From a virus, in the IMG/VR virus record IMGVR_UViG_3300033145_000733, positions 2,525 to 66,524 of that record: a stretch of DNA of 64,000 bases; one strand, written 5' to 3'. Below the pieces are notes generated by a model. It searched no databases, was not told where the DNA came from, and saw only the letters and a program-made list of their open reading frames with translations. Within the stretch, counting starts at the first letter, position 1. The number at the start of each line of letters is the position of its first letter. Of the stretch, positions 1 to 64,000 are shown piece after piece. The translations under genes and the position numbers were made by a program.

Positions 1-42
1 TAAACATTACTTGTCACAAGTTTTTAATCACATTAGGTCATA

Positions 43-318
43 TCATTCCTCCTTCTTTTTAGTTGCTTCTCCAAACCAACCTTTAACTATTCTTTCAACT
101 TCAGCCTTTACAGCAGCTTGGTTTTCACCATATATTCCTCTGGAAATTTGAGGTAACGTAATATATCCACGCCAATCATTACTACCGTCTCTGTTTGCAT
201 CGGTTTTTGAACGGGTACTATTCCACTCATAACCACCAACACAAATTCTATTCAGGTATACAGACTCACCCGTTTGATATTTCTCTTTATTCTCAACCCA
301 TATAAAGTGTAATTCCAT
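43..318 (-). CDS. hypothetical phage protein (likely start ATG at 318, possibly leaderless)
   Basis: ORF-track TTG start at 354 lies inside the -35 box of promoter 326-354; the ATG at 318 is 7 nt past TATAAT. Confidence 0.6.
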   Translation of the reverse strand: MELHFIWVENKEKYQTGESVYLNRICVGGYEWNSTRSKTDANRDGSNDWRGYITLPQISRGIYGENQAAVKAEVERIVKGWFGEATKKKEE

Positions 319-325
319 CTTCTCC

Positions 326-354
326 ATTATAACATACTCCGTAATGATTGTCAA
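326..354 (-). promoter_or_regulatory. sigma70-type promoter
   Basis: TTGACA-17 nt-TATAAT with extended -10 TG. Confidence 0.75.
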
Positions 355-366
355 GTCTTTTTGTGG

Positions 367-906
367 CTAATAATGAACATCTGCTGGAACAACATAAAGG
401 TTCTTTTTGGCTAAACCATCATCATTCCACTTGTTTAAAACGTGGTTGAGGTGCTCTGTATTCCTTATTCCCTCACCGTCTTGGTCATAGAGCCACACAC
501 AAGGTCCAGCATCCTGACCAACTTGATTACAACGAAACTTAAACCAGCTTTCTTCAAATAATTGGTCGTCAGTGTGTGTAGTGATGTATTCCTTTATCCT
601 AGTAAGATTGTCAATAAATGACTGCTTGGTGTCTTCCATTGCTTCTTTTATCATGGCATTCATCTGTGTGGTATAACAATGGAAACGTTCATTACATTCA
701 TTACACTTTTCTGTTCCAAAATCACCGCACACCCTCACTGCTTCTGGTAATTCTCCCCAACGCTCAGTTGCAGACCCACCATCAAAAGTATTAAAGTAAT
801 CAAATGGTCTATCATCTCCACATAAGTTCTCTAATACAGTGTGGGCTTCATCTACTGCTTCTTCTTCATCTCCTGCAAATACAAGTATTTTTATTATCAT
901 GTGCAT
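367..906 (-). CDS. hypothetical protein with internal Cys module (CNECNERFHCYT)
   Basis: 179-aa ORF; shared C-x2-C-x2-RF-x-C-YT motif. Confidence 0.75.
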   Translation of the reverse strand: MHMIIKILVFAGDEEEAVDEAHTVLENLCGDDRPFDYFNTFDGGSATERWGELPEAVRVCGDFGTEKCNECNERFHCYTTQMNAMIKEAMEDTKQSFIDNLTRIKEYITTHTDDQLFEESWFKFRCNQVGQDAGPCVWLYDQDGEGIRNTEHLNHVLNKWNDDGLAKKNLYVVPADVHY

Positions 907-915
907 TTAAACCTC

Positions 916-1131
916 TTACCAACCGTAACCACTTACTAATCTGCCCAACGAACCATCAGGTTTCACTCTACGCCATGACCAAAAATTAGATAAACCATAA
1001 GTACCCCAATATTGACCATCAACCACCTTTACTGGATAACCTTTGGGATGCTGGATAACCTCACCTATTTTCATAGAGGATTTTCCCATGTGTTCATTAA
1101 CTAATTCTTTTACCCAATTTTCAATCATCAA
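916..1131 (-). CDS. hypothetical phage protein
   Basis: ORF within a tightly packed operon, overlapping start/stop with neighbour. Confidence 0.6.
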   Translation of the reverse strand: MMIENWVKELVNEHMGKSSMKIGEVIQHPKGYPVKVVDGQYWGTYGLSNFWSWRRVKPDGSLGRLVSGYGW

Positions 1132-1481
1132 CCAACCTCCCCGACAATCATTGGTGGAGTTAAAATAGTAATTATTTCAGCAAGTGCGTGATTTATGATT
1201 TGCGACTGGTGATAACCATAATTAGGTCTAGCTGACTCTTTCCCCTCGCACCACACATATTCAAGTTGCTTCTTAATTAACTCAAGCTCTGGTTTTTGGA
1301 ACTCTACTGGTAGTATCTCAAACTGCCAAGAGAAATATGTCTTTCTGTCTTTATACTCTGTCCCCTCACCATCAAGAAGTATAAATGCGTACCAATCTGG
1401 ATTATGCTCGTAGTGGTCAATAATAGTTCCTATTTTACCATCTATTGTTTTTACTCTTTCACCTATATGGTATTTCATCAA
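1128..1481 (-). CDS. hypothetical protein, N-terminal SH3/KOW-like beta domain
   Basis: YHIGERVKTIDGKIGTI pattern. Confidence 0.55.
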   Translation of the reverse strand: MMKYHIGERVKTIDGKIGTIIDHYEHNPDWYAFILLDGEGTEYKDRKTYFSWQFEILPVEFQKPELELIKKQLEYVWCEGKESARPNYGYHQSQIINHALAEIITILTPPMIVGEVG

Positions 1482-1774
1482 CCAACCTCCACATATTCCA
1501 TCATTAGTTGTAGTGCCTCATCATAGCTTTTACATTGCTGTAATCTAGTTTGAAATTCCTGAACTAAGTAGCAACTTTTTCTCTTTTTCCGTTCAGTGTA
1601 ACATCTAAATTTACAATGACAATCATCACACCTTTCATCAGTCAATTCAGCCTTTTTAAGAGCTATAATGACTAGTCCAGCGAGATTAAAAACATTACCA
1701 TTTTGCTCTGTCAACTTACATTCTGGTTTCATTTCACCTTCTGGTGGATATGGACAATCCTTCCTTGATGCCAT
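1478..1774 (-). CDS. hypothetical protein with inserted Cys module (CDDCHCKFRCYT)
   Basis: GNVFNL...SYDEALQLMMEYVEV scaffold with the motif in the middle. Confidence 0.7.
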   Translation of the reverse strand: MASRKDCPYPPEGEMKPECKLTEQNGNVFNLAGLVIIALKKAELTDERCDDCHCKFRCYTERKKRKSCYLVQEFQTRLQQCKSYDEALQLMMEYVEVG

Positions 1775-2214
1775 ACTCTCGTCTCTATCAAAATTCGCTT
1801 CACGAATTCACACCCAATAATACTAGGAGTAGAACGTACATGATACATGACAACGTAGCCACCTATCTTACATACTCTTGATGCTTCCGCAGTATACTTT
1901 TTGAAATGAAGTTTACCTGTTCCATACAACTCTACTGATAAATCATTACTATATGGTGGGTCAAGCACTACTAAATCAAATTCATTACCAAACGGCAAAT
2001 CATGTGCATCACAAACATAATCAGGTTCAACATCAGGATTTATGTCACACCGTACACCGAATTCCGCTTTGCCCCCAAATGGATGAAGTATTTTATAATC
2101 ATGCTCATTCATACTAAGCAAGTTTAGAAGTTTCCTCTCAAAGTGCAAAGGAAAACTACCTATGTATTTTGATTTACTTGGTCTTGGTAAAACCCACGCC
2201 ACTGTTTCTATCAT
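1729..2214 (-). CDS. small amino-(N6A/N4C) DNA methyltransferase-like protein
   Basis: LHPFGG motif I-like segment and VVLDPPY motif IV. Confidence 0.65.
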   Translation of the reverse strand: MIETVAWVLPRPSKSKYIGSFPLHFERKLLNLLSMNEHDYKILHPFGGKAEFGVRCDINPDVEPDYVCDAHDLPFGNEFDLVVLDPPYSNDLSVELYGTGKLHFKKYTAEASRVCKIGGYVVMYHVRSTPSIIGCEFVKRILIETRVWHQGRIVHIHQKVK

Positions 2215-2288
2215 TTGCTTTATCTTGCTACCTCATATCCTAGTTTTTTCAATTGTTTAATGTTTAATGCAGTTTCAATCACACATGT

Positions 2289-2639
2289 TTACTCATCCCA
2301 ATTAAACGAATATCTGGTATCCCACCTATAATATTTTAAAGATTTGGTTCGTAAATTATGAATAAGTTTTGGGCACAAAACAGTTGCCTTTAATATCACT
2401 TGTCTAATACCAGATTGCTCACCATAACTATCACTAATTATACTAATTTTACATTTTGCTTTCTTACCACATTTAGTACAATACACACTTATTGTGGGAA
2501 TGGGAACATTAAATTGTATCATTGCTAATTTTGCTTTACGTGTTGCAGAAAATTCCACATCTGGCATAGGATTCGTATAACATACAAATCGTTCTACACA
2601 AGTTTTACAAGGATATTTTGGGCAATCTTCTTTTTTCAT
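2289..2639 (-). CDS. hypothetical protein with N-terminal Cys module (CKTCVERFVCYT)
   Basis: motif in translation. Confidence 0.7.
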   Translation of the reverse strand: MKKEDCPKYPCKTCVERFVCYTNPMPDVEFSATRKAKLAMIQFNVPIPTISVYCTKCGKKAKCKISIISDSYGEQSGIRQVILKATVLCPKLIHNLRTKSLKYYRWDTRYSFNWDE

Positions 2640-2833
2640 ACTTTAAATCCTAATGGTTGCTTTTTCTTACTTGCCTTTGGTTTAACAAAAGTTGGTAAAC
2701 CACATTCAGGGCAGAAACCACTCTTCTTGATAAGCTCTCTTGATTTAGTTGATCCATAGTTGAACCATAACATCATTGCCCAACTGACTATTAAAGTTGT
2801 AAAGCTCGCCGTTCCAAATATTATCCAGAACAT
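2636..2833 (-). CDS. small membrane protein with CPEC
   Basis: hydrophobic N-terminus; overlaps neighbour. Confidence 0.5.
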   Translation of the reverse strand: MFWIIFGTASFTTLIVSWAMMLWFNYGSTKSRELIKKSGFCPECGLPTFVKPKASKKKQPLGFKV

Positions 2834-2849
2834 CTACTATCCATTTACC

Positions 2850-3305
2850 TTACCTCTCCGTAAAACAACGAAATCTTGCTTCACATGTGTTACAATTAGA
2901 ACCAAGTTTAAGTTCAGCAGTCCCACCTGCTAAATTTATCCCATCTACCAGTGCCTTTAATCCAGCTTTGGTTAAATCTTTAATTGTGAGTTCTCTGGGA
3001 AAAGACTCAACAAAATCTTTACTTTCTTTTAACCCCCAATATGTTGCTTCCCTTGCTCTTTTGATGGCATTTATTTTGTTAGGTCCAACATCAACAAATT
3101 TAGCCTGACAGTAATCGTTTGGTACGGGTACATCGTTGAATAGAATAATAATATCCAAGTGATGCAAGTTCGCCTCACCATCTCCTACATGTTTAACAAG
3201 AACTGTATCAATGTCAGGTACTTCTTCAGGTGAGGCTATATCATACTCATAGTAAGACCCAACCTGTTTTTTGGTGCTGATTAGTCTAAGTTTTAATAAA
3301 TCCAT
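2850..3305 (-). CDS. ribosomal protein bL12 (L7/L12) C-terminal-domain protein with C-terminal Cys module
   Basis: GPNKINAIKRAREATYWGLKESKDFVES...LAGGTAELK matches the L7/L12 CTD pattern; ends CNTCEARFRCFTER. Confidence 0.8.
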   Translation of the reverse strand: MDLLKLRLISTKKQVGSYYEYDIASPEEVPDIDTVLVKHVGDGEANLHHLDIIILFNDVPVPNDYCQAKFVDVGPNKINAIKRAREATYWGLKESKDFVESFPRELTIKDLTKAGLKALVDGINLAGGTAELKLGSNCNTCEARFRCFTER

Positions 3306-3472
3306 TCATATGTCTCAATTAACTTTTGTTCTAAACTATCATCTTCTCTATAGTAATTATCTCCTGCTGGATAACAATTACCTAACAATTGACACAACCT
3401 CAAATCGGGGTGCTTAGTCCAAATGGCTTCCACCGTTTTTAATATCCTTTGTATCCTTTTAGGGTCTCTCAT
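3293..3472 (-). CDS. hypothetical phage protein (MRDPKRI...DLRLCQL family); likely start near 3470
   Basis: MRDPKRI...W..HPDLRL.QL pattern typical of small phage proteins. Confidence 0.55.
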   Translation of the reverse strand: MRDPKRIQRILKTVEAIWTKHPDLRLCQLLGNCYPAGDNYYREDDSLEQKLIETYEWIY

Positions 3473-3769
3473 TCTATCCCCTTGCTTATATTTTTTTATC
3501 ACACCTATGACATTTTGCTCTGATACCAATTTCAAGATCCGAAAAAATGTTGAAGCCAATTTTTGAAAGTTGCCTTTTACCATCCTTTTAATTCAATCTT
3601 GCCCCTTGCAGAAATTAAAGAGTTATACTTCTCAACATCAACATTATCACATTCCCCAATATGAACCTGATTTACTATGGTGGGAATAGTAAACTCAATC
3701 TCACCGTCCATAACATCTTCAATGCAGCCCTTGCAAAACTGAACAATCTGAAATTTCATTGTTTCTCCT

Positions 3770-4012
3770 TTATAATTTGTGTCTTTTATGCAAATCTTCC
3801 ATCATTTTATCGTGAAATATTCGTCTTAAATTCCATATTTCTTTGCTAACAAGCGTAAAATTGCCAAATTCATCATTTTCCCAATCTCTGCCACTACTCT
3901 TATTACCACAAGTGCATTCTGGTGGTAACATAACTTGCATAGGGAAAAAGCCCCACTCTTTACCACAATCATTACATTTGATTTTAACGTATAAATTTGC
4001 GTCTATTTCCAT
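3770..4012 (-). CDS. Zn-ribbon-like hypothetical protein (possibly leaderless)
   Basis: CNDC...CTC; ATG 6 nt after TATAAT of promoter 4019-4047. Confidence 0.55.
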   Translation of the reverse strand: MEIDANLYVKIKCNDCGKEWGFFPMQVMLPPECTCGNKSSGRDWENDEFGNFTLVSKEIWNLRRIFHDKMMEDLHKRHKL

Positions 4013-4018
4013 TATCTT

Positions 4019-4047
4019 ATTATACCACAAGCCATGATTAAAGTCAA
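4019..4047 (-). promoter_or_regulatory. sigma70-type promoter with GGCTTGTGG spacer
   Basis: TTGACT-17 nt-TATAAT. Confidence 0.75.
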
Positions 4048-4056
4048 GTTAATCTG

Positions 4057-4455
4057 TTACCTATCCTTATAGATACCAGCCTCACGCAACTGGTTTATAT
4101 CAAGCTCTGCCTCACGTGTAGTCCAACAGACAAATCGCATTTTACAACCATCACACTGTTCTGGATAATTCTTGCACAATATGGGAATTTTCTGCCCTTG
4201 TCTCTTGTTATACTGACCATTGCTTTTGGAGCTAGGAGAATGTTCAACTGCTGTAATAATTCGCCCTACCCCATTTAACGTCAAGCCATCTGTCCTCAAA
4301 GCATCAATGTGCTTACAAGTCCTATTTCTGCGTGTATTGAATATCCAACTGGGACAACTACACGAAAATAGCCCACTTTCATCTACTTTGATAGTGTAGT
4401 GTTTATTCGGGTTTGACTTTGATGGGACTTCTGTCATAAAGTTATACTGTTTCAT
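4057..4455 (-). CDS. SWIM zinc-finger protein with C-terminal Cys module
   Basis: CSC-x(n)-CKH SWIM signature; CKNYPEQCDGCKMRFVCWT. Confidence 0.75.
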   Translation of the reverse strand: MKQYNFMTEVPSKSNPNKHYTIKVDESGLFSCSCPSWIFNTRRNRTCKHIDALRTDGLTLNGVGRIITAVEHSPSSKSNGQYNKRQGQKIPILCKNYPEQCDGCKMRFVCWTTREAELDINQLREAGIYKDR

Positions 4456-4667
4456 TTATTCCCCCTTAATAAATGTCCCTTTATTAAATCTATACCTTTG
4501 CTGGAACACTCATCAATATATTCACTATATGGAATACTCAATATTTCGCCTTGCGTAAAACACCTGAACCTAAATGGACACTTCTCACAAGAAATACAAC
4601 AATGCCAAATTTGGCGACATCTATGATAATCTACATCATAATATGTAATGATAAACCTATCATCCAT
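4452..4667 (-). CDS. small protein with Cys module (CEKCPFRFRCFT)
   Basis: motif in translation. Confidence 0.7.
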   Translation of the reverse strand: MDDRFIITYYDVDYHRCRQIWHCCISCEKCPFRFRCFTQGEILSIPYSEYIDECSSKGIDLIKGHLLRGNK

Positions 4668-5517
4668 TCTTTAGGTGTTCCTTGAACATCAAGGCTGTCA
4701 AACGACCTATCTGTTTGTTGGCATCAGGAGACTCCTTAATTTCTCCTTTTGCCTCACGCATTACATCTTCTATCATCAACTCTATTACTTTACCTGTGTT
4801 CTCAATTTTAACTTCAACCCCATCTAATACGTGCTTCAGCCTCTCGTAAGTTACCCACTCATTAGCGATGGCTTTCGCATCCTCTATCATCTTTATTTTC
4901 TCTGGTGAGATAACTTTTCGTGGTGTGGAAGTTTCTCTAAATTCATCTCGCTTGTGTTTTGAAATTACACGACTGCCATTGTTTAGTGTCACTTCCTCTA
5001 ATGGTCTAATAACAATTCCCTCTCGCATATGACCGACACCAACTCCATTCCGTATTGCCTGAACAGAGTCAGCATCACGTTCCGCATCTAATGCCTCAAG
5101 AGTGCATGGTACTTTCTTGTAATGCACAAACTCAAGACCAAGCTCTTTGGTGAACGCCTCAGCTTTGGGAACACTAAGCCACAAATCTCCTATTTTAACT
5201 TCAAAAGATATGAACATGAGACTATCACCATAAGTCTTCCTCATGCCCTGTAATTTACCACCATAAGCTTCACCGTAAACATGAACACTCTTACCTTTTG
5301 GTAGTGCCATATCTTTAAATCGTTTCTTTAAATCTTCTTCATCAAACAAGGTGCAAAACGTTTGGTAATTTGAGCCACCAGCAAATAGCCCAATATTTTT
5401 GTCAGTCTTATATGATATATGTGCTGATGTGCCATGAATTTTTTCCATAGCATAACACTCTTTATACATCAATATTTGCTGGTCTTTGTATAGATTATCA
5501 ATATGTAAATATGCCAT
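4660..5517 (-). CDS. Rnl2-family-like RNA ligase
   Basis: EKIHGTS (motif I), YGEAYG (III), EGIVIR (IV), ISKHK (V). Confidence 0.8.
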   Translation of the reverse strand: MAYLHIDNLYKDQQILMYKECYAMEKIHGTSAHISYKTDKNIGLFAGGSNYQTFCTLFDEEDLKKRFKDMALPKGKSVHVYGEAYGGKLQGMRKTYGDSLMFISFEVKIGDLWLSVPKAEAFTKELGLEFVHYKKVPCTLEALDAERDADSVQAIRNGVGVGHMREGIVIRPLEEVTLNNGSRVISKHKRDEFRETSTPRKVISPEKIKMIEDAKAIANEWVTYERLKHVLDGVEVKIENTGKVIELMIEDVMREAKGEIKESPDANKQIGRLTALMFKEHLKNG

Positions 5518-5693
5518 TATTTTATGTAACCTCTCTATTTAGGTATTCTCTTGCGTAATTTAGTTTCTTAACCATCAACCTGGCATTATCTTCACATTCT
5601 TTATTACCTTCTAAACCACAATCTGCAACCCAATCCCCATTCTCTTTGGCTATACAAATATGTGTACCATCAGGATATTGTTGATATTCTACC

Positions 5694-6068
5694 TTATATA
5701 TCAGCATTTAACTCCCCAATTAAAATTCCGTATCTATCTTCTTTGCTTGAACCCTGATTATATCTGCCACACACCTTACACCTAAATTTAGTGTTGTTTG
5801 CTAATTGGTGATATGTAACCTTAAACATGCTCTGACAATGGGGACACCGCATTATTCTACATTCTTTTAATGTAAAGAAATAAGGTTGTATTGTATGCAA
5901 TTGCTTTGCCGTTGGGTTATCCATAATCAAGATTGACTCTTTTTTAGTTGTATAACACTGAAATCTTATAGGGCAATGGTCACAATCTTCATCACAATAA
6001 CCATCACCAAGTTCTTCACCACCTAGATAATAACTTACTATTCTCACCCGTTCCCACCCGTTAACCAT
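5694..6068 (-). CDS. hypothetical protein with Cys module plus Zn ribbon
   Basis: CDEDCDHCPIRFQCYT; CPHC...CKVC. Confidence 0.7.
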   Translation of the reverse strand: MVNGWERVRIVSYYLGGEELGDGYCDEDCDHCPIRFQCYTTKKESILIMDNPTAKQLHTIQPYFFTLKECRIMRCPHCQSMFKVTYHQLANNTKFRCKVCGRYNQGSSKEDRYGILIGELNADI

Positions 6069-6276
6069 TCAATTTCTCTAATGCCCACAACATTTCTGCA
6101 CCAGTAGCGGGGCGGATTGTAACACTACCCCCATTAAGGAGTTCTATATTGACCTTGCCCCAATCCCATCTTACCTTAGTGTCTATCTCGTAGATTGAGG
6201 ACATCATAGTTTGGCTTTTATCGTAAAAATCGTTACCTATATAAAATAGATTTTTCATACGTTCCTCACACACTGT

Positions 6277-6513
6277 TTATCTGTTTGTGTAACATTTAAA
6301 CCTATGTTGGCAAGCATCACAATCTGGTAGTTCTATCTCGGTACTAAGTTTAACAGGTTCGGCAATTAACGCATTCTTATTGTGTGTTCTCTGATATGCC
6401 TTACCACCAGATATTGCATAACATTTTTTCGTATATGCTTTGGGTAATAAAATCCATGAGGTTTCAAACCCATTACAAACTGGTACTATCCAAACCTCGG
6501 CTATTATCTTCAT
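6277..6513 (-). CDS. small protein ending in Cys module
   Basis: CDACQHRFKCYTNR-stop. Confidence 0.7.
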   Translation of the reverse strand: MKIIAEVWIVPVCNGFETSWILLPKAYTKKCYAISGGKAYQRTHNKNALIAEPVKLSTEIELPDCDACQHRFKCYTNR

Positions 6514-6833
6514 TATCTCTCAGTGAAGCATTTGAACCTGCTCACGCAGTTTTCGCATTCTCCACTATAATGTATGGCATTTTCACAGATTTTCTTGACA
6601 GGGTAGTAAAAATCTGTACTCCACTCAGCAATCAGTTCTTGACTACTCCTTCCGCTACTGCCACCAGTCTTGTAGACACGAACAATATCCTTACCACTAT
6701 CATCATCGTGGTGACATACAACCTTGGCACCCGTATACCACCCTCTTATGTGACCATTGATACCGCTATCTTTTGAACCCATCCTTGTAGCTTCACCACG
6801 ATTACCTTGAACGTCTGCGTAAAAGTGTGCCAT
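6513..6833 (-). CDS. small phage protein with appended Cys module
   Basis: QGNRGEATRMG...TGGS scaffold followed by CENCVSRFKCFTER-stop. Confidence 0.7.
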   Translation of the reverse strand: MAHFYADVQGNRGEATRMGSKDSGINGHIRGWYTGAKVVCHHDDDSGKDIVRVYKTGGSSGRSSQELIAEWSTDFYYPVKKICENAIHYSGECENCVSRFKCFTER

Positions 6834-6882
6834 TTAATCCCCCACAAAAAATCTGTATATGTTCTTGACAATTCTGAGATTT

Positions 6883-7230
6883 CTACCCATGTTTTAATCT
6901 ACTTAGCAAATAATCACTGCCACGCATCATCGGGATAACCTTTGGAGTAGGGGTAATTATACTTACCCCCCAAACATCCACATCCCCACCACATTTCGGA
7001 CACTGAGCAAAGTCAAGCCTTTCACAAAATTCTTCACAAGCTCTAAGCCACTTGCTCTGATTCAGGTCACTAAAATATTCCACAGCCTCCGCAGTGACCC
7101 CAAGTGCTGTAGGTATGCCATCTTGGTCTTTGACCATAAACATTACACCTTCCAGTAACCTATCCCCAAAGGGGTAGCCATCAACAAGTACGTGGTCAAT
7201 TTTTCCACAACTTTCGCACTCTAGTTCCAT
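6883..7230 (-). CDS. Zn-binding hypothetical protein
   Basis: CESC...CPKC. Confidence 0.55.
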   Translation of the reverse strand: MELECESCGKIDHVLVDGYPFGDRLLEGVMFMVKDQDGIPTALGVTAEAVEYFSDLNQSKWLRACEEFCERLDFAQCPKCGGDVDVWGVSIITPTPKVIPMMRGSDYLLSRLKHG

Positions 7231-7421
7231 TACTCTCCTCTTGATTTTATGTACTTATCCCAACATTCGGCACCGACCACATCATCATCATAACCCTTTT
7301 TTGGCTCATGTTCTTCAATGCTTTCACGTGAGTTGTATTCATGCCCACAGACAGCACATTTTTTACCGCTAAGGCTTAAAGCAACTGTCAACCAAAATAA
7401 TGGATGCTCCATATATTACTC

Positions 7422-7865
7422 CTAGTTACTAATTGTTCTTAGAAAGTCGCATGAACTTCCTTTTGGCAGTCTAATTACAAAACTTGTACCATGTTTTACT
7501 AAAAACTCAGCCATACATATATTTTCTTTATAATCTGGAAGCTTTGACGTTATCTCAATTAACTGAGCTAGTTCATCTGCATAAATAATCACTACTCTTT
7601 CAATGGGTACTTGAAGCATACGAATGCTGCCATCATTAACCTTAATCGCAAACATTATTCCCATACCCCCATGAACGCTACCACCCCACCCTAAGAAATT
7701 TCCGCCAGCACTACCTTGTAACATCGGTATTTCTTTCAATGCAACTAAGTCATAGGGTGCTGTACCCCATGCTTTCACAATCTTCTCTTGCACAACCTTC
7801 GTTGCCATACCACAACCACTTAGTAATGTTAAAATCAGCAAAAGTAAAAATAATAATCTCTTCAT
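7422..7865 (-). CDS. putative lipoprotein
   Basis: MKR, hydrophobic stretch, then LSGC lipobox. Confidence 0.7.
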   Translation of the reverse strand: MKRLLFLLLLILTLLSGCGMATKVVQEKIVKAWGTAPYDLVALKEIPMLQGSAGGNFLGWGGSVHGGMGIMFAIKVNDGSIRMLQVPIERVVIIYADELAQLIEITSKLPDYKENICMAEFLVKHGTSFVIRLPKGSSCDFLRTISN

Positions 7866-8008
7866 TTTTTAATTATCACCTAGTAACCCTTTTAACTCTT
7901 CCAACCTTGTCTTATCTTGTGGCGACATGGTGATAGAACCAACCTGTTCTATTACCACAAAATACTTTTGATATATTGCCACCATTTCTCGCAGAATTTC
8001 TTCTTCCA

Positions 8009-8497
8009 TTACCACCACCTTTTTGCTATTTTTTCATTCCTGTGAAATCTTAGTGGGTCACGCACAAACACTCGGCTTTCACTGGGTTTTTCATGTTGTG
8101 ATGTGTAGCATTGAAACCTATCTGGGCAGCTTTCACAGATTGTCAAAACTTCTAAATTAAGTTTTTCTCTTATCTCCGAATGTGATTTGCCCCTACATTC
8201 CTTACAAAGTGGAACAATAAAATTACAAGTATTTACCTCATCAAATGTTAAACGTTCTATCGTGGTGGGGAATAAATTTACACCTTTAACCAAACCACAA
8301 CAAGCACAAAGTACCATCCGTTCACGTTCTCTTTCATTCTTACGGCAAGATGCACATATTGGTTTTATTACAGTTTTGCCATGCTCCACCATTGTATATG
8401 GGCGAACAGTATCATGGACAAAACCACAAATACTACACCAGCCTATCTTGTGCTTAATTGCTTTTTCATTCGTTGGTATTTGTCCCAATAAAGTCAT
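8009..8497 (-). CDS. multi-Cys protein with Cys module (CESCPDRFQCYT)
   Basis: four CxxC pairs plus the shared motif. Confidence 0.7.
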   Translation of the reverse strand: MTLLGQIPTNEKAIKHKIGWCSICGFVHDTVRPYTMVEHGKTVIKPICASCRKNERERERMVLCACCGLVKGVNLFPTTIERLTFDEVNTCNFIVPLCKECRGKSHSEIREKLNLEVLTICESCPDRFQCYTSQHEKPSESRVFVRDPLRFHRNEKIAKRWW

Positions 8498-8986
8498 TTA
8501 ACTTCTCACCTTTGTAGTCAAACATTTGAAACGTTTATCACACTTCATACAAATTTCAGTTTCACCAAGCGGTATTGCCTCAATGGTTACTCTCAAAAAT
8601 TTACCAGTATTGTGCTTTAATATTTCAGTTATATCCTGAAACTTGTTATAGATTATCATTCCGTAATGGCGTGAGTCGTCTTTAGGAAACATTGGACAAC
8701 CAAGATAGTGATATATTTCCATAAGTCTGCCACGTTCATCGCTGTCAACTTCATCTTCATCCTCACCCACAAATCCTTCAATCTCAACAGGAAGCGTGGC
8801 AATAATTTGACTCTCTGCACACAGTTTCTTTATCTTAATTTGTCTTAGTCGTTCTCTAGGTTCTTGAACCAAGTCTACCTGTCCATTTTTTATCGTGCCA
8901 AGTTTTGACAACTCTTTTTCAAGGGCAGTTATTTCAATATGCATTTCGTTAATCAGTTCAATAGCTTTTTGCCTAGTTTCGTTCAT
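8498..8986 (-). CDS. coiled-coil protein ending in Cys module (CMKCDKRFKCLT)
   Basis: motif near C-terminus. Confidence 0.7.
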   Translation of the reverse strand: MNETRQKAIELINEMHIEITALEKELSKLGTIKNGQVDLVQEPRERLRQIKIKKLCAESQIIATLPVEIEGFVGEDEDEVDSDERGRLMEIYHYLGCPMFPKDDSRHYGMIIYNKFQDITEILKHNTGKFLRVTIEAIPLGETEICMKCDKRFKCLTTKVRS

Positions 8987-8992
8987 TTAGGT

Positions 8993-10696
8993 TTAATCAT
9001 TCTCCATTATGATTATCTTACCAATCTTGGAACTCCAGCCACCAGTATAGTGATTTGGTGTCATTACCCATATAGTAGGACATGGTATCTTTTTTGGATA
9101 AGTCCCTGCCCCATCTGTGCAGTATATTATCCCATCTACTTTTTGTTTTAGTTTGAACGTTTCGCCATTTCCATTCTTGTATACCATCTTGTCCACAAAC
9201 CTGAATACAGGAGTAAAGTCTGTTCCACCATAACCGTAACGCTTTATGCCTTCACTCTTTGGTGGTTTTCTCTTGTATGGCTGAACATGGGTAATATCAG
9301 CATCACATTCCACATGGGTTAAGCTGATGCCAGCTTTGAACATTGCTCCCATTTCTTTCCAGAACATAGCGAATTCTTTATCATCAACACTGCCAGAACT
9401 ATCAGTTGCCACCACAAAATGAGCTTTACGTTCAACTTTGTAGCCTGGAAATACTACAGGAAATCGTCTATTTAGCCTTTTTCTGGTGCTTACAAAGTGC
9501 GAGAATTCACGGAAACCATAAAATCTACGTAATTCAGATTTCCAAGTTATAGTTTTATGTTCAAGACATTCGTCAATAAGACCCTTTAACCAACCTGGCA
9601 TGTATCCCTGAGACTTCTCATTAACCTTATGGACAGCTTTCTTAACCATTTCCTTAATTTTTTCGTGTGCCATTTCCTTGTTATCACTACCTGCTGCCCA
9701 CGCTTGATGGTTATCCATTGGCATTGGTATCTTTGTTCCGTTTACATCTACACCACACCCACTACCAGTTTTTGGTGACTCGGTTTTAGAGGTCTGATCT
9801 CCACCACTGCCATCATTACTCTCTTTTTGAGTGTAGCTACCATCACCCTTACCGCTTCCACCACTGCCACTCTGTTTACCATCACCCTCTTGATTACCTA
9901 AACTATTCTTATCTTTTTTACCAGCACCTTCTTGCCCTTGCCCTTCTTGCCCTTGCCCCTGTCCACTGCCATTCTGCTGACCATCTTGACCCTGACCATC
10001 TTGACCCTCTTGACCCATGTTATCTTTTGCCGCTTTTTCCTGTTTACCAGTAATATTACTCCCAATTTCAATTATGTATTTTGGAATTTTACTCCACAAA
10101 ATATCATAATAAAGCTCAGAAGCCTTTTCACTTTCAAGAGTAATCTTTTTATCCTCAATCCTAAAATTGTGAATATCAAGAGGTTCAAATACATGTGTAT
10201 CAGGGCTGAGTACCATATTACATACTGGACATTTGGTACGAAACTGACCTGATGATGTTTTCCTCACAAATATATTACATTCTGGACACATGCCACCATA
10301 CGGTAGTCCTTTAATATACTGGTTTATCGCAAGGTCATTTGCCAAATTCCAGATATAATGATTACGGTTCTCTACACGTAGTAGGTGCTTATTGAGAATA
10401 TGAAGTATTTCATGCTCAAGAACAGCTATTTTCTCTTCTGCCGTTAACCCCCATGTTTGTGCGCCAGGATTACTTTTGTCGTAATCACCACTATTATAGA
10501 ATTGTCTGTTAATGAATAGATGCGGTTGTAATTCATCACTTATCATCACAGCAAGTGTTGAAATTACTTGCCCCGCACCTACAGTAGACTTGCTATCAAC
10601 GCTGTGTCGCCTAAATTGTTGTAGCAGATGCCCATAAAAATGCTTATGTTGCAATAATAGTTCTATTACTTCTGGCTCAATTAGTTCTTTTACCAT
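8993..10696 (-). CDS. vWA-like domain / HExxH metallopeptidase (DUF2201-like), partner of MoxR AAA+
   Basis: HEILH, N.ANDLAIN, G/Q-rich linker, DSSGS MIDAS, GGTDF, TDG. Confidence 0.85.
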   Translation of the reverse strand: MVKELIEPEVIELLLQHKHFYGHLLQQFRRHSVDSKSTVGAGQVISTLAVMISDELQPHLFINRQFYNSGDYDKSNPGAQTWGLTAEEKIAVLEHEILHILNKHLLRVENRNHYIWNLANDLAINQYIKGLPYGGMCPECNIFVRKTSSGQFRTKCPVCNMVLSPDTHVFEPLDIHNFRIEDKKITLESEKASELYYDILWSKIPKYIIEIGSNITGKQEKAAKDNMGQEGQDGQGQDGQQNGSGQGQGQEGQGQEGAGKKDKNSLGNQEGDGKQSGSGGSGKGDGSYTQKESNDGSGGDQTSKTESPKTGSGCGVDVNGTKIPMPMDNHQAWAAGSDNKEMAHEKIKEMVKKAVHKVNEKSQGYMPGWLKGLIDECLEHKTITWKSELRRFYGFREFSHFVSTRKRLNRRFPVVFPGYKVERKAHFVVATDSSGSVDDKEFAMFWKEMGAMFKAGISLTHVECDADITHVQPYKRKPPKSEGIKRYGYGGTDFTPVFRFVDKMVYKNGNGETFKLKQKVDGIIYCTDGAGTYPKKIPCPTIWVMTPNHYTGGWSSKIGKIIIMEND

Positions 10697-10708
10697 TTAC
10701 TATCCTTT

Positions 10709-10875
10709 CAGTATTAGGTTGGTTGTTAACATTTCCATTTCAAAGCCACGTGAATTAACTTACCTAATACCGACCTTTGGGTAAAGTAGAATAAATCTGC
10801 CTCTGGAACAGCTAAGCCAACAAAGACTTTTCTTTGTTGGAAGTTCGCCTATAGACTTATAGATACTCTACCCAA
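10709..10875 (-). other. candidate structured RNA element between the AAA+ and vWA genes
   Basis: paired arms 10709-10719/10762-10772, 10777-10788/10864-10875 and a perfect 10-bp hairpin at 10817-10840. Confidence 0.55.
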
Positions 10876-10902
10876 TGTCATACTCCCAAATGTAACTGCC
10901 AT

Positions 10903-12090
10903 TTATCCGATGTCACCCTTTCTTGCGTGCTTTAAAATCATAAACAAATCATCACGTTTAAGCAACAGCCGCTCATTCATATCATTGTTTAGAGCAAGGT
11001 CTTTAAGCACCGAGAATGCCAAATCTTCTGGTAGAAGTACAAAGAAATCGCCAAGATTACCGAGTTGCTTCTCGTTATACTTAGTTGATTTGGCGCCAGT
11101 TAAACACTGGTTAATTTCGTCTAGTGTAATTCGTAACAAATCAAATCTAGTATTTCCTTCGCCAGATTCCACCTGTGACAAAACCCTATCCCTAATCTTG
11201 GGGAAACTGTTGAATATTTCAGCCGCTTTAAGTGGTTTGTCCAGTTCGGTTTTAAGAGATTGAATAAAAGCAATAGCTGCCGTTGGACCAATTACCGTCT
11301 CGGCAACCTCTGTCCAGTATTTCTTTGGTATTGTGTTGCCACCCAGAAGTTTGTGTAGAAACTCATAAGAACGTGGAGATGGCGTAATTTCTACAGGAAT
11401 ATCTATTGCATCATTGCCAAGAAATTTAGTATCTGTAGCAATGAAGTCAATAATATCTTGCAACATCCCATATTCACGTGCCCATTTCAACCAATTATCC
11501 GTAGTCAAAGTAAATTTCATGTTGACAAACCTATCTAGGAGAGCAGGGTCAATTTCTTCTACGTTATACTCTTGACCAGTGCCAGCATCAGTTGATGGTG
11601 GATTACAAGCGCATACAATAGCACAATCATCGGGAATTTTATGAGTGTGTATTCTGCGGTCAAGCACAATCTGAAATGCCGCTTGTTGCACATCAAGACG
11701 ACCACGATTAAACTCGTCAAAGAATATGCAACGCTTCTCGCCGTTTGATGGAAACCATGATGGTGCTAACCAAATTGTCCTACCCACTATCGGTATTCGT
11801 GCCTGGTCTTGCTGTTCGCACATCGGACAATAAGCAGTTTTTATGCCAAAACCATATTTAGTTTGACACTTTGGACAGTAATATTCTTGTGCTGGCATTC
11901 CAATCAAATCACCAACCTCAAGTTGCCCAAGTCTAAGGTCAATAACCTCATAACCTAACGCCTCAAACACTTCTCTGGTAATCATACTCTTACCAATACC
12001 ATGTCTGCCCCATAACATCGGGGTTAGGTTGACTTGCGAACACCTTTGTAGTATCAGTTGCACCAGCTCAATGTTTTCCATAAATATCAC
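10903..12090 (-). CDS. MoxR-like AAA+ ATPase with Zn-finger insertion
   Basis: GRHGIGKS Walker A, FFDEFNR Walker B, CACNP sensor, DPALLDRF arginine finger. Confidence 0.88.
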   Translation of the reverse strand: MIFMENIELVQLILQRCSQVNLTPMLWGRHGIGKSMITREVFEALGYEVIDLRLGQLEVGDLIGMPAQEYYCPKCQTKYGFGIKTAYCPMCEQQDQARIPIVGRTIWLAPSWFPSNGEKRCIFFDEFNRGRLDVQQAAFQIVLDRRIHTHKIPDDCAIVCACNPPSTDAGTGQEYNVEEIDPALLDRFVNMKFTLTTDNWLKWAREYGMLQDIIDFIATDTKFLGNDAIDIPVEITPSPRSYEFLHKLLGGNTIPKKYWTEVAETVIGPTAAIAFIQSLKTELDKPLKAAEIFNSFPKIRDRVLSQVESGEGNTRFDLLRITLDEINQCLTGAKSTKYNEKQLGNLGDFFVLLPEDLAFSVLKDLALNNDMNERLLLKRDDLFMILKHARKGDIG

Positions 12091-12106
12091 TCTCCCACTT
12101 TCTTAT

Positions 12107-12135
12107 ATTATACCATAAGCCGTTATTATTGTCAA
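12107..12135 (-). promoter_or_regulatory. sigma70-type promoter with GGCTTATGG spacer
   Basis: TTGACA-17-TATAAT; contains the TGA stop of the upstream ORF. Confidence 0.8.
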
Positions 12136-12674
12136 GCTTTATCTTCGGCTATTTTAAACCACCCATCAAAGGTTTCATCGGTCAACTTTGGAATTTTAGT
12201 AAGATTAGCTACTTGTTTTTTTGCTATGTTATTGAACACTCTTATTTGCCCCAAACTAAATGGTCTACTATCAGACCTAGACATTATATCAGCAACAAGA
12301 TGATTAGCCCTAAATCCCAAGTCCAAATCCTTTAGCCGATAACCAAGTTTTCTTGTTGCCACTTGCTCAAATACCTTATCATCACCAGTGACACAAGCAT
12401 CAATATAGATACCTGTGGCTAAACTTTTCTGTGGGTCTGATAAAGTTCCAGTTTTCTCTACGTAAGCCATTAAACTATCAACTAAACTTCGCATCCAGGG
12501 CAAGTGTTGCTTAGTTTCTTCTAACCTATCCCAAAGTGTTTTATTGCCTGGAACAGTGAAAAACTCCTTTAAGCTATCTTCTTTATCTTTGCCAGTGAAA
12601 CCCTCACCAATCGGAACATGGCGTTTAGGTTTACCCATCTTCCAATTTTTAGCTCTCATTTTTATCCGTGTCAC
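12132..12674 (-). CDS. hypothetical protein
   Basis: 180-aa ORF in operon. Confidence 0.65.
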   Translation of the reverse strand: MTRIKMRAKNWKMGKPKRHVPIGEGFTGKDKEDSLKEFFTVPGNKTLWDRLEETKQHLPWMRSLVDSLMAYVEKTGTLSDPQKSLATGIYIDACVTGDDKVFEQVATRKLGYRLKDLDLGFRANHLVADIMSRSDSRPFSLGQIRVFNNIAKKQVANLTKIPKLTDETFDGWFKIAEDKA

Positions 12675-13032
12675 CTAATCCTTCTAATCCTTCTAAATCG
12701 CCACCCTTTAACAAATTTCCCATCATATCAGTAAATTTACTCAATACTACGGTACTATCAATTCCAGCATTTATAATATTAAGCAATAGCATATATTCCA
12801 ACGCCATTGATACTGATACAGAATTTGGGTCTCCAACCATCACTGCCCCAACAGCAAATTTATTTGCCCTTTCTACGATGTATTGAAATAGAATAGGATT
12901 TTTATCATGCAAATTCTGTAGTTCGTCATTAAGCCAATTCTTAATAGCCCCTTTCGTAACTTGCTCAGTGAGTATATTTAACTGTTTCGTAATTTGCTCT
13001 TCGTCAATTTTTGGTAGGTGCTCTAACGTCAT
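12649..13032 (-). CDS. hypothetical protein (likely start ATG at 13032)
   Basis: GAGG ribosome-binding site upstream of MTLEHLP. Confidence 0.6.
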   Translation of the reverse strand: MTLEHLPKIDEEQITKQLNILTEQVTKGAIKNWLNDELQNLHDKNPILFQYIVERANKFAVGAVMVGDPNSVSVSMALEYMLLLNIINAGIDSTVVLSKFTDMMGNLLKGGDLEGLEGLGDTDKNES

Positions 13033-13167
13033 GCTACAATCCTCATTATGCACATTATAAAAGCAAATTGGATACTTGGGTCACACAGAATTGATAGCCT
13101 ATTACGACCATTTGTATTAAGACGAGATAAAAAATTAAACACCGTATAAATCATAATACCTCCAACC

Positions 13168-13243
13168 GAGTCGGGTGGAATGATGCCTTATTAACAGCAT
13201 CCCCCCAGGGTGTCAACTGGGCATCATTTCCACTCCGCAACTC
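13168..13243 (-). other. long imperfect intergenic hairpin
   Basis: GAGTGGAAATGATGCC pairs with GGCATCATTCCACCC; lies just upstream of a GGAGG site. Confidence 0.55.
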
Positions 13244-13244
13244 C

Positions 13245-13568
13245 CTAATTTGTGCGAAAATATCCTAAAATATCTTCTTGTAATTTATTCTTTTCCTGCA
13301 TTTTAGTCATGGCTTGCACTTGTAATGTCTGTGAGTAACTTCGTATTACAATATGAATGATATTGACAAACGCAAGCACACCATAAATAATACCAACACC
13401 TTTCAATGCTGTTATAAATGTCAAGGGAACTGCAATTGATAATGCCGCAACACATAGTACGTTCCACACAAGCATTAACAATCCAGCAAATGCACAAGCA
13501 ATACCACCTAGCAATAAAATTGCTAGTAAGATACCAGCCAGCATCACGAACACTTTAGAACCTTTCAT
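13245..13568 (-). CDS. membrane protein
   Basis: two or three long hydrophobic segments. Confidence 0.65.
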   Translation of the reverse strand: MKGSKVFVMLAGILLAILLLGGIACAFAGLLMLVWNVLCVAALSIAVPLTFITALKGVGIIYGVLAFVNIIHIVIRSYSQTLQVQAMTKMQEKNKLQEDILGYFRTN

Positions 13569-13580
13569 ATCAGTTCCTTT

Positions 13581-14324
13581 CTATTTATTTACTAGTGCCT
13601 TTAACGCATCTTCCAAGTTCTGCCGAGGTTCTTGTGTGGTGGCTACTGGAATTACCTCACCAGCGAGCTTCTTTGTTGCCATCATGTTTAGTGTGTCAAG
13701 GTACTTATCTGAATAGTCCTCATGGTTAAATGTTTTAGAATACTTGCCGATAACCTGCGTTATTAGGTCAACCTGCTCATTAGTGGTTTGAGGTTTCTTC
13801 ACTTGTGGGGCTGGTTGTATCTCGCTATTCCAGAACATAGTAGAGAGAACCAACCCATCATTTACAAGCCGAATAGCACATAGATTTTCTCGCTGTGCTA
13901 TTGCCACCTTTCCAATAGCAACCTTGCCGAGCTTCTTCATACCTTCCAAGAGAAGGTTAAAAGCATTTTCTGCCCCGACTTCCTGTGGAGAAAGGTAATA
14001 GCCAGTATCAAATGTTAGTGTGTCGAGTTCCGTTGCGTCAACAAATCGGTCAATTTCAATATTCTTCGTAGTGGAGAGTGGAAGACTGGCGAGTTCCTCT
14101 TTACTGAAGGTTACTACATTGCCCTTACTTACCTCAAGACCCTTGACAATATCTTCTGTGATAAGTTCCTTGCCGCAAGCTTTACAGATTTTCTTTCTGC
14201 CACCAGCACCCATATCTTCCTTGTGATATTCGTGCAGGTTACTCTTAGCTTCCCTTGCCACATTGTCCAGCTTAACAGGAATGAGGAACATTCCGCCGAT
14301 TGAGATAGACATTTTCCTTGCCAT
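13581..14324 (-). CDS. ku: Ku non-homologous end-joining DNA-end-binding protein
   Basis: SISIG..IPVKL, EDIVKG, ELASLP..TTKNIEIDRFV, YYLSP, AIGKV, Y.DKY pattern of prokaryotic Ku. Confidence 0.9.
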   Translation of the reverse strand: MARKMSISIGGMFLIPVKLDNVAREAKSNLHEYHKEDMGAGGRKKICKACGKELITEDIVKGLEVSKGNVVTFSKEELASLPLSTTKNIEIDRFVDATELDTLTFDTGYYLSPQEVGAENAFNLLLEGMKKLGKVAIGKVAIAQRENLCAIRLVNDGLVLSTMFWNSEIQPAPQVKKPQTTNEQVDLITQVIGKYSKTFNHEDYSDKYLDTLNMMATKKLAGEVIPVATTQEPRQNLEDALKALVNK

Positions 14325-14325
14325 T

Positions 14326-14727
14326 TTATTCTCCTTTGTTACCCCTTATCAATTTTTCTATGGCTAGGCAGAGAGCAAGGGCAGGATTATTTTTATCTTT
14401 ACCATCAAATGTCTTGCCTTCTTCCACTCCAACAAACGCAATATATTCCTTCTTTTTGTTCCAGTTATTTAATTGAAACCAACTTAGCTTTGGCACTAGC
14501 CACTTAAAGCAGGCATCCAGGGATTGCGTGAAAAGGTCGGAGATAGTTTCGTGGTGATAGTAAGTCCCCACTTCCAGAACACACTCGCCCAATCCCTTTT
14601 CAACAAAAAGCCTAGCTTCCTCAGTAAAAAGTCGCTCAATCCGAATAGAGTCACCGACTTCTACTAGAAAATCAGATGGTGGAAATAAAAACTCTGCCAG
14701 CTTCTTGTTTAGTTTCTGTTCATCCAT
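14326..14727 (-). CDS. phage ABA-sandwich-like hypothetical protein
   Basis: LN.KLAE...FTQSLDAC...PALALCLA pattern. Confidence 0.5.
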   Translation of the reverse strand: MDEQKLNKKLAEFLFPPSDFLVEVGDSIRIERLFTEEARLFVEKGLGECVLEVGTYYHHETISDLFTQSLDACFKWLVPKLSWFQLNNWNKKKEYIAFVGVEEGKTFDGKDKNNPALALCLAIEKLIRGNKGE

Positions 14728-14881
14728 TATTTTTCTCCATCATACTGTTTTAATCAACGTAAACAGTAGATTTATCTTCTTCGTGGCAAACTGGACAACC
14801 CTCTGAGAAGCTATGACTATACCAAATTTCACCACATTTACAGATATGCTCATACATAATAGGTTACACCCCCATTATCTA

Positions 14882-14910
14882 ATTATACCATAAGCCGTAT
14901 CAAATGTCAA
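14882..14910 (-). promoter_or_regulatory. sigma70-type promoter with GGCTTATGG spacer
   Basis: TTGACA-17-TATAAT; includes the upstream stop codon. Confidence 0.8.
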
Positions 14911-15602
14911 GTTTTATTTACTTTTCTCATTTCATAGATAAGTAATAATCTTGCCGTGTGTGAATTGACTCCCTTATTATCAAATGTGCGTTTTATTATT
15001 ATAGTTTGTGGCGTGTCCCATGTATAATTACTGATTGCTTTAGTATCATCGTTGGTGAGTTTCCAAACAGTGCCACCAAATCTTGCATACCACACTTGCC
15101 TAAATTCGTAACCGAAACCAATTGTGCCCATTTTACGTCTTAAACTTTGAAGTCGCAGTAATTCATCATTACGTTTCTTATCCGCCATCCTTATTTTAGC
15201 TTCTTCTCTTTGGTTGTCAATACTCTTTACTAATGGAGCATTGTAATCGCCATCATCTACATTACCAGTCCAGCAATTAAATACACTTTTACAATTATCA
15301 CAGCAAACATCTAACCCATCGGGAGAGTAGAAGTCACCTACCAATCTTTGCCTACAATCAGGATGAACAATAATGTTTGGTTCAGGTCGTTCAGTATTAT
15401 TAAATCCAGCATAACCACGACTATAGCCACCACGACTATTGACTTTTTTCTTACTTTTGTTGGTTAAATGCCAATTAGATGCACCACAATTGGGGCATTT
15501 CATTTTATCCATTATTAAGTGTGAAAAGGCAAATTTCTTTGACGCATCACGTTCAGCCAAAGTAGTAAAATCTTTTTTGCATCTATTACAGTGAAATTTC
15601 AT
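14907..15602 (-). CDS. Zn-ribbon protein with variant Cys module (CDNCKSVFNCWT)
   Basis: CNRC...CPNC plus the motif. Confidence 0.7.
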   Translation of the reverse strand: MKFHCNRCKKDFTTLAERDASKKFAFSHLIMDKMKCPNCGASNWHLTNKSKKKVNSRGGYSRGYAGFNNTERPEPNIIVHPDCRQRLVGDFYSPDGLDVCCDNCKSVFNCWTGNVDDGDYNAPLVKSIDNQREEAKIRMADKKRNDELLRLQSLRRKMGTIGFGYEFRQVWYARFGGTVWKLTNDDTKAISNYTWDTPQTIIIKRTFDNKGVNSHTARLLLIYEMRKVNKT

Positions 15603-15794
15603 TATGCCAATATAAAGTTCTTATCTTTATCCCTTACACACATTACTCCCGCATCATTGCCCTCACTATCACTGGAAGCATAAAGTAATACACCATTGCT
15701 CAACACAATGATTACTGTGCCACGACACCACCCCTCATTTTCTAATTCACCACTGGTCATTGGTCTTACCTTGACAACAGTTTGCCCAACAATA

Positions 15795-16139
15795 TTATCC
15801 AATTTCCACCTCTTTACCTATTATATCATAAGCCACCATTTTTGTCAAGTCTGGATTTACTCCCTTAATTTCAAGATACCATTGAATTATTTCACCTAAT
15901 GTTGGTCTTTCCGATGGTAATGGCATCTTGACTATTTCATCGGCAAAGTTTATTCTAATAGCATCGCCAGTGTAACATCTGAATTTTAATTTACACGTAT
16001 TGCAAACATCTGTATCTTTGCCCAAACATCTATTATCAAGCAATATTTCATACTCGTCAAATACTAAGATTATCTCTTTGCCAGGTTTTTCCTTTAATTC
16101 CCTGACTTTTATTTTAACATCATTGCCACTATCTTTCAT
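15795..16139 (-). CDS. hypothetical protein with Cys module (CNTCKLKFRCYT)
   Basis: motif in translation. Confidence 0.7.
   Translation of the reverse strand: MKDSGNDVKIKVRELKEKPGKEIILVFDEYEILLDNRCLGKDTDVCNTCKLKFRCYTGDAIRINFADEIVKMPLPSERPTLGEIIQWYLEIKGVNPDLTKMVAYDIIGKEVEIG
15820..15848 (-). promoter_or_regulatory. intragenic sigma70-type promoter with GGCTTATGA spacer
   Basis: TTGACA-17-TATAAT. Confidence 0.7.
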
Positions 16140-16186
16140 CTTAACTACTCCTATCTGTAATTATCACAGTGCCACTACTCTCACTA

Positions 16187-16534
16187 TCAACTCCTATGAA
16201 CCGCACTTATTAAATCGGTAATATGAAGATATACGGCTATGTTATCAGCTTTACCTAGTGGTTGATACGCCTGACCACCACCTTTCTCCTTCCGATTTTT
16301 TGCCCTACCTCTCTTTTTAATTCTCCATATGTCTTTATTAAGATATTTATTCAGTAGTGATAGGAAAAGTTTGCCTTCATCATCATTGGTAACATAGAAT
16401 GACCACTTTGGTATATTTAAATCATCAGTATCATATCTACGTGAAAAGCACTGAAATCTGCCATCACACTTATCACATTTCCTCATTCTAGTGGGGTGTA
16501 GTATCTGGCATTTAGATATGTCTTTTTCTTTCAT
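16187..16534 (-). CDS. hypothetical protein with N-terminal Cys module (CDKCDGRFQCFS)
   Basis: motif in translation. Confidence 0.7.
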   Translation of the reverse strand: MKEKDISKCQILHPTRMRKCDKCDGRFQCFSRRYDTDDLNIPKWSFYVTNDDEGKLFLSLLNKYLNKDIWRIKKRGRAKNRKEKGGGQAYQPLGKADNIAVYLHITDLISAVHRS

Positions 16535-16800
16535 AGGTTTTTATTTCTTAATTGCTCAAAAAATGATTGATTTGAATTCCAATCAATGTCACCATCAAAC
16601 TTCTGGCTGAGAAGACTTTTTATATCTTCTCTGACTCTTTTTAAAGCCCCTTCTATAGAATACTTATATTTCTCACCCATGTAACTTTCAAATAAAGCTT
16701 GTATCATTGGTTCGGCAAATACTTTTATATTAGTAAAGCATTTAAATCTTTCGGGGCAAGAACTGCACAAACATTTACGTTTCATTTTATTGTCCAACAC
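16531..16800 (-). CDS. hypothetical protein with N-terminal Cys module (CSSCPERFKCFT)
   Basis: motif in translation. Confidence 0.7.
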   Translation of the reverse strand: MLDNKMKRKCLCSSCPERFKCFTNIKVFAEPMIQALFESYMGEKYKYSIEGALKRVREDIKSLLSQKFDGDIDWNSNQSFFEQLRNKNL

Positions 16801-16988
16801 CTAAATCTAAAGGTACATACTTTACATGCCTTTTTAGAGTGTGTATAGAAATTATAATAGTACCTAAGTCCATCATGTTCTCTATATTCTTTAACTTTAT
16901 TCCATATTAAGTTTCGGCATTGCTTTATAATACCATCTGTTGGTATTATTCCCATATTTTCTGTAAACTTAACCTTTGTTAGTTTCAT
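16782..16988 (-). CDS. small protein ending in Cys module (CKVCTFRFRCWT)
   Basis: motif in translation. Confidence 0.7.
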   Translation of the reverse strand: MKLTKVKFTENMGIIPTDGIIKQCRNLIWNKVKEYREHDGLRYYYNFYTHSKKACKVCTFRFRCWTIK

Positions 16989-17914
16989 TTTACTGTGTCT
17001 ATATGCTCCACTGTCTTATCAAGGCGAATATCCCTAAATTGTGGATGCCGTAATGAGTTGATGCTACCATCTGGATTACGTATTACCCCATTATATTTTA
17101 CCTTTACCACAATTTTTGGTTCAACATAAGTCTCGTCACCTTTATGCCCTGTCACCATACCACTTAATACAGTGAGCATAGTTTCCTTCATTACAGTCTT
17201 AGACCCAAAGCCACCACCAACATAAGACAATGGAATTATTTCACCATTTACCCTATGCCCAACTAAAACAGAAAGCACCTTTGCTCTTTTAGTTCCAGAC
17301 TGGAAGCCGATGATAACAAAATCACCCTCAGTTTCAAACTTACGCTTTGTCCATTCACGTGTTACGCCATTGATATATTTTGACTCTGGGGTTTTCGCAA
17401 TAATCCCCTCATATCCACCATCAACTACCATCTGGTATAAATCATCTAACTCTTCTTGGTCGGCAACCATAACACTAGGAACAAGCACCGCATTTGGAGT
17501 GTAGAATTTCAGTTTCTCTAGGAACTCTCTAGTTGCCGCATAATCTAAGTTATTCCAAAGTTGGTGTCCCGCATACTTGAGACAGCCAAAAAACCCAAGA
17601 CTACAATTAGGGTCAAGTTTGTGCCTAGCAAAGTCATAAAAATCTTTACCACCACCCCAAACAAGCTCTGCCAAGAAAACGCTATCATCTGGAATTTTAT
17701 CCTCAAGTTCATCGAGAATAGGCATCTCTACTCGTATCCTACCATGCTCTGGCTTATTAGCAAGATAGAGTTTACCTTTTTGCTTGATAACGTATTGAAA
17801 CTCCCCATCAAGTTTTATCTCTGCCCGACAAGGGTAGGTGAACCCTTGTCCTTCTATCTCCATGAATGGGAGTCCAGCATAAAGCGAGCTAGTTTTATCT
17901 TGGTATGTTTTCAT
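16985..17914 (-). CDS. ATP-dependent DNA ligase
   Basis: EIKLDGE motif I, LAEL, EGIIAK motif IV, W.KRK motif V, SLRHPQF..IR.DK motif VI. Confidence 0.88.
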   Translation of the reverse strand: MKTYQDKTSSLYAGLPFMEIEGQGFTYPCRAEIKLDGEFQYVIKQKGKLYLANKPEHGRIRVEMPILDELEDKIPDDSVFLAELVWGGGKDFYDFARHKLDPNCSLGFFGCLKYAGHQLWNNLDYAATREFLEKLKFYTPNAVLVPSVMVADQEELDDLYQMVVDGGYEGIIAKTPESKYINGVTREWTKRKFETEGDFVIIGFQSGTKRAKVLSVLVGHRVNGEIIPLSYVGGGFGSKTVMKETMLTVLSGMVTGHKGDETYVEPKIVVKVKYNGVIRNPDGSINSLRHPQFRDIRLDKTVEHIDTVK

Positions 17915-18579
17915 TTATTTTACCTTAATTTTGACATCAGCACGAATGCCCCTTTTTTATTGCAATTACCACAGTGATACCTCATTTCTACATCGTAGAC
18001 ATGCCCCTTATCTTCGCTAACAAAGAATTTGTTTCCACATTCACAGCAAGTTCTTTTATGTTTAGCCACCTTTCTCCTGTCTCATAGGAAGATTTTATTT
18101 AGGTCTTTTTCGTCAATTATATCAATGTTGATTATCTTTTTAGAGTTGCCAACTCTACCACCCTCTCTGGCAACATGGTAAGAATTGATTGGGTAGTTAT
18201 TAAACCAATTCTCAATTACTTGCTCTATTGTCCAGCCATTTGAGTGTCTAGGTTCAAACAAGTATATTTCAGATGTGGTAACTCTAATAAATGTACCTTC
18301 AATTTCACGCTTCTTCTTAACCACTTGTTTCCCCATTATACTTTCACACCTACAATTTCTCTTATGCCAAATGTGCTAAGATGTGGTAATGGTTTATAAA
18401 TATTACCTGAACAGTTATGCGGTTCTGTTATTTCTATCCTTCTACCAACTATTTCTTTTATGGCATCATTTACGTTATCGCCATCAACTGTTATATTCAG
18501 ATACTCTATCTCTCCACACACTTTACATTTTGTTATTGCTACTAATATCATTTTGCCACCTTATCTTTCTCTTTACGCA

Positions 18580-19743
18580 TTATCCACCCGCCTTAAAGTT
18601 ATACACTGGCTTCATAAAGAACTCAATGTCCACCGTCTCCCCGATAGCCCCAATAATTTCATCTTTATCTTTGTATGCCATCGGTGCTTCATCTATAGTA
18701 TTTTGTGTTGCGGTGGTAGTATAAACACCTTCCATTTCCTTTATAAACTCGTCAAGGTCTAATCTCTTTTTAGCTTGGCTTCTGGACATTACCCTTCCTG
18801 CTCCGTGTGGTGCTGATAAGTTCCATTTATTGCTACCTTTGCCAACACCTATCATTACACCATCACGCATATTGAAAGGAATAACTAAACGTTCTCCTAG
18901 ATGTGCCGACACTGCTCCCTTACGGATAATCTTGTCATCAAAGTTGATATAGTTATGGACTGTTTCAATGCCTCTCATATCAAAATCAGTTTTCGCTTCG
19001 AAGAAATTGAAAATTAACAGTCCCGCCATCACTTGTCTGTTCAAACTAGCATATTCTTGGGCTATTTTCATATCATCAAGATACTCTTTGCCACCCATGT
19101 CCATAGGTAGATACTCCAAATCCTTGTAAGCATCTGCCCCCAAAAACATTCTCTTGAGCAGTTCTTTAGCTTTGTTTTGGTGATATGTTGCAACTCGTAA
19201 CCCGAAATTCCTGCTACCAGAATGTATTAAGAGCCAATATTGTCCATTATCATCTTGGTCAATCTCAATGAAATGATTACCACCACCAAGTGTGCCAATA
19301 GAACCTATTACCTTGCTTTCATCTTGTTTCAGGTCATTAGCAAGTGCCAATACTTTTTTACGAAAGTTATCATCAAACATATCTTGGGGTTTTGCTTGGT
19401 TTGCCATCCGCCCACTGGTGCTTCTAATGTTAAAGCCACTTGGAATGTGTGTTCTTATAAAATGGTCTAGGTGTTCAAAATTAACGGTTGTTACATCAAG
19501 TGGGTAAGCATTTACGCCACAACCAATGTCCACACCTACCACATTCGGTATAACATAATCATTCATCTTCATAGTAAAACCAATGCAACTACCAGCACCA
19601 GCATGAGCATCTGCCATAATTGCTATATGTGTCTTAGCAAACGCAGGATGATTGAGAAACGAGTAAATTTGGCTAACAGTTGTCTCGTCAAGGTTATCAA
19701 TCATTATTATTGCCGTATTGTATTTACCTTTAATTGTATACAT
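18580..19743 (-). CDS. rtcB: RtcB RNA ligase
   Basis: MADAHAG, GVDIGCG, GTLGGGNHFIE, IHSGSR, HNY, HGAGR, DEAPMAYK motifs. Confidence 0.93.
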   Translation of the reverse strand: MYTIKGKYNTAIIMIDNLDETTVSQIYSFLNHPAFAKTHIAIMADAHAGAGSCIGFTMKMNDYVIPNVVGVDIGCGVNAYPLDVTTVNFEHLDHFIRTHIPSGFNIRSTSGRMANQAKPQDMFDDNFRKKVLALANDLKQDESKVIGSIGTLGGGNHFIEIDQDDNGQYWLLIHSGSRNFGLRVATYHQNKAKELLKRMFLGADAYKDLEYLPMDMGGKEYLDDMKIAQEYASLNRQVMAGLLIFNFFEAKTDFDMRGIETVHNYINFDDKIIRKGAVSAHLGERLVIPFNMRDGVMIGVGKGSNKWNLSAPHGAGRVMSRSQAKKRLDLDEFIKEMEGVYTTTATQNTIDEAPMAYKDKDEIIGAIGETVDIEFFMKPVYNFKAGG

Positions 19744-19901
19744 TATCTCTCACTCTCTATCAATATTTTGATAGGCGGTGCCCACAATTGTTGCCATTCA
19801 CCATCTTCAAGTAGCAGTGCCTCACCTTGCAACAAAGTATAACACTTAAAACGAACTATACACTTATTACACATGGTATCACAGCTTGCCTGCCGTAACA
19901 C
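19743..19901 (-). CDS. 52-aa ORF missed by the track, with Cys module
   Basis: GTG start; VLRQASCDTMCNKCIVRFKCYT...ESER; TAA overlaps the rtcB ATG. Confidence 0.6.
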   Translation of the reverse strand: MLRQASCDTMCNKCIVRFKCYTLLQGEALLLEDGEWQQLWAPPIKILIESER

Positions 19902-19947
19902 CTTCTCCCTTTACCTTTGCCGTACCACTTTAATGTTCTTTGCATTT

Positions 19948-20328
19948 TTAATCATCCCACCCTAATTCTGCGTGCCTCTTACCATGATGTTTGTCACAAA
20001 GCCATTTAATATCAAGAGGTTTAGTATAATCATCGTGATGCCTCATACCCATCTCTGTGCAATTAGGTATTTCACATTCTTGAGCAATGGGATATACTCT
20101 GCGTGCCTGTAATTGAGCATCAGCTTTCATTTTTTCTATGTAATCTATCTCTGCTGGAGCTTTACCACGAGCCACAATGTCCTGCAATTTATTATAAGCC
20201 ACTAGCAAATCAATTATTATTTTTGGTTCTTTCTCCGCCACAAGAGCATCCAATAGGTTATTGTTTACGGTCTCTAATCTTTTATCCTTTGGTTTTCTGC
20301 CCAAATTAACCTCTACAAACGTTGCCAA
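19948..20328 (-). CDS. HNH-like protein
   Basis: HHDDY.KPLD..WLC..HH...H C-terminal motif. Confidence 0.6.
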
Positions 20329-21102
20329 AAACTATCATTTTATTTTTATTTAGCTTCGGGAAAATTGCCAACTATGCGTTTTTATATCAGTTTTTTCTCG
20401 GTTTTTCTTGTCTGATTTACCAGTTTTAGCTTCAAGTTTATCGTATTTATGTGGCATTTCTCTTGGTTTTCCAAATCTTTTTTCGTTGCCACACAAAATA
20501 CACTTCAAATATGGTGAAGTATATGCCTTATCCTGTTCCCAAGTCATAGTCCCATTAAGGCATCTTGGACAAGCATACGCAACAAAACCTTTACATACGT
20601 GTCTTATTTCCACTCTTCTTCCTCAGCCTTTCTTTCTCTAATTGCTTGGCAGGTGGGGCAAACACTACCTAATATTTCTATATGAGACTCCGATTGAATG
20701 TCAGTAAATATTTCAACCAGACTGCCCTCAATTACACTCTCAAACTGTTTGCCGCAGTCTAAACACTTAAACACAAAATTTTTCCGCAACCCATACTCCT
20801 CTAATACAGCATTATGGATATTTTGTTTTATGTCACCTGGCAGGTCAACATAACTCATTTGATATTCTTGCTCTGCCACTTCATCTTCACGTTTTTCAAC
20901 CTGTTCTCTACTTGCTCGCATGGCTAATCCCCACAATCTCCAAACGCATTAACTTTAGTTGAGCATACCGTGTTGCCCAATCATAGAGTATATCATCTTC
21001 ATAGACAAGTTCTTCATCTACTCCGATTTCATTGGCAAACTCGGTAATTTTTTCCTCTAGGAAACGTTTCATCAATCCCATATCACATACCTCACTATCT
21101 AT

Positions 21103-21131
21103 ATTATACCATGAGCCGTTGTAAATGTCAA
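21103..21131 (-). promoter_or_regulatory. sigma70-type promoter with GGCTCATGG spacer
   Basis: TTGACA-17-TATAAT; includes the upstream stop codon. Confidence 0.8.
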
Positions 21132-21484
21132 CTTTCTATGATATTACCTCTTGAGAATAATTTCGTCAGGGCTTCCCCACGTTTTATTTCATTCCGTACA
21201 TCTGCCGCTGTTAGTCTATTAACGTATTGGAACTGGTAGCCATCATTTATGTCAAGATGAACAAGTTCCACTGGTTTTAATGACAGCACTATATAACATG
21301 CTCTGCCATCAGCTACACTAAAGTATAGTTCCTTTCCAGCTTCGGGACACTTGCTATTCTGTTTGGCATAGTCCTTAATTTTCTGGACATATGCCTCAGC
21401 ACGTTTTTCATACCCTTGCCAGTCCGATGTAATAGCAGGTTTATTGATGCCTTGAATACCACCATATATTTTAGCCACAACCAT
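21128..21484 (-). CDS. conserved hypothetical phage protein
   Basis: FSVADG.A.Y...LVHL..DGY pattern. Confidence 0.6.
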   Translation of the reverse strand: MVVAKIYGGIQGINKPAITSDWQGYEKRAEAYVQKIKDYAKQNSKCPEAGKELYFSVADGRACYIVLSLKPVELVHLDINDGYQFQYVNRLTAADVRNEIKRGEALTKLFSRGNIIES

Positions 21485-22657
21485 TTATCCTCATTGGAGG
21501 TTCACCTGCCAAATTTATCATTGTGTCAACGCCAGGTATTTCAGTCATTTTTATCCACCTTCTTCCCTAGTTTCTCCAATGCCGGTAGTAATATCTCTAT
21601 TCCCTCTATAAATCTGGGTGTGTTTGACTCAAGGAAGCCCCACAAGCGGAACAGCAGGTCTACCTTTCTATCATCACTGAGGTTTGACACTCTGTAAAAT
21701 AGTTTTTCATTATCGGTCATTATGTCCTCCCTATACTCCTAAACAATTTACTTACTGTAGCCATGCCCAGCCTCTTCTCCTTCCCTTCCTCGTTTATCAT
21801 GCTACACCTCTCCTTCATCTTACCTCACAAGTCCAGGCATCATAGTAAATTGTGTTCTCTAGCATAGCCTGTCTTGCTTTCTCAATCGGAAGTCCGAGTT
21901 CAGCCAGTATCTTTGCTGTTCCGTTTGGTCCTTCGCCACCATACCCACAATTACACCCTGATAATATAATAGCACCGTTAGTGCCAAAAATCATACAGTT
22001 GTAGTCAACAAGGTAGGTAACGCCGTTCTCTGTTATGTGTTCAGAAAAAAGCTCTTTTTCAGACACTACCATGTGAGTTATTTTGCCGATGCTGTTCTTG
22101 TGTTCGTTCCAGAACTTTAGGCTATCACGTGTTACACCGTATCCACTATCTTTTAGATACACGATTTCCCCCAACTTCTTTCATCTTATCGCCACGTTCT
22201 TTAACGTAGCTTGCTGGAACTTCACCAGCACAATACCTATCAAAAGCTCTTAGGTATGCCAATAAACGATGCTCTTTGATAATAGCTTTTCGCCCACAGC
22301 CTCTAGCTCCTTTTGCCAATGACATTATTTACTCCTTAGTTTTTGTGCCTCTGCTAATGAAGCTTGAACATTAACTCTTTTTACCAGTTCAGATACTACC
22401 TCTCTTGGCACTTTACCCTGCTCGGTTAGTTTAATTAAGTCAATCAGAACATAAGCTGTCCTAGTTATAGTGCCTCTTACACCACCGATACCGAGTTTGC
22501 CTGCTTCTCTTACCTTAGCAACCCACTCGTTTACTTGCTCATTATCAATAGCATTGAGTGCCCGATTTTCAGTCGGTTTTGACCTGCCGAGTTCATATTT
22601 ATGTTCTTTAGATTTGCTCAATGGCATATCCTTTCAGGTCTAACCTTTACTATCTAT

Positions 22658-22686
22658 ATTCTACCACAAGCCACGATTTATGTCAA
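22658..22686 (-). promoter_or_regulatory. sigma70-type promoter with GGCTTGTGG spacer
   Basis: TTGACA-17-TAGAAT. Confidence 0.75.
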
Positions 22687-24096
22687 GCTATACTGTCCCG
22701 CCAAAGATTACACTTCCACCCATGCTGTCTCCCTTATGAACACAGGCTTCCTTGCATTGCTCAACGAACTCGGCAGGGAACTCATAATCAACTGCACCCA
22801 TAAATTTATTCAAGTGCATGAAATAGCACCCTTTCGTGTTCAGTATGCCCTTGTTGCTATCCTTGCGGATAATGCCGATACTCTTGTCCGACTGGATATT
22901 AAGGTCGCCATTCTCATCTGCAAAGACGACAAAATCTTGAGCCTTACGCATTTTACCAAGCTTACCCCATACTTGCTTCATTGCCGTTCTCCTTTATACT
23001 TTAGTCAGGAATGTCGGATGAACCTTCCATCGCATGCCACTATCAGCAAGGATACCGACAGTCTTTATATTTATTTTGGTTATTTTACCTTTGATAATGC
23101 CACGATACCCCGCATCAAACTGAACTTTGTTTCCTATCTTGAATGAAACAGTGAGCCTCTGTTCAATAATCTTGTTAAATTCGTGAAGTTCTGATGTGGT
23201 TGCCCCATTGATTGTGCGTAAGAAATCAGCTAAATTAGCCACTTTTCACTCTCCTTATTCGTTCCCTTTTATTTAATTTACGATGTATGTTCTTGGCTTC
23301 CTTCTGGATAGACTCAACTGTTCTACCCGAAGCTAGTGCCACTCTACCCACCACCGCACCTGTAACATCGCATATTATTTGCCTTGCTGTCTTTAGTTTC
23401 ATCTTTCCTCCTGTGGTGTTGCCAATGGTATAATCTCATTTAAACAATTAGGGCATAGTTCTAACCCCAAGAAAATTATTACCTCTCCGCATATAGGACA
23501 AACATAAACTTTCACTGCCATCTCACCATCCATCTCACCTCAACTCCTTTTGCCTTCATAACTTTGGTGTCTCAATTTCCGTATGTTTTTTGATTACTTT
23601 GCATATCTCGCCATATACGACAATAGCATCAGGGTATTTATCAACTATTGCCTCTGCCGCTAGTTTATTGTCACAGGCATCAAGAGCGAGGTATTCTCGC
23701 TTATCCTCATATGTGCCTTCGGACACAAGGTGAAACACTATGTACTTAGCCATCATCTTCCCCCATTGACTCAAGCGTTAGCCTGGCTATCCTCTTGAGG
23801 TCGTCAACGTCACACACATCAACCATTCCTACGTGGGTGGAACTTTGCCTCACAGAATGGTCTGCTATTCGCTTTAGAGATTTGATAGCTAGTTCAAGTT
23901 TAGCCGTTTTATTCATCTTCCTCACCCTCAAAGCAGTAAATTACTGCCAATGGACTCATGTGGTCATAGATTTTAATTTCGGTAATGGTAAACGTTGGAT
24001 GTTGGCTTTTCCAGTCAAGTATAGCTTGGAAAAGCGATGGTAAATTAACACTTTTAATTCGGGCTTCGTATATTATCATAGTTTATTTCTCCATTT

Positions 24097-25008
24097 TTAG
24101 TCCACATTACCTTGTGCCGACCACGACCCTAATGCTCTATTCTCAAATGCCTGAAATATGATGGGGTTATCACTGGTGGATAGTTTTAGCATAGGATGGT
24201 CGCCACGACCACCCCACTGAGTTTGATGCCGTACCTGTCCACTTACCCAAATGCTATCACCAATTTGCATTCCCCTTGTTGCTATATGAAGATTGCCACC
24301 AATGTTCTTATTTGGTAAGATAAACTTCTGCTCCATTGCCCGATACATGAATTTGTTTAGTCTATTTTCTGGAATAGGTTTGTCATCAACTAGCAAGAAT
24401 ATTGGCGGTTCACTTGCTTCAACAAAGAACCACTCGCCTTGCCGTTGATAGTTATCATCTTTTATTTCCTTCGGCTTCAGCATCTCAAATGCTTCCACAA
24501 TGGTAATGGCTGGTTCAGGAAGCTGACAGAGGAAGAAATTGTTGCCATCCATTGATGATAGGTAATATTTACCCCAATGCTCAATTATGGCTGCTTCGGG
24601 TCTACGTTCAGTTCTTTCGTAGAAGCCTTCCTGTTCCTGCTCAATCAAAGCATTATACTCAGCCACGCTGATACCATTCTTACCAGCAAAATCAGTGTAG
24701 CCTATAATGTCATATCTCTGTTTATCGTGTGCCACAAGGTTTATGGTTTTGTGTGCAACATTAGCAGAGATTAGTGCCGAGAATGGTATTTGGATAGTGG
24801 CGTGACGAAAACAAGCACCTTGATGCTGGCTGGTAGTGGGACTATACTTGTCAGCGTTCAGAAGAAAGCCCCAATCCATTCTTACCAGTAACGGAAAGTG
24901 TCTGCCGTAAGAGTAGAGAGTATCATCCTCTATTAACATATTACTTGCTTCCCCTCTGGTTGCCCCCTTTACAAACTTGTCAATTAGAGTACGTTGTGAC
25001 TGTCCCAT
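24097..25008 (-). CDS. conserved hypothetical phage protein
   Basis: LYSYG.HFPL, YS.TTS.HQ and RQGEWFF motifs; 303 aa. Confidence 0.7.
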   Translation of the reverse strand: MGQSQRTLIDKFVKGATRGEASNMLIEDDTLYSYGRHFPLLVRMDWGFLLNADKYSPTTSQHQGACFRHATIQIPFSALISANVAHKTINLVAHDKQRYDIIGYTDFAGKNGISVAEYNALIEQEQEGFYERTERRPEAAIIEHWGKYYLSSMDGNNFFLCQLPEPAITIVEAFEMLKPKEIKDDNYQRQGEWFFVEASEPPIFLLVDDKPIPENRLNKFMYRAMEQKFILPNKNIGGNLHIATRGMQIGDSIWVSGQVRHQTQWGGRGDHPMLKLSTSDNPIIFQAFENRALGSWSAQGNVD

Positions 25009-25052
25009 TTTATATTTGCCCTCCTGTTTAAATAATTCTTAACCACTATCTA

Positions 25053-25081
25053 ATTATATCATAAGCCACAAGATTTGTCAA
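25053..25081 (-). promoter_or_regulatory. sigma70-type promoter with GGCTTATGA spacer
   Basis: TTGACA-17-TATAAT; includes the upstream stop codon. Confidence 0.8.
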
Positions 25082-25289
25082 GTTTGTGCTTTCCTGTCAT
25101 ATTTTTTGGTGGCGTTCAAATCCTTCAACGTGTTACATATAATGCCTCGTTCACGTTTAAGCCTTGCTTGCTCTTCCGCTAACACCTTAAAGTTCCATTT
25201 ATTTCTAGCCACCTTTGATTGCACCGATGCCAGCTTATCTTCAAGAGTAGCTATCACGGCATCATAAGCCTTTTTCTTGATGTTCATTC

Positions 25290-26675
25290 CTAACTCCTTA
25301 ACCCATAATTTAGTCCCACATTTTTGGCTTTACTTCTCTCTATCATCAGTGATAAACCGAGAGAGGCTATTACATCTGTTAGGTCGTTCTCAAATTCTCT
25401 AGTATGGTCAGTATGCCCGCAACTACCATGAACATATTCATGTAGTAGTGTGCCTACAAACTTACCCATATCCAAATCTTTTATGGTTTGGTGACACACA
25501 CCAGCTACGCCATCAACAAAGAAACCTGTCTGGTCAAAGTTAAAAAGCCTAGTTTCGTTTTTCTTTTCCATGTCTACGAATATTTTAACAGGATATGTCT
25601 TGAGTCCTGCTTCGCCAGCAATTTCATCGGAAATCCTTTTGCCCCTGTTGAAAAATTCCTGTTGGCTGACTGTGAGTTTGTTAAATGGTATAATCCTCTT
25701 TTTATCCTTTATTACTTCGCTGGACAGTGGCATGATGCGCTGTAAAGAATACCACAAATTCCACGGCAATTCTAACACTGCCCAATTCTTTTCCATTGCC
25801 GTAAGGTTAATCTTTGGGTCGTGACAGGATAAGCATACCTTGTTGCCATATAGCTCTTTTATTACTTTAAGCCAGGTATTCTTACGTGGACTAAATGTTA
25901 CGTCAAATTCAGCAGGAGTGATTGCACCAGTTTCCTTATTTGCCATAACCAAGATATGATTGATAATGCTGATATTGGTGGTGCAAGATAAAGCCGTAGC
26001 AATACAATTCTTAATTTGATTGCTACCAATTGCCGCTCTGTCCCTGTTCACTAATTCTTTTTTATTAAAGTTATATCCGTACAAGGCATCAATCTCAGTT
26101 ACCGCCAAACCGTTCACATAGATGATGCCAGGCATATCTAATATCTCCGAACCAGCTATGTCTGAGCCAACAATCTTATCAATTACTTTCATAGGATTTA
26201 GTTTCAAGAACAGATTACGTGCCGAGTCTATTTCTTCTTCTGAACATTCAATACAAACAGAAGTCCCTAACGTTTTAGTTTGGCTATCTTCTATATCTAT
26301 GGTCAGCAAATTCTCCTGCCAAGTATCATCATACTGGATAGAAAAATTATATTGCTTGCCAAGAGAGACTATGCTCACTTGCCTATCCTCACGTGCTAGG
26401 ACAAGACAGCCAATTTTTACTCCCTCACCAAATTGCCCTATGGTATTAGAGTCATTGCGCTTAGAACTTTTGCCAATGATAAAGTCAGATAACTTGAGTC
26501 CACAGCCACCATCTGTCACTACCCATTTCTCTTTCACATCGGCATCCAGACAGGGATTTATGCTTAGTTCTTTGCCAGTGTCAAGTCCATTCTGGATTAT
26601 CTCCCGAATGGCATCCTTGACAGTCCAGTTAGCGCAATAATTACTTTCAATAGTTAGAGTTCTTCGTTCAGCCAT
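25290..26675 (-). CDS. GHKL (HATPase_c-like) ATPase with C-terminal HExxH motif
   Basis: REIIQNGLD, TDGGCG, GQFGEGVKIG; LLHEYVH near C-terminus. Confidence 0.8.
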   Translation of the reverse strand: MAERRTLTIESNYCANWTVKDAIREIIQNGLDTGKELSINPCLDADVKEKWVVTDGGCGLKLSDFIIGKSSKRNDSNTIGQFGEGVKIGCLVLAREDRQVSIVSLGKQYNFSIQYDDTWQENLLTIDIEDSQTKTLGTSVCIECSEEEIDSARNLFLKLNPMKVIDKIVGSDIAGSEILDMPGIIYVNGLAVTEIDALYGYNFNKKELVNRDRAAIGSNQIKNCIATALSCTTNISIINHILVMANKETGAITPAEFDVTFSPRKNTWLKVIKELYGNKVCLSCHDPKINLTAMEKNWAVLELPWNLWYSLQRIMPLSSEVIKDKKRIIPFNKLTVSQQEFFNRGKRISDEIAGEAGLKTYPVKIFVDMEKKNETRLFNFDQTGFFVDGVAGVCHQTIKDLDMGKFVGTLLHEYVHGSCGHTDHTREFENDLTDVIASLGLSLMIERSKAKNVGLNYGLRS

Positions 26676-26880
26676 TTTGTGACTCCTCTCTTTTTGCCTG
26701 TTCTTCGTATGTCATGCCCATTAAGTATCGTTCAATCATGTCTGCCGAGTGGTTGTAGCCGCTAGCCGTACCAATCCCTAATCCAGCCCCAAACTCAGAA
26801 TTAGCCCCATTACCCCAATCTTTTTCGCTCATTGCCATGTTACGTAATATTCTGACTAATTCAGCCGCATCAACCATCTC

Positions 26881-27426
26881 CTACTCCGTTCCTTCCCACT
26901 CCACGTGCCGTTCTATGTTCACAACACAAGGCGTTATATATTCACTTTTAGGTATTAACCAATATCGTTCCTTGCCGTCACTCTTTCTTCTGGCAAGAAC
27001 TCCAACCATTCCTGCTGGAACTTTCTCGTGCCAGTCTCCCCACGCAGTCGTGACAACAAAATTGTTCACGTTCAGCGCATCAAACAACTGTTGCCGTTTT
27101 ACTAGGGACTCCTCTGGTTTCAGTTCAACACCGAAATACTTCTCGTATCTATCTGGATGCCAGTTTCGCATACTCTCTAATGCTTGTTTATAACTATCTT
27201 TGAATAGCAAGGGGAAAGCAACTGCCACCAAACACCAGTCACAATCTTCTTCATACCAGCCTGACTCAATCCACAGTTCCTCTGGCATCATTTCCAGTAT
27301 TCTTTGTGTAACGTGTATGCCACCGTGACTTGGTGTTGAATATGATACAATGCCACACGCTATCTTCTCTGAACTATCTGCCTTTCCCCAAGGTGTCTGT
27401 GTTCCCATTATATTGCCCCTCCCCAT
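26881..27426 (-). CDS. conserved hypothetical protein (TPWG / STPSHGG / WYEEDCDW family)
   Basis: motifs in translation. Confidence 0.65.
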   Translation of the reverse strand: MGRGNIMGTQTPWGKADSSEKIACGIVSYSTPSHGGIHVTQRILEMMPEELWIESGWYEEDCDWCLVAVAFPLLFKDSYKQALESMRNWHPDRYEKYFGVELKPEESLVKRQQLFDALNVNNFVVTTAWGDWHEKVPAGMVGVLARRKSDGKERYWLIPKSEYITPCVVNIERHVEWEGTE

Positions 27427-27737
27427 TGTGCTAACCAGTCTTTCAGCACAGCCACATCTTTTACCATTGGCGTTCCGAAATACATATCCCTCTCAATGCC
27501 GAGTCCCATAATCTTTACACTCTGCATTTCAGCCAGAGAGAAGCTACCGAGTTCCTTTTCATGCCCATCAACCAATCCGAAGAATTCATCTTCGCCATCA
27601 TACTCAAAGGCATACCATGTCCAGCTTGAGCAGGGATGGAAAAACTTGGCTATTATTTTTCGCTCTCCCATTGGTTGCCCATCAGTGTCTCCTATCTTTG
27701 GGAATTGCCTGATTATTTCCTTAGTTAATAATTTCAT
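27408..27737 (-). CDS. DUF2958-like protein
   Basis: AKFF.P...WTWY..E...FFGLV.G.E.ELG.FSL.E...IERD.YF. Confidence 0.75.
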   Translation of the reverse strand: MKLLTKEIIRQFPKIGDTDGQPMGERKIIAKFFHPCSSWTWYAFEYDGEDEFFGLVDGHEKELGSFSLAEMQSVKIMGLGIERDMYFGTPMVKDVAVLKDWLAQWGGAI

Positions 27738-27936
27738 TTAGTTGCCTCCTTTGGTTCATATCCAAGTGCTCTAATTGCCGCACCAATGTGGTCAAGAGCA
27801 TCTGCCACCATACTACCATGTATGGTATCCGCCGTCTCGGCTTCTTCCATCAACAGTGTGTAGGCTTTTTGTAACGATGCTATTATCTCTTTATTCATGC
27901 CGTTCTCCTTTCAGAAACATAATCTCTCCCATTCTT

Positions 27937-27965
27937 ATTATACCATAAGCCGTGTTCAGTGTCAA
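27937..27965 (-). promoter_or_regulatory. sigma70-type promoter with GGCTTATGG spacer
   Basis: TTGACA-17-TATAAT; includes the stop of ORF 27962-28111. Confidence 0.8.
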
Positions 27966-28111
27966 CTGTTCTGTTTTAGCCTAAAGAACGCAGTAAAGCA
28001 TCTTGGCACTGAGGTCTTAAAAGCCTTACGATATGCTACTTTATTAGATTTAATGCCCGCATCCTTTCGTGAACAGTAGCTTCTCTCTGGGCACACGGTA
28101 CATTTATCCAT
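27962..28111 (-). CDS. 49-aa ORF missed by the track, with degenerate Cys module (CTVCPERSYC)
   Basis: MDKCTVCPERSYCSRK...KQNS; start overlaps the upstream stop. Confidence 0.5.
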   Translation of the reverse strand: MDKCTVCPERSYCSRKDAGIKSNKVAYRKAFKTSVPRCFTAFFRLKQNS

Positions 28112-28279
28112 TATACCGCCTCTCGTTCTGCTATATTAGCAGCCTTATTCAGAACCTCCGCTATTTTTCGGGCTTCGGTTGGTTCTATGTTACCATTCCA
28201 CACACTTAGCCGTACCAAATTATCATTGGTTATAGCTATATAGCCCCAAGAACCATTGTTGTATAACAGCCTCTTAAAA

Positions 28280-28750
28280 TCACCCATATACCACCTCACC
28301 AAATAAGCAACACTGGAGAAATACATCGCCAGTAGTTGCATCATCGTTCTCGGCTATCCAGTCACCGAAATGTCTTGGATACTTCTCCGCCATTATTTTC
28401 ACTCCACGCTGGATTGCCTCTATGGTAAGGTTTTTGTGCTCGGCTTCCTCATCCTCAAGGTCACTGAACTCTATGTAGCCACCTTTGAATGGTAGTTCAA
28501 GGTGAGCAAACTCAATGCCCAAATCTTCTTTTGTTTGTGGTATTGCCTTTACCCCATCATGACTTGGGTTATCGGCACCAATGTTATCCCTTCCGTAACA
28601 AATAGGGCTAATCAAGATTCTACCACACTTCGGGCATTTGTTTGGATAGTGTAACTTCTCAATCCAATACCAGTAATTGCTACCACCCTCAAGGGCATTA
28701 CACAGCAGGTCTTGTATTCTTTCGTCTGGCATTTCCATTTCTACCTTCAT
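28280..28750 (-). CDS. conserved hypothetical phage protein with CPKC insertion
   Basis: ALEGGSNYW...DATTGDVFLQCCLFGEVVYG. Confidence 0.7.
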   Translation of the reverse strand: MKVEMEMPDERIQDLLCNALEGGSNYWYWIEKLHYPNKCPKCGRILISPICYGRDNIGADNPSHDGVKAIPQTKEDLGIEFAHLELPFKGGYIEFSDLEDEEAEHKNLTIEAIQRGVKIMAEKYPRHFGDWIAENDDATTGDVFLQCCLFGEVVYG

Positions 28751-31296
28751 TTAGTTTGCCTCCTTATTTTTTATACTATTGCCAAATACCTGTTATAACC
28801 GTATGATATGAAACTTGCCCTGTGATTACAGATGTTGCCGAATGACTCAATGTACTCTGACATACAACGCCCATACTTGTATGCTAAAGACTTTGGGTTT
28901 CTCGTTGCCTGACTCTTGTATGGGTCAATAATTACCATAATGATTATTGAGTTTGGTAAGATGCCCTTTATGAAGTTTACTAGCTCTGGAGTTTGAGCCT
29001 CTACAAAAGCCCCATTTATGTATACCAAAGAACGATTATTAGAAGGCTTTATCTTACGTACCCATCTTTCGGCATTACCAAACATATTGACCGCTTTAAT
29101 ACCAAGCCTGACAGTGTAGTTCTCAATCCACTTGTACTTTGAGGCATCATTGGTATTGATGAACACTCTAAGAGGATGGCTATGGTCTATCACCGCTTTT
29201 GTATCTCTAGCCACCACTCCAACTCCCTTTACTATTGCCTCTAACCCTTCAGCGTAGAGCAGATACAAGTCGTCAAAATGCCACATACGTGATAGTATCT
29301 TTGTTATTAGCGGCATCTTAGTCTCACTACCTTCTGGCATTATCAACAATGGGGTGAAGTGTGGTTTGGCTTCTACCATTGCTCTCTGTTGAACAGCCCC
29401 ACCAGCTCCAAATACTAGATTAAGTATTTTGAATGATGTCTCTAGAACTGCCATACTCTTTAACCTTCCTGCTATGAATTTGGCTGTATAACGCTTTAAC
29501 AGGGTAGCCATTCGGTAATATACCTCTTCCCTGCAACAGTTCAACTATCTCACGACCTGTTTTGCCCTCTTCCCTAAGACTGTCTATCTCTTGCCAGGGC
29601 AGGTCACTTGTGCAAACTCGCTTTGTATTCTTAGCCTTCAGCATCTTAGGTTTGGTTTTATTTGCCAGAACTGGATTAGTAGTGAACACGGATGGTTCTG
29701 CCATGTTGTCTATCCTGAAACATATCCTCTGAGCCGTCAATACCTTTGTGTTCAAATCAAAACTAGCACCACCATCCCCTGAGCCAATGATTTCCATAAT
29801 TTGCATTTTCTGCCTCCTTTTATTTTTGGTGATAATATATTTGCCATACTTCCCATAGACAGTTATTATACTTGTCATTATACCAATATGCTTGCTGTTC
29901 CAGTTCTGCCACCTTGTGTTCATAGATAGTTGAGGTTAAAAGATAGCCGCCAAGACCACCCAATATAATTCCAATGGTATAGGCTAACAACATAACAACA
30001 GCTTTTTTCATGTTTGCCTCCTTAGTAAAAAATATAATTGTTTTGCCAGAGTTGCGGCTTTCTTCAAGCAATCACCATGATAAAATGTTTCAGAATAACG
30101 GATACCCATGATTGTTAGCCTCCTCTGTTTTGTAATTCTTTCCTTGACCTGGCTAATCCACCCGAATTATTCTTTGATGCAGGTGTGGCTTTTGTTGGGA
30201 ATGGGTCTGGATATTCCCACCAATAATACGGTTTGTTATCATTGTCTTGTGCCTGTCTTTCCCTGTTTTCCTTTGCCTTTTGTAAGTCCTCACACATTAC
30301 GTTAGCCATACTTTATGCTCCCATCCTTTGTTCGGCTGCACACATAGCTTCCGTATCGTTCCACTCATTCGTAGCCTCTTCATCTTCTTCATATAGCGTA
30401 TGGGCTATCGTTGATGCTTTGCTTTCATCAGTGCCGATTGGTAGTTCAGTCCAGTTCATTATGCCATTTGAGTCAGTATGTTTAATATTGAAGCTCACTT
30501 TAAAATCAGACTCATCATCTTCTGCCTGATACCAATGTCTGACGATACAGATTTCTACTTTGCCTTCACTCTTTGTGAAGAAGATTTGGCGAGTGTCTGG
30601 AAAATCAAATCCACAATCCCTCATGTTAGCCTCCTTCGCATTGCTGGCAATCCAGTTCATTGTATAAATCCCTAAGTGCCTCACCCTCTTCCTCTGTGAG
30701 AATTGGTGCGGCTTCCAGCTTTTGTATGCTGGCTTTGATAGATTGCTTATGTGTTATGTTTTCCATACTTTATGCCCCCTCATTTTCTGAGTCTAAATAT
30801 TCCTGTGCCCCTGGTGTTATAGTCCTGTTAATGATGGTGACATGTGCCCTGTCTACCCCACCAAGCAGAGTGGCGAGAGTCTCAGCACATATAGCTAACT
30901 TGCCAACTTCACGCTCCATCCACTCTGGTATCAGCTCCAACATGGAAGTATCATTATCTGAAAGAGCCTTGTGGAGTTGTTTATCATAGTCTTGTAGCCT
31001 ACCTTGAACTTCGTAGGTAGCAATCCTGGCACACCGTAGCATTGCTTCATAGTCTAGTGTTGCCTCTTGGAATGATAAGTCATTATTTGTTTTCATTTTG
31101 CCTCCTTATATTATTTTAGTTACTTTAATTACCTCAAAACTATCAGTAACATACTCGCCATCTTTTACAGGGTCACAATCACTGGCTCGTTCTGTGGCTT
31201 CCTGTTCTGACTCCGCACCGATTACCACGGCTTCCATCTCTACCCGCCACCTTACACTGTAAACGCCCCCACTACTACCAATAGCTGTAATAACCA

Positions 31297-31893
31297 TTAG
31301 CCACCTCCTTTCTTATTTTCTTTCAGTACCACTTTAATTCTTTTAATTACGGCAGTTATCTGTTTTCTGTCTAACAAACCACCTAACTGCCTGTAAAATT
31401 TTCGTGGGTCTTTGGCTACATCCTGCATTTTCTGTTTAATCTTAGTTGGCAATTCAACGTAGTCAAAATCATCTGCATATCTATAATCACGAAACGAATA
31501 AGCATTATCAATTGCCCACACTCTACCACTTGGCTTAACCAGCCAGTTACCACCATGTCTATCAGTGTTGCAAATAAGATAATCAAACATTTCCAGTAGT
31601 GGCGGTTGGGGTTGGCATGGACGTTTGCCACGCACCCATTTCATAGCAGAGACTACTTCGCCATCCACCAAGTGAAGTATGGTAGATGGGACTAAGCCTA
31701 ATCCAAGCATTTCGTTGATAATGTATGCCGCTCTTTCGTGGTATGGAGAATGGCTCTCATCATTATCTCCTGTTGGCGACACACCTTTCAGCCACACAGG
31801 AATACCATCAATTTTACCCTTTCTGCCCCTGAACAAAGCTGTTGGTGTGCCAGGTGTTGGTTTTACTGTTTGCAACACTGTTTGTGCAACCAT
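31297..31893 (-). CDS. PI3/4-kinase-like (HipA/SCO1664-like) kinase
   Basis: ERAAY, LGLVP, FDYLICNTDRH.GN, WAIDNAYSF. Confidence 0.8.
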   Translation of the reverse strand: MVAQTVLQTVKPTPGTPTALFRGRKGKIDGIPVWLKGVSPTGDNDESHSPYHERAAYIINEMLGLGLVPSTILHLVDGEVVSAMKWVRGKRPCQPQPPLLEMFDYLICNTDRHGGNWLVKPSGRVWAIDNAYSFRDYRYADDFDYVELPTKIKQKMQDVAKDPRKFYRQLGGLLDRKQITAVIKRIKVVLKENKKGGG

Positions 31894-33164
31894 TTAGCCT
31901 CCTATGTATTCAAATTTACTTTGCTTGCCCAATGCAGTTGCTCGTAGATGCTTAATGGCATTGCACAAAGTAATTTTGTCCGTTTTACCCACTGCCACAT
32001 GAAACCAATGGTTTGCTGAGAATGAACCTATTCGGACATACGAACCCTTACCATCTTTGGCTGGAGAACCATCAATTCCCCACTCAAAAACCTGCTTCTC
32101 GCCACCATCCCAATAACCTTGAACTGGGTGCGGCAACGTTTGTCTTAACTTCATTTGCCTTCTCCTTTCTTAGTACAGATACCGTTGGCGTTGAAATACT
32201 CATCACTGTATGGGCAACCATCACAGTCCTGTACTATTATACCGTCTATCTGGCATATCTCCTCATCAGTGTCATTCTTCATTAGATGCCACCTCCTTTC
32301 ATAACCTTTGTAGTAGTAATTTTATTTTTGCCCCTAACTACCTTGATACTGAAGCCCCTGTCAAATTCCGTTATTGGAATATACTTATGGTTATTTGAAC
32401 GATGCCGTTTAAAGAACATATCAACACGGAAGCGAACAGGAACGCCATATTTACTTAGTGCTTCACGCCACTTCAAAACTTCATCCAAACCTTTGGCTAT
32501 GTCTTTACTGTCAATGTAGAAAACATCTTCGCCATTCTCAGTACCTTTGCAGTCACACAACCAGATAGTGCCATCACGCTTGTCTATCGTCAGAGTATCT
32601 ATTTCTCTGGCAATACGGTAAGCTACGTTACCTTTATCTTTCTGGCTTCTGACTTCATCCTGCTCTTGGCGAGTTGCTTCCTCATTCCTTAGAGCTTTGA
32701 ATTCTGCCTCATTCATAATCTACCTCATTTCGCCGCTGGAATTAGTTTACCAGAGTTTATCTCAACGCCGTAGAGCTTCTCTGGATTATCGGCTTTCTTC
32801 AAGAACATCCTTACTGATTTTGGGGTTTTGTAAGCCTTGATGGTAATTGCTGTGCCTTCCTCTTTTACTTGATACGGCGTAACATGAACTACCACACCAG
32901 TAAAAACTCTAGGCTCGGCACGAAACAGATGCTTATGCTCAACACAATGAGGGCAGAGCTGAAACTCTTGTAGTGGCGTTAATCCTCTCGTTGTGCAGAA
33001 ACATCTGCGATGCCTAATCCACCCCTCATAGTCATAACGGATGTCGGCTGTGTCCTTTTCTCCACGAGACGGGCAAACTTTCTCAAAGTAGAAGCCGTCA
33101 CAGTGGAACTTTTCCTGTTTCTTCGCCATTTCGTCTCCTTTCCATAGTATGACCCACTATTACG

Positions 33165-33193
33165 ATCGTATCATATGCCGAGATGATAGTCAA
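33165..33193 (-). promoter_or_regulatory. first leftward promoter of the left arm
   Basis: TTGACT-17-TACGAT with GGCATATGA spacer. Confidence 0.6.
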
Positions 33194-33339
33194 GTGTTTT
33201 GTCTGGCGAGATCTAGTAAAGTGGCTCTGTTCTGCAACACGGCATAGGCTTAAAAATTGTGGTGGGTGGGCTTGGTCTCGGCATTCCCCCATACCTACCT
33301 ATATATACAAGGCAACATATGTAACGAACAGTAGACAAC

Positions 33340-33439
33340 GGCTTCAGAGAATTTAATATGAAGTGGCTTCAGAGAATAAGTAGAATGATTAACGGCTTCA
33401 GAGAATAACGGGTAGTATTTGATAGTGGCTTCAGAGAAT
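33340..33439 (+). repeat. four direct repeats of GGCTTCAGAGAAT
   Basis: copies start at 33340, 33365, 33394 and 33427. Confidence 0.9.
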
Positions 33440-33934
33440 ACTACTTGAACAGTAGTGTACATTCCATGTTCAGAGAGAAATTCAAAGTTGCCTCTTCGTA
33501 TGGTGTATTGTAAATTGCTTTACGTAGTGTAGTGTATATAGTGGTATATTTGCCTGGGGAACGAAGCAAAGTATAAAGCCACCCCGCAACGATTGTTCTG
33601 GCTCATTTGCCAGCTATGTTGAGCATGGCGTTATTGCCTAGTATAGTGTAGTATTTGGAAGATGAGGCAAATATTTTGAACGTAGTTGCCTTTTTAAACG
33701 GCTCTCAACGAACCTCTGCTGTTCAGGTTAGTGGCACTATTGCCATGTTTTTTACCATGCTATACGGCTTTATTGCCTAAGGCTTTATTGCCGTTAACCT
33801 CTAAAGATACGCACTACAGCCTTTGGTATGCCGTAACCACACTATGCTATTAGTAATGGTATTATTGCCGTATATTTGGATATGGCGTTTTTTCTTGACC
33901 GTGGAAACTACCATAATATAGCCACAAATAAATG

Positions 33935-33997
33935 TTGACAACGTAAAAGGCTTGTGGTATAAAACTACTTGACTTTCCAACGGGCATGTGGTAAGAT
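33935..33997 (+). promoter_or_regulatory. tandem rightward sigma70-type promoters
   Basis: TTGACA-17-TATAAA (33935-33963) and TTGACT-17-TAAGAT (33969-33997). Confidence 0.7.
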
Positions 33998-34029
33998 CTA
34001 GGTAGACTAAAAAAAGGAGGTTAAAACCG

Positions 34030-34290
34030 ATGCGCAAGGCAAAAGACCGAGCAAGAGCAAAGTCGGGCATCATCTTCCGAGACGGCAGCTATGTCAGCAA
34101 GGAAGAATGGTATGCGGCACATCCGACACGTGAGATGAGGCTACAGCAACAGGTAAGCGTAGATGAGGCGGTAGCTGAGATGGTGGCTACCAAACCCAAC
34201 GCCCCATACTTCTGTGCGAAGTGCAATTGTCGCCACATCAAAGGTAAAGTGTATAACAGTCATTTAGTGTACGCTAAGAAGGAGGCATAA
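34030..34290 (+). CDS. small Zn-finger-like protein
   Basis: AAGGAGG ribosome-binding site; CAKC...H...H. Confidence 0.65.
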   Translation: MRKAKDRARAKSGIIFRDGSYVSKEEWYAAHPTREMRLQQQVSVDEAVAEMVATKPNAPYFCAKCNCRHIKGKVYNSHLVYAKKEA

Positions 34291-34291
34291 C

Positions 34292-34513
34292 TTGTATACC
34301 AGAAATAACTACAAGACCAAAAAGGCACTCAAGGAAGCTGTGGTGACTGGCGAAAAGGTTACCATCTTTCAACCTGGTGGCATGTTTGACCCACCTGAGA
34401 ACAAGTCTGACTTCACTGGCACCGCATTTTGTGAAGGTCCACACTATCCTGCGCCCCATACCTGGTATGCTGAGGTTACGATGCAGAACGGCATTGTGAC
34501 CAAAGTTAAATAG
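34292..34513 (+). CDS. conserved small phage protein
   Basis: YKTKKALKEAV...EGPHYP.PH.WYA...KVK; AGGAGG site, TTG start. Confidence 0.7.
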   Translation: MYTRNNYKTKKALKEAVVTGEKVTIFQPGGMFDPPENKSDFTGTAFCEGPHYPAPHTWYAEVTMQNGIVTKVK

Positions 34514-34630
34514 TGGGGCTATTAACTTTCATTGTCTTTGCAGGGGTTTTCATTGGAATAGCGGCAAGAAAGGGGGTGGTTACAGGCTACAAGTAACTTG
34601 GTAAACAGTTAAGATTAAAATTTATAAACT

Positions 34631-34661
34631 GAGGAAAGCGGGGCATGGCTCCGCTTTCTTC
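34631..34661 (+). terminator. probable intrinsic terminator hairpin
   Basis: GAGGAAAGCGGGGC-ATG-GCTCCGCTTTCTTC. Confidence 0.6.
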
Positions 34662-34811
34662 GTATTCTAGTTAATGGCTGCTGTTCAGTATCATGGCTCT
34701 ATTGCCAGATGGGTAAGGTCTGTTCTATAAGTTTTGCCACAATAGCTGTTCTGGCTTTTTTGCCAAAGATCTAAACAGTTTGTGCTGTTCTGGCTTTTTT
34801 GCCACAATAGC

Positions 34812-35106
34812 TTGACATAACGATGGCTCACTTTACATAATAACCTAAGTGCGACACAAAATTTTTATGTCAAGTAAATTTGCTTTACATAACGATTTTA
34901 GTCTCAGATTATGTAAACTACGGAATTTTTACTTAACATAACAAGTTGACATAAGAACATTAGTGCGCTCCAATAGTGGGACGTACTAATGCTATTATGT
35001 AAAGTAATTTCGTGCGTGGATTATGTAAAGCTAGTCTCACTGGTACGTACTAAAGGGTATTATGTAAAGCTGGATAGTGCGCTGGTATAAAACTTTACTA
35101 TGTAAA
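34812..35106. repeat. array of TTDACATAA boxes in both orientations (10 exact, 1 variant)
   Basis: boxes at 34812, 34832, 34865, 34884, 34909, 34933, 34946, 34995, 35021, 35060; variant at 35098. Confidence 0.85.
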
Positions 35107-35370
35107 AATATATTTTGCAATTCGGTCAATTAGGGGTTGACAAATGGTAGATTTTAGTATAGTATAGTGGTAGGGTAAAAAAAAAACTTCGGGGGGTTGA
35201 CCATGAAATAAGAAAAACGGTAAGCGATAAACCATAAAATAAGTCGCACAAAGCTATTAGCGGAAACACTAAAATCAGTTTGCTATGCTGATACTAAGCT
35301 AGAATTGATAACTCTAGGTGCTAAAAAAAGTTATCACAGTAAAATAAAATAATGGGAGTATAAAAACATA

Positions 35371-36063
35371 ATGGTTGACACCACAACGAAAACTGGAATT
35401 TCACCCTCGACACTGGGGAGAGAGAGAAAACGCTATTTTGAGCTTTCACAGCTTGACGGGGTAACCAAAAAACAGATAGAAGCTCAGATGAAAGTTGACG
35501 CTAAAAGGTACGCTAAAAAGCTCAACAAGGAAATCAGCTTCGAGGACTACAAACTGGATATTGAAACTCTACCACAGCGAACCAATAGCGGAAAGCGTGA
35601 ACATGACAAGGTAGAGAGAGACGCCCTAATCGTTGAAACTCAACACCTTAACGCCCCAATAAACTTGGCTATCCTATCCGATAGGGGAGAGGTGGAATTA
35701 TCTAATGCTGACAAGGTAATTGCATTTAACGAGTTAGGAAAACACGGTAACATCTTAACCACACACCTTGTATCAGCTTTTGACAAGGTTGGAGCAATGA
35801 CCATGCTACACGCACCACAGTCATTATTGTGTGTGCATATTGCAGGGTGGGAAGACGGTAGTAAAAACCTACGCTTTCAATACGCACCTAGAAAACTACC
35901 CATAACAAAACGGTCAGGATATAGAGATGATAGCTTTATCGCACCAATATTCGAGATAGCACCAAAACCACCTAAAGGAAAACAGAAAAAAGAGGTGGTA
36001 ACAGACACGGAAAACACGGTCACGGAAGTGGAAAACACGGTCACGGAAAACACGGAAAACTAA
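35371..36063 (+). CDS. hypothetical protein with C-terminal TENTV repeats
   Basis: 230 aa; GGGAG ribosome-binding site; upstream promoter-like TTGACA at 35137. Confidence 0.75.
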   Translation: MVDTTTKTGISPSTLGRERKRYFELSQLDGVTKKQIEAQMKVDAKRYAKKLNKEISFEDYKLDIETLPQRTNSGKREHDKVERDALIVETQHLNAPINLAILSDRGEVELSNADKVIAFNELGKHGNILTTHLVSAFDKVGAMTMLHAPQSLLCVHIAGWEDGSKNLRFQYAPRKLPITKRSGYRDDSFIAPIFEIAPKPPKGKQKKEVVTDTENTVTEVENTVTENTEN

Positions 36064-36366
36064 AATTTTAACTGATAGTCTACTAGTCTTAACAGTATAA
36101 CATAAGACTAGTAAGGGAGGTTAACATAATGTGCGAAAACTGCAAAATTCCAAATTGTCCGATACTTAACAAGTCAGAGTGTCCGATAAACAAACTATGC
36201 AAACAGCTTGATGATGCGACAGCCGAATTACTGGCGGAAGCTGACAAGCTGACAAGTGGTAAGTAAATGCTAGATTTAAAATGTGAGAACTATACTACGG
36301 CGGAAGCAAATAGACTAATGGTAGAAAAACAAGAGAATATAGAAAACTACCCCATTGACCCCGAAC

Positions 36367-36458
36367 TTGACATAACCTGGAAGTTTAGTAATTGACATAA
36401 CATGGGGATGCTTTACTTTACATAAAGTTATCCCCATACCCCCGCCCACTTTACATAA
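36367..36458 (+). repeat. second TTDACATAA box cluster (4 copies)
   Basis: 36367, 36392, 36417, 36450. Confidence 0.8.
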
Positions 36459-36566
36459 CAAAAAGGGGCGTCTAAGCCAGCATCGCTACGTTGTGTTGGA
36501 TCTATTAGGCTAGAATATTTTTGAGAGTTGCCTCCAGTTTATGCTAAGAATAGTTGGTGGGGGGGC

Positions 36567-36595
36567 TTGACAATACCACATGTATATGATATAAT
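36567..36595 (+). promoter_or_regulatory. sigma70-type promoter
   Basis: TTGACA-17-TATAAT with TG. Confidence 0.75.
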
Positions 36596-36615
36596 ATATA
36601 TATAGAGGTACAAGT

Positions 36616-36776
36616 ATGAGAAAGACTCTGTATGTTATATTGGGTGCAAGTACTCTTTACCTTGTCATGGACATTGTGATGAATGTATCGTGCGGTTTAA
36701 GTGTTATACTACAAAAAGTTTGGGGTTAGATATTACTGAGAAAGAGATGGGGCTTATAAATGAAAACAATTTATAG
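36616..36776 (+). pseudogene. frameshifted small gene carrying Cys module (CHGHCDECIVRFKCYT)
   Basis: ATG at 36616 is one base out of frame with the motif (36663-36710); the motif frame has no ATG upstream of the motif. Confidence 0.45.
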
Positions 36777-37170
36777 TACTGGGGCTTTTGGAGAGCCATA
36801 TAGGATTGAAGTAAGTAATGATTTGCTGAATGAAGTCATCTTTGCTCAAGAACAACTTAATACTATGCGGTGGGAGTGTGAGGTCTATTTGCCCGTACCC
36901 ATCGTTCCATTGAATGTTGATAAACATCTTAATGCTGAGATAGTAGTAAGAAAAAATTCAGTTTATATTTGCATGGAAGGTCCAGATGGAAAGGAACTAA
37001 TGTTAGATGACAAAGACTTACTTGACATACCTGATGTGTACGTTAGTAGAGATTTTGAATTTTCGCTATCAGACCATGTTTTTAGCTTAACGTCACGTGA
37101 CATAGACATGATTGCTACTTGGAAAGCACTTAAACAGAGAAAGTTTGAGGATTCTAATAAAGTATATTAA
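36760..37170 (+). CDS. hypothetical protein
   Basis: 136-aa ORF. Confidence 0.6.
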   Translation: MKTIYSTGAFGEPYRIEVSNDLLNEVIFAQEQLNTMRWECEVYLPVPIVPLNVDKHLNAEIVVRKNSVYICMEGPDGKELMLDDKDLLDIPDVYVSRDFEFSLSDHVFSLTSRDIDMIATWKALKQRKFEDSNKVY

Positions 37171-37609
37171 ATATTTTTGTGTTTGTGCGTAGTTTAAAGT
37201 GGTCTGCCAGGTATGTTTTCATTAGTGATCTAATAGGGGAGATATTATGAAAATAAGATTATACAGTAATCCCAATGGTACAGGATGGTTAGGTTGGGTT
37301 GACAACTGTAAGAATCAAGTAGTAGCGTTTATTCGTCTTGATGGTTCTTTAGTTTTTGAGTGGTAGGTAGTTTTTAACTGGTATAGGAGTTGTAATGTTA
37401 TACATAGTAGGAAAAGTAAATCCTGAGAATTATTTAGAGTGGGAATTTATGGGTATATTCTCAACAGAAGAATCGGCGGTTAAAAATTGCATAACTTGGG
37501 AACACTTTGTAGGTCCAGTAGATTTGGATGTAGCTCTTCCACAAGAACAAATTTTGTGGGAAGGTGCTTATTACCCAATAGCTGATAAGTACTACGAAGA
37601 GAATTAAAT

Positions 37610-37945
37610 GGGGGCGCGTGGTTTCGACAGGGTTACTATAAACACATAAGCAGGTAGTCTTTAGTGAGTAGACTATAAACAGCACCAAAAAATAAGTGCA
37701 AAACTTAAATTATTCGTAGTTCTAAAAGAAGGACTACTCTTCCTCGATGATGCTCCTGTTACGGTTCTTGGGGAAGACTGTTTAGTAACAGAAAAACCTG
37801 GTACACCTCTAACAGTATAAACTAGAGATGCGCTCAACGTTGAAATTGTTGTTTGATAAACGTTGCTAAGAAATAAACTAATATACCTGTAGAAAATGTG
37901 CTAAAGGTTATTCTGGACGGGGAGTTCGACCCTCCCCCGCCTCCA
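37610..37945 (+). ncRNA. ssrA: tmRNA
   Basis: 5' GGGGGCG..GGTTTCGAC; 3' GGACGGGGAGTTCGAC..CGCCTCCA; 7-bp acceptor stem with G3:U70; resume context ATAAGT-GCA and tag ORF 37698-37820. Confidence 0.9.
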
Positions 37946-37970
37946 CATTATTATATAAAAAAATTATAAA

Positions 37971-38021
37971 AAAATGAGTTCAATATAATAAAATGAGTTC
38001 AATATAATAAAATGAGTTCAA
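37971..38021 (+). repeat. 19-bp tandem repeat AAAATGAGTTCAATATAAT (2 full, 1 partial)
   Basis: direct reading. Confidence 0.85.
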
Positions 38022-38314
38022 GACATATAATAGTTAGAGATGGTTTAGGTAATTATCATTATTCATTCTGGTGTGATTCAAATAGTTGTGCTGATTGTAT
38101 GTTAAGATTTCAGTGCTTCACGTCTCGCTCAGGGTCAATAACGGCAATATTTCCAACAGATGTTATAGATGAAAGAGTGAAAGAATTAAGAAACAAGTGT
38201 TGGAGGTTGAGAGATGGAAGTTCAATCACTAGAAGTATCCACCCAGAAAATTTTACCAAGGGGAACTCTTCCAAGAAGGGTTGGGTTGGCACCAGGTTAT
38301 ACACAAAACTGTAG
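38012..38314 (+). CDS. hypothetical protein with Cys module (CADCMLRFQCFT)
   Basis: motif in translation. Confidence 0.7.
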   Translation: MSSRHIIVRDGLGNYHYSFWCDSNSCADCMLRFQCFTSRSGSITAIFPTDVIDERVKELRNKCWRLRDGSSITRSIHPENFTKGNSSKKGWVGTRLYTKL

Positions 38315-38441
38315 CATGGGGTGTGATTCGTGCTACCTTAAATTTTTATGCTTCACTACACGTGGAGAGATTATATTAAGTTACAACTATTTAAAGGAGT
38401 ATCAAAGGGATAAGGCGAAGAGGCAGGGACATTTAAAATAA
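38214..38441 (+). CDS. small protein with Cys module (CDSCYLKFLCFT); true start uncertain
   Basis: motif in translation; overlaps the previous ORF. Confidence 0.6.
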   Translation: MEVQSLEVSTQKILPRGTLPRRVGLAPGYTQNCSMGCDSCYLKFLCFTTRGEIILSYNYLKEYQRDKAKRQGHLK

Positions 38442-38726
38442 AAATACCACTTACTAAAAATACCACATATAAAGCGGATTATTCCGCTAAATTAGTGGGA
38501 GAACAGGTCGGGGGACCAATGAACAAACCATACCATGTTTACAGCAACGCACCCAAGTGTTCTGGTTGTGGAAGACCTATGGTTTATTTATACACTCATG
38601 TAGCTTCTAATAGAACTGTTTGGAAATGTAGAGATTGTGATATTAGAGAAGAAGTAACTAATGGTTTTCCAGAAGATGATGAAGGCGACCCTAATAAATC
38701 GTTCATAAGCATTTTTTCATCTGTTT

Positions 38727-39365
38727 ATGAGTATAGTAGTTTGCCTGGAGATAATTATGAATATAGAAGAACTAGAGAAAATTATTTCAGGTTACAAGAT
38801 AACCAAACCAAAATATCGGGGAGAGGAGGTGGAGAACAAATCTCTACCCTTTATGCTCTCCACGTTTAGAGAATTAATACAAAATGAAATTCCACCTACG
38901 CAAGAAGAATTTATTAATACTTTCAAAGTTAAGTATCCTGATGTAAATTATAAAGGAATTGTATCAAGATTAAAAAGAGCTTATTTATCCTATGTAAGAG
39001 AATATCATCTTGGGTACTTGTTTAAAAAACATTTTAAGAAAGTTATATACGATGAGAAATTAGATATAAACGGTGTTGATTATGTAATCTATTATCGTGG
39101 AATTAAGTTTAATATCCATGCTTATGTTAACACAGAAAATGGTAAGTATTGGAGAGAAGTAAAAAATAAAAGACACAAATTTCGTGGTGAGCATCTAGAT
39201 ATACCTATGAACTTAGATAAAGGGAAACGGCGTGGTAAGTTTATACTTTATACTGATGACAACGTTCGCAAACTAAAAGACGAAATGGGTAAAATTGCCG
39301 ACAAAAAACATGTTTTAAAAGTTTGTGACATTCCTCAAAATAATTTACACTCAATCCTGACATAA
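38727..39365 (+). CDS. PD-(D/E)XK nuclease, TaqI-family-like (likely start ATG at 38757)
   Basis: RLKRAYLSYVREYH...LDINGVDYVI resembles the TaqI-like core; GGAG site before MNIEEL. Confidence 0.55.
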   Translation: MSIVVCLEIIMNIEELEKIISGYKITKPKYRGEEVENKSLPFMLSTFRELIQNEIPPTQEEFINTFKVKYPDVNYKGIVSRLKRAYLSYVREYHLGYLFKKHFKKVIYDEKLDINGVDYVIYYRGIKFNIHAYVNTENGKYWREVKNKRHKFRGEHLDIPMNLDKGKRRGKFILYTDDNVRKLKDEMGKIADKKHVLKVCDIPQNNLHSILT

Positions 39366-39385
39366 TTTTAACCATTGAAAAAAGT

Positions 39386-39446
39386 GATCTTAATAGGATC
39401 GATCTTAGATCTGATCAATAGATCTTAATAGATCTGATCCTTGATC
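39386..39446. repeat. cluster of nine GATC sites
   Basis: GATC at 39386, 39397, 39401, 39408, 39413, 39421, 39431, 39436, 39443. Confidence 0.9.
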
Positions 39447-39956
39447 CGAAACGAAAAATAATTTAGGAGTGGACAGTGGAGGACAAACAGAAAATAATCA
39501 AAGCTTTGAGAAAGCATCGTAGAGAAATTACCAATATTATTGACGGTTTTGTACAATTGGACGAGACGGATGATAGGAAATTTAACAGGGTACTTGCTAA
39601 TGAGATTGTATTTACTTTGTTCGGGTTTATTGATACTTTGGTAAACACAGAAATTGATATTCATAACTTTATGAAGGGGAGAGGATAATGGCTTGTTATT
39701 TGAAGAAACATTTAAAAGAAGAGCACGCAAACATGCGAGACCCTAGATATGAGAGTATTGTATTTACGTGTCCAGTATTTGGTGGAGCGCAAATTTGCAT
39801 GTGGTGTTGTTTGCACGTTCGTGACGTGGCAAACCCACTTAGTAGAAATTATGCTACAGACCATAATGCAAACTATGCTATTAAAGCAACAGAGGTTTCT
39901 GGTAGAGAACTTGATAGTATTTGGGAAACTTGTGCTCGTTGTCATAATGCACAGGC

Positions 39957-39985
39957 TTGACAATTAACAGTTAGTGTGGTATAAT
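39957..39985 (+). promoter_or_regulatory. sigma70-type promoter
   Basis: TTGACA-17-TATAAT; includes the TGA stop of ORF 39688-39960. Confidence 0.7.
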
Positions 39986-40173
39986 GGAAATAGACAAGTT
40001 GAAAAGAGAAGTTATGCAGTTGAGGGACAAAACTGCTGAATTGGTGTCTCCTGGTTTTTCTTATTATGAACAAGAACTTATTAGGAGAGTTTTAAAGGCT
40101 GTGTTACCTCAAATGAGCAGTAATAGTGATATTAGCACAGCTAAGGGTATTTTAAAGAAAACGGAGTGGTTGG

Positions 40174-40779
40174 ATGATGGAACATGAATCATGTCTAGGA
40201 ATTACAATTGATTCGGAGTTTGAGAGAAGAAATCTTAGACTAAGCAGGGTGATATTGTTGTCTGGGGAAATAGATATTGGAGCAGCTCATGAGTTTGTTG
40301 AAGACATTAAAATGCTGTTGTTAGATGACTCTAATGAACCAATAACTATAATTATTTCTTCACCTGGTGGTAATGTTTTTAGTGGTGTTGCCATCATTAG
40401 GGCAATTAGAGAAGCGCAGAGTAGAGGAATAAAGATTATAGGTGATGTTTATGGGCAGGCAATGTCAATGGCATTTTTTATTTTACAATGTTGCGATGAA
40501 AGAAGAATGGGTAGTTTATGTACTTTGATGGCTCATGGTATAACCACAGGTTTTATTGGTGATATGAGAAATGTTGAAGCGGAGCAGAAGTTGCTTACTT
40601 CTTGGCAACGTGAGATAGCTCAACTTATCTCCAATCGTTGCACTTCTTATGATACTGAGTATACTGAGTCTGGTTACTGGTTTGCTATCTTGAAAGATAA
40701 CACTCCTCAATTTTATGATAGTCACGAAGCTAAAGAAATGGGGTTGATTGATATAGTTAATGATGATAATAAAAACTAA
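40174..40779 (+). CDS. clpP: ClpP-like serine protease subunit
   Basis: ISSPGG, GQAMSMA (catalytic Ser), LMAH (His), EAKEMGLID. Confidence 0.82.
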   Translation: MMEHESCLGITIDSEFERRNLRLSRVILLSGEIDIGAAHEFVEDIKMLLLDDSNEPITIIISSPGGNVFSGVAIIRAIREAQSRGIKIIGDVYGQAMSMAFFILQCCDERRMGSLCTLMAHGITTGFIGDMRNVEAEQKLLTSWQREIAQLISNRCTSYDTEYTESGYWFAILKDNTPQFYDSHEAKEMGLIDIVNDDNKN

Positions 40780-41191
40780 AAAAATACACCAAAAAGCAAT
40801 AGTTCCAAAGATAGCCACCGAAGGTTCAGCCTGTTTTGACCTGTACGCCTGTGAGAATTTTGTCTTGGGTAATGGTTATTTTCGCAAAGTTAGAACTGGT
40901 CTTATTTTTGAAATACCGAAAGGTTGGCATGTAAAGTTATACAATAGGAGTGGTATGGCAGCTAGGGGTATTATAATTCCCAACGCACCTGGTATTATAG
41001 ATTCAGATTATAGGGGGGAAATTATTGTGATGCTCTATGGTCTGTTTATGAAGAAGCAAGAAATATTTCAGGTTGGTAATAGGATAGCTCAGGGAGAGCT
41101 AATAAAAGGAGAGTCTGTGGCGTTTGATGTTGTATCTAAATTGTCAGATACGGAACGTGGTTCTGGTGGTTTTAGTTCAACAGGAAAATAA
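40760..41191 (+). CDS. dut: trimeric dUTPase
   Basis: ACFDL, RSGMA, GIIDSDYRGEI, RIAQ, RGSGGFSSTG. Confidence 0.93.
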   Translation: MMIIKTKKIHQKAIVPKIATEGSACFDLYACENFVLGNGYFRKVRTGLIFEIPKGWHVKLYNRSGMAARGIIIPNAPGIIDSDYRGEIIVMLYGLFMKKQEIFQVGNRIAQGELIKGESVAFDVVSKLSDTERGSGGFSSTGK

Positions 41192-41217
41192 TCCACGAGT
41201 TATAAGGTGAGGAGATT

Positions 41218-41688
41218 ATGGTAAAGGATTATGAGGTTTATTTAGCTGGAAGAATAGCTAATCTTAGTTATGATGATGCTGTATCTGAAAGAGACGAGAT
41301 TACTAAAAAGTTAAATAGTGTCGGTATAAAATGTCGGACTCCGTTGAGGGGTAAGCAACATTTAAAGAATGAGTTAAAAATTACAGCAAACGCTTTTAAA
41401 GATGGTTTGTCCATACAAGAAGTTATCCAGAGGGACATAAGTGATGTGAACAAGGTTGATGCTGTATTGATTATGACTGGTGATGACGCTAGTTGGGGGA
41501 CTGCTGGAGAATTCTATTATGCTACCTGGATTTCTAAAACACCAACGTTAGTAATAGCGAAGAATCATATTGGTGGATGGATGGAGCATTATGCAACCAG
41601 AATTGTACCAGACTTTGATAGTGCGGTGAAGGTGTTGCTACACTGGAAGAAATATTGGAATGGTGGTGGTGTGTACGATACGAGGTAA
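41218..41688 (+). CDS. nucleoside 2-deoxyribosyltransferase-like / nucleotide hydrolase
   Basis: VYLAG, RDISDV..VDAV, SWGTAGE. Confidence 0.7.
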   Translation: MVKDYEVYLAGRIANLSYDDAVSERDEITKKLNSVGIKCRTPLRGKQHLKNELKITANAFKDGLSIQEVIQRDISDVNKVDAVLIMTGDDASWGTAGEFYYATWISKTPTLVIAKNHIGGWMEHYATRIVPDFDSAVKVLLHWKKYWNGGGVYDTR

Positions 41689-41694
41689 TAAAAA

Positions 41695-42504
41695 ATGGCA
41701 ACATATAACTTAGTAGAGTTAAGAGAATTAATTAAAGCATTGTCCTTTAATGATAATGGTAAAGTAGTGCTCAACATTGGCAAGGTTGGTGATGATGAGT
41801 ACCAAATAATGTATGTCACAGAAGATGGTGATACAATTGTATCTTGCATGTTGCCAGAGGTTACTGTAACGCAATTGCAAGAGTTACTGTCTAGGGTTAC
41901 TGAGTTTTCTTCTGATACTGGTACTGCTACGGGTGGTACGCAGACAACATTGGTTGACACACTTAAGAATTGGGAAGTGAACATGTGGCAAGGTGCTATT
42001 CTGGAGGTGTACAGTGTAGCTGATAATGTTTACTACCTAAGCACAATAGCAAGCAACACTGCCAATACAATAACTTTTGCTGCTTTACCAGCAGGTAAGT
42101 TAGTTGCTAGTGGTAACCCATATGCTGTTAGACTTACCATAGGTTCAATTGACATCCTTAAATGGGGTGGTACTGCACTTACTGGTAGAGATATTTCATT
42201 AGACATTGCTAAGATTGGTGATGATACTTACACAACACCTGCTCACACAAAAATTACAGCGGCAAATACAACAACTACAGCTTTAGCTGTTAACGCTAAT
42301 AGGATTTATGCTTTACTACAGAACTATAGCGATGCCGATATTAGTATTAAATTTGGGGCTAATGCGGTAGCTGGTGAAGGTTTTGTGATAAGACCTAATG
42401 GTAGTTATGAAATGAGTAAGAAGTTGGGCAATTTGTATGCTGGAGCTATTAACTGCATTAGTGTAGCTGGTGGCAAGACCTTACTTGTAACGGAGGGTGT
42501 ATAA
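41695..42504 (+). CDS. putative virion structural protein
   Basis: Thr/Gly/Ala-rich; GTATGGTQTTLVDT...IASNTANTITF beta-rich pattern. Confidence 0.5.
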   Translation: MATYNLVELRELIKALSFNDNGKVVLNIGKVGDDEYQIMYVTEDGDTIVSCMLPEVTVTQLQELLSRVTEFSSDTGTATGGTQTTLVDTLKNWEVNMWQGAILEVYSVADNVYYLSTIASNTANTITFAALPAGKLVASGNPYAVRLTIGSIDILKWGGTALTGRDISLDIAKIGDDTYTTPAHTKITAANTTTTALAVNANRIYALLQNYSDADISIKFGANAVAGEGFVIRPNGSYEMSKKLGNLYAGAINCISVAGGKTLLVTEGV

Positions 42505-42962
42505 TGTTGAACAATCCATTTGATGGTGCAGATTTACAAGCTTTAGGTGAGGTTATTGAAACCAAATTAAACCAAATCTGGAACTATTCTTTTTCTACTG
42601 TAAAATTAGCGACTCCCATTCCTCCAGTTGAATTGACATCTGATAATGTCGCCTTAGAATGGGGAGTATATAGTTCCAATATAATTGCTGCTGATGAAAT
42701 AGCCGAAGGATTCGTTATTGTAGCGGGGGCTGTTGCAAATCCTGATGATAATGGGAATTATTATATAGAATTCTATTATGGGGCTGAGGATACACCATGT
42801 ACTAGTTTTGGATTCACCAAGACTAATCCATTTCAAGCGTCACTGTGGAGACCATTAAAAACTGAGATAATCCCTGCGAATTCAAGAGTGAGAGCTAGGT
42901 TAAGACATTCTGCTGGTAATGAAGCGACTTGTCTTGTAGGAGTATATTATCAGACAGTCTAA
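42504..42962 (+). CDS. putative structural protein, paralogous to the C-terminus of 43053-44417
   Basis: IPANSRVRARL resembles FNAGTRISAS; shared start context GAGGGTGTATAATGTT. Confidence 0.5.
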   Translation: MLNNPFDGADLQALGEVIETKLNQIWNYSFSTVKLATPIPPVELTSDNVALEWGVYSSNIIAADEIAEGFVIVAGAVANPDDNGNYYIEFYYGAEDTPCTSFGFTKTNPFQASLWRPLKTEIIPANSRVRARLRHSAGNEATCLVGVYYQTV

Positions 42963-42982
42963 AGATATTACAAAGGAGATAC

Positions 42983-43039
42983 TGACATTGAAGCCCCAGG
43001 TGATGGTAAGAGAATTTGGGTTACTGATTTGTTTATAGA
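42983..43039 (+). repeat. 57-bp exact duplicate of 44489-44545
   Basis: TGACATTGAAGCCCCAGG...TTTGTTTATAGA occurs in both places. Confidence 0.9.
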
Positions 43040-43052
43040 GTGAGGGTGTATA

Positions 43053-44417
43053 ATGTTACGTAATACATATGATGATACAGGCTTACAAGGCAAGGTAGAT
43101 AACGTAAGTGATGACCTTGGAGATAAGGGAGTAGGTAATGATACTATTACTCGTGTTCAAGCGATTATAGATGACCTTGCCAATGGCACAGATGGTTTGG
43201 GAGCTTTAAAAGCTTTAATTGATGTGTTACCAACAGTTATGCGTGGAACAGATAATGCTGCACTCGTGTCTGATGCAGGTAATTTCACAAGCGGTAGGGC
43301 AGTAACAGCTACATTACGAGTATCACCTAATGGGGATAACAGTGATGGTGAAACATGGTCAACCGCATATAATGAAATTCAGACAGCGTTAAATGCTGCT
43401 AGTACAGATGTTAATGCGTTAACTTTAATATTAATAGCCCCCAAAACTGGTAATGTTCATTATGACATCAACACCGCAGGTGATCCAACTTGGTCAGCTA
43501 ATGTAATTCTTAAGGGGTCACACAGAACGTGGGTTAAGATTATGAACGATAATGTTGGGGCAACTTCAATAATGAAACTAACTGGGTATGCCAGTCTTAA
43601 TGACCTTAACTTTAATCTTGGAGAGTCTAACAATGGTGTTATTTTTACCAAGGGAGCATTTAGAGCAGGGCACTTGCAGTTTGTCGGTGAAAATTTGACT
43701 GGGGCAATAACTAGAACTGCTTTGCACATGGATGGTGCTTCTCCAATTAAGCATGGTAAGTTATCAGATATTCACTTTCTTGGTGCTGGTGGAACTCATA
43801 TGATTGCTATGCTATTTGATAATTGTGTACGTTCAGAAGTTTCACATATAAGGGCGCATCAGTGTTTGACAGGTGCTCAGTTTGTAAATTCAAGCGATAG
43901 TAACTATCTTATTGATATAGATCTTGGTGATTGTGCTGTTGGTCTTGATATTGATTCTGGTGATGTTCAGCACTTTACAAATATAACTTTTCATGATTGT
44001 GCTTTAAATGTAGATGATGTTACAAGGAATCATGTTTGGATGGGTATACATGGTCAGTTTCCTGTTACCGTTGAACCAGTAACAATACCAGATTATACTG
44101 GTGTAGTAGTATCAGCAGGGGAGGATGCTTATGGTTCTGATACAGAGTTACGTGCTGCTGGTACAGCCAAACCATTCAAGATTTTAGGGTATAGGTTTGA
44201 ACCATCAGAAGAGAAGAAGTTTATGATACGATTTTCAGCTAACGCTGGAGCACCATACTTTGATATGGCTTTAATTGAAGTTAAGAAGAATAAAGCTCAA
44301 GGAGCTTCAGAGGGAACAGATTTCATATTTAATGCTGGTACTAGAATATCCGCAAGTGCTGGTTGTGAAGTCGCAGGCAAGTCTGTTCAAATCTGGTTGG
44401 AGATACAGGAGATATAA
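43053..44417 (+). CDS. beta-helix (pectin-lyase-like) tailspike/decoration-like protein
   Basis: VSPNGDNSDG.TW.TAY.EIQ.AL start of a beta-helix; repetitive beta-strand pattern. Confidence 0.55.
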   Translation: MLRNTYDDTGLQGKVDNVSDDLGDKGVGNDTITRVQAIIDDLANGTDGLGALKALIDVLPTVMRGTDNAALVSDAGNFTSGRAVTATLRVSPNGDNSDGETWSTAYNEIQTALNAASTDVNALTLILIAPKTGNVHYDINTAGDPTWSANVILKGSHRTWVKIMNDNVGATSIMKLTGYASLNDLNFNLGESNNGVIFTKGAFRAGHLQFVGENLTGAITRTALHMDGASPIKHGKLSDIHFLGAGGTHMIAMLFDNCVRSEVSHIRAHQCLTGAQFVNSSDSNYLIDIDLGDCAVGLDIDSGDVQHFTNITFHDCALNVDDVTRNHVWMGIHGQFPVTVEPVTIPDYTGVVVSAGEDAYGSDTELRAAGTAKPFKILGYRFEPSEEKKFMIRFSANAGAPYFDMALIEVKKNKAQGASEGTDFIFNAGTRISASAGCEVAGKSVQIWLEIQEI

Positions 44418-44435
44418 TGATACGAGGTAAAAATA

Positions 44436-44741
44436 ATGAATAGATTTGGATGGGGTTCAACCCCCCTAATACACATATTAACTGATATTGACATTGAAGC
44501 CCCAGGTGATGGTAAGAGAATTTGGGTTACTGATTTGTTTATAGAATGTGGAGCAAACACAACATTACAGTTAAAAGAAGTTGGTGGTGATTTTATAACA
44601 CCATCAGCTAGTAAAATTGACCACACGTTTGCCGCACCGATAAAGTGTGCAACTAATACTGGCATTAGCGTAGAAAAAACTGGTATTGGGTTGGCTGTCA
44701 TTATTATTGGTTACTATATTGAAGGAGCAACCCACAACTAA
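44436..44741 (+). CDS. small putative structural protein
   Basis: APGDGKRIWVTD...IIGY pattern. Confidence 0.5.
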   Translation: MNRFGWGSTPLIHILTDIDIEAPGDGKRIWVTDLFIECGANTTLQLKEVGGDFITPSASKIDHTFAAPIKCATNTGISVEKTGIGLAVIIIGYYIEGATHN

Positions 44742-45484
44742 TGAGAGTAGCAGTTGATTATGATGCTTTAGTAGGTTACTATACTTCTGGTAAAAGTTTA
44801 TTGGACGTTGCTGGTATCATTGGTTGTTGCTCAAATACCGTTACTAATAGGTTGCGTAAGTGTGGTATTGGTATTAGAACATTATCTGAGGCTCAAATTA
44901 TTCGTAGACATAGAAGTGTTTCTATAAATAGTAGTTTGTTGTGTGTGTTGGATGGGTTATTGTTGGGTGACGGCAATTTATCGTCTCCTAGAGGTAATCA
45001 AGCTGTTTACCATCAAGATAGTAGCGAGAAAGAATTTATAGATTATGTTTCTAGTGTTTTAAGTAATAGCGGTTATTTGGCTACTAAATATGATTATGAT
45101 AGGTTTGACAAACGTACAAAGAAGATGTATCATTCTTATTCGTTAAACTCCATTTTTACGGTGGAGTTACAGAAACAATATGATAGATGGTATAAAAATG
45201 GTATTAAAATTGTCCCGCTAGATCTATTAATAACACCTGTAGTATTGATGCTGTGGTATCTTAGTGATGGTTACAAAGATAGAAGATGTCATAATATAGT
45301 TATTGCTACAGATTCATTTAAGAAGGAAGAGGTTGAAAGTCTTGTATATAGGTTTTCATTGATTGGTATTCCTTCACATAGACAAGAAAATAATAGAATA
45401 AGAGTAAATGCTGATGGGTACGATACGTTTATGTCTTATATTGGAGGATGCCCAATTGGATGTTATAGACACAAATTTTCCTAA
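44741..45484 (+). CDS. free-standing LAGLIDADG homing endonuclease with N-terminal HTH
   Basis: LDGLLLGDGNL and LMLWYLSDG motifs. Confidence 0.82.
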   Translation: MRVAVDYDALVGYYTSGKSLLDVAGIIGCCSNTVTNRLRKCGIGIRTLSEAQIIRRHRSVSINSSLLCVLDGLLLGDGNLSSPRGNQAVYHQDSSEKEFIDYVSSVLSNSGYLATKYDYDRFDKRTKKMYHSYSLNSIFTVELQKQYDRWYKNGIKIVPLDLLITPVVLMLWYLSDGYKDRRCHNIVIATDSFKKEEVESLVYRFSLIGIPSHRQENNRIRVNADGYDTFMSYIGGCPIGCYRHKFS

Positions 45485-47525
45485 ACGAGTCATTAAGCGT
45501 GATGGCAGGATTACTAAGTATAATTCTGATAAGATAGTTCTTGCGGTTACTAAGGCTATGGAGTCTATTGGTAAGATTGATGATGAAGTTGCGTTAAGCA
45601 TTGCTACTGTTGTTACTGATAACTTGAATGGTAATGGTGAGTTATCAGTAGAAGAAATTCAAGATAAGGTTGAAGATGCTCTCATCCAGCTAGGCAATGT
45701 TAAACTAGCTAAGACTTATATATTATACAGGGCGAAAAGAGCAGAGGTTCGTGGTTTTAGAGAGGCTATCGGTATCGAAGAAGATGCTCTCAAATTGGGT
45801 GTCAATGCTTTAGCTTTGTTGGATAGAAGATACTTAAAAAGTTTTGACGGAAAAAAAGAAACACCATCACAAATGTTTCATAGGGTGGCTAATAACGTAG
45901 CGTCTGTGGAGAAGTCATTTGGTGGTAGTTCTGATTACTGGGGCAAGATATTTTATAATTTAATGGCTAATCAGATATTTCTACCAAACACACCATGTTT
46001 AGCTAATGCTGGTAACGTCAATTTAAATTATTTGTTTGCTTGTTATGCGTTTGAAGTTGGTGATTCTATGGAAGACATATTACAAACAGCTAAGGATTGT
46101 GGTATGGTTCAAAAGACTGGTGGTGGTGTTGGTCTTAATTTGTCCAAGCTAAGACCTTGTGGTGATAGGGTTAACACTACTGAGGGTGTAGCTAGTGGAC
46201 CTATTGATTTTATGAGAATTTATGATACAATAAGTGATGTTATTAAGCAAGGTGGTATCAGGCGTGGTGGTAATTTGGGATTATTGTTGGTTAATCATCC
46301 AGATATAATTGATTTTATTAAGTGTAAAAATGATGAAACGAGATTAAATAATTTTAATATTTCAGTTGCTATCACTGATGAGTTTATGCGTTGTGTGAAT
46401 ACTGGTAGCGATTTTTCTTTGGTTAACCCCACTGATGGAAAAGTTGTTCAAAGTGTTAATTCTAGGCATCTATTTCGCTTTATTGCTGAATCTGCTTGGC
46501 GAAATGGTGAGCCTGGTTTTGTTTTTTGGGACAGAATAGAAGAGGATAATCCTACACCAAAACAAGGACACTTGATAAAGAACTTATGTGGTGAGCAGGA
46601 TTTATTACCTTATGAGGCTTGTGTTCTGGGGTCAATAAATTTAGTAAAGTTTGTTGAAGATGGGCAGATTGTATATAACTCTTTAAGAAAGGTTGTTCAT
46701 CATTCTGTTAGGTTTCTTGATGATGTTATTACTGCGTCTAGTTATCCACTAGAGGCAATACGTAATAAAGTACTGTCAAACAGGAAAATAGGGTTGGGTG
46801 TCATGGGGTTTGCTAATTTGTTGTTTATGCTTGGTATTCCATATGATTCTGATGAGGCTGAGGTGGTAGCTGAAGAAGTGATGGAGTTCATAAACGTGGA
46901 AGCGAGAAAAGCTTCAGCTCACTTGGCTGAAGATCGTGGTAGTTTTTTAAGTATTGATGAGTCTGTTATAAACCAACCACAAAGAAATGCCTCCATTACC
47001 ACCATAGCTCCCACAGGTAGTATAAGTATCATAGCAGAAACATCTAGTGGTATTGAACCTATTTTTGCAGTGGTTTATCAAAAGACTAATATCTTGGAGG
47101 ATACTACATTTTTTGAGGTGAATCCTGTTTTTGAGAGGGTTGCTAAACAAGAGGGTTGGTACTCACCGTCAATAATTAACAAGATTATCAGAAATGGTGG
47201 TAAGGTAACAGGACTTTCAGAAGTACCAGAAAAATGGCAGAAAATTTTTAGGACCGCATTGGAGGTTTCACCTGAGTGGCATGTTAAAATGCAATCTGCT
47301 TTTCAACGTCATGTTAATAACTCAATATCAAAAACTGTAAATCTATCGTATGATGCCACAGTTGAGGACGTTGAACGAGTTATTAAGCTTGCGTATGACA
47401 CGAAGCTCAAAGGACTTACGGTGTTTCGTAATCAAAGTAGGGCAAAACAGGTTTTAGAAACATTGTGTGTAGAGTGTGATGATGGTGTTTGTTCTATTCC
47501 TGATCCAGCGGTTAAGTTGGTGTAA
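45456..47525 (+). CDS. nrdJ: class II (adenosylcobalamin-dependent) ribonucleotide reductase with ATP cone
   Basis: VIKRDG ATP cone, PNTPCLANAG, GGGVG, NLCGEQ, RKIGLGVMG, TIAPTGSIS, C-terminal Cys pair; GGAGG then TTG at 45456. Confidence 0.88.
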   Translation: MDVIDTNFPKRVIKRDGRITKYNSDKIVLAVTKAMESIGKIDDEVALSIATVVTDNLNGNGELSVEEIQDKVEDALIQLGNVKLAKTYILYRAKRAEVRGFREAIGIEEDALKLGVNALALLDRRYLKSFDGKKETPSQMFHRVANNVASVEKSFGGSSDYWGKIFYNLMANQIFLPNTPCLANAGNVNLNYLFACYAFEVGDSMEDILQTAKDCGMVQKTGGGVGLNLSKLRPCGDRVNTTEGVASGPIDFMRIYDTISDVIKQGGIRRGGNLGLLLVNHPDIIDFIKCKNDETRLNNFNISVAITDEFMRCVNTGSDFSLVNPTDGKVVQSVNSRHLFRFIAESAWRNGEPGFVFWDRIEEDNPTPKQGHLIKNLCGEQDLLPYEACVLGSINLVKFVEDGQIVYNSLRKVVHHSVRFLDDVITASSYPLEAIRNKVLSNRKIGLGVMGFANLLFMLGIPYDSDEAEVVAEEVMEFINVEARKASAHLAEDRGSFLSIDESVINQPQRNASITTIAPTGSISIIAETSSGIEPIFAVVYQKTNILEDTTFFEVNPVFERVAKQEGWYSPSIINKIIRNGGKVTGLSEVPEKWQKIFRTALEVSPEWHVKMQSAFQRHVNNSISKTVNLSYDATVEDVERVIKLAYDTKLKGLTVFRNQSRAKQVLETLCVECDDGVCSIPDPAVKLV

Positions 47526-47726
47526 ATATGACTTTTAGGTGTGCTATATGTGAAACTAGAGTTTATCATCCCAATCGTTATTTTTGTTTTAGTTGCTACA
47601 GCAAATTTGTAGATGCTATTCGTGCTAAAGAAGAATGGACAAAGTTTATTGTTAGTGAAGAGTCAAAGAGACGAAGAAGGGAAAAAAGAGATTCTGTGTT
47701 AGTTTACTTGGGTAACAAGTGGGATA

Positions 47727-48329
47727 TTGACACTGGGGGAAATCTTATTCGCAAGGAAGGCTTTCAGTATGGGCAGGAAAAGAAAAGGACAAGAAGTTCA
47801 AGAGAAAATTGAGAAGTATCTAGAGGAGTATGAACTTGATGAGTTGAACCAAGCTAATGATATGGCAGCTCTAACTCATATGTGCCAACTGGAAGTTAAT
47901 GTTGAGCAAATTCAAGAGGCTCTCAGCAAGATAAAAGATCCTCTTGAGGATTCTAAGAAAATTAGAGAGCTTCAGAGTGCGTTACGTGATGCTAATCAGA
48001 ATTGGGTGACACTTCAGCAAGAACTTGGTATTAGCAGGAAAAAGAGACAAAGTGATAGTGATGAGTCTCCATTACAATATGTTGAAAGACTTCAAGAACT
48101 TGGTAAGAAGTTTATAAGTAGCAGATTAAAGAAATTGGTGTGCTCTAAGTGTGGACAGGTTTTAGGTAAGTATATGTTTTATGTCACGGATAAGGGTGAG
48201 AAGGGGTCATTGGAAAGTGATATTAAACCAATTGAACCTTATAAATTTACAGTTCGTCACGAGTGTTGGAAGTGTGGTGAGATAACTGAGGTTTCAAACG
48301 AAGAATTTGAGCTGGCGGTGCAGGAATGA
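47727..48329 (+). CDS. hypothetical protein, possible terminase small subunit (likely start 47769)
   Basis: position before terminase large; helical with QQELGISRKKR; C-terminal Zn ribbon. Confidence 0.45.
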   Translation: MTLGEILFARKAFSMGRKRKGQEVQEKIEKYLEEYELDELNQANDMAALTHMCQLEVNVEQIQEALSKIKDPLEDSKKIRELQSALRDANQNWVTLQQELGISRKKRQSDSDESPLQYVERLQELGKKFISSRLKKLVCSKCGQVLGKYMFYVTDKGEKGSLESDIKPIEPYKFTVRHECWKCGEITEVSNEEFELAVQE

Positions 48330-49921
48330 AGGAAAAGGTAACACTTAGCGAAGGTGACCTTGCTGTATTGGAAATAGTTGAAGACCCAGTTATGTTCAGC
48401 GAGTTTATTAGGAGCGTTGAGGATGATGTTGATAATGGCGGTTATGGTTGGCATTATGATAACTATCAAAGAAAAATGTTAATTGATAGTTCAAATTATA
48501 TCAGTATAGCTACTGGTAGAACCACTGGTAAGACGGCTAGTATGGAGACAAAGATTATTCACGATGCGGTCTCAAATAAATATAAGAGAGCAAGTGCTAA
48601 TGAGATATTATTAGTGGTTCAGAATAAGTCACAGTTAGAACCCGTATTTTTGCGTCTTATTAACTTTTTTAGGAGGCATCCTCTGTTGACCTACTTTATT
48701 GATAGGTTAAGTGTCAACATGTCAAGTCACGAAATAAGATTGTTAAATGGTTGTTTAATAAGGTGTAGAATTGTTGGTTCTACAGCAGACAGCAATGTTA
48801 TCGGGTTACATGTCCCATGTATATATGTTGATGAGGGTCAGGTTTTTAATTATACAGCATGGAATAGTCTTATGCAGTGCCTAACGACATGGGACGATGG
48901 TTTTAATTTGTGGGTCAGTGGTGTACCAAATGGTTTACGTGAGAAAAATGTTCTTTATGAGTGTGACCAAGTAGACCAAAAATTTTCACGTCATAATATC
49001 TCAAGGATAAGTAGTATTAGATACACAAAGCAACAGCATGAAACAGACCTTAAACAGTATGGTGGTGAGAATGGTGATGATTATATTCATTTAGTTCTTG
49101 GAGAACACGGTTCACCAGCTTTTTCTGTGTTTGATAGAAAGTTAATGAGAATAGAGGATTATCCTGTTGCGGTGTTTGTGTTAAATAATATATCTTTAGA
49201 CCAGCACAATGGTCAGTTTAATGAGCTTCTAAGATTACCAGACCTTCCTTCTGATATTAAGAGTAAGCATGACCTAATAGTGGCTGGAATAGATGCTGGT
49301 TTCTCTAATGACCCAACTGTTATCACTATTTTATGGAGAGAAAAAGTAACTTTAGTGTGGAGAATATTTGCTCGCATAGAGTTAAGGAGAATAAAGTACC
49401 CTATACAGGCTAAGATAATTGATTGGTTAGATACTATTTATAGGTTTAATATGATAACCGTTGATGCTGGACATTCTGGTTTGGCGTTGTGTCAAATATT
49501 ACAGGATGATAGCGGGGAATTTAAAGCCAAGAATTTTGAAAAGAGATTGATTCCTGTTGACTTTCAAGCTAGTGTTGTTGTTGGCTATGATGAAGATGAT
49601 AAAGAGGTAAAGGATAGGGTTAGAAAGTTTACAATTCAAACATTACAAACGTGGAGTCAGAATGACCAAATAATTGCGTTTACTACCCAGGATGATGATA
49701 TGATTACTGAGCTAGAGAGGGTTGGTTTTACCAGAGACATGCTTGGTCAGCCAAAGTTCTTTGTCTATTCACCGCAAGGTGGTCAGAGGGGTGAAGACCA
49801 TTTACTAGCTTCTCTTTTGACGTGGGTATATGGGTATTATTACAGATACTATTCCCCAGAAAAACCAAATGCTAAAGGTAAATATAGTGATTTAGCTCGT
49901 GGTGGATGGAATGTTCGGTAG
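48326..49921 (+). CDS. terL: terminase large subunit
   Basis: GRTTGKT Walker A, IYVDEGQ Walker B, GIDAGFSNDPT RNase H-like nuclease, C-terminal DH. Confidence 0.85.
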   Translation: MKEKVTLSEGDLAVLEIVEDPVMFSEFIRSVEDDVDNGGYGWHYDNYQRKMLIDSSNYISIATGRTTGKTASMETKIIHDAVSNKYKRASANEILLVVQNKSQLEPVFLRLINFFRRHPLLTYFIDRLSVNMSSHEIRLLNGCLIRCRIVGSTADSNVIGLHVPCIYVDEGQVFNYTAWNSLMQCLTTWDDGFNLWVSGVPNGLREKNVLYECDQVDQKFSRHNISRISSIRYTKQQHETDLKQYGGENGDDYIHLVLGEHGSPAFSVFDRKLMRIEDYPVAVFVLNNISLDQHNGQFNELLRLPDLPSDIKSKHDLIVAGIDAGFSNDPTVITILWREKVTLVWRIFARIELRRIKYPIQAKIIDWLDTIYRFNMITVDAGHSGLALCQILQDDSGEFKAKNFEKRLIPVDFQASVVVGYDEDDKEVKDRVRKFTIQTLQTWSQNDQIIAFTTQDDDMITELERVGFTRDMLGQPKFFVYSPQGGQRGEDHLLASLLTWVYGYYYRYYSPEKPNAKGKYSDLARGGWNVR

Positions 49922-49933
49922 TGGAGATTTATA

Positions 49934-51793
49934 ATGAGAAAAAATGTTAGTACTGGAAAGTTAAAACCAGGTAAGCTGGTCAAGGCATCGGTTAATGTTC
50001 TAACAGACCCGTCACAGACTGGTTTGAGATTCACTGAAGAGGTGGATAGAATGGAGTTGCCGAAGGAGTATCACAAGTTGATAAAGACTTGTAGGTTCTT
50101 CTACAAACGTGACCCAATTGCTGGTACTGTTTTGAATAAGATGGTTGATTGTGCCATTACCCCACTATCAAATAGAAAATCAGAGTGTAGCGATGAAGAG
50201 TATGAGGTATATAATGCTTTGACCGAGATGCTCCAAGAGTTCTTTAGGAACGTGTGCCTAGAGTATCTGTTATCTGGTTTAGTTGTTCCACATTATGAGT
50301 GGGTCAGGGTCAAGGGTAGTGATCTTTCTCAGAAATTAAATTCTAGACGTAGAGTAAATGTTCCTGATAATATTTGGTTTAGAGACCCTGCAACGCTTAC
50401 CGTTAAGAATTCTGTCATACCAAATAAGAAATATTATTATGTTGATGTTGATGCGAGAACTATATCTTTTGTCAAGAATAAGGGTAAGTATCCTGATGGT
50501 ACAGTTGATAAGGAAATGTATGAGGAGATGGTAAAGAATTACCCCGCATTTGTGGCTGCTATTCAGAAAATGAAGGGTACTAAAATGCAGATTAAATTGG
50601 AAGACATTAGACCAATTCTTGCCAAGACTCTTCCAGAAGATAATTATCCAGTACCATATATGGAGAATGCTATTGAGTCATTGGTTCATAAGAGAAACTT
50701 GAGGAAAATGGATTATGCTATTGCTGCCAGAGTGGTATCAGCTATTCAAATGATTAAGTTGGGTAATGATGAATTTCCATGTACTGATGAGTCTGATTTT
50801 GACCATATAAAGAATCAAATGAATTATAGGACTTCTACAGGTTATCAAGAACGAGTGTATCAATTGTTTGCAAATCACACTCTTGAGATTGAGTGGGTAT
50901 ATCCTAACACAGAAGCTATGCTAAACACTGAGAAGTATCGTGCCGTTGAGGATGATATAATTGCTGCTTTTGGGTTTCCTAGAACATTGATTACTGGTGA
51001 AACTCTAAGGTCTAATGTTCAAGGTGGTTCTGATTTTGCGGCATTCTCTCCTATTGCTACTATGGAAACCATAAGAGATAGGTTACTTGAGTGGACTAAA
51101 GGGTTGTATAAGGAAATTAGGGACAAAAATGACCACATTAAAAATTATCCTTCACCACAATTTACACCAATGAGACTTTACAAGTTAACTGACCTTAATG
51201 ATATTGGTGAATCATTGTACAAAGAAGGTAATATCTCAAGAACATCAAGACAAGAGCAAGTTGGTCTTGATTTTGAGACTGAAATTGAGAGAAAGGTTCA
51301 AGAAGAGAAAGAAATGAAGGCTAAGGGAGTTCCTGATGCTCCACAATTACCGTTCTCTTCTCCTAAGATTGGCAACCCTAACCAAAATGTAAACAATCCT
51401 ACTGATAAGAAAGAGAAAGAGGCAGAACTTGACATCAGTGCGGCTTTAGCATCACTATCACCAGAGCAAATTGCAGAGCATTACAAACCATTGGAAGATT
51501 TTGCATATCTTATTCATCATGTTGAGGTTGATGAAAAAGGAAAAGAGATACTACATCATTGTTTACTTTATGACCATATAGCCAATATGTATGTTCAATC
51601 ACATCTTGTAATAAAGGATGGTATGGTATATATGAATGGTAAGAAGGCTGAAGAAGGTAGATACCATGTAATCTCTGGTTTAGAACCAGAGCAGGAGGTG
51701 GTATGGAGTGATGAAGAAGCTACTGACGCTGATATTAAACCAAAGCAAATGCACAGTGGTATGACTAAAAAGGAAAAGTCAAAGGAGTGGTAA
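49934..51793 (+). CDS. portal protein
   Basis: follows terL; CRFFY.RDPIAG.V.NKM N-terminal motif, AAFGFP..L..GE, ISR.S motif. Confidence 0.75.
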   Translation: MRKNVSTGKLKPGKLVKASVNVLTDPSQTGLRFTEEVDRMELPKEYHKLIKTCRFFYKRDPIAGTVLNKMVDCAITPLSNRKSECSDEEYEVYNALTEMLQEFFRNVCLEYLLSGLVVPHYEWVRVKGSDLSQKLNSRRRVNVPDNIWFRDPATLTVKNSVIPNKKYYYVDVDARTISFVKNKGKYPDGTVDKEMYEEMVKNYPAFVAAIQKMKGTKMQIKLEDIRPILAKTLPEDNYPVPYMENAIESLVHKRNLRKMDYAIAARVVSAIQMIKLGNDEFPCTDESDFDHIKNQMNYRTSTGYQERVYQLFANHTLEIEWVYPNTEAMLNTEKYRAVEDDIIAAFGFPRTLITGETLRSNVQGGSDFAAFSPIATMETIRDRLLEWTKGLYKEIRDKNDHIKNYPSPQFTPMRLYKLTDLNDIGESLYKEGNISRTSRQEQVGLDFETEIERKVQEEKEMKAKGVPDAPQLPFSSPKIGNPNQNVNNPTDKKEKEAELDISAALASLSPEQIAEHYKPLEDFAYLIHHVEVDEKGKEILHHCLLYDHIANMYVQSHLVIKDGMVYMNGKKAEEGRYHVISGLEPEQEVVWSDEEATDADIKPKQMHSGMTKKEKSKEW

Positions 51794-52498
51794 GTGATAA
51801 TTTATCCTGATAATTGGAGTACAATCGGTGCAATTGTTGGTGTATCTCAAGTAGAGGATACCATTGAGCAGGTAACCAAGGACGTACCGTGTTGCGCCTT
51901 GTCGCTTTCTGGTGGTGTTGATTCTGCTTTATTGCTTTATTATATGAGCAAGCATAACACACAAGTTAGAGCTTATACTATTGGTTATTCAGAAAATCAT
52001 CCTGATGTTATTTATGCCAGGAAGATATGTAAGCAATTTGATAATGTTAAGCATGTTGTACATATACCGAAATCAAAGGTGGAAACAGTGGGATGTGATT
52101 TGGATGGTGACGAAGCTGTGAGAGAATTTTACAAGTTCGTTGGTAGTTTTGAGGAGTCTATCGTAACTGGTGATGGTATTGATGAATTTATGTGTGGTTA
52201 TTATAAGCACCAACAGGACAAAACTGATGAAACGTACTATAAGTGCATTAGAGAGCTTTTTTCCATTCAACTAGAACCGTTAAACAGAAACTCTGGTGGT
52301 GTTTTAGTATATTTACCGTATTTGGATGATAGGTTATTGCGGTTATTAGTAATGATACCTACTAGTGAAAAGGTTGACATTGATAATAGGAAGAAGATAA
52401 TAATTAGTATTGCTAAGGATAAATTACCCAGTTCTATTGTGTATAGAAGGAAGTACGGTTTTTGTAATGCTCTTAATGATATACGGGAAAGTAAATAA
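51794..52498 (+). CDS. asparagine-synthase C-terminal-like PP-loop ATPase
   Basis: SLSGGVDS, TGDGIDEFMCGY, LPYLD, R.K.GF; no glutaminase domain. Confidence 0.8.
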   Translation: MIIYPDNWSTIGAIVGVSQVEDTIEQVTKDVPCCALSLSGGVDSALLLYYMSKHNTQVRAYTIGYSENHPDVIYARKICKQFDNVKHVVHIPKSKVETVGCDLDGDEAVREFYKFVGSFEESIVTGDGIDEFMCGYYKHQQDKTDETYYKCIRELFSIQLEPLNRNSGGVLVYLPYLDDRLLRLLVMIPTSEKVDIDNRKKIIISIAKDKLPSSIVYRRKYGFCNALNDIRESK

Positions 52499-53706
52499 TG
52501 GCTCTAAAAAGATATTCTGGTGCTGTGTATGATAAAGAAGAAGTGCTGAAGATGTTTTCAGCAATCCTAGATGGTTGGTGGACTGGTGGTAAGTACACTA
52601 AGGAGTTCCAAGACGAGTTTGCCAAACTTTTTAGTGTGAAGTATGCGCTAGCTTGTAACTCTGGTTCGTCTGCTAATTTACTAGCTGTTAGTGCTTTAGA
52701 GTTGGACAAAGGAAGTGAGGTTATAACACCACTTTGTACGTTTCCAACAACACTCAATCCAATAATACAGTGTGGTCTTATTCCAGTTTTTGTGGATGTT
52801 GATGATACTTTTAATATAAATACTAAACTTCTGGAGCAAGCAGTCTCCGAGAAGACACGACTTATAATGATTCCCCACACTATGGGCAATCCTTGTTATA
52901 TGGATGATATTATGAATATTTGTTCTAAGTATAACTTGAGGTTAATAGAGGATTGTTGTGATGCTATAGGAGCAAAGTATAATAATAAGTACGTGTCGTC
53001 ATTTGGTGATTTAGCAACCTTTAGTTTTTATCCTGCCCATCATATGACTACTGGTGAAGGTGGAATGGTAGTCACTAATGATGATGATTTAGCCAAGAAA
53101 GTTAGAAGTTATCGTGATTGGGGCAGAATGTGTAACTGTGATCCTTGTTTAGAGATGACTAAACAGGATTATATTTGTGCCGAGAGGAGAAATTTTGCCA
53201 TAGACGGTGTACCATATGATAAACGATATGCTTATGGTTGTATAGGCTACAACCTTAAAATGACGGAGATTCAAGCTGCTATGGGTATTGCTCAAATGCA
53301 CAAACTTAGTGAATTTATTAAGAAAAGAAACGAAAATTATAGTACGCTATTGGAGTGTCTTAGTCACACCAAGTGGTTACGTTTCCCTGTTACCAATGGA
53401 GAACCATCTTGGTTTGTGTTTCCTATATGGATTGCTGATGGAGCACCGTTCAGGAGAGATCAAGTAGTAGAGTATTTAGAGGAACATGAGATACAGACTA
53501 GACCAATATTTGCTGGTAATGTTTTGAAACAACCAGCGTATAAGGATATACAGTGTAGAGTGGTAGGAAATACTTGGTGGTCGGATAAGTTATTCCATGA
53601 CTCTTTCTTTGTTGGTGTTTATCCTGGGTTGAGCAAGAATGATGTACAGTATATTGGAGACGTGTTAAATGATATTGATAACGGGCGGGCTAGGTTTTCT
53701 AGGTAG
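52498..53706 (+). CDS. DegT/DnrJ-family PLP enzyme, RfbH/DdhC-like (3,6-dideoxysugar dehydratase)
   Basis: NSGSSANLLA, EDCCDA, SFYPAHHMTTGEGG (His in place of Lys), RDWGR.C.C. Confidence 0.85.
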   Translation: MALKRYSGAVYDKEEVLKMFSAILDGWWTGGKYTKEFQDEFAKLFSVKYALACNSGSSANLLAVSALELDKGSEVITPLCTFPTTLNPIIQCGLIPVFVDVDDTFNINTKLLEQAVSEKTRLIMIPHTMGNPCYMDDIMNICSKYNLRLIEDCCDAIGAKYNNKYVSSFGDLATFSFYPAHHMTTGEGGMVVTNDDDLAKKVRSYRDWGRMCNCDPCLEMTKQDYICAERRNFAIDGVPYDKRYAYGCIGYNLKMTEIQAAMGIAQMHKLSEFIKKRNENYSTLLECLSHTKWLRFPVTNGEPSWFVFPIWIADGAPFRRDQVVEYLEEHEIQTRPIFAGNVLKQPAYKDIQCRVVGNTWWSDKLFHDSFFVGVYPGLSKNDVQYIGDVLNDIDNGRARFSR

Positions 53707-54601
53707 TAATTTAGCTGAGAATTTGGTAAAGGATAATCACCAAGTTGTATTGGTGACAAGAAGTGACAAAAAATTGGGCAACATTAGCAATATTGTTAAT
53801 GATGTGATTGTTGAATACGGAGATGTTACTGATGATAAATGGTTGACCAAGGTAATATTAACATATAAACCGTCTATTATTTTTCACTTTGCGGGACAAC
53901 TTACTTCCTACGAATCTTTTGATTATCCGCTTTATGACGTTGATGTAAACTGTAAGTCTACTTTAACCATATTAGAAGCTATGAGGTGGTTACCCGACCC
54001 ATGTCGTCTAGTTTTAGGCAGTACTTTTTGGGTTATTGGTAAACCTGATACCCTTCCTATAAATGAAAATACTCCTTGCAATCCGCAGAATATTTATGCG
54101 GCTAATAGGTTGGCTAGTGAGAACTATTGTAAGATATACAATAGGGTTTATGGTTTAGATGCGGTAACTATTAGGTTAACCAACACGTTTGGTATTAGGG
54201 AACAGCATGACAGCAAAAAGAAAGCTGCTCTTAATTATTTGCTATATAGAGGGTTGAAGGGTGAGGTGGTTACCATATACAGTGATGGCAATTTTTTTAG
54301 AGATTATATTTATGTTTCTGATGTTGTAACAGCAGCAAGGAGTGTCATGGACAACGGGAAAGCTGGTGAATGCTATTTTGTTGGTACTGGAGTGAAGACG
54401 TGGTTTTATGACATTGGTGAGTGGATAAAAGAGTTAACAGGGTGCAAAATTGAGTATATTGAACCACCAGATTACCACAAAAGAATTGACGTGGGTAGTA
54501 TTGTAATTGATAATCAGAAACTTAAAAATCTTGGATGGGATTGGGAGGTAACAGTCAAAGATGGACTTAAACTTACTTTAGAGTCTTATGAGGTATTGTA
54601 G
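53669..54601 (+). CDS. NAD-dependent epimerase/dehydratase
   Basis: ITGGLGFLGS; YAANR in place of YxxxK; RDYIYV. Confidence 0.85.
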   Translation: MILITGGLGFLGSNLAENLVKDNHQVVLVTRSDKKLGNISNIVNDVIVEYGDVTDDKWLTKVILTYKPSIIFHFAGQLTSYESFDYPLYDVDVNCKSTLTILEAMRWLPDPCRLVLGSTFWVIGKPDTLPINENTPCNPQNIYAANRLASENYCKIYNRVYGLDAVTIRLTNTFGIREQHDSKKKAALNYLLYRGLKGEVVTIYSDGNFFRDYIYVSDVVTAARSVMDNGKAGECYFVGTGVKTWFYDIGEWIKELTGCKIEYIEPPDYHKRIDVGSIVIDNQKLKNLGWDWEVTVKDGLKLTLESYEVL

Positions 54602-55519
54602 ATGAAAATATGTGTTACTGGTGGTGCTGGTTTCATAGGTGCTAATTTTGTTAAGTTTTTGCGTGACAAGTATAGTGATTTAGACATTACTGTTATTGAT
54701 AAGCTGACCTATGCTTCTAATATAGAAAACTTGGATGGGCTTGATGTAAGACTTGTTGAGGAAGATATTTGTGACCTAAAACCGATACACTTTGATAGTT
54801 TTGATGTGGTTTACCATTTTGCTGCTGAATCACATGTTGATAGAAGTATCCTATATCCACAGCTCTTTTTAAGGAGTAATGTTCTAGGGACGGTTAATTT
54901 GTTGTCTTTGTGCAAAACAATTGGAGTTGGTAGGTTTGTTTATATCAGTACTGATGAAGTATACGGGTCTGTTGACCGTTCAAGTAGAGAAGCTGATATA
55001 CTTGACCCGTCATCTGCTTATTCCGCTAGTAAGGTGGCGGCTGAGTGTTTTTGTAATGCTTATCATAAAACTTTTGATATTCCAATAGTTGTCACAAGGA
55101 GTTCCAATAATTTTGGTCCTTATCAGCACCTAGAAAAGTTAATTCCTATTGTTATTACCAATGCTATAAGTGATAATAAGATACCGATACACGGTACGGG
55201 TGGGTATATTAGAGATTGGATTTATGTGATGGATAATTGCGAGGGTATAGAGTTCGTTGGTAGAAATGGCATTTTAGGTGAGGCGTATAATATTGGTGGT
55301 GGAAACCAGTTAACTAATTTAGAAATCACTGATAAAATATTAAATATATTGGGCAAACCAATGACACTGGTAGAGTTTGTAACCGATAGACCAGGACAAG
55401 ATAACGAATATAATTTAGACTGTTGGAAAGTTGCCAAGTTGGGGTGGAAACCTAAATACGATTTTGATCAGGCTTTAGAAATTACTGTTGGGTGGTATAA
55501 AAAACAATGGAAAAGGTAG
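54602..55519 (+). CDS. rfbB: dTDP-glucose 4,6-dehydratase
   Basis: TGGAGFIG, DKLTYA, AAESHVDRS, STDEVYG, YSASK, DRPG. Confidence 0.9.
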   Translation: MKICVTGGAGFIGANFVKFLRDKYSDLDITVIDKLTYASNIENLDGLDVRLVEEDICDLKPIHFDSFDVVYHFAAESHVDRSILYPQLFLRSNVLGTVNLLSLCKTIGVGRFVYISTDEVYGSVDRSSREADILDPSSAYSASKVAAECFCNAYHKTFDIPIVVTRSSNNFGPYQHLEKLIPIVITNAISDNKIPIHGTGGYIRDWIYVMDNCEGIEFVGRNGILGEAYNIGGGNQLTNLEITDKILNILGKPMTLVEFVTDRPGQDNEYNLDCWKVAKLGWKPKYDFDQALEITVGWYKKQWKR

Positions 55520-56322
55520 TTATAGCAATACCCACTTTTAACAATATCAAATATACAAAACTAGCTCTTGCCTCCATAAAATGTTCTTTTCAGCATGAGG
55601 TTCTAGTTATTGATAATGGGTCTATGGATGACACTGTTACTTGGTTAATTGATAACAATGTTAATCATATAGCCTACAAGGAAAATAGAGGATTCTCGTA
55701 TGCTTATAACGAGGCAATGGATTATGCTTTTAGTTCAGATGCTTTTTTATTATTCGCAGCTAATGATATTGTGTTTTATCCAAATAGTATAGATCACATG
55801 GTTCAAGCATTGCTTGAGTCAGGGTTTGAAATATTGTGTGGGCATGAAATTTTAAATAAGACAATCGTTGAGGCAGAGAATGCTAATCTTCTACTGGAAG
55901 AGTTTCCTTATCAATTATCTTTTGATAAGAAAGAGTATGATTCCCTGCAATATAGTGCTGGTGGGATGAATCACAGTTGCATTGTTAGACAAAAATCTTC
56001 GTTTGATACAGTTGGGTATTATGATGTTAATTTTTATCCTGCTTATTTTGAAGATAATGACTATGCTCGGAGATGTAATTTATTAAATGTAAAATATGGG
56101 ACAGTAGCTTCTGCTATGTTTGAGCATTTTTGGAGTAGGTCTATTTATGAGGGTGGTGTTCAAGCGTTAAACAATAGGAGATTTCCCAAGAATAAAGAGT
56201 ACTATGTTAAAAAGTGGGGTGGTGGTGTTGGTGAGGAACAGTATGAAATACCGTTTAATTCACAAGGTATAAAAATCTCATCCAGAGAACATGAATTAAA
56301 GGTTTTAATGGGTTTAATGTGA
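55507..56322 (+). CDS. GT2 glycosyltransferase
   Basis: IPTFN, VIDNGS.D, N.GF...N, AYFEDNDY. Confidence 0.85.
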   Translation: MEKVVIAIPTFNNIKYTKLALASIKCSFQHEVLVIDNGSMDDTVTWLIDNNVNHIAYKENRGFSYAYNEAMDYAFSSDAFLLFAANDIVFYPNSIDHMVQALLESGFEILCGHEILNKTIVEAENANLLLEEFPYQLSFDKKEYDSLQYSAGGMNHSCIVRQKSSFDTVGYYDVNFYPAYFEDNDYARRCNLLNVKYGTVASAMFEHFWSRSIYEGGVQALNNRRFPKNKEYYVKKWGGGVGEEQYEIPFNSQGIKISSREHELKVLMGLM

Positions 56323-56975
56323 GAGATGTAAGAGAGTTTAAGGACATTCATAAGGGTGAGCGATGCTTTGTAATAGGTACTGGTCCATCTTTGAATAGTA
56401 CTAATTTTGGGTTACTAAAAGATGAGATTACTTTTGGTGTAAATACTTTATATGTTGGACTTGACCGTTTTAAGATAAAACCTCGTTATTGGGGTATTTC
56501 TGATCCGCAAATAATGACTGGACATTACACGCAGGTTTCTAAATTGGATACAACTATATTCTTAGCACATAACGCCCACAAAATCTACGCTAGTAATCCG
56601 ACTCGGTATAAGTCACACCAAGAACCTGTTTTACTCCGTTCATATGGTAAGTTTTCCATTGACCTGACAAAAGGGGTTGCTTGTGGGATGACTGTTGTTT
56701 ATGATATTGGTTTACAGGTCGCTTATTATATGGGTTTTGATGTGGTTTATCTTTTGGGTGTTGATGCTGATTATAGTGGTCCAAAGTCACACTTTTATGA
56801 TAATCCCGATAAGCGGGGTAAGGGGATACCTAGTGCTCGTTCACTTCAGTCATATGGAGCAGCTAAGGTAGCTTTTGAAAAAGATGGAAGGGAAATAATA
56901 AACTGTACAGTTGGTGGTAAGTTAGAAGTATTTAAGCGAAGAAAATTGGAAGATGTAATAAATGAGAAACATTGA
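56319..56975 (+). CDS. DUF115/Maf-like (MptE-like) putative sugar transferase
   Basis: HKGERCFVIGTGPSL, LQVAYYMGF..VYLLGVD, IINCTVGGKLEVF. Confidence 0.8.
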   Translation: MRDVREFKDIHKGERCFVIGTGPSLNSTNFGLLKDEITFGVNTLYVGLDRFKIKPRYWGISDPQIMTGHYTQVSKLDTTIFLAHNAHKIYASNPTRYKSHQEPVLLRSYGKFSIDLTKGVACGMTVVYDIGLQVAYYMGFDVVYLLGVDADYSGPKSHFYDNPDKRGKGIPSARSLQSYGAAKVAFEKDGREIINCTVGGKLEVFKRRKLEDVINEKH

Positions 56976-59148
56976 AGATTTTAAAGATATACATAAAGGT
57001 GAGCGTTGTTTTATTGTAGGTACGGGTCCATCTCTAAATAGAACCAATCTTGCATTGCTAAAGGATGAGATTGTTTTTGGTGTGAATGGTTTGCATATTG
57101 GATTAGAGAAGTTTCAAATAAAACCTCGTTATTGGGGGTTTTCTGACCCCCGTACAATTAAAAGTCACCACAACCAGGTTTTTCCACTACCTACCACTGT
57201 ATTTGTGGCAGTTGGAGCACGTGAGTGGTATTTAGACAACTTACCAAAGTTCAAAGAGTTCAACAATGATCCTGTTGTACTTGCGGCGATAAGACGACCA
57301 ACATTAGTACCATTTTCTACTGATATTACTAAAGGAGTTACTTGTGGGAGAACAGTAGTCTATGATGTCTGCCTCCAAGTAGCGTATTACATGGGGTTCA
57401 GTAAAGTTTATTTGTTGGGTTGTGATTGCGATTATTCTGACCATTCCAATACTCACTTTTATCATGATCCATCTCAAGCGGATATTGCTGATGTGGCTGA
57501 ATCATTACAACCTAAACGGCTTTTCGCTTATCAAAACGCCAAAGAAGCGTTTGAGGCTGATAAGAGGGAAATAATAAACTGTACAGTTGGTGGTAAGTTA
57601 GAAATTTTTAAACGTGAAAGATTAGAGGATGTAATGAAAACTGATGTTGTAGTAAGAGAAAATAGGGAAAAGAATTTTTTTGTGGTCATAGCGAATAGGA
57701 ATAGGTTTAAACTTACGTCTGATTGTATTAAGTCTCTTTATCAAGGTGACTATCCTAACTTTCAAGTGATTGTTGTTGATGATGCTTCTACTGATAAGAG
57801 TCCTGATTTGATTTCTGAGCATTTTCCGCAGGTAGAGCTGATTAGAAATACCACATGTCTTGAGTTTTGCAAAACGTTCAACGTTGGTATTAGGAGAGCT
57901 TTAGAAAGGGGAGCCGATTATGTATTTGTTTTGTCCAATGATACGTTAGACTTTTCTAAAAACTATATTAGTAGGGTGATAGAGACGTTTGAAAAGGATG
58001 ATGAGATAGGTTTAGTTGGTTCTAAAGTATTATTTGAAAATGGAACAGTAAGATGGGGTGGTGAAAGCAAGGTGACACTGCACTGTCGCTTCGATACCCC
58101 AGACTGTGGTTATGTAATCAGGAGAGAAGTGCTAGAACAGGTGGGTCTGTTTGATGAAGATTATATAAGGTATTTTGAACTTTTAGACTATATTTTAAGA
58201 TTAAGAAATGCTGGTTATAAGACTCAATATGTTGATGATATTAGTTTTGTACACGTTGGTCAGAAGACTGTTTCTAGAGTAAGTTATTCTTTTCACTACT
58301 ACCGTGTGCGGGCTACGTATGTCTTTGTTAAGCAGTGGTTCAATGATGAGTCTGAATCGTGGAAAGATGCCGAGAGAGATGCAGTAATACAGGTAAATTA
58401 CAAGCTTTTGAACGATGCTCCCGAAGAGTCGAAGGCTGTGATTGCTAAAGCAATAGAGGATGGTAGGAAAGCAGGACAACGGTACGCTGCTGACTTTAAT
58501 TTCCGAGTTAATGATGGTGAAATAAGGTTTTATCAAATATTGCAAATTAGTCCTCACCTTGATAAGTATTTGGATGGGAGCATTGATGAGTATGAAAAAT
58601 TGAAAGACGAAATTGGTACACCAAAGAAAGTATTGGAGTTGGGGTGTGGTATAGGAAGAAGCTCAATATTCTTAAAGAATATGCTTAACTTGACCGCTAA
58701 ATTTTATTTAGCAGATTTTGATTCTAATGAATACTACAAAGAGGGTAGGAAAAAAGAGTTTCTTGGGTATGTCAAAGAACCAGTTCCGTTCAACAGTTTA
58801 GAAGTCACGAAAAGGTTTTGTATTGACAATAACCTAGAAAATTTAGAGTTGGTGGACTTGGCAACGGACAATATAAAAGAATTGAGTGATGTAGATTTAG
58901 TTTACTCGTTTAACGCAGTTGGCTACCATTGGTCAATTGAGGATGCTGTAAGGAAGTATGACTTAGAAAACATAACTACGAAAGATGTAAAATTTATATT
59001 TGGAGTTAGGAATAAACGAAGTAAGAAGGGAGTTCCTGTTGGGGGAGCTAGTTATGAGGAACAGGCAAGTATAATTGATTCACTATATTTGGATAAGATA
59101 ATAAGCGGCGATGGTATCCAAGATTATTGGGTATACAGGAAAAGATAG
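56962..59148 (+). CDS. three-domain protein: DUF115/Maf-like + GT2 + class I SAM methyltransferase
   Basis: GTGPSL; VVDDASTD; VLELGCGIGR. Confidence 0.8.
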   Translation: MRNIEDFKDIHKGERCFIVGTGPSLNRTNLALLKDEIVFGVNGLHIGLEKFQIKPRYWGFSDPRTIKSHHNQVFPLPTTVFVAVGAREWYLDNLPKFKEFNNDPVVLAAIRRPTLVPFSTDITKGVTCGRTVVYDVCLQVAYYMGFSKVYLLGCDCDYSDHSNTHFYHDPSQADIADVAESLQPKRLFAYQNAKEAFEADKREIINCTVGGKLEIFKRERLEDVMKTDVVVRENREKNFFVVIANRNRFKLTSDCIKSLYQGDYPNFQVIVVDDASTDKSPDLISEHFPQVELIRNTTCLEFCKTFNVGIRRALERGADYVFVLSNDTLDFSKNYISRVIETFEKDDEIGLVGSKVLFENGTVRWGGESKVTLHCRFDTPDCGYVIRREVLEQVGLFDEDYIRYFELLDYILRLRNAGYKTQYVDDISFVHVGQKTVSRVSYSFHYYRVRATYVFVKQWFNDESESWKDAERDAVIQVNYKLLNDAPEESKAVIAKAIEDGRKAGQRYAADFNFRVNDGEIRFYQILQISPHLDKYLDGSIDEYEKLKDEIGTPKKVLELGCGIGRSSIFLKNMLNLTAKFYLADFDSNEYYKEGRKKEFLGYVKEPVPFNSLEVTKRFCIDNNLENLELVDLATDNIKELSDVDLVYSFNAVGYHWSIEDAVRKYDLENITTKDVKFIFGVRNKRSKKGVPVGGASYEEQASIIDSLYLDKIISGDGIQDYWVYRKR

Positions 59149-59915
59149 AGATGAGAGGCATTAAAAAATTTAAAAACATCCACAAGGGTGAAAGATGTGT
59201 TATCATCGGGACAGGTCCATCTCTTGTTGACACAAATTTTGACCTAATTAAAGATGAAATTTTGTTTGGTTGTAACTCGTTGTTCAGAGGGTATAAGGAT
59301 TTTGGCATTTCTTGTCGTTATTATGGTGTATCGGACGGTCTTACCATGTCACGTCCGCATGTTAGAGGGCTATTGTCTCTTGATACTACTTTGTTTCTAA
59401 CTGTTACTGCTTATGATTATTGTTTTAACAACCCAAACATGTGTGTTTGGCGTAGTGATAAGGTAATATCAAATAGTCGAGATAGGAGAGATTTGGAAGA
59501 GGTGTCAAAAATTAAACCACCAAAAAATTTAGTGAAGATAGGTGTTGCAATTAAAAAACCACCATACTTCTCTAAGGATTTATCTGATGGTGGTGGTATG
59601 GGTGGAACTGTTGTTTTTGATATTAGCTTACAAGTTGCTTATTATATGGGATTTAGCGAGGTTTATCTAATAGGTTGTGATAGTGATTATTCTCTTCCAT
59701 TTCATTTTGATGGGTCACCACCTGATCGCTTTATTAATAACAAGATATTTGACCTCACATTACCATTTCTTGCTTATACCCAAGCTAAGGAAGCTTTTGA
59801 AGAGCGTGGTGATAAGGTAATTAATTGCACTGTTGGTGGTAAGCTAGAGATCTTTGAACGTAAAAGCTTAGAGGAAGTTTTTGGAGGTACAGATGAGTTC
59901 AGACAGAATACTTAA
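59127..59915 (+). CDS. DUF115/Maf-like putative sugar transferase (third paralog)
   Basis: HKGERC..IGTGPSL, QVAYYMGF, INCTVGGKLEIF. Confidence 0.8.
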   Translation: MGIQEKIEMRGIKKFKNIHKGERCVIIGTGPSLVDTNFDLIKDEILFGCNSLFRGYKDFGISCRYYGVSDGLTMSRPHVRGLLSLDTTLFLTVTAYDYCFNNPNMCVWRSDKVISNSRDRRDLEEVSKIKPPKNLVKIGVAIKKPPYFSKDLSDGGGMGGTVVFDISLQVAYYMGFSEVYLIGCDSDYSLPFHFDGSPPDRFINNKIFDLTLPFLAYTQAKEAFEERGDKVINCTVGGKLEIFERKSLEEVFGGTDEFRQNT

Positions 59916-60891
59916 TATAGGAATTCTTGGTTTTGGTTACATGGGGCAAATTAGGAAGAAGTATTTGGATAGTAATCCCAACTGCTCAGTTACGGCTATT
60001 TTCCATACTGAGAAGCTTATTGGAAAGTTCACATATTATGATAAGTGGGAAGACCTAGTTGATGACCCGTCTATAGATGCCATCTTTGTTTGTCTACCTA
60101 ATTTTCTTACCAAAGACGTAGTTATAAGGGGAATGCAAGCGGGAAAACACGTTTTTGCTGAGAAACCACCAGGTTGTTCGTCTACTGATGTATTAGAAAT
60201 GATTGAAGTAGAGAAACAAACAACCAAGAAATTGAAATTTGGATTTTGTTTGCGTTACCATCCTGCTATTGTTGAGGCAAAGAGATTAGTTGATTCTGGA
60301 GATTTTGGCAATATATTGTGGTTACGTGGGAGATACGGTAAGAGCGTAGATAAAGATTTTACTTCATCATGGCGTGCTGACAGAAACTATGCAGGTGGTG
60401 GTATATTGTTGGATCAAGGTATGCACATGCTAGACTTGTTTTTGATGTTATGTGGTGATTTTCAAGAAGTGAAATCCTTTGTATCTAATTGTTATTGGAA
60501 AGGTGATGTAGAGGACAATGTTTTTGCTATTTTGCGTAATAATGATGGGCAAGTTGCTTCCTTACATTCAACTATAACACAGTGGAGATATTTATTTTCA
60601 TTGGAGATATTTCTTAGTAAAGGTTATATAATAGTAAATGGGTTGTTGTCCAAGTCTGGTAGGTATGGTAAAGAGAGGTTAACTTGGTCAGTTAATCGCA
60701 CTCCTCCTCCGATGGCTTCACATCATTCCTCTGTAGAAACTACTTTTAGTACTGACCCATCGTGGGAACTTGAAGTGCATGAGTTTATTGGGGCTATTAT
60801 GAATGATACTCCTATATTGGTTGGTACTACCGCAGATGCTCTTAGAGTAATGGTTGCTGTAGACAGGATTTATGATAATGATAAAACATAA
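59881..60891 (+). CDS. Gfo/Idh/MocA oxidoreductase
   Basis: GILGFGYMG, KHVFAEKP, GGGILLDQGMHMLD. Confidence 0.88.
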   Translation: MEVQMSSDRILNIGILGFGYMGQIRKKYLDSNPNCSVTAIFHTEKLIGKFTYYDKWEDLVDDPSIDAIFVCLPNFLTKDVVIRGMQAGKHVFAEKPPGCSSTDVLEMIEVEKQTTKKLKFGFCLRYHPAIVEAKRLVDSGDFGNILWLRGRYGKSVDKDFTSSWRADRNYAGGGILLDQGMHMLDLFLMLCGDFQEVKSFVSNCYWKGDVEDNVFAILRNNDGQVASLHSTITQWRYLFSLEIFLSKGYIIVNGLLSKSGRYGKERLTWSVNRTPPPMASHHSSVETTFSTDPSWELEVHEFIGAIMNDTPILVGTTADALRVMVAVDRIYDNDKT

Positions 60892-61780
60892 GATTTTAGT
60901 TTCACCAACTACGTTCAACAGTGAACCATTAAATCTTTTGGGTGATTACGAGATTATTAGAAACCCATTTGGAAGGGTAATGACATCTAGTGAGGTTATT
61001 GAGTTAGGTAGTGATTGCATAGGCATAGTTGCTGGTATTGAGACGCTTAACTCCGCTGTTTTGCATTCTCTTTCCTCATTACGTTGCATAAGTCGTTGCG
61101 GTGTTGGTGTTGATAATGTTGATCTAATAAAAGCAAAGGAATTAGGAGTAATTGTAGTAAACACACCAGACGCTCCCACCCAAGCGGTGGCTGAGTTGAC
61201 GGTTGGGCTTATTCTGACTTTCCTGCGCCATGTGGCAGAAGCAGATACGGCTATTCGTGCAGGTAGATGGGTACAACCTGTGGGAAGACTTCTGGGTAAG
61301 CAAAAGTTGGGTATTGTTGGTTGTGGCAGAATTGGCAGTGCTGTTGCTGATTTAATTAAACCTTTTGGTACTGAATTACTGGGTTACGATTCTAATGTAA
61401 ACAAACACCCGACAATACAATTGGTCTCGCTAGATGAGTTATTACAAGAAGTAGATATTGTATCTTTACATTTTCCCTATACAAAATTAGTTCATCATTT
61501 GGTAGATAGTAAGTTCATTGGTATGATGAAGAGAGAATCCTTACTAATTAACACCTCTCGTGGTGGTATTGTTGATGAGAAAGCGTTGTACGATGCCGTT
61601 GCGTCAGGTCATTTGGCAGGTGCTTGTGTTGATGTGTTTGAGGAAATGCCATATAATGGACCACTTGTTGAGCTAGATAATGTTATTCTTACATCACATA
61701 TCGGTGCATACACCAAGGAAACTAAATTGGGTCAACAAATGCAAGCAGTGGAGAATTTGTTGGGCGTGTTGCATGAGTAA
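60872..61780 (+). CDS. D-2-hydroxyacid (phosphoglycerate-like) dehydrogenase
   Basis: GVGVDNVD, GIVGCGRIG, INTSRG, DVFEEMP, SHIG. Confidence 0.88.
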   Translation: MIMIKHKILVSPTTFNSEPLNLLGDYEIIRNPFGRVMTSSEVIELGSDCIGIVAGIETLNSAVLHSLSSLRCISRCGVGVDNVDLIKAKELGVIVVNTPDAPTQAVAELTVGLILTFLRHVAEADTAIRAGRWVQPVGRLLGKQKLGIVGCGRIGSAVADLIKPFGTELLGYDSNVNKHPTIQLVSLDELLQEVDIVSLHFPYTKLVHHLVDSKFIGMMKRESLLINTSRGGIVDEKALYDAVASGHLAGACVDVFEEMPYNGPLVELDNVILTSHIGAYTKETKLGQQMQAVENLLGVLHE

Positions 61781-62849
61781 ATCTATTACTGTTAAGTCGT
61801 TATTCCATGATTATATAGTTGACTTTGATGGGAATATTTCCCATGAGATGGAAACATTGATGAGGGAAAATAAAGTACATTTTATTATTGATTTAAAAGT
61901 GTATGAGTTGTATAAACACAAGTTGAGTTTCCTTGAAAAAGCTTCATCACTTATTAAGATTGATGCTGTTGAGAAAAACAAGGATATTAAAACTGTACAA
62001 AAAATGATGTTAACTTTGTTGAAAAATGGTGTAACAAAAAATGATGTTCTAGTTGTCATAGGAGGGGGAATTATTCAAGATGTGGCTTCTCTTACCGCAC
62101 ACATATTGATGAGAGGTATGAGATGGTTTTTTATTCCGACAACATTGTTGGCTATGTGTGATAGTTGTATTGGTAGCAAGTGTGGGGTAAACATGGGTGG
62201 GTTCAAGAATCAGATAGGAGTTTTTTGTCCCCCATACAAGGTTATTGTTGATGTTGATTTCTTAAAAAGCTTAGATAAGATTGACATCATTTCAGGTATC
62301 GGTGAGATAGCGAAAGTGCATTTAATATCTGGTGAAGATGATTTTACCCTCATTAAAAATGATTATAGTGGGTTGATTACTGATTTTTCTGTTCTTAAGA
62401 AGTATATATTCCGTAGTTTAGAAATAAAGAAAGTTATTGTAGAAAAAGATGAGTTTGATATTGGGTATCGTCACATATTAAATTATGGGCATACTTTTGG
62501 TCATGCGTTAGAAGCATATACAGACAATTTTATCCCACATGGGGTTGGGGTGACATTGGGAATGGAAATTGCAAACTTTATATCAGTAGAGAAAGGGTAT
62601 CTTTCAGAAGATGTTTTCTTTGATGTCAGCAGGTTGTTGAGGAAAAATATTCCATATGATACTATTGATTTCGGTGACCGTGATAAGATGTCAACAATTC
62701 TAACAAGGGATAAGAAGTATGATGGGCAAAAGTTGGGTGTGATTCTATCTAAGGGTATTGGTAGAATATTTGAGGAAAAAGTTCATATTAATGATAACTT
62801 GTTGGCATCAATTGAGTCTTATACCAAGCATTACAAAGGAAGTGAATAA
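61773..62849 (+). CDS. 3-dehydroquinate-synthase-like sugar-phosphate cyclase (likely start 61773)
   Basis: GGGIIQD, PTTLL...DSCIGSK, KNQIG, LNYGHTFGHALE, HG.GV. Confidence 0.85.
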   Translation: MSKSITVKSLFHDYIVDFDGNISHEMETLMRENKVHFIIDLKVYELYKHKLSFLEKASSLIKIDAVEKNKDIKTVQKMMLTLLKNGVTKNDVLVVIGGGIIQDVASLTAHILMRGMRWFFIPTTLLAMCDSCIGSKCGVNMGGFKNQIGVFCPPYKVIVDVDFLKSLDKIDIISGIGEIAKVHLISGEDDFTLIKNDYSGLITDFSVLKKYIFRSLEIKKVIVEKDEFDIGYRHILNYGHTFGHALEAYTDNFIPHGVGVTLGMEIANFISVEKGYLSEDVFFDVSRLLRKNIPYDTIDFGDRDKMSTILTRDKKYDGQKLGVILSKGIGRIFEEKVHINDNLLASIESYTKHYKGSE

Positions 62850-64000
62850 TGTATTTAGGTCTAGATATAGGTGCTTCTTACTGTAAGGTTGCTTTACTTG
62901 ACCAGGCGAAGGTGGTAAGTTGTAAAAGAGTTGAGATGCCACCTTTCGTAAGCTCTAGTTCTAGTTTAGTTTATGAGGTAGACATTCATAAGATTACTGA
63001 TGTGGTTATTGGAGTAGTAAGAGATATTGTTGAAGAGTCAAAATACAATATTGAAGCTATTGGTGTAGCAGGTCAGCAACATGGTATCGTAGTGCTTGAT
63101 AAGTATAGAACACCACTGTCAAATTTTATAAGTTGGCAAGACCAACGAACTACTGGGTTTATCCCTGACAAGCAGGTTTCATTTCTTGATTATATTAGGG
63201 AAAGTTTATCTAGTAATCGTTTAGTTACTGGTACTGACATACGTTCAGGTATGTTAGGTTCATTGTTATTTTGGTGGAAGAGTAATGGGTATGTAGCGCA
63301 TAAAGTATCATTTCTGTCTGACTATTTGGTATCTGTTTTGACCAGTTCAAAGATTGTTTGTGATCCAACACAAGCAGCAGGTTCAGGAGTTTATAATTTA
63401 CTTGAGAATGTTTGGCTTGATGAGTTTATTCAAGTAGCTGGAATCTCTAAAGATATTTTACCACAAGTTGTGGAATCGGGTACTAAGGTTGGTGGGGTAT
63501 GTAGTTCCACCGCATCGGTTCTGGGTATTAAACAAGGAGTACCTGTTTATGTTTCTACTGGTGATTACCATGCCGCACTATTCGCTTCTGAGATTAACAC
63601 TAATAGTTTATCAATAAATATTGGTACTGGAGCACAGGTTAGTCTTTTAACAAGAACTCCAAGATATTCTGAATACTTTGAAACGAGACCATTTTTTGAT
63701 GGCTATTATACAAACTGTATTTCTGGGGTTTCTGGCGGGAAAGCAATATTAGGTGACTTTGCTAATAGTGCTTTATTAGAAAGTATTGTTAAGGAATATT
63801 TTGAAGCGTTTAACATTTTGACTAATGATGGTGTTCCTATAGACTTGAAGGTTATTTTGTCTGGTGGTGTTGCTCATAGGAGTACATTGTTACGGAAAAT
63901 AATAAAAGATTTTTTTGATTTTGAAATTGTTTTGTCGAAATATGAAGAAGAGGCTGCTGTAGGAGCAGCATTGCTGGCAATGAAATATAATAGGGGGATA
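62849..64000 (+). CDS. FGGY-family carbohydrate kinase (sedoheptulokinase-like), runs off the window end
   Basis: not in the ORF track; MYLGLDIGAS, GQQHG, ISWQDQR, GD, NIGTGAQ, EAAVGAAL read in frame from 62849. Confidence 0.8.
   Translation, partial: MYLGLDIGASYCKVALLDQAKVVSCKRVEMPPFVSSSSSLVYEVDIHKITDVVIGVVRDIVEESKYNIEAIGVAGQQHGIVVLDKYRTPLSNFISWQDQRTTGFIPDKQVSFLDYIRESLSSNRLVTGTDIRSGMLGSLLFWWKSNGYVAHKVSFLSDYLVSVLTSSKIVCDPTQAAGSGVYNLLENVWLDEFIQVAGISKDILPQVVESGTKVGGVCSSTASVLGIKQGVPVYVSTGDYHAALFASEINTNSLSINIGTGAQVSLLTRTPRYSEYFETRPFFDGYYTNCISGVSGGKAILGDFANSALLESIVKEYFEAFNILTNDGVPIDLKVILSGGVAHRSTLLRKIIKDFFDFEIVLSKYEEEAAVGAALLAMKYNRGI

Follow-up and report, generated by a model that had tools for sequence, protein, structure and literature searches.

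In this large uncultured phage and in related phages, about one-sixth of the genes encode small, otherwise unrelated proteins bearing the same 12-residue cysteine signature, with the consensus C-[DEN]-x-C-x-x-R-F-x-C-[YFW]-T-x-[RK]. Within this clade the signature is widespread, exceeds chance expectation, is accompanied by a fourth cysteine and is grafted onto other proteins; that it binds metal, which metal this is and what it does besides binding are what we infer from these sequences. The motif unit is most likely a plug-in metal-binding knob, and we favor, with some confidence, the view that a portable Cys4 metal unit, probably [4Fe-4S], is built around the motif and adds a property to its carriers.

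The signature in the window

A six-frame regular-expression search of the whole window (the analyzed stretch of 64 kb) with C-x2-C-x2-[RK]F-x-C-[YFWL]-[TS] gave 19 exact matches, of which 16 lie on the - strand within 670-19871 and three on the + strand, at 36675, 38087, and 38322 (Table 1). In addition there is a Val variant, specific to one family, and a degenerate copy. All ORFs listed in the initial annotation, including both frames absent from the gene track, have a copy, and its statement that none lies beyond 38.5 kb was borne out by the same search, the last copy ending at 38357. The Val variant, C..C.S[VFA]FNC[WL][TA]GNVDDG, is conserved in five orthologs. The degenerate copy, reported earlier, was found as CTVCPERSYC; BLASTP with the 49-aa ORF around it found no homolog among the ORFs of the window and five relatives. 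The frame at 36663-36776 had been regarded as a missed gene; its motif is present, but an intact start is not. The frame, which extends over 36606-36776, is probably frameshifted (in reality or by an assembly error) relative to an ATG at 36616, because no in-frame ATG, GTG, or TTG precedes the motif and the product of this ATG in the other frame, MRKTLYV..., resembles the N-termini of homologs.

Table 1. Motif-bearing frames and context genes in the window (Cys positions relative to the motif)
Coordinates	Strand	Length (aa)	Motif	Motif coordinates	Remarks
367-906	-	179	CNECNERFHCYT	670-705	Internal; Cys at -8, kept by orthologs in 4 records
1478-1774	-	98	CDDCHCKFRCYT	1595-1630	PHROG 1933 family
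2289-2639	-	116	CKTCVERFVCYT	2574-2609	N-terminal; Cys at -5; additional C-x2-C-x5-C at 2451-2480
2850-3305	-	151	CNTCEARFRCFT-ER-stop	2859-2894	Follows bL12 C-terminal domain
4057-4455	-	132	CDGCKMRFVCWT	4120-4155	C-x6-C-x2-C-x5-C; N-terminal SWIM-like CxC..CxH, Pfam SWIM score under its cut-off
4452-4667	-	71	CEKCPFRFRCFT	4554-4589	
5694-6068	-	124	CDHCPIRFQCYT	5949-5984	Cys at -4; also C-terminal zinc-ribbon-like CxxC..CxxC
6277-6513	-	78	CDACQHRFKCYT-NR-stop	6286-6321	C-terminal
6513-6833	-	106	CENCVSRFKCFT-ER-stop	6522-6557	PHROG 5927 domain
8009-8497	-	162	CESCPDRFQCYT	8102-8137	Core carrier B, gene no. 2 after DUF2201; 13 Cys, several CxxC pairs
8498-8986	-	162	CMKCDKRFKCLT	8516-8551	Core carrier A, gene no. 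1 after DUF2201; C-terminal; one extra conserved Cys, within LGCP
8993-10696	-				DUF2201_N metallopeptidase + DUF2201 VWA-like protein; context, not carrier
10903-12090	-				MoxR-type AAA_5 ATPase; context, not carrier
14907-15602	-	231	CDNCKSVFNCWT	15267-15302	Derived, Val for Arg
15795-16139	-	114	CNTCKLKFRCYT	15969-16004	Cys at -8
16187-16534	-	115	CDKCDGRFQCFS	16442-16477	Cys at -11
16531-16800	-	89	CSSCPERFKCFT	16732-16767	N-terminal; Cys at -2
16782-16988	-	68	CKVCTFRFRCWT-IK-stop	16791-16826	C-terminal; 4 Cys in total
19743-19901	-	52	CNKCIVRFKCYT	19836-19871	GTG start; Cys at -4
27962-28111	-	49	CTVCPERSYC	28073-28102	Degenerate copy; putative gene
36606-36776	+		CDECIVRFKCYT	36675-36710	Open frame
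38012-38314	+	100	CADCMLRFQCFT	38087-38122	Cys at -5
38214-38441	+	75 as called	CDSCYLKFLCFT	38322-38357	Cys at -4; overlaps 38012-38314; start codon uncertain

That the motif arose by chance, is repeated DNA, or stems from faulty annotation merits next to no credence. The motif is in excess over shuffled proteins: 2000 within-protein shuffles of a 133-ORF set produced a mean of 0.0005 copies (maximum 1) versus 15 observed. The reversed DNA pattern has no match in the window, where the forward pattern has 12, nor in any of the five relatives. When the motif is masked, the best pairwise BLASTP E-value among the 21 window carriers is 0.13. Synonymous codons vary between copies, as had been claimed, and selection is judged to act on the protein and not on the DNA, because codons at motif positions are used just as in the genome as a whole and the 45-nt flanks of window copies have a mean ungapped identity of ~28%. 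Synonymous sites and flanks being unrelated from copy to copy, and the motif being kept by orthologs at 30-60% identity, these data together with the shuffles and reversed patterns rule out all three origins.

Spread among relatives and grafting onto other proteins

The window was compared with five related IMG/VR phage records (G001-G005), of which G002 is a complete genome. Counting frames of 45 aa or longer, the six records contain 203 exact copies: 19 in the window and 45, 46, 40, 31, and 22 in G001 to G005, respectively. With the motif masked, 199 carriers from these records group into 127 families, including 82 singletons; two or more carriers of a single genome share a family in one case only, and no similarity between families was detectable beyond the module. 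Across 224 instances of the motif, the basic residue is R in 91% and K in 9%, F is present in 100%, the aromatic residue is Y/F/W in 94%, and position 11 is T in 93% and S in 7%. The structural/packaging block has no copy in the window, nor in G002 at 10-60 kb.

Three carriers can be aligned with proteins that exist without the module. In ORF 1478-1774 the module is a 21-23-residue insertion with its own downstream Cys; all three cultured-phage homologs have a 22-column gap exactly at this place, and of the 21 metagenome homologs aligned (out of 27 hits) seven contain the insertion and it is missing from 14. The PHROG 5927 domain of ORF 6513-6833 occupies residues 1-71, followed by a 34-residue C-terminal extension holding the fourth Cys and the motif, and the matches in 57 mycobacteriophage records are confined to residues 1-72. 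In ORF 2850-3305 the bL12 C-terminal domain spans residues 71-133, the Pfam Ribosomal_L12 model stops at residue 133 and the module begins at 138; bL12-type homologs at 45-68% identity keep the motif and Cys66 in 17 of 17 cases. The alignments thus place the module as a graft on PHROG 1933, PHROG 5927, and bL12 proteins. They agree with the initial annotation that it is portable, being N-terminal, C-terminal, or internal in unrelated proteins; the outgroup homologs of these three carriers lack it. The phage bL12 C-terminal domain is known from varied polypeptide contexts (Mizuno et al. 2019, PMC6375957), a feature common to those phages and to carrier 2850-3305; however, the available text of that paper describes no Cys tail on it (“cysteine” occurs there once, in the mass-spectrometry methods), whereas here 17/17 homologs terminate in the module. 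The signature was not found in Pfam, PDB sequences, the scanned GTDB genomes, or the literature searched, and the module matches no curated domain.

The fourth cysteine and the probable metal

None of the 199 carriers has only the three motif Cys, so that the fourth Cys at variable spacing, which had been described as usual, is obligatory. The numbers of carriers with 4 to 13 Cys (63, 38, 16, 14, 34, 17, 5, 2, 8, and 2, respectively) peak at 4, 8, and 12; the distribution for non-carriers is smooth. An extra Cys is conserved in 23 of the 24 families with at least three members, and in the 24th (bL12) four orthologs have a distal Cys and two have one at -4 instead. Where a family has zinc-ribbon pairs or a SWIM motif, these leave over a single “odd” Cys that is conserved, and metagenome proteins with two modules possess one additional Cys for each. 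The absence of three-Cys carriers, the peaks, and the extra Cys within families indicate that the functional unit is a Cys4 site, composed of C-x2-C-x5-C and one mobile Cys. It is proposed that the three Cys of the conserved stretch and the fourth, located 1 to >100 residues from the motif on either side, would hold one metal centre, most likely [4Fe-4S], with Zn(Cys)4 as the main alternative.

The spacing makes a [4Fe-4S] cluster, as in “iron staples” or Fe-S cluster loops, the most likely centre. Three ligands within 10 residues plus one distant are the pattern of Fe-S staples, unlike two-knuckle zinc sites. The Fe-S cluster loop of EndoIII/MutY glycosylases is C-x6-C-x2-C-x5-C, and WhiB-like proteins have C-xn-C-x2-C-x5-C; the module agrees with both in how the last three Cys are spaced and in a basic residue after the second Cys, and carrier 4057-4455 was confirmed to have the exact EndoIII/MutY spacing attributed to it. 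However, no carrier has an HhH-GPD or Whib Pfam match, and the module's fourth Cys has no fixed distance from the motif, which it may precede or follow. The Fe-S ligand spacing suggested earlier also agrees with the “iron staple” of Cas4/AddB/Dna2-type PD-(D/E)XK nucleases: C-x2-C-x5-C and a distant Cys fastening two stretches of the chain to each other (PMC3466216). The clade's own PDDEXK_1 nuclease has such a staple with the spacing of the module (an N-terminal Cys plus CDNCYFIEHC or CARCYFLEEC) and lacks the R-F-x-C-[YFW]-T signature. In contrast to staple nucleases, module carriers have no nuclease domain, and the module is portable across the 127 families.

Cys/His exchange is common among zinc sites, but none of the one-off motif variants that alter a Cys position (only four) is to His, which is a weak argument against a structural Zn(Cys)4 knuckle. 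Such a knuckle, which like zinc ribbons would stabilize small fast-evolving phage proteins without assembly machinery, is nevertheless a possible, if less probable, alternative. Many carriers also have ordinary CxxC..CxxC pairs or a SWIM-like motif, so the proteome already uses zinc-type sites. Neither NifU_N nor IscA-type scaffold genes were found in any of the five relatives, and at least 40 extra Fe-S clients would be a heavy load on the host assembly system, which fits Zn better. The module resembles zinc knuckles, ribbons, and C2H2 fingers in being a small Cys-based metal unit on many unrelated proteins, and the sole match of the motif profile outside phage-like proteins is a C2H2 zinc-finger array (P0020), with C-x2-C-x3-F in common. 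However, the module's ligands are arranged 3+1, not 2+2, with no His pair, and no Pfam zinc-finger family matches more than 1 of 20 module segments. The layout of three ligands per 10 residues and one far away is that of the Fe-S staple, but spacing alone does not decide the metal, because one nuclease with such a four-Cys arrangement was crystallized with Zn (PMC3466216). Radical-SAM enzymes are encoded by three of the five related records, so hosts must already be supplying phage proteins with Fe-S clusters. The AlphaFold2 models are of low confidence over residues 139-151 of the bL12 carrier (pLDDT <50) and have a mean pLDDT of 61.6 for a 52-aa carrier.

What the module may add to its carriers

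The unit could also act as a tag, either because its R-F/aromatic-T face docks on a hub or because cluster loss brings carriers under iron, oxygen, or redox control. We consider this unlikely, and equally doubtful are the hub candidates (phage MoxR/DUF2201, ClpP, or a host factor) and, for control, the example of Clp-dependent removal of apo-proteins. A tag is compatible with the metal-site readings, so the likelihoods given here overlap and need not sum to one. The unit sits on folds that are autonomous elsewhere (bL12 C-terminal domain, PHROG 1933, and PHROG 5927 proteins), which argues for an added function, and its non-ligand residues are almost fixed; these could, however, equally surround the metal centre as a shell of hydrophobic and charged residues. 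The MoxR and DUF2201 block (8993-12090, -) lies directly upstream of core carriers A and B, which stand directly behind it in all five records covering the region, and ClpP is encoded in the window at 40174-40779. The link to MoxR/DUF2201 is nonetheless one of gene order only, and a docking partner is purely hypothetical. Far less probable is a non-metal site serving recognition or modification, by Cys cross-linking or Thr phosphorylation, or a redox-active CxxC. The conserved Thr/Ser at position 11, a kinase-like gene at 31297-31893, and the radical-SAM genes of three relatives are consistent with it, phosphorylation by the phage PI3/PI4-kinase-like protein being a similarly improbable example. 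A fourth Cys at variable distance and Cys counts in fours are, however, predicted by a four-ligand site, unlike a linear modification site, and G002, with its 46 copies, has no radical-SAM match.

Under the preferred reading of a portable Cys4 metal unit, this unit would have been added over evolution to >100 unrelated non-structural proteins in one clade of uncultured ~135-150 kb phages, joined to them as a terminal cap or a loop insertion. The near-invariant R, F, aromatic residue, and T exceed the usual needs of ligand geometry, and something besides metal binding may be selected. Because the folds that received it work without it in other phages and bacteria, the unit would give the carrier a property, rather than only holding a weak fold together; candidates are stability that depends on the cofactor, a shared binding surface made up of the R, F, aromatic residue, and T, or iron or oxidant sensitivity.

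Motif copies in the window

Searched in six frames, the window contains 19 exact matches to the motif C-x2-C-x2-[RK]F-x-C-[YFWL]-[TS], accompanied by one variant and one degenerate copy (see table). Every ORF listed in the initial annotation has a copy, and its statement that none occurs past 38.5 kb holds: the last copy ends at 38357, and the region beyond it, with the ClpP, dUTPase, RNR, terminase, portal and sugar genes, yielded none in this search. The coding frame that it placed at 36663-36776 fared only partly as proposed. The motif is present, but the frame, extending over 36606-36776, has no ATG, GTG or TTG before it; a different frame has an ATG at 36616 and starts with MRKTLYV..., a sequence similar to homologous N-termini, which makes a frameshift or an assembly error likely. 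The 49-aa ORF with the degenerate copy has no homolog by BLASTP in the ORF sets of the window and of five related IMG/VR phage records (G001-G005).

The motif is far in excess of chance. A 133-ORF set holds 15 copies, compared with a mean of 0.0005 and a maximum of 1 among 2000 within-protein shuffles, and the bare C-x2-C-x5-C spacing occurs 17 times vs 0.44 in shuffles. After masking of the motif, the best BLASTP E-value between any pair of 21 window carriers, i.e., ORFs with the motif, is 0.13. Codons of the fixed residues follow genome-wide usage (TGT accounts for 62-73% of Cys codons within the motif vs 69% genome-wide, and all six Arg codons are in use), and the 45-nt flanks of the window copies share about 28% mutual identity. 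Conservation is thus at the level of the peptide and not of DNA, as initially suggested, and the same flanks and codons led us to reject a DNA-level mini-element.

Coordinates of the features (window positions unless stated otherwise)
Feature	Position	Strand	Remark
Exact motif copies (16)	670-19871	-	span of the copies
Exact motif copies (3)	36675, 38087, 38322	+	
Motif variant	15267-15302		Val for Arg
Degenerate copy	28073-28102		
Carrier	1478-1774		PHROG 1933 member
Carrier	2850-3305		bL12 C-terminal domain
Carrier	6513-6833		residues 1-71, PHROG 5927 protein
Carrier B	8009-8497	-	
Carrier A	8498-8986	-	
Block with carriers A and B	8009-12090	-	MoxR AAA_5 ATPase, DUF2201_N metallopeptidase + VWA-like, carriers A and B, 49-aa ORF; order conserved in the window, G001, G002, G003 and G005
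RNA ligase	4660-5517	-	among carriers
Ku	13581-14324	-	among carriers
ATP-dependent DNA ligase	16985-17914	-	among carriers
RtcB	18580-19743	-	among carriers
HATPase_c_3 match	25290-26675	-	23.7 bits, just below the Pfam cut-off of 25
PI3/PI4-kinase-like protein	31297-31893	-	E 2.8e-8
Frame with motif, no start codon	36606-36776	+	
tmRNA, RF00023	37610-37948	+	Rfam, full-length (E 1.2e-40, 106.6 bits); carrier 38012-38314 follows closely
Two carrier ORFs	38012-38441	+	different frames, ~100 nt overlap; second start (38214) uncertain
G002 carrier, 150 aa	112682-113134 of G002 (L096:17682-18134)		weak DNA_pol_A match (E 2.5e-4), then module

Architecture of the module and its likeness to known metal sites

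From 224 distinct instances the consensus C-[DEN]-x-C-x-x-R-F-x-C-[YFW]-T-x-[RK] was derived, with R in 91% (K in 9%), F in 100%, Y/F/W in 94% and T in 93% of them, and no residue is fixed outside this stretch. A fourth Cys, described at the outset as usually present upstream, occurs in 199/199 carriers, none having three Cys only. Cys counts in carriers peak at 4 (63 carriers), 8 (34) and 12 (8), whereas those of non-carriers are smooth. An extra conserved Cys is found in 23 of the 24 families with at least three members, and in families that also have zinc-ribbon pairs or a SWIM motif one odd Cys remains. In the 24th family (bL12), four orthologs have a distal Cys at the domain start, and the two that lack it have one at position -4 relative to the motif, so the fourth ligand appears to be relocated rather than lost. 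Only four single-position motif variants alter a Cys, and none introduces His. Because the extra Cys is conserved and Cys counts peak at 4, 8 and 12, we infer that the unit is a Cys4 metal site, made up of three Cys in a fixed stretch and one whose position is free.

Alignment of a subset of small carriers (50-100 aa) shows shared features past the motif. They start with an M-x-R-x-hydrophobic strand, continue with C-x3/4-C-D-x-C-x2-RF-x-C-[YF]-T and end with a strand of hydrophobic residues followed by an E-W/F helix; this subset may represent a founding mini-protein family.

The same ligand set, C-x2-C-x5-C and a further Cys, is found in EndoIII/MutY, WhiB and FNR. However, the EndoIII/MutY loop has a fixed C-x6-C-x2-C-x5-C spacing at the end of an HhH-GPD glycosylase, and the module shares neither property: the C-x6 spacing occurs in 14/224 instances and in one window carrier, and no carrier has a Pfam HhH-GPD match. 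WhiB proteins are built of a four-Cys domain followed by a G[VI]WGG turn; the module is set apart from these (Wbl) proteins by the Whib model, which matches neither carriers at E<=0.1 nor module segments at E<=10. The SPASM/twitch auxiliary cluster motif of radical-SAM enzymes, CX2CX5CX3C, places its fourth Cys three residues past the third, whereas 52% of instances have R or K at that position of the module, where Cys is uncommon, and carriers are not radical-SAM proteins according to Pfam. Zinc ribbons, knuckles and C2H2 fingers use two ligand pairs (CxxC..CxxC or CxxC..HxxxH), unlike the 3+1 layout without a His ligand observed here, and each Pfam zinc family matches at most one of 20 module segments. 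For the iron staple of Cas4/AddB/Dna2 nucleases, the ligand set, C-x2-C-x5-C with a distant fourth Cys, is present in the carriers. In these nucleases it is embedded in a RecB-like PD-(D/E)XK domain, but there is no PDDEXK or Cas4 Pfam match on the 20 window carriers or 10 large carriers of G002. The PDDEXK_1 nuclease of the clade is a separate single protein, found in four of the five records searched and absent from the incomplete window record; it has C-x2-C-x5-C and a Cys as in the module, but lacks the R-F/aromatic-T signature.

General searches agree with these comparisons. The 34-column module profile hits four Pfam families, each matching 1/20 segments (best E 0.0032), and two PDB sequences (E 0.48 and 1.4). 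Pfam analysis of whole carriers gives bL12 and weak zinc-ribbon or SWIM matches outside the module; on the module itself there are two weak matches (DDE_Tnp_1_6 and DUF7635), neither above cut-off. With no significant Pfam or PDB-sequence match to the module, its explanation as a known domain was rejected. By analogy, the unit appears to function like an iron staple, an Fe-S cluster loop or a zinc knuckle, without membership in those families. A limited literature search found no description of the motif in phages, and the portions of PMC3466216 and PMC6375957 available to us do not describe the unit.

The Fe-S staple of Cas4/AddB consists of three Cys, C-x2-C-x5-C, and a distant one, as stated in PMC3466216, according to which a relative was crystallised with Zn at the staple site; the spacing therefore does not decide the metal. 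Neither IscU- nor IscA-type scaffold genes were found in any of the five relatives, three of which encode radical-SAM enzymes. AlphaFold2 models the module poorly in both cases: confidence is below 50 at the module of the bL12 carrier (about 90 in the bL12 domain) and averages 61.6 for a 52-aa carrier, whose model has no Foldseek match in the PDB; the ESM Atlas gave sub-threshold leads only (Ral family 0.87; own model pLDDT 0.46). On balance, an Fe-S cluster is a plausible and perhaps slightly probable cofactor, zinc is a tentative candidate, and any other option seems improbable.

Distribution in the clade and grafting onto known folds

The parent IMG/VR record of the window is 66.5 kb long, with a CheckV completeness of 36%. 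A scan of IMG/VR with a restricted DNA pattern (AGR Arg codons and TGT for the third Cys), by which other members may be missed, matched 45 contigs; ten have 2-42 protein-level copies in the fetched stretches and the remaining 35 a single match each. Exact copies number 45 in G001 (134 kb), 46 in G002 (138.6 kb), 40 in G003 (153 kb) and 22 in G005 (134 kb), all taken in full, and 31 in the 55-kb fragment G004, while the reversed pattern has zero matches in these five relatives. G002, which has terminal repeats and is 100% complete, is syntenic with the window; no motif copy lies in its 10-60 kb block, whose large genes are presumably structural and packaging ones. With simple ORF calling, carriers constitute 9-23% of ORFs in the six phage records, and those of G002 are small (median 109 aa). 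Of the 199 carriers, 143 have the motif in an internal position, 41 at the C-terminus and 15 at the N-terminus. When masked for the motif they fall into 127 families, including 82 singletons, and only one family contains two carriers of the same genome.

Searching 1.84 billion representative proteins with a profile built from the 20 window modules gave 36 matches at E<=0.001. Apart from one eukaryotic C2H2 zinc-finger array, these are 35 small proteins with the exact motif. Two of the 35 have two modules each; in the metagenome proteins P0018 and P0019, with two apiece, each module has its own upstream Cys, and C-x10-C-x2-C-x5-C occurs twice in P0018. A restricted DNA pattern scanned against GTDB genomes matched at least 120 stretches, one match apiece. 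The 80 examined of the matches listed are all single, and 69 lie in frames shorter than 100 aa; the GTDB matches are isolated and mostly in short non-coding frames. A cellular origin or mimicry thus finds no support among the matches listed. No close cultured phage was found: the stretch 45408-51793 has no DNA match in the phage collection, and the terminase has a single distant one (22.6% identity).

Relatives outside the clade could be recognised for three carriers. Homologs of the PHROG 1933 member from Mammaliicoccus and Bacillus phages (65-72 aa) are 38-46% identical to it on either side of a clean 22-column gap, located exactly at ER-CDDCHCKFRCYT-ERKKRKSC; among its metagenome homologs (21 aligned, of 27 hits) the insertion, which supplies its own fourth Cys, is present in 7 and absent in 14. 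The PHROG 5927 carrier is matched by 57 mycobacteriophage records over residues 1-72 only; a Cys and the motif lie in its additional tail of 34 residues. The module is therefore missing from outgroup homologs of both proteins, as its description as a graft had implied. In the bL12 carrier, the motif begins at residue 138, past the end of the Pfam model at 133; 17/17 homologs found have the motif and Cys66. Within the clade, a C-terminal module is present in some members of one family and absent from others; in another family, a different four-Cys arrangement occupies the same place. Since the host folds function without the unit elsewhere, we infer that it likely adds a property to its carrier rather than rescuing a weak fold.

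Gene neighbourhood and possible consequences

Several neighbouring genes deserve mention. The RNA ligase, Ku, DNA ligase and RtcB genes look like an end-joining and RNA-repair set. ARAGORN, unlike Rfam, detected no tmRNA in the window, and it listed no tRNA either. In the G002 carrier with the weak DNA_pol_A match, a stretch (TGRLqtitPNiQNIP) resembles by eye a family A DNA polymerase motif, and P0018 and another metagenome protein, P0048, look similar to this carrier.

The initial annotation proposed that the tag docks its carriers on a hub or places them under redox or oxygen control. The only new fact that would bear on the hub is gene order: MoxR (AAA_5), DUF2201, carrier A and carrier B follow one another in all five records covering the region, the DUF2201 protein being metallopeptidase/VWA-like. 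This protein contains HExxH, CPxC..CPxC, a G/Q-rich linker and DxSGS. In the broadest version, which we consider unlikely, the module would be a proteome-wide cofactor tag, a labile Fe-S knob grafted on between a tenth and a quarter of the ORFs of the six records, with the R-F/aromatic-T face as a handle. The shared partner of this handle could be nucleic acid, a protease, or a machine for cluster delivery or remodelling, such as the MoxR-DUF2201 pair next to carriers A and B. Iron supply or oxidants would then act, at the protein level, as an on/off switch for the entire set of accessory genes. Global control of this kind, if true, would be new for a virus.

Although small metal sites are known, one exact signature of 12-14 residues is not known to recur on more than 100 unrelated proteins of a single virus clade, and the natural versions of the same protein with and without it are ready-made experiments. 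If the unit binds zinc, it would be relevant to protein design as a minimal, transferable fold-or-dock unit. If it binds an Fe-S cluster, the phages would add roughly 20-45 Fe-S clients to the infected cell, which would bear on the viral draw upon host iron and cofactor assembly and on whether infection depends on iron or oxygen. With either metal, the module sharply marks out a so far unstudied clade of phages.

What the first reader, a model, noticed from the sequence alone, without database searches (positions are those of the whole stretch)
37610..37945. Phage tmRNA with an unusually long tag lacking the usual Ala-Ala degron
The tRNA-like domain is intact (G3:U70 alanine identity; CCA not fully encoded). 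The predicted tag frame 37698-37820 encodes 40 aa, AKLKLFVVLKEGLLFLDDAPVTVLGEDCLVTEKPGTPLTV. Typical bacterial tags are roughly 10-25 aa and end in LAA-like residues read by ClpX. This tmRNA might rescue ribosomes without marking products for host proteolysis, or redirect them to the phage ClpP encoded about 2.2 kb downstream.
Basis: partly seen in the sequence, partly recalled or inferred. Interest (0 to 1): 0.7.

Follow-up and report, generated by a model that had tools for sequence, protein, structure and literature searches.

The report
Phage tmRNA with conserved 40-residue tag
An uncultured large phage carries its own ribosome-rescue RNA (tmRNA) whose built-in tag message is about four times the usual length, runs through RNA knots that normally lie behind the message, and is kept in every relative found, so it is probably a real, customised protein tag.

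Summary
Rfam places a full-length tmRNA at 37610-37948 (106.6 bits, cut-off 47).

I found 18 distinct relatives on phage and metagenome DNA. All keep the same resume context (TAA-N-T/C|G) behind a covarying pseudoknot 1. All keep one open frame of 35-40 codons, against 2-7 stops in each other frame.

The frame reads through helix 5 and pseudoknot 2, both supported by pairing counts. It stops in a loop of pseudoknot 3, not in the helix-5 loop.

The nearest cellular tmRNAs are all Chloroflexota, mostly Dehalococcoidia (33 of 33 pattern hits). They have 6-10-residue tags such as AEEAVPVAA. Eight of 18 phage tags end PVSA, PVAV or PVAA, so a host-type degradation signal at the end is likely.

The link to the phage ClpP-fold gene is only conserved proximity.

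No such tag was found in print. The published range is 8-35 residues. This scan has noted long-tag phage tmRNAs on other DNA before, including two notes on this same family.

The parts
36567..36595 (+). Sigma-70-type promoter-like site (TTGACA-17-TATAAT, 12 of 12, TG extended), the nearest one upstream of the tmRNA. It probably drives ORF 36760-37170, ORF 37395-37607 and the tmRNA as one transcript.
   Evidence: Consensus match only; co-transcription is inferred.
37610..37945 (+). tmRNA gene from G1 to discriminator A. CCA is not encoded.
   Evidence: Rfam RF00023 at 106.6 bits; sequence; 17-sequence alignment A4.
37610..37616 (+). Acceptor stem 5' strand GGGGGCG. It pairs with 37938-37944 and includes G3:U.
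   Evidence: 100% of cells paired, G:U in 17 of 17, two pairs with compensatory changes.
37655..37685 (+). Pseudoknot 1. Stem 1 is TAGTCT/AGACTA (37655-37660 with 37670-37675). Stem 2 is GTG/CAC (37664-37666 with 37683-37685).
   Evidence: Stem 1 counted. Stem 2 covaries across relatives (GGTG/CACC, GTGG/CCAC, GTGGG/CCCAC, GGGT/ACCC, GGTT/AACC); I read this by eye from alignments A2 and A4 and did not count it formally.
37693..37700 (+). Resume context TAAGT followed by resume codon GCA (37698-37700).
   Evidence: TAA-N-T/C|G is present in 18 of 18 members at this place. It aligns with the resume site that ARAGORN calls in Chloroflexota tmRNAs.
37698..37820 (+). Tag reading frame: 40 codons plus stop TAA (37818-37820).
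   Evidence: The frame is open in 18 of 18 members, and indels inside it are 3 nt.
37716..37737 (+). Helix 5 hairpin GTAGTTCT/AGGACTAC, lying inside the frame. It encodes VVLKEGLL, the invariant core of the tag.
   Evidence: Rfam aligns it to model helix 5. 99.3% of cells are paired, almost only with wobble changes.
37738..37791 (+). Pseudoknot 2, lying inside the frame. Stem 1 is TCTTCCTCGA/TTGGGGAAGA (37738-37747 with 37768-37777). Stem 2 is CTGTTAC/GTAACAG (37756-37762 with 37785-37791).
   Evidence: compensatory changes at 6 of 10 pairs (stem 1) and 4 of 6 pairs (stem 2).
37807..37827 (+). Hairpin CTCTA/TAGAG (pseudoknot 3 region), with the stop codon in its loop.
   Evidence: Local folds of 10 members put the stop in a hairpin loop in most. 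Stem sequences differ between members (read by eye; not counted formally).
37835..37865 (+). Hairpin CAACGTT/AACGTTG (pseudoknot 4 region).
   Evidence: 5-7 of 7 pairs in 7 of 10 members. The alignment is poor in the others.
37920..37936 (+). T arm: GGGAG, loop TTCGACC, CTCCC.
   Evidence: 100% of cells paired.
39984..40187 (+). Conserved 67-residue ORF whose end overlaps the start of the ClpP-fold gene. It belongs to no known family and lies behind promoter-like site 39957-39985.
   Evidence: tblastn finds it directly upstream of the ClpP-fold gene in 7 of 7 relatives.
40174..40779 (+). ClpP-fold serine protease gene (201 aa). Its role is uncertain: head-maturation protease or free-standing ClpP.
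   Evidence: Pfam PF00574 at 74.5 bits. Best PHROG matches are head maturation proteases. Below all NCBIfam cut-offs. Aligns full length with solved ClpP chains.

Best explanation
This is a working, one-piece phage tmRNA descended from a Chloroflexota (probably Dehalococcoidia) ssrA gene.

Proposed steps:
- It is probably transcribed with the two ORFs upstream of it and cut out by host RNase P and 3' nucleases (inferred).
- It receives CCA from a nucleotidyltransferase. Complete relatives encode one.
- It is charged with alanine through its G3:U pair and enters stalled ribosomes with the host's SmpB, since the phages encode none.
- Translation resumes at the canonical place, GCA 37698, 11 nt behind pseudoknot 1.
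- The stop that ordinary tmRNAs carry in the helix-5 loop is missing. The ribosome therefore reads on through helix 5 and pseudoknot 2 and stops at a conserved TAA in a loop of pseudoknot 3.

The result is a 35-40-residue tag (plus the charged Ala) with three parts:
- An almost invariant hydrophobic core, (L/V)FVVLxEGLLF, weakly predicted as a beta-hairpin.
- A variable acidic, probably disordered linker.
- An end of small aliphatic residues that in many members copies the host-lineage PVAA end.

Most likely the RNA frees ribosomes during infection and still hands the tagged fragments to host AAA+ proteases through the C-terminal end. The conserved core would add a second determinant, such as a hydrophobic degron or a docking strand.

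Shown: the RNA family, the frame, its conservation, and the RNA structures under it. Inferred: expression, translation, and the fate of tagged proteins.

The confidence of 0.6 is for the whole statement. That it is a functional tmRNA whose long frame is translated I put at about 0.85. That the tag is a composite degron read by host proteases I put at about 0.5.
For: RNA identity:
- Rfam full-length match.
- 94.8% of 714 pair cells form standard pairs, against 46-53% when partners are slid. 16 pairs show changes on both sides. 0 of 500 shuffles reach the observed values.

Resume site:
- TAA-N-T/C|G in 18 of 18 members.
- It aligns column for column with the ARAGORN-called resume site of Chloroflexota tmRNAs, which share ...TAACTGGC....

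The frame is kept:
- 18 distinct sequences have tags of 35 (1), 38 (2), 39 (10) and 40 (5) residues.
- 0 in-frame stops, against 2-7 stops in each other sense frame.
- The codon-complement antisense frame has a stop in 9 of 18, so an antisense gene does not explain the open frame.
- The two indels inside alignment columns 93-200 are both 3 nt, while 1- and 2-nt gaps are common outside the frame.
- The stop is TAA in 17 and TAG in 1.

Peptide constraint on top of RNA constraint:
- Helix 5, both strands coding, changes almost only by wobble transitions that are also synonymous.
- Pseudoknot 2 and pseudoknot 1 covary freely.

Tag structure: AlphaFold2 on the 17-tag alignment predicts strands at residues 6-9 and 12-15 with block pLDDT 74-75, and the rest at 47-50.

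Host-like end: PVSA x5, PVAV x2 and PVAA x1 among 18 phage tags, against PVAA in 21 of 29 Chloroflexota tags.

Dependence on host factors: no SmpB in 4 of 4 phage records, 3 of them complete. A PolyA_pol/CCA-adding family gene is present in 3 of 3 complete relatives.
Against: - There are no expression data; no sequencing run was listed.
- Pooled pN/pS over 10 tags is only 0.77. RNA pairing constrains synonymous sites too, so peptide selection on the core cannot be fully separated from RNA selection. One member (G008) has VVLNKEVHF.
- The AlphaFold2 model is of low confidence: mean pLDDT 61.5, pTM 0.27.
- The window's own tag ends PLTV, not PVxA. In an E. coli screen, Ala is favoured at the last two positions, and Leu and Val are about 40% depleted at the last position (PMC10862746, section 15 read). 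Many of these ends may therefore be weak ClpX signals.
- ClpX was found over the cut-off in only 2 of 4 candidate-host genomes, whose completeness is unknown.
- The host assignment rests on tmRNA likeness alone. The phage tmRNAs have 36-45% G+C against 46-65% in the Chloroflexota ones.
- A search of 401 genomes of that class with window 38001-58000 found only conserved-gene homology and no spacer-like match.
Confidence: 0.6

Rival explanations
1. The long tag is translated but is not a host degradation signal. It either protects rescued chains from host proteases or serves a phage purpose. For example, it could dock to a phage factor such as the conserved ClpP-fold protease operon downstream, or act as a functional C-terminal module added to chosen proteins.
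For: - The core is invariant or nearly so (V7, V8, L9, F15 invariant; F6, G12, L13, L14 at 90% or more). A plain C-terminal degron would not need that.
- Most members, including the window, do not end in Ala-Ala.
- The tmRNA and the ClpP-fold gene keep a spacing of 2.2-2.6 kb in the window and in G001, G006 and G007.
- The block nuclease-like gene, 90-aa ORF, 67-aa ORF, ClpP, dUTPase is conserved in the relatives whose contigs reach that far.
- Val at the last position is disfavoured in the E. coli screen (PMC10862746, section 15).
Against: - Eight of 18 ends copy the host-lineage PVAA type, and one is AEPVAA with a double stop.
- The phages carry no ClpX.
- The ClpP-fold protein is below all ClpP cut-offs. 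At the column where the solved ClpP chain has the last D of KDTDRDFY, it has Q. That this D is the catalytic Asp is recalled, not tested.
- It is the only candidate head protease found.
- The core motif occurs nowhere else in the six-frame translation of the window.
- No binding test was made.
Confidence: 0.2
2. Translation resumes not at 37698 but at the in-frame codon about 31 codons downstream (ACA 37788 here; GCA, GCT or GCG in most relatives). That would give a canonical-looking tag of about 10 residues such as AEPVEALATV or AEPVAA. The upstream part of the frame would be untranslated.
For: - The last 6-10 residues look like stand-alone Chloroflexota tags: AEPVMVAA, GEPVFA, ADEPVALAA.
- ARAGORN called EPAKTPVAV as the tag in one member.
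- In the window the bases before ACA read TAGTA, which resembles a resume context.
Against: - That codon lies in the 3' strand of pseudoknot 2 stem 2, which is base-paired and covarying.
- The bases before it are not conserved: TTCTCA, TTCGTA, TTCAGTG.
- The canonical context behind pseudoknot 1 is kept in 18 of 18 members and aligns with the host resume site.
- If only the last 10 codons were read, nothing would keep the 30 codons before them free of stops and of frame-breaking indels in 18 of 18 sequences.
Confidence: 0.07
3. The RNA matters mainly as a competitor or ribosome releaser, titrating SmpB or freeing ribosomes. The long frame would be a tolerated read-through after loss of the helix-5 stop, with no function of its own.
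For: - A phage tRNA-like-domain-only tmRNA (DS6A) is reported to inhibit host tmRNA (PMC4131195 and PMC11915505, passages read).
- Rescue, not tagging, is what cells need (PMC8012679, passage read).
- pN/pS is 0.77.
Against: - All modules of a full tmRNA are kept.
- The frame is open and ends at the same structural place in 18 of 18 diverged members, at a mean column identity of 71%.
- Neutral read-through would have collected stops as the other frames did.
- The core residues are invariant.
Confidence: 0.08

Closest known systems
Chromosomal one-piece tmRNA (SsrA, Rfam RF00023) of Chloroflexota/Dehalococcoidia
   Same: - Same length class: 347-359 nt against 306-355 nt in the phage family.
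- Near-identical tRNA-like domain.
- Same ...TAACT|GGC resume context at position about 89.
- Helix 5 and pseudoknots in the same order.
- Tag ends of the PVAA type are echoed in 8 of 18 phage tags.
   Different: - Host tags are 6-10 residues with the stop in the helix-5 loop, and CCA is encoded.
- The phage frame has no stop there, runs 35-40 codons through pseudoknot 2 into pseudoknot 3, and the gene lacks CCA.
- Phage-host identity in a mixed alignment is 48%, against 66% within the phage group.
Full-length tmRNAs of cultured phages (mycobacteriophage Bxz1 group, Bacillus phage G; two-piece forms in pelagiphage-like myophages such as Melnitz)
   Same: Phage-borne complete ssrA genes. About 2.3% of 18,146 phage genomes have one (PMC9004378 passages; PMC4131195 passages). 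The proposed roles are the same: keeping the hijacked translation machinery running, or tagging proteins.
   Different: - No DNA likeness: blastn against 50,697 GenBank phage records found nothing.
- I found no statement in those papers of a frame running through the pseudoknots or of tags above 35 residues.
Long ssrA tags of Mollicutes (Mesoplasma/Mycoplasma), read by Lon
   Same: Tags much longer than 10 residues whose recognition is spread over the tag and goes to a protease other than ClpXP. The Lon-ssrA pair of Mesoplasma florum appears in the search listing (PMC10695633, PMC9097571 abstracts). The length of about 27 residues is recalled.
   Different: Those are cellular tags within the published 8-35 range (PMC8012679), with no sequence likeness. 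As far as I recall, their stop lies at helix 5. Here the frame overlies two pseudoknots.
tRNA-like-domain-only tmRNA of mycobacteriophage DS6A
   Same: A phage derivative of ssrA that departs from the standard tag design (PMC4131195, PMC11915505 passages).
   Different: It is the opposite departure. DS6A has no tag frame at all; this family has an enlarged one with all domains kept.

Membership tests
tmRNA (SsrA, Rfam RF00023) | Match to the covariance model above the gathering score | tested here: met
   106.6 bits against 47 for the window. Nine relatives score 103-120 bits.
tmRNA (SsrA, Rfam RF00023) | tRNA-like domain: 7-bp acceptor stem with G3:U70, a T arm, and no anticodon arm | tested here: met
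   Acceptor and T-arm cells are 100% paired. G:U is present in 17 of 17.
tmRNA (SsrA, Rfam RF00023) | Pseudoknot 1 followed by an A-rich single strand and a resume codon with U at -5 and A at -4 | tested here: met
   TAA-N-T/C|G in 18 of 18. Pseudoknot 1 stem 2 covaries; I read this by eye and did not count it formally. That -5/-4 are the decisive bases in E. coli is taken from PMC1168896 (passage naming U85 and A86).
tmRNA (SsrA, Rfam RF00023) | Tag frame ends with stop codon(s) in the helix-5 loop | tested here: not met
   PMC1168896 (passage): one to three stops lie within the helix-5 loop. Here the loop has no in-frame stop. The window has C-TAA-AAG out of frame, and most relatives have CTCGAAGAAGG. 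The stop lies about 27 codons further on, in a pseudoknot 3 loop.
tmRNA (SsrA, Rfam RF00023) | Tag of 8-35 residues with a non-polar end | tested here: inconclusive
   The length is 35-40 encoded residues, at or above the published range (PMC8012679 passage). The ends are small or aliphatic in 18 of 18, but Ala-Ala in only 1.
tmRNA (SsrA, Rfam RF00023) | Works with SmpB, alanyl-tRNA synthetase and EF-Tu | not testable with these tools
   No SmpB gene (PF01668) in 4 of 4 phage records. The control rang in 10 of 14 genomes. Use of the host's SmpB is inferred.
tmRNA (SsrA, Rfam RF00023) | 3' CCA end | tested here: not met
   It is not encoded in any of 17 members. A CCA-adding-family gene (PF01743) is present in 3 of 3 complete relatives and absent from the part of this record that is held.
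ClpP (ATP-dependent Clp protease proteolytic subunit), for the gene at 40174-40779 | Match above the curated family cut-offs | tested here: not met
   Pfam CLP_protease is met (74.5 against 20.2). All NCBIfam ClpP models are far below cut-off (60.8 against 249; 55.1 against 308.6). The best hit is the ClpP-related head maturation protease model, also below cut-off (69 against 120).
ClpP (ATP-dependent Clp protease proteolytic subunit), for the gene at 40174-40779 | Ser-His-Asp triad and a partner unfoldase | tested here: inconclusive
   GQAMSM aligns with GQAASM, and LMAHG with IMIHQ, of chain 2zl0_A. KDNTPQFY aligns with KDTDRDFY, so Q stands where the last D is. Which D is catalytic is recalled. 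No ClpX in 4 of 4 phage records.

The most novel reading that the evidence does not exclude
The invariant FVVLxEGLLF hairpin is a docking strand for a phage-encoded factor. Candidates are the conserved 67-residue protein and the ClpP-fold protease operon 2.2 kb downstream. On this reading the phage has rebuilt trans-translation into its own sorting system. Every chain released from a stalled ribosome in the infected cell would get a phage-specific handle plus a host-type end. The phage could then recycle host fragments, or deliberately add a functional 40-residue module to products of its own non-stop messages. The ribosome would have to melt two pseudoknots of the tmRNA ring to write the handle.
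Probability: 0.12. Interest if true: 0.85.

Novelty: new variant of a known kind. Interest (0 to 1): 0.6.

Why it matters
- It stretches the known design of tmRNA. The message is four times the commonest length (10 residues, PMC11915505). It is at or above the published maximum (35, PMC8012679). It is written over helix 5 and two pseudoknots, so the same bases serve as RNA structure and as codons.
- It gives a natural test of whether a ribosome can translate through the pseudoknot ring.
- It suggests that phages tailor the fate of rescued proteins, not only the rescue itself.
- ARAGORN, the tool used in the phage tmRNA surveys I read (PMC7162821, PMC9004378), reports 0 genes on the window. It finds only 2 of 18 trimmed family members, both with a wrong tag. 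It finds 29 of 33 on the Chloroflexota loci. Such genes are therefore probably under-counted.
- The tmRNA points to Chloroflexota/Dehalococcoidia as host lineage for an uncultured clade of phages of about 135-150 kb.

Tried and rejected
- **blastn against GenBank phages.** Window 37500-38100 in distant mode found no match.
- **First DNA pattern for relatives in IMG/VR.** It found nothing. Relatives came instead through the ClpP-fold protein and later patterns.
- **ARAGORN's low-threshold tag VAKK at 37860-37874.** Rejected. It lies in the pseudoknot 4 hairpin, the program itself says 'Tag not identified', and the site is not conserved.
- **Second TAANT context 13 nt downstream.** It gives a 2-residue frame, YS or YL. 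Rejected.
- **Antisense gene as the cause of the open frame.** The in-register reverse frame has stops in 9 of 18; the other reverse frames have 1-7. Rejected.
- **Pfam on 10 tags at E up to 10.** 0 families.
- **ESM Atlas with the tag.** No usable hit.
- **Core motif elsewhere in the window's six frames.** Only the tag itself.
- **Sequencing runs for 37300-38300.** None was listed, and no RNA holder was listed.
- **Spacer or prophage evidence for the host.** Window 38001-58000 against 401 genomes of the class of G013 matched in 51 genomes. All matches were to the ribonucleotide reductase and sugar-enzyme genes, at 63-87% identity. This gives no independent host evidence. Only this one third of the window was searched.
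- **Peptidase_S77 search.** Uninformative, because the control rang nowhere.
- **PMC8403727.** Searched for tag-length statements; none found.
- **Literature for long-tag phage tmRNAs or Dehalococcoidia phage tmRNAs.** Searches returned no paper describing them. Supplementary tables were closed: the phage tmRNA list of PMC9004378 and the database tables of PMC11915505. They might list long tags.
Full report
**What is there.** Rfam's tmRNA model matches window 37610-37948 (+) over its whole length, at 106.6 bits against a gathering score of 47. The window lies in a 66.5-kb IMG/VR virus record that CheckV rates 36% complete. The acceptor stem GGGGGCG/CGCCTCC holds the G3:U pair. After discriminator A37945 the DNA reads CAT, so CCA is not encoded. 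ARAGORN at default settings reports nothing in the window. At a lowered threshold it finds the two tRNA-like halves but prints 'Tag not identified'.

**Where translation resumes.** The bases before GCA 37698 are AAAAAATAAGT, 11 nt after pseudoknot 1. This is the standard arrangement. PMC1168896 (passages) names U85 and A86, which I count as positions -5 and -4, before the E. coli resume codon. The same TAA-N-T/C|G context stands at the same place in all 18 family members. In a mixed alignment it falls on the resume site that ARAGORN calls in Chloroflexota tmRNAs, which read ...TAACT|GGC.... Resume codons in the family are GCA 5, GAC 5, GGC 5, and GAG, GCT and GTC once each. Ala, Gly, Asp and Glu resume codons are reported in PMC1168896.

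**Relatives.** The ClpP-fold protein 2.2 kb downstream led to 12 viral loci.
- RF00023 scored over its cut-off in 5 of those 12 records, and in 3 of the 4 that are at least 90% complete. The three are G001 (148 kb), G006 (134 kb) and G007 (139 kb), the last two with terminal repeats.
- G012 (42 kb, ClpP only 26% identical) and six fragments had none.
- Two DNA patterns found five more viral contigs. Four hold a full tmRNA; in one it is cut by the contig end.
- The tag-peptide alignment found one more viral locus and 12 metagenome loci, of which 5 duplicate earlier ones.
- In all there are 18 distinct sequences, 17 of them complete.
- GenBank phages hold nothing similar at blastn level.

**The frame is kept.**
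- Tags are 35 (1), 38 (2), 39 (10) and 40 (5) residues long.
- The tag frame has 0 internal stops in 18 of 18, while each of the other two sense frames has 2-7 over the same span.
- The reverse frame in codon register is broken in 9 of 18.
- Within alignment columns 93-200 the only two indels are 3 nt long. Outside the frame, 1- and 2-nt gaps are frequent.
- Mean column identity is 71%, so there has been ample change.
- Single-sequence shuffles stay open in 2-9% of trials.
- Pooled pN/pS for 10 tags is 0.77, and differences per codon position are 0.37, 0.27 and 0.43. This is a weak coding signal, as expected where synonymous sites are also base-paired.

**RNA structure under the codons.**
- On the 17-sequence alignment, 94.8% of 714 pair cells are standard pairs, against 46-53% with slid partners.
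- 16 of 42 pairs change on both sides, and no shuffle of 500 reaches the observed values.
- Helix 5 (37716-37737), which Rfam aligns to model helix 5, is 99.3% paired. It varies almost only by wobble transitions, which are also synonymous (GTT/GTC, GGA/GGG, CTA/TTA).
- Pseudoknot 2 shows compensatory changes at 6 of 10 pairs in stem 1 and 4 of 6 in stem 2. There the residues change with the pairs.
- The stop lies in a hairpin loop of the pseudoknot 3 region in most of the 10 local folds. The covariation of that hairpin and of pseudoknot 1 stem 2 I read by eye; I did not count it.
- In ordinary tmRNAs the stops lie in the helix-5 loop (PMC1168896). Here that loop has no in-frame stop.

**Origin.** A pattern built from the family's 3' part matched 33 stretches among 185,579 species genomes. 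All 33 are Chloroflexota: 25 titled Dehalococcoidia or Dehalococcoidales, 1 SAR202, 3 Chloroflexota and 4 'Chloroflexia'.
- ARAGORN finds tmRNAs in 29 of the 33, with tags of 8-10 residues: ANEAVPVAA 11, AEEAVPVAA 9, GEPELALAA 2, GEREYALAA 2, and five others once each.
- Two more appear at a lower threshold: ADEPVALAA and GEPVFA.
- Those tmRNAs are collinear with the phage ones and encode CCA.
- The phage tag core was not confirmed in any species genome: 18 pattern matches, 0 confirmed.
- So the family most likely descends from a Chloroflexota ssrA that lost the helix-5 stop.
- That the phages infect this lineage is a lead, not a result. G+C differs, and a search of 401 genomes of the class gave only conserved-gene matches.

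**Anatomy of the tag and likely working.**
- The alignment of 17 tags has V7, V8, L9 and F15 invariant, and F6, G12, L13 and L14 nearly so.
- AlphaFold2 gives a low-confidence model (pLDDT 61.5). It has two short strands at residues 6-9 and 12-15 (blocks 75 and 74) and a disordered remainder.
- The ends are PVSA 5, LATV 3, LVTV 2, PVAV 2, and PLTV, PVAA, LSTI, LAVV, LVTA and SKVA once each.
- PV at -4/-3 is the mark of 21 of 29 Chloroflexota tags. This argues that the end is still read by a host factor.
- In E. coli, Ala at the last two positions is strongly favoured and Val at the end is disfavoured (PMC10862746, section 15), so many of these ends may be weaker signals.
- The phages have no SmpB and no ClpX, so host factors are needed.
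- Three of three complete relatives encode a CCA-adding-family enzyme and large tRNA arrays: 24 tRNA genes in four loci.

**The ClpP idea.**
- The gene at 40174-40779 has the ClpP fold but is below all NCBIfam cut-offs. Its best model is the ClpP-related head maturation protease.
- It is the only ClpP-fold gene in each record. No S78 prohead protease was found.
- It sits behind a consensus promoter together with a conserved 67-residue ORF and a dUTPase, not among head genes.
- Its role stays open. Nothing but proximity ties it to the tmRNA.

**Known or new.** Phage tmRNAs are known (PMC4131195, PMC9004378 and PMC7162821, passages). Published tag lengths are 8-35 residues (PMC8012679), and the commonest is 10 (PMC11915505). 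Five literature searches found no description of a phage tmRNA with such a frame; supplements were closed. Earlier notes of this scan report long-tag phage tmRNAs in other genomes, at 37, 46 and 51 codons. Two first-reader notes concern members of this same family. These notes are unchecked, but they suggest the phenomenon is general.

**Caveats.**
- Expression, alanylation, SmpB use, translation of the frame and the fate of tagged proteins are all inferred.
- Statements marked as recalled were not checked in a paper here: the Mollicutes tag length and which ClpP Asp is catalytic.

Noticed in passing
window 37965-38021: Three exact-to-near-exact tandem copies of the 19-nt unit TATAATAAAATGAGTTCAA lie directly behind the tmRNA and before ORF 38012-38314. 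Each copy carries a TATAAT. They may be stacked promoters or a binding array.
   Followed up: partly
window 41695-45484: ORFs 42504-42962, 43053-44417 and the LAGLIDADG homing endonuclease 44741-45484 have no counterpart in any of the 7 relatives compared, and ORF 41695-42504 matches only over 45-49 residues. In the relatives the 156-aa gene is followed almost directly by the ribonucleotide reductase. This looks like an insertion of about 3 kb with a homing endonuclease just before nrdA.
   Followed up: partly
window 39984-40187 and 40174-40779: A conserved 67-residue ORF of no known family overlaps the start of the ClpP-fold gene. It is found directly upstream of that gene in 7 of 7 relatives. 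It is a possible partner of the protease.
   Followed up: partly
window 40174-40779: The ClpP-fold protein keeps the Ser (GQAMSM) and His (LMAHG) motifs. It aligns KDNTPQFY to KDTDRDFY of a solved ClpP, so the acidic residues of that stretch are mostly gone.
   Followed up: partly
L016, L018 (G001); L025 (G006); L026 (G007): Complete relatives carry large tRNA arrays: 24 tRNA genes in the four loci scanned. They also carry a gene of about 460 aa from the PolyA_pol/CCA-adding family. The clade invests heavily in its own translation apparatus.
   Followed up: partly
L083:732-1035: This is a divergent family member. It has a much shorter stretch between TTCGACA and the resume codon (51 nt against 71-79) and a T loop GTTCAAT. 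Pseudoknot 1 seems reduced, yet the 39-residue frame is kept.
   Followed up: no
window 37395-37607: The 70-codon ORF that ends 2 nt before the tmRNA has no tblastn match in the 7 relatives. It may not be a gene, or it may be specific to this phage.
   Followed up: partly
L040-L072: The pattern CTGTAGAA-N(18-40)-TGGACRGGRAGTTCGAC occurs among 185,579 species genomes only in Chloroflexota (33 of 33). It may serve as a marker for tmRNAs of that group and of their phages.
   Followed up: partly
A paper in my search listing (PMC12548414, abstract start only) reports that a bL12-binding compound specifically inhibits trans-translation. A functional link with the phage tmRNA is conceivable but was not examined.
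   Followed up: no
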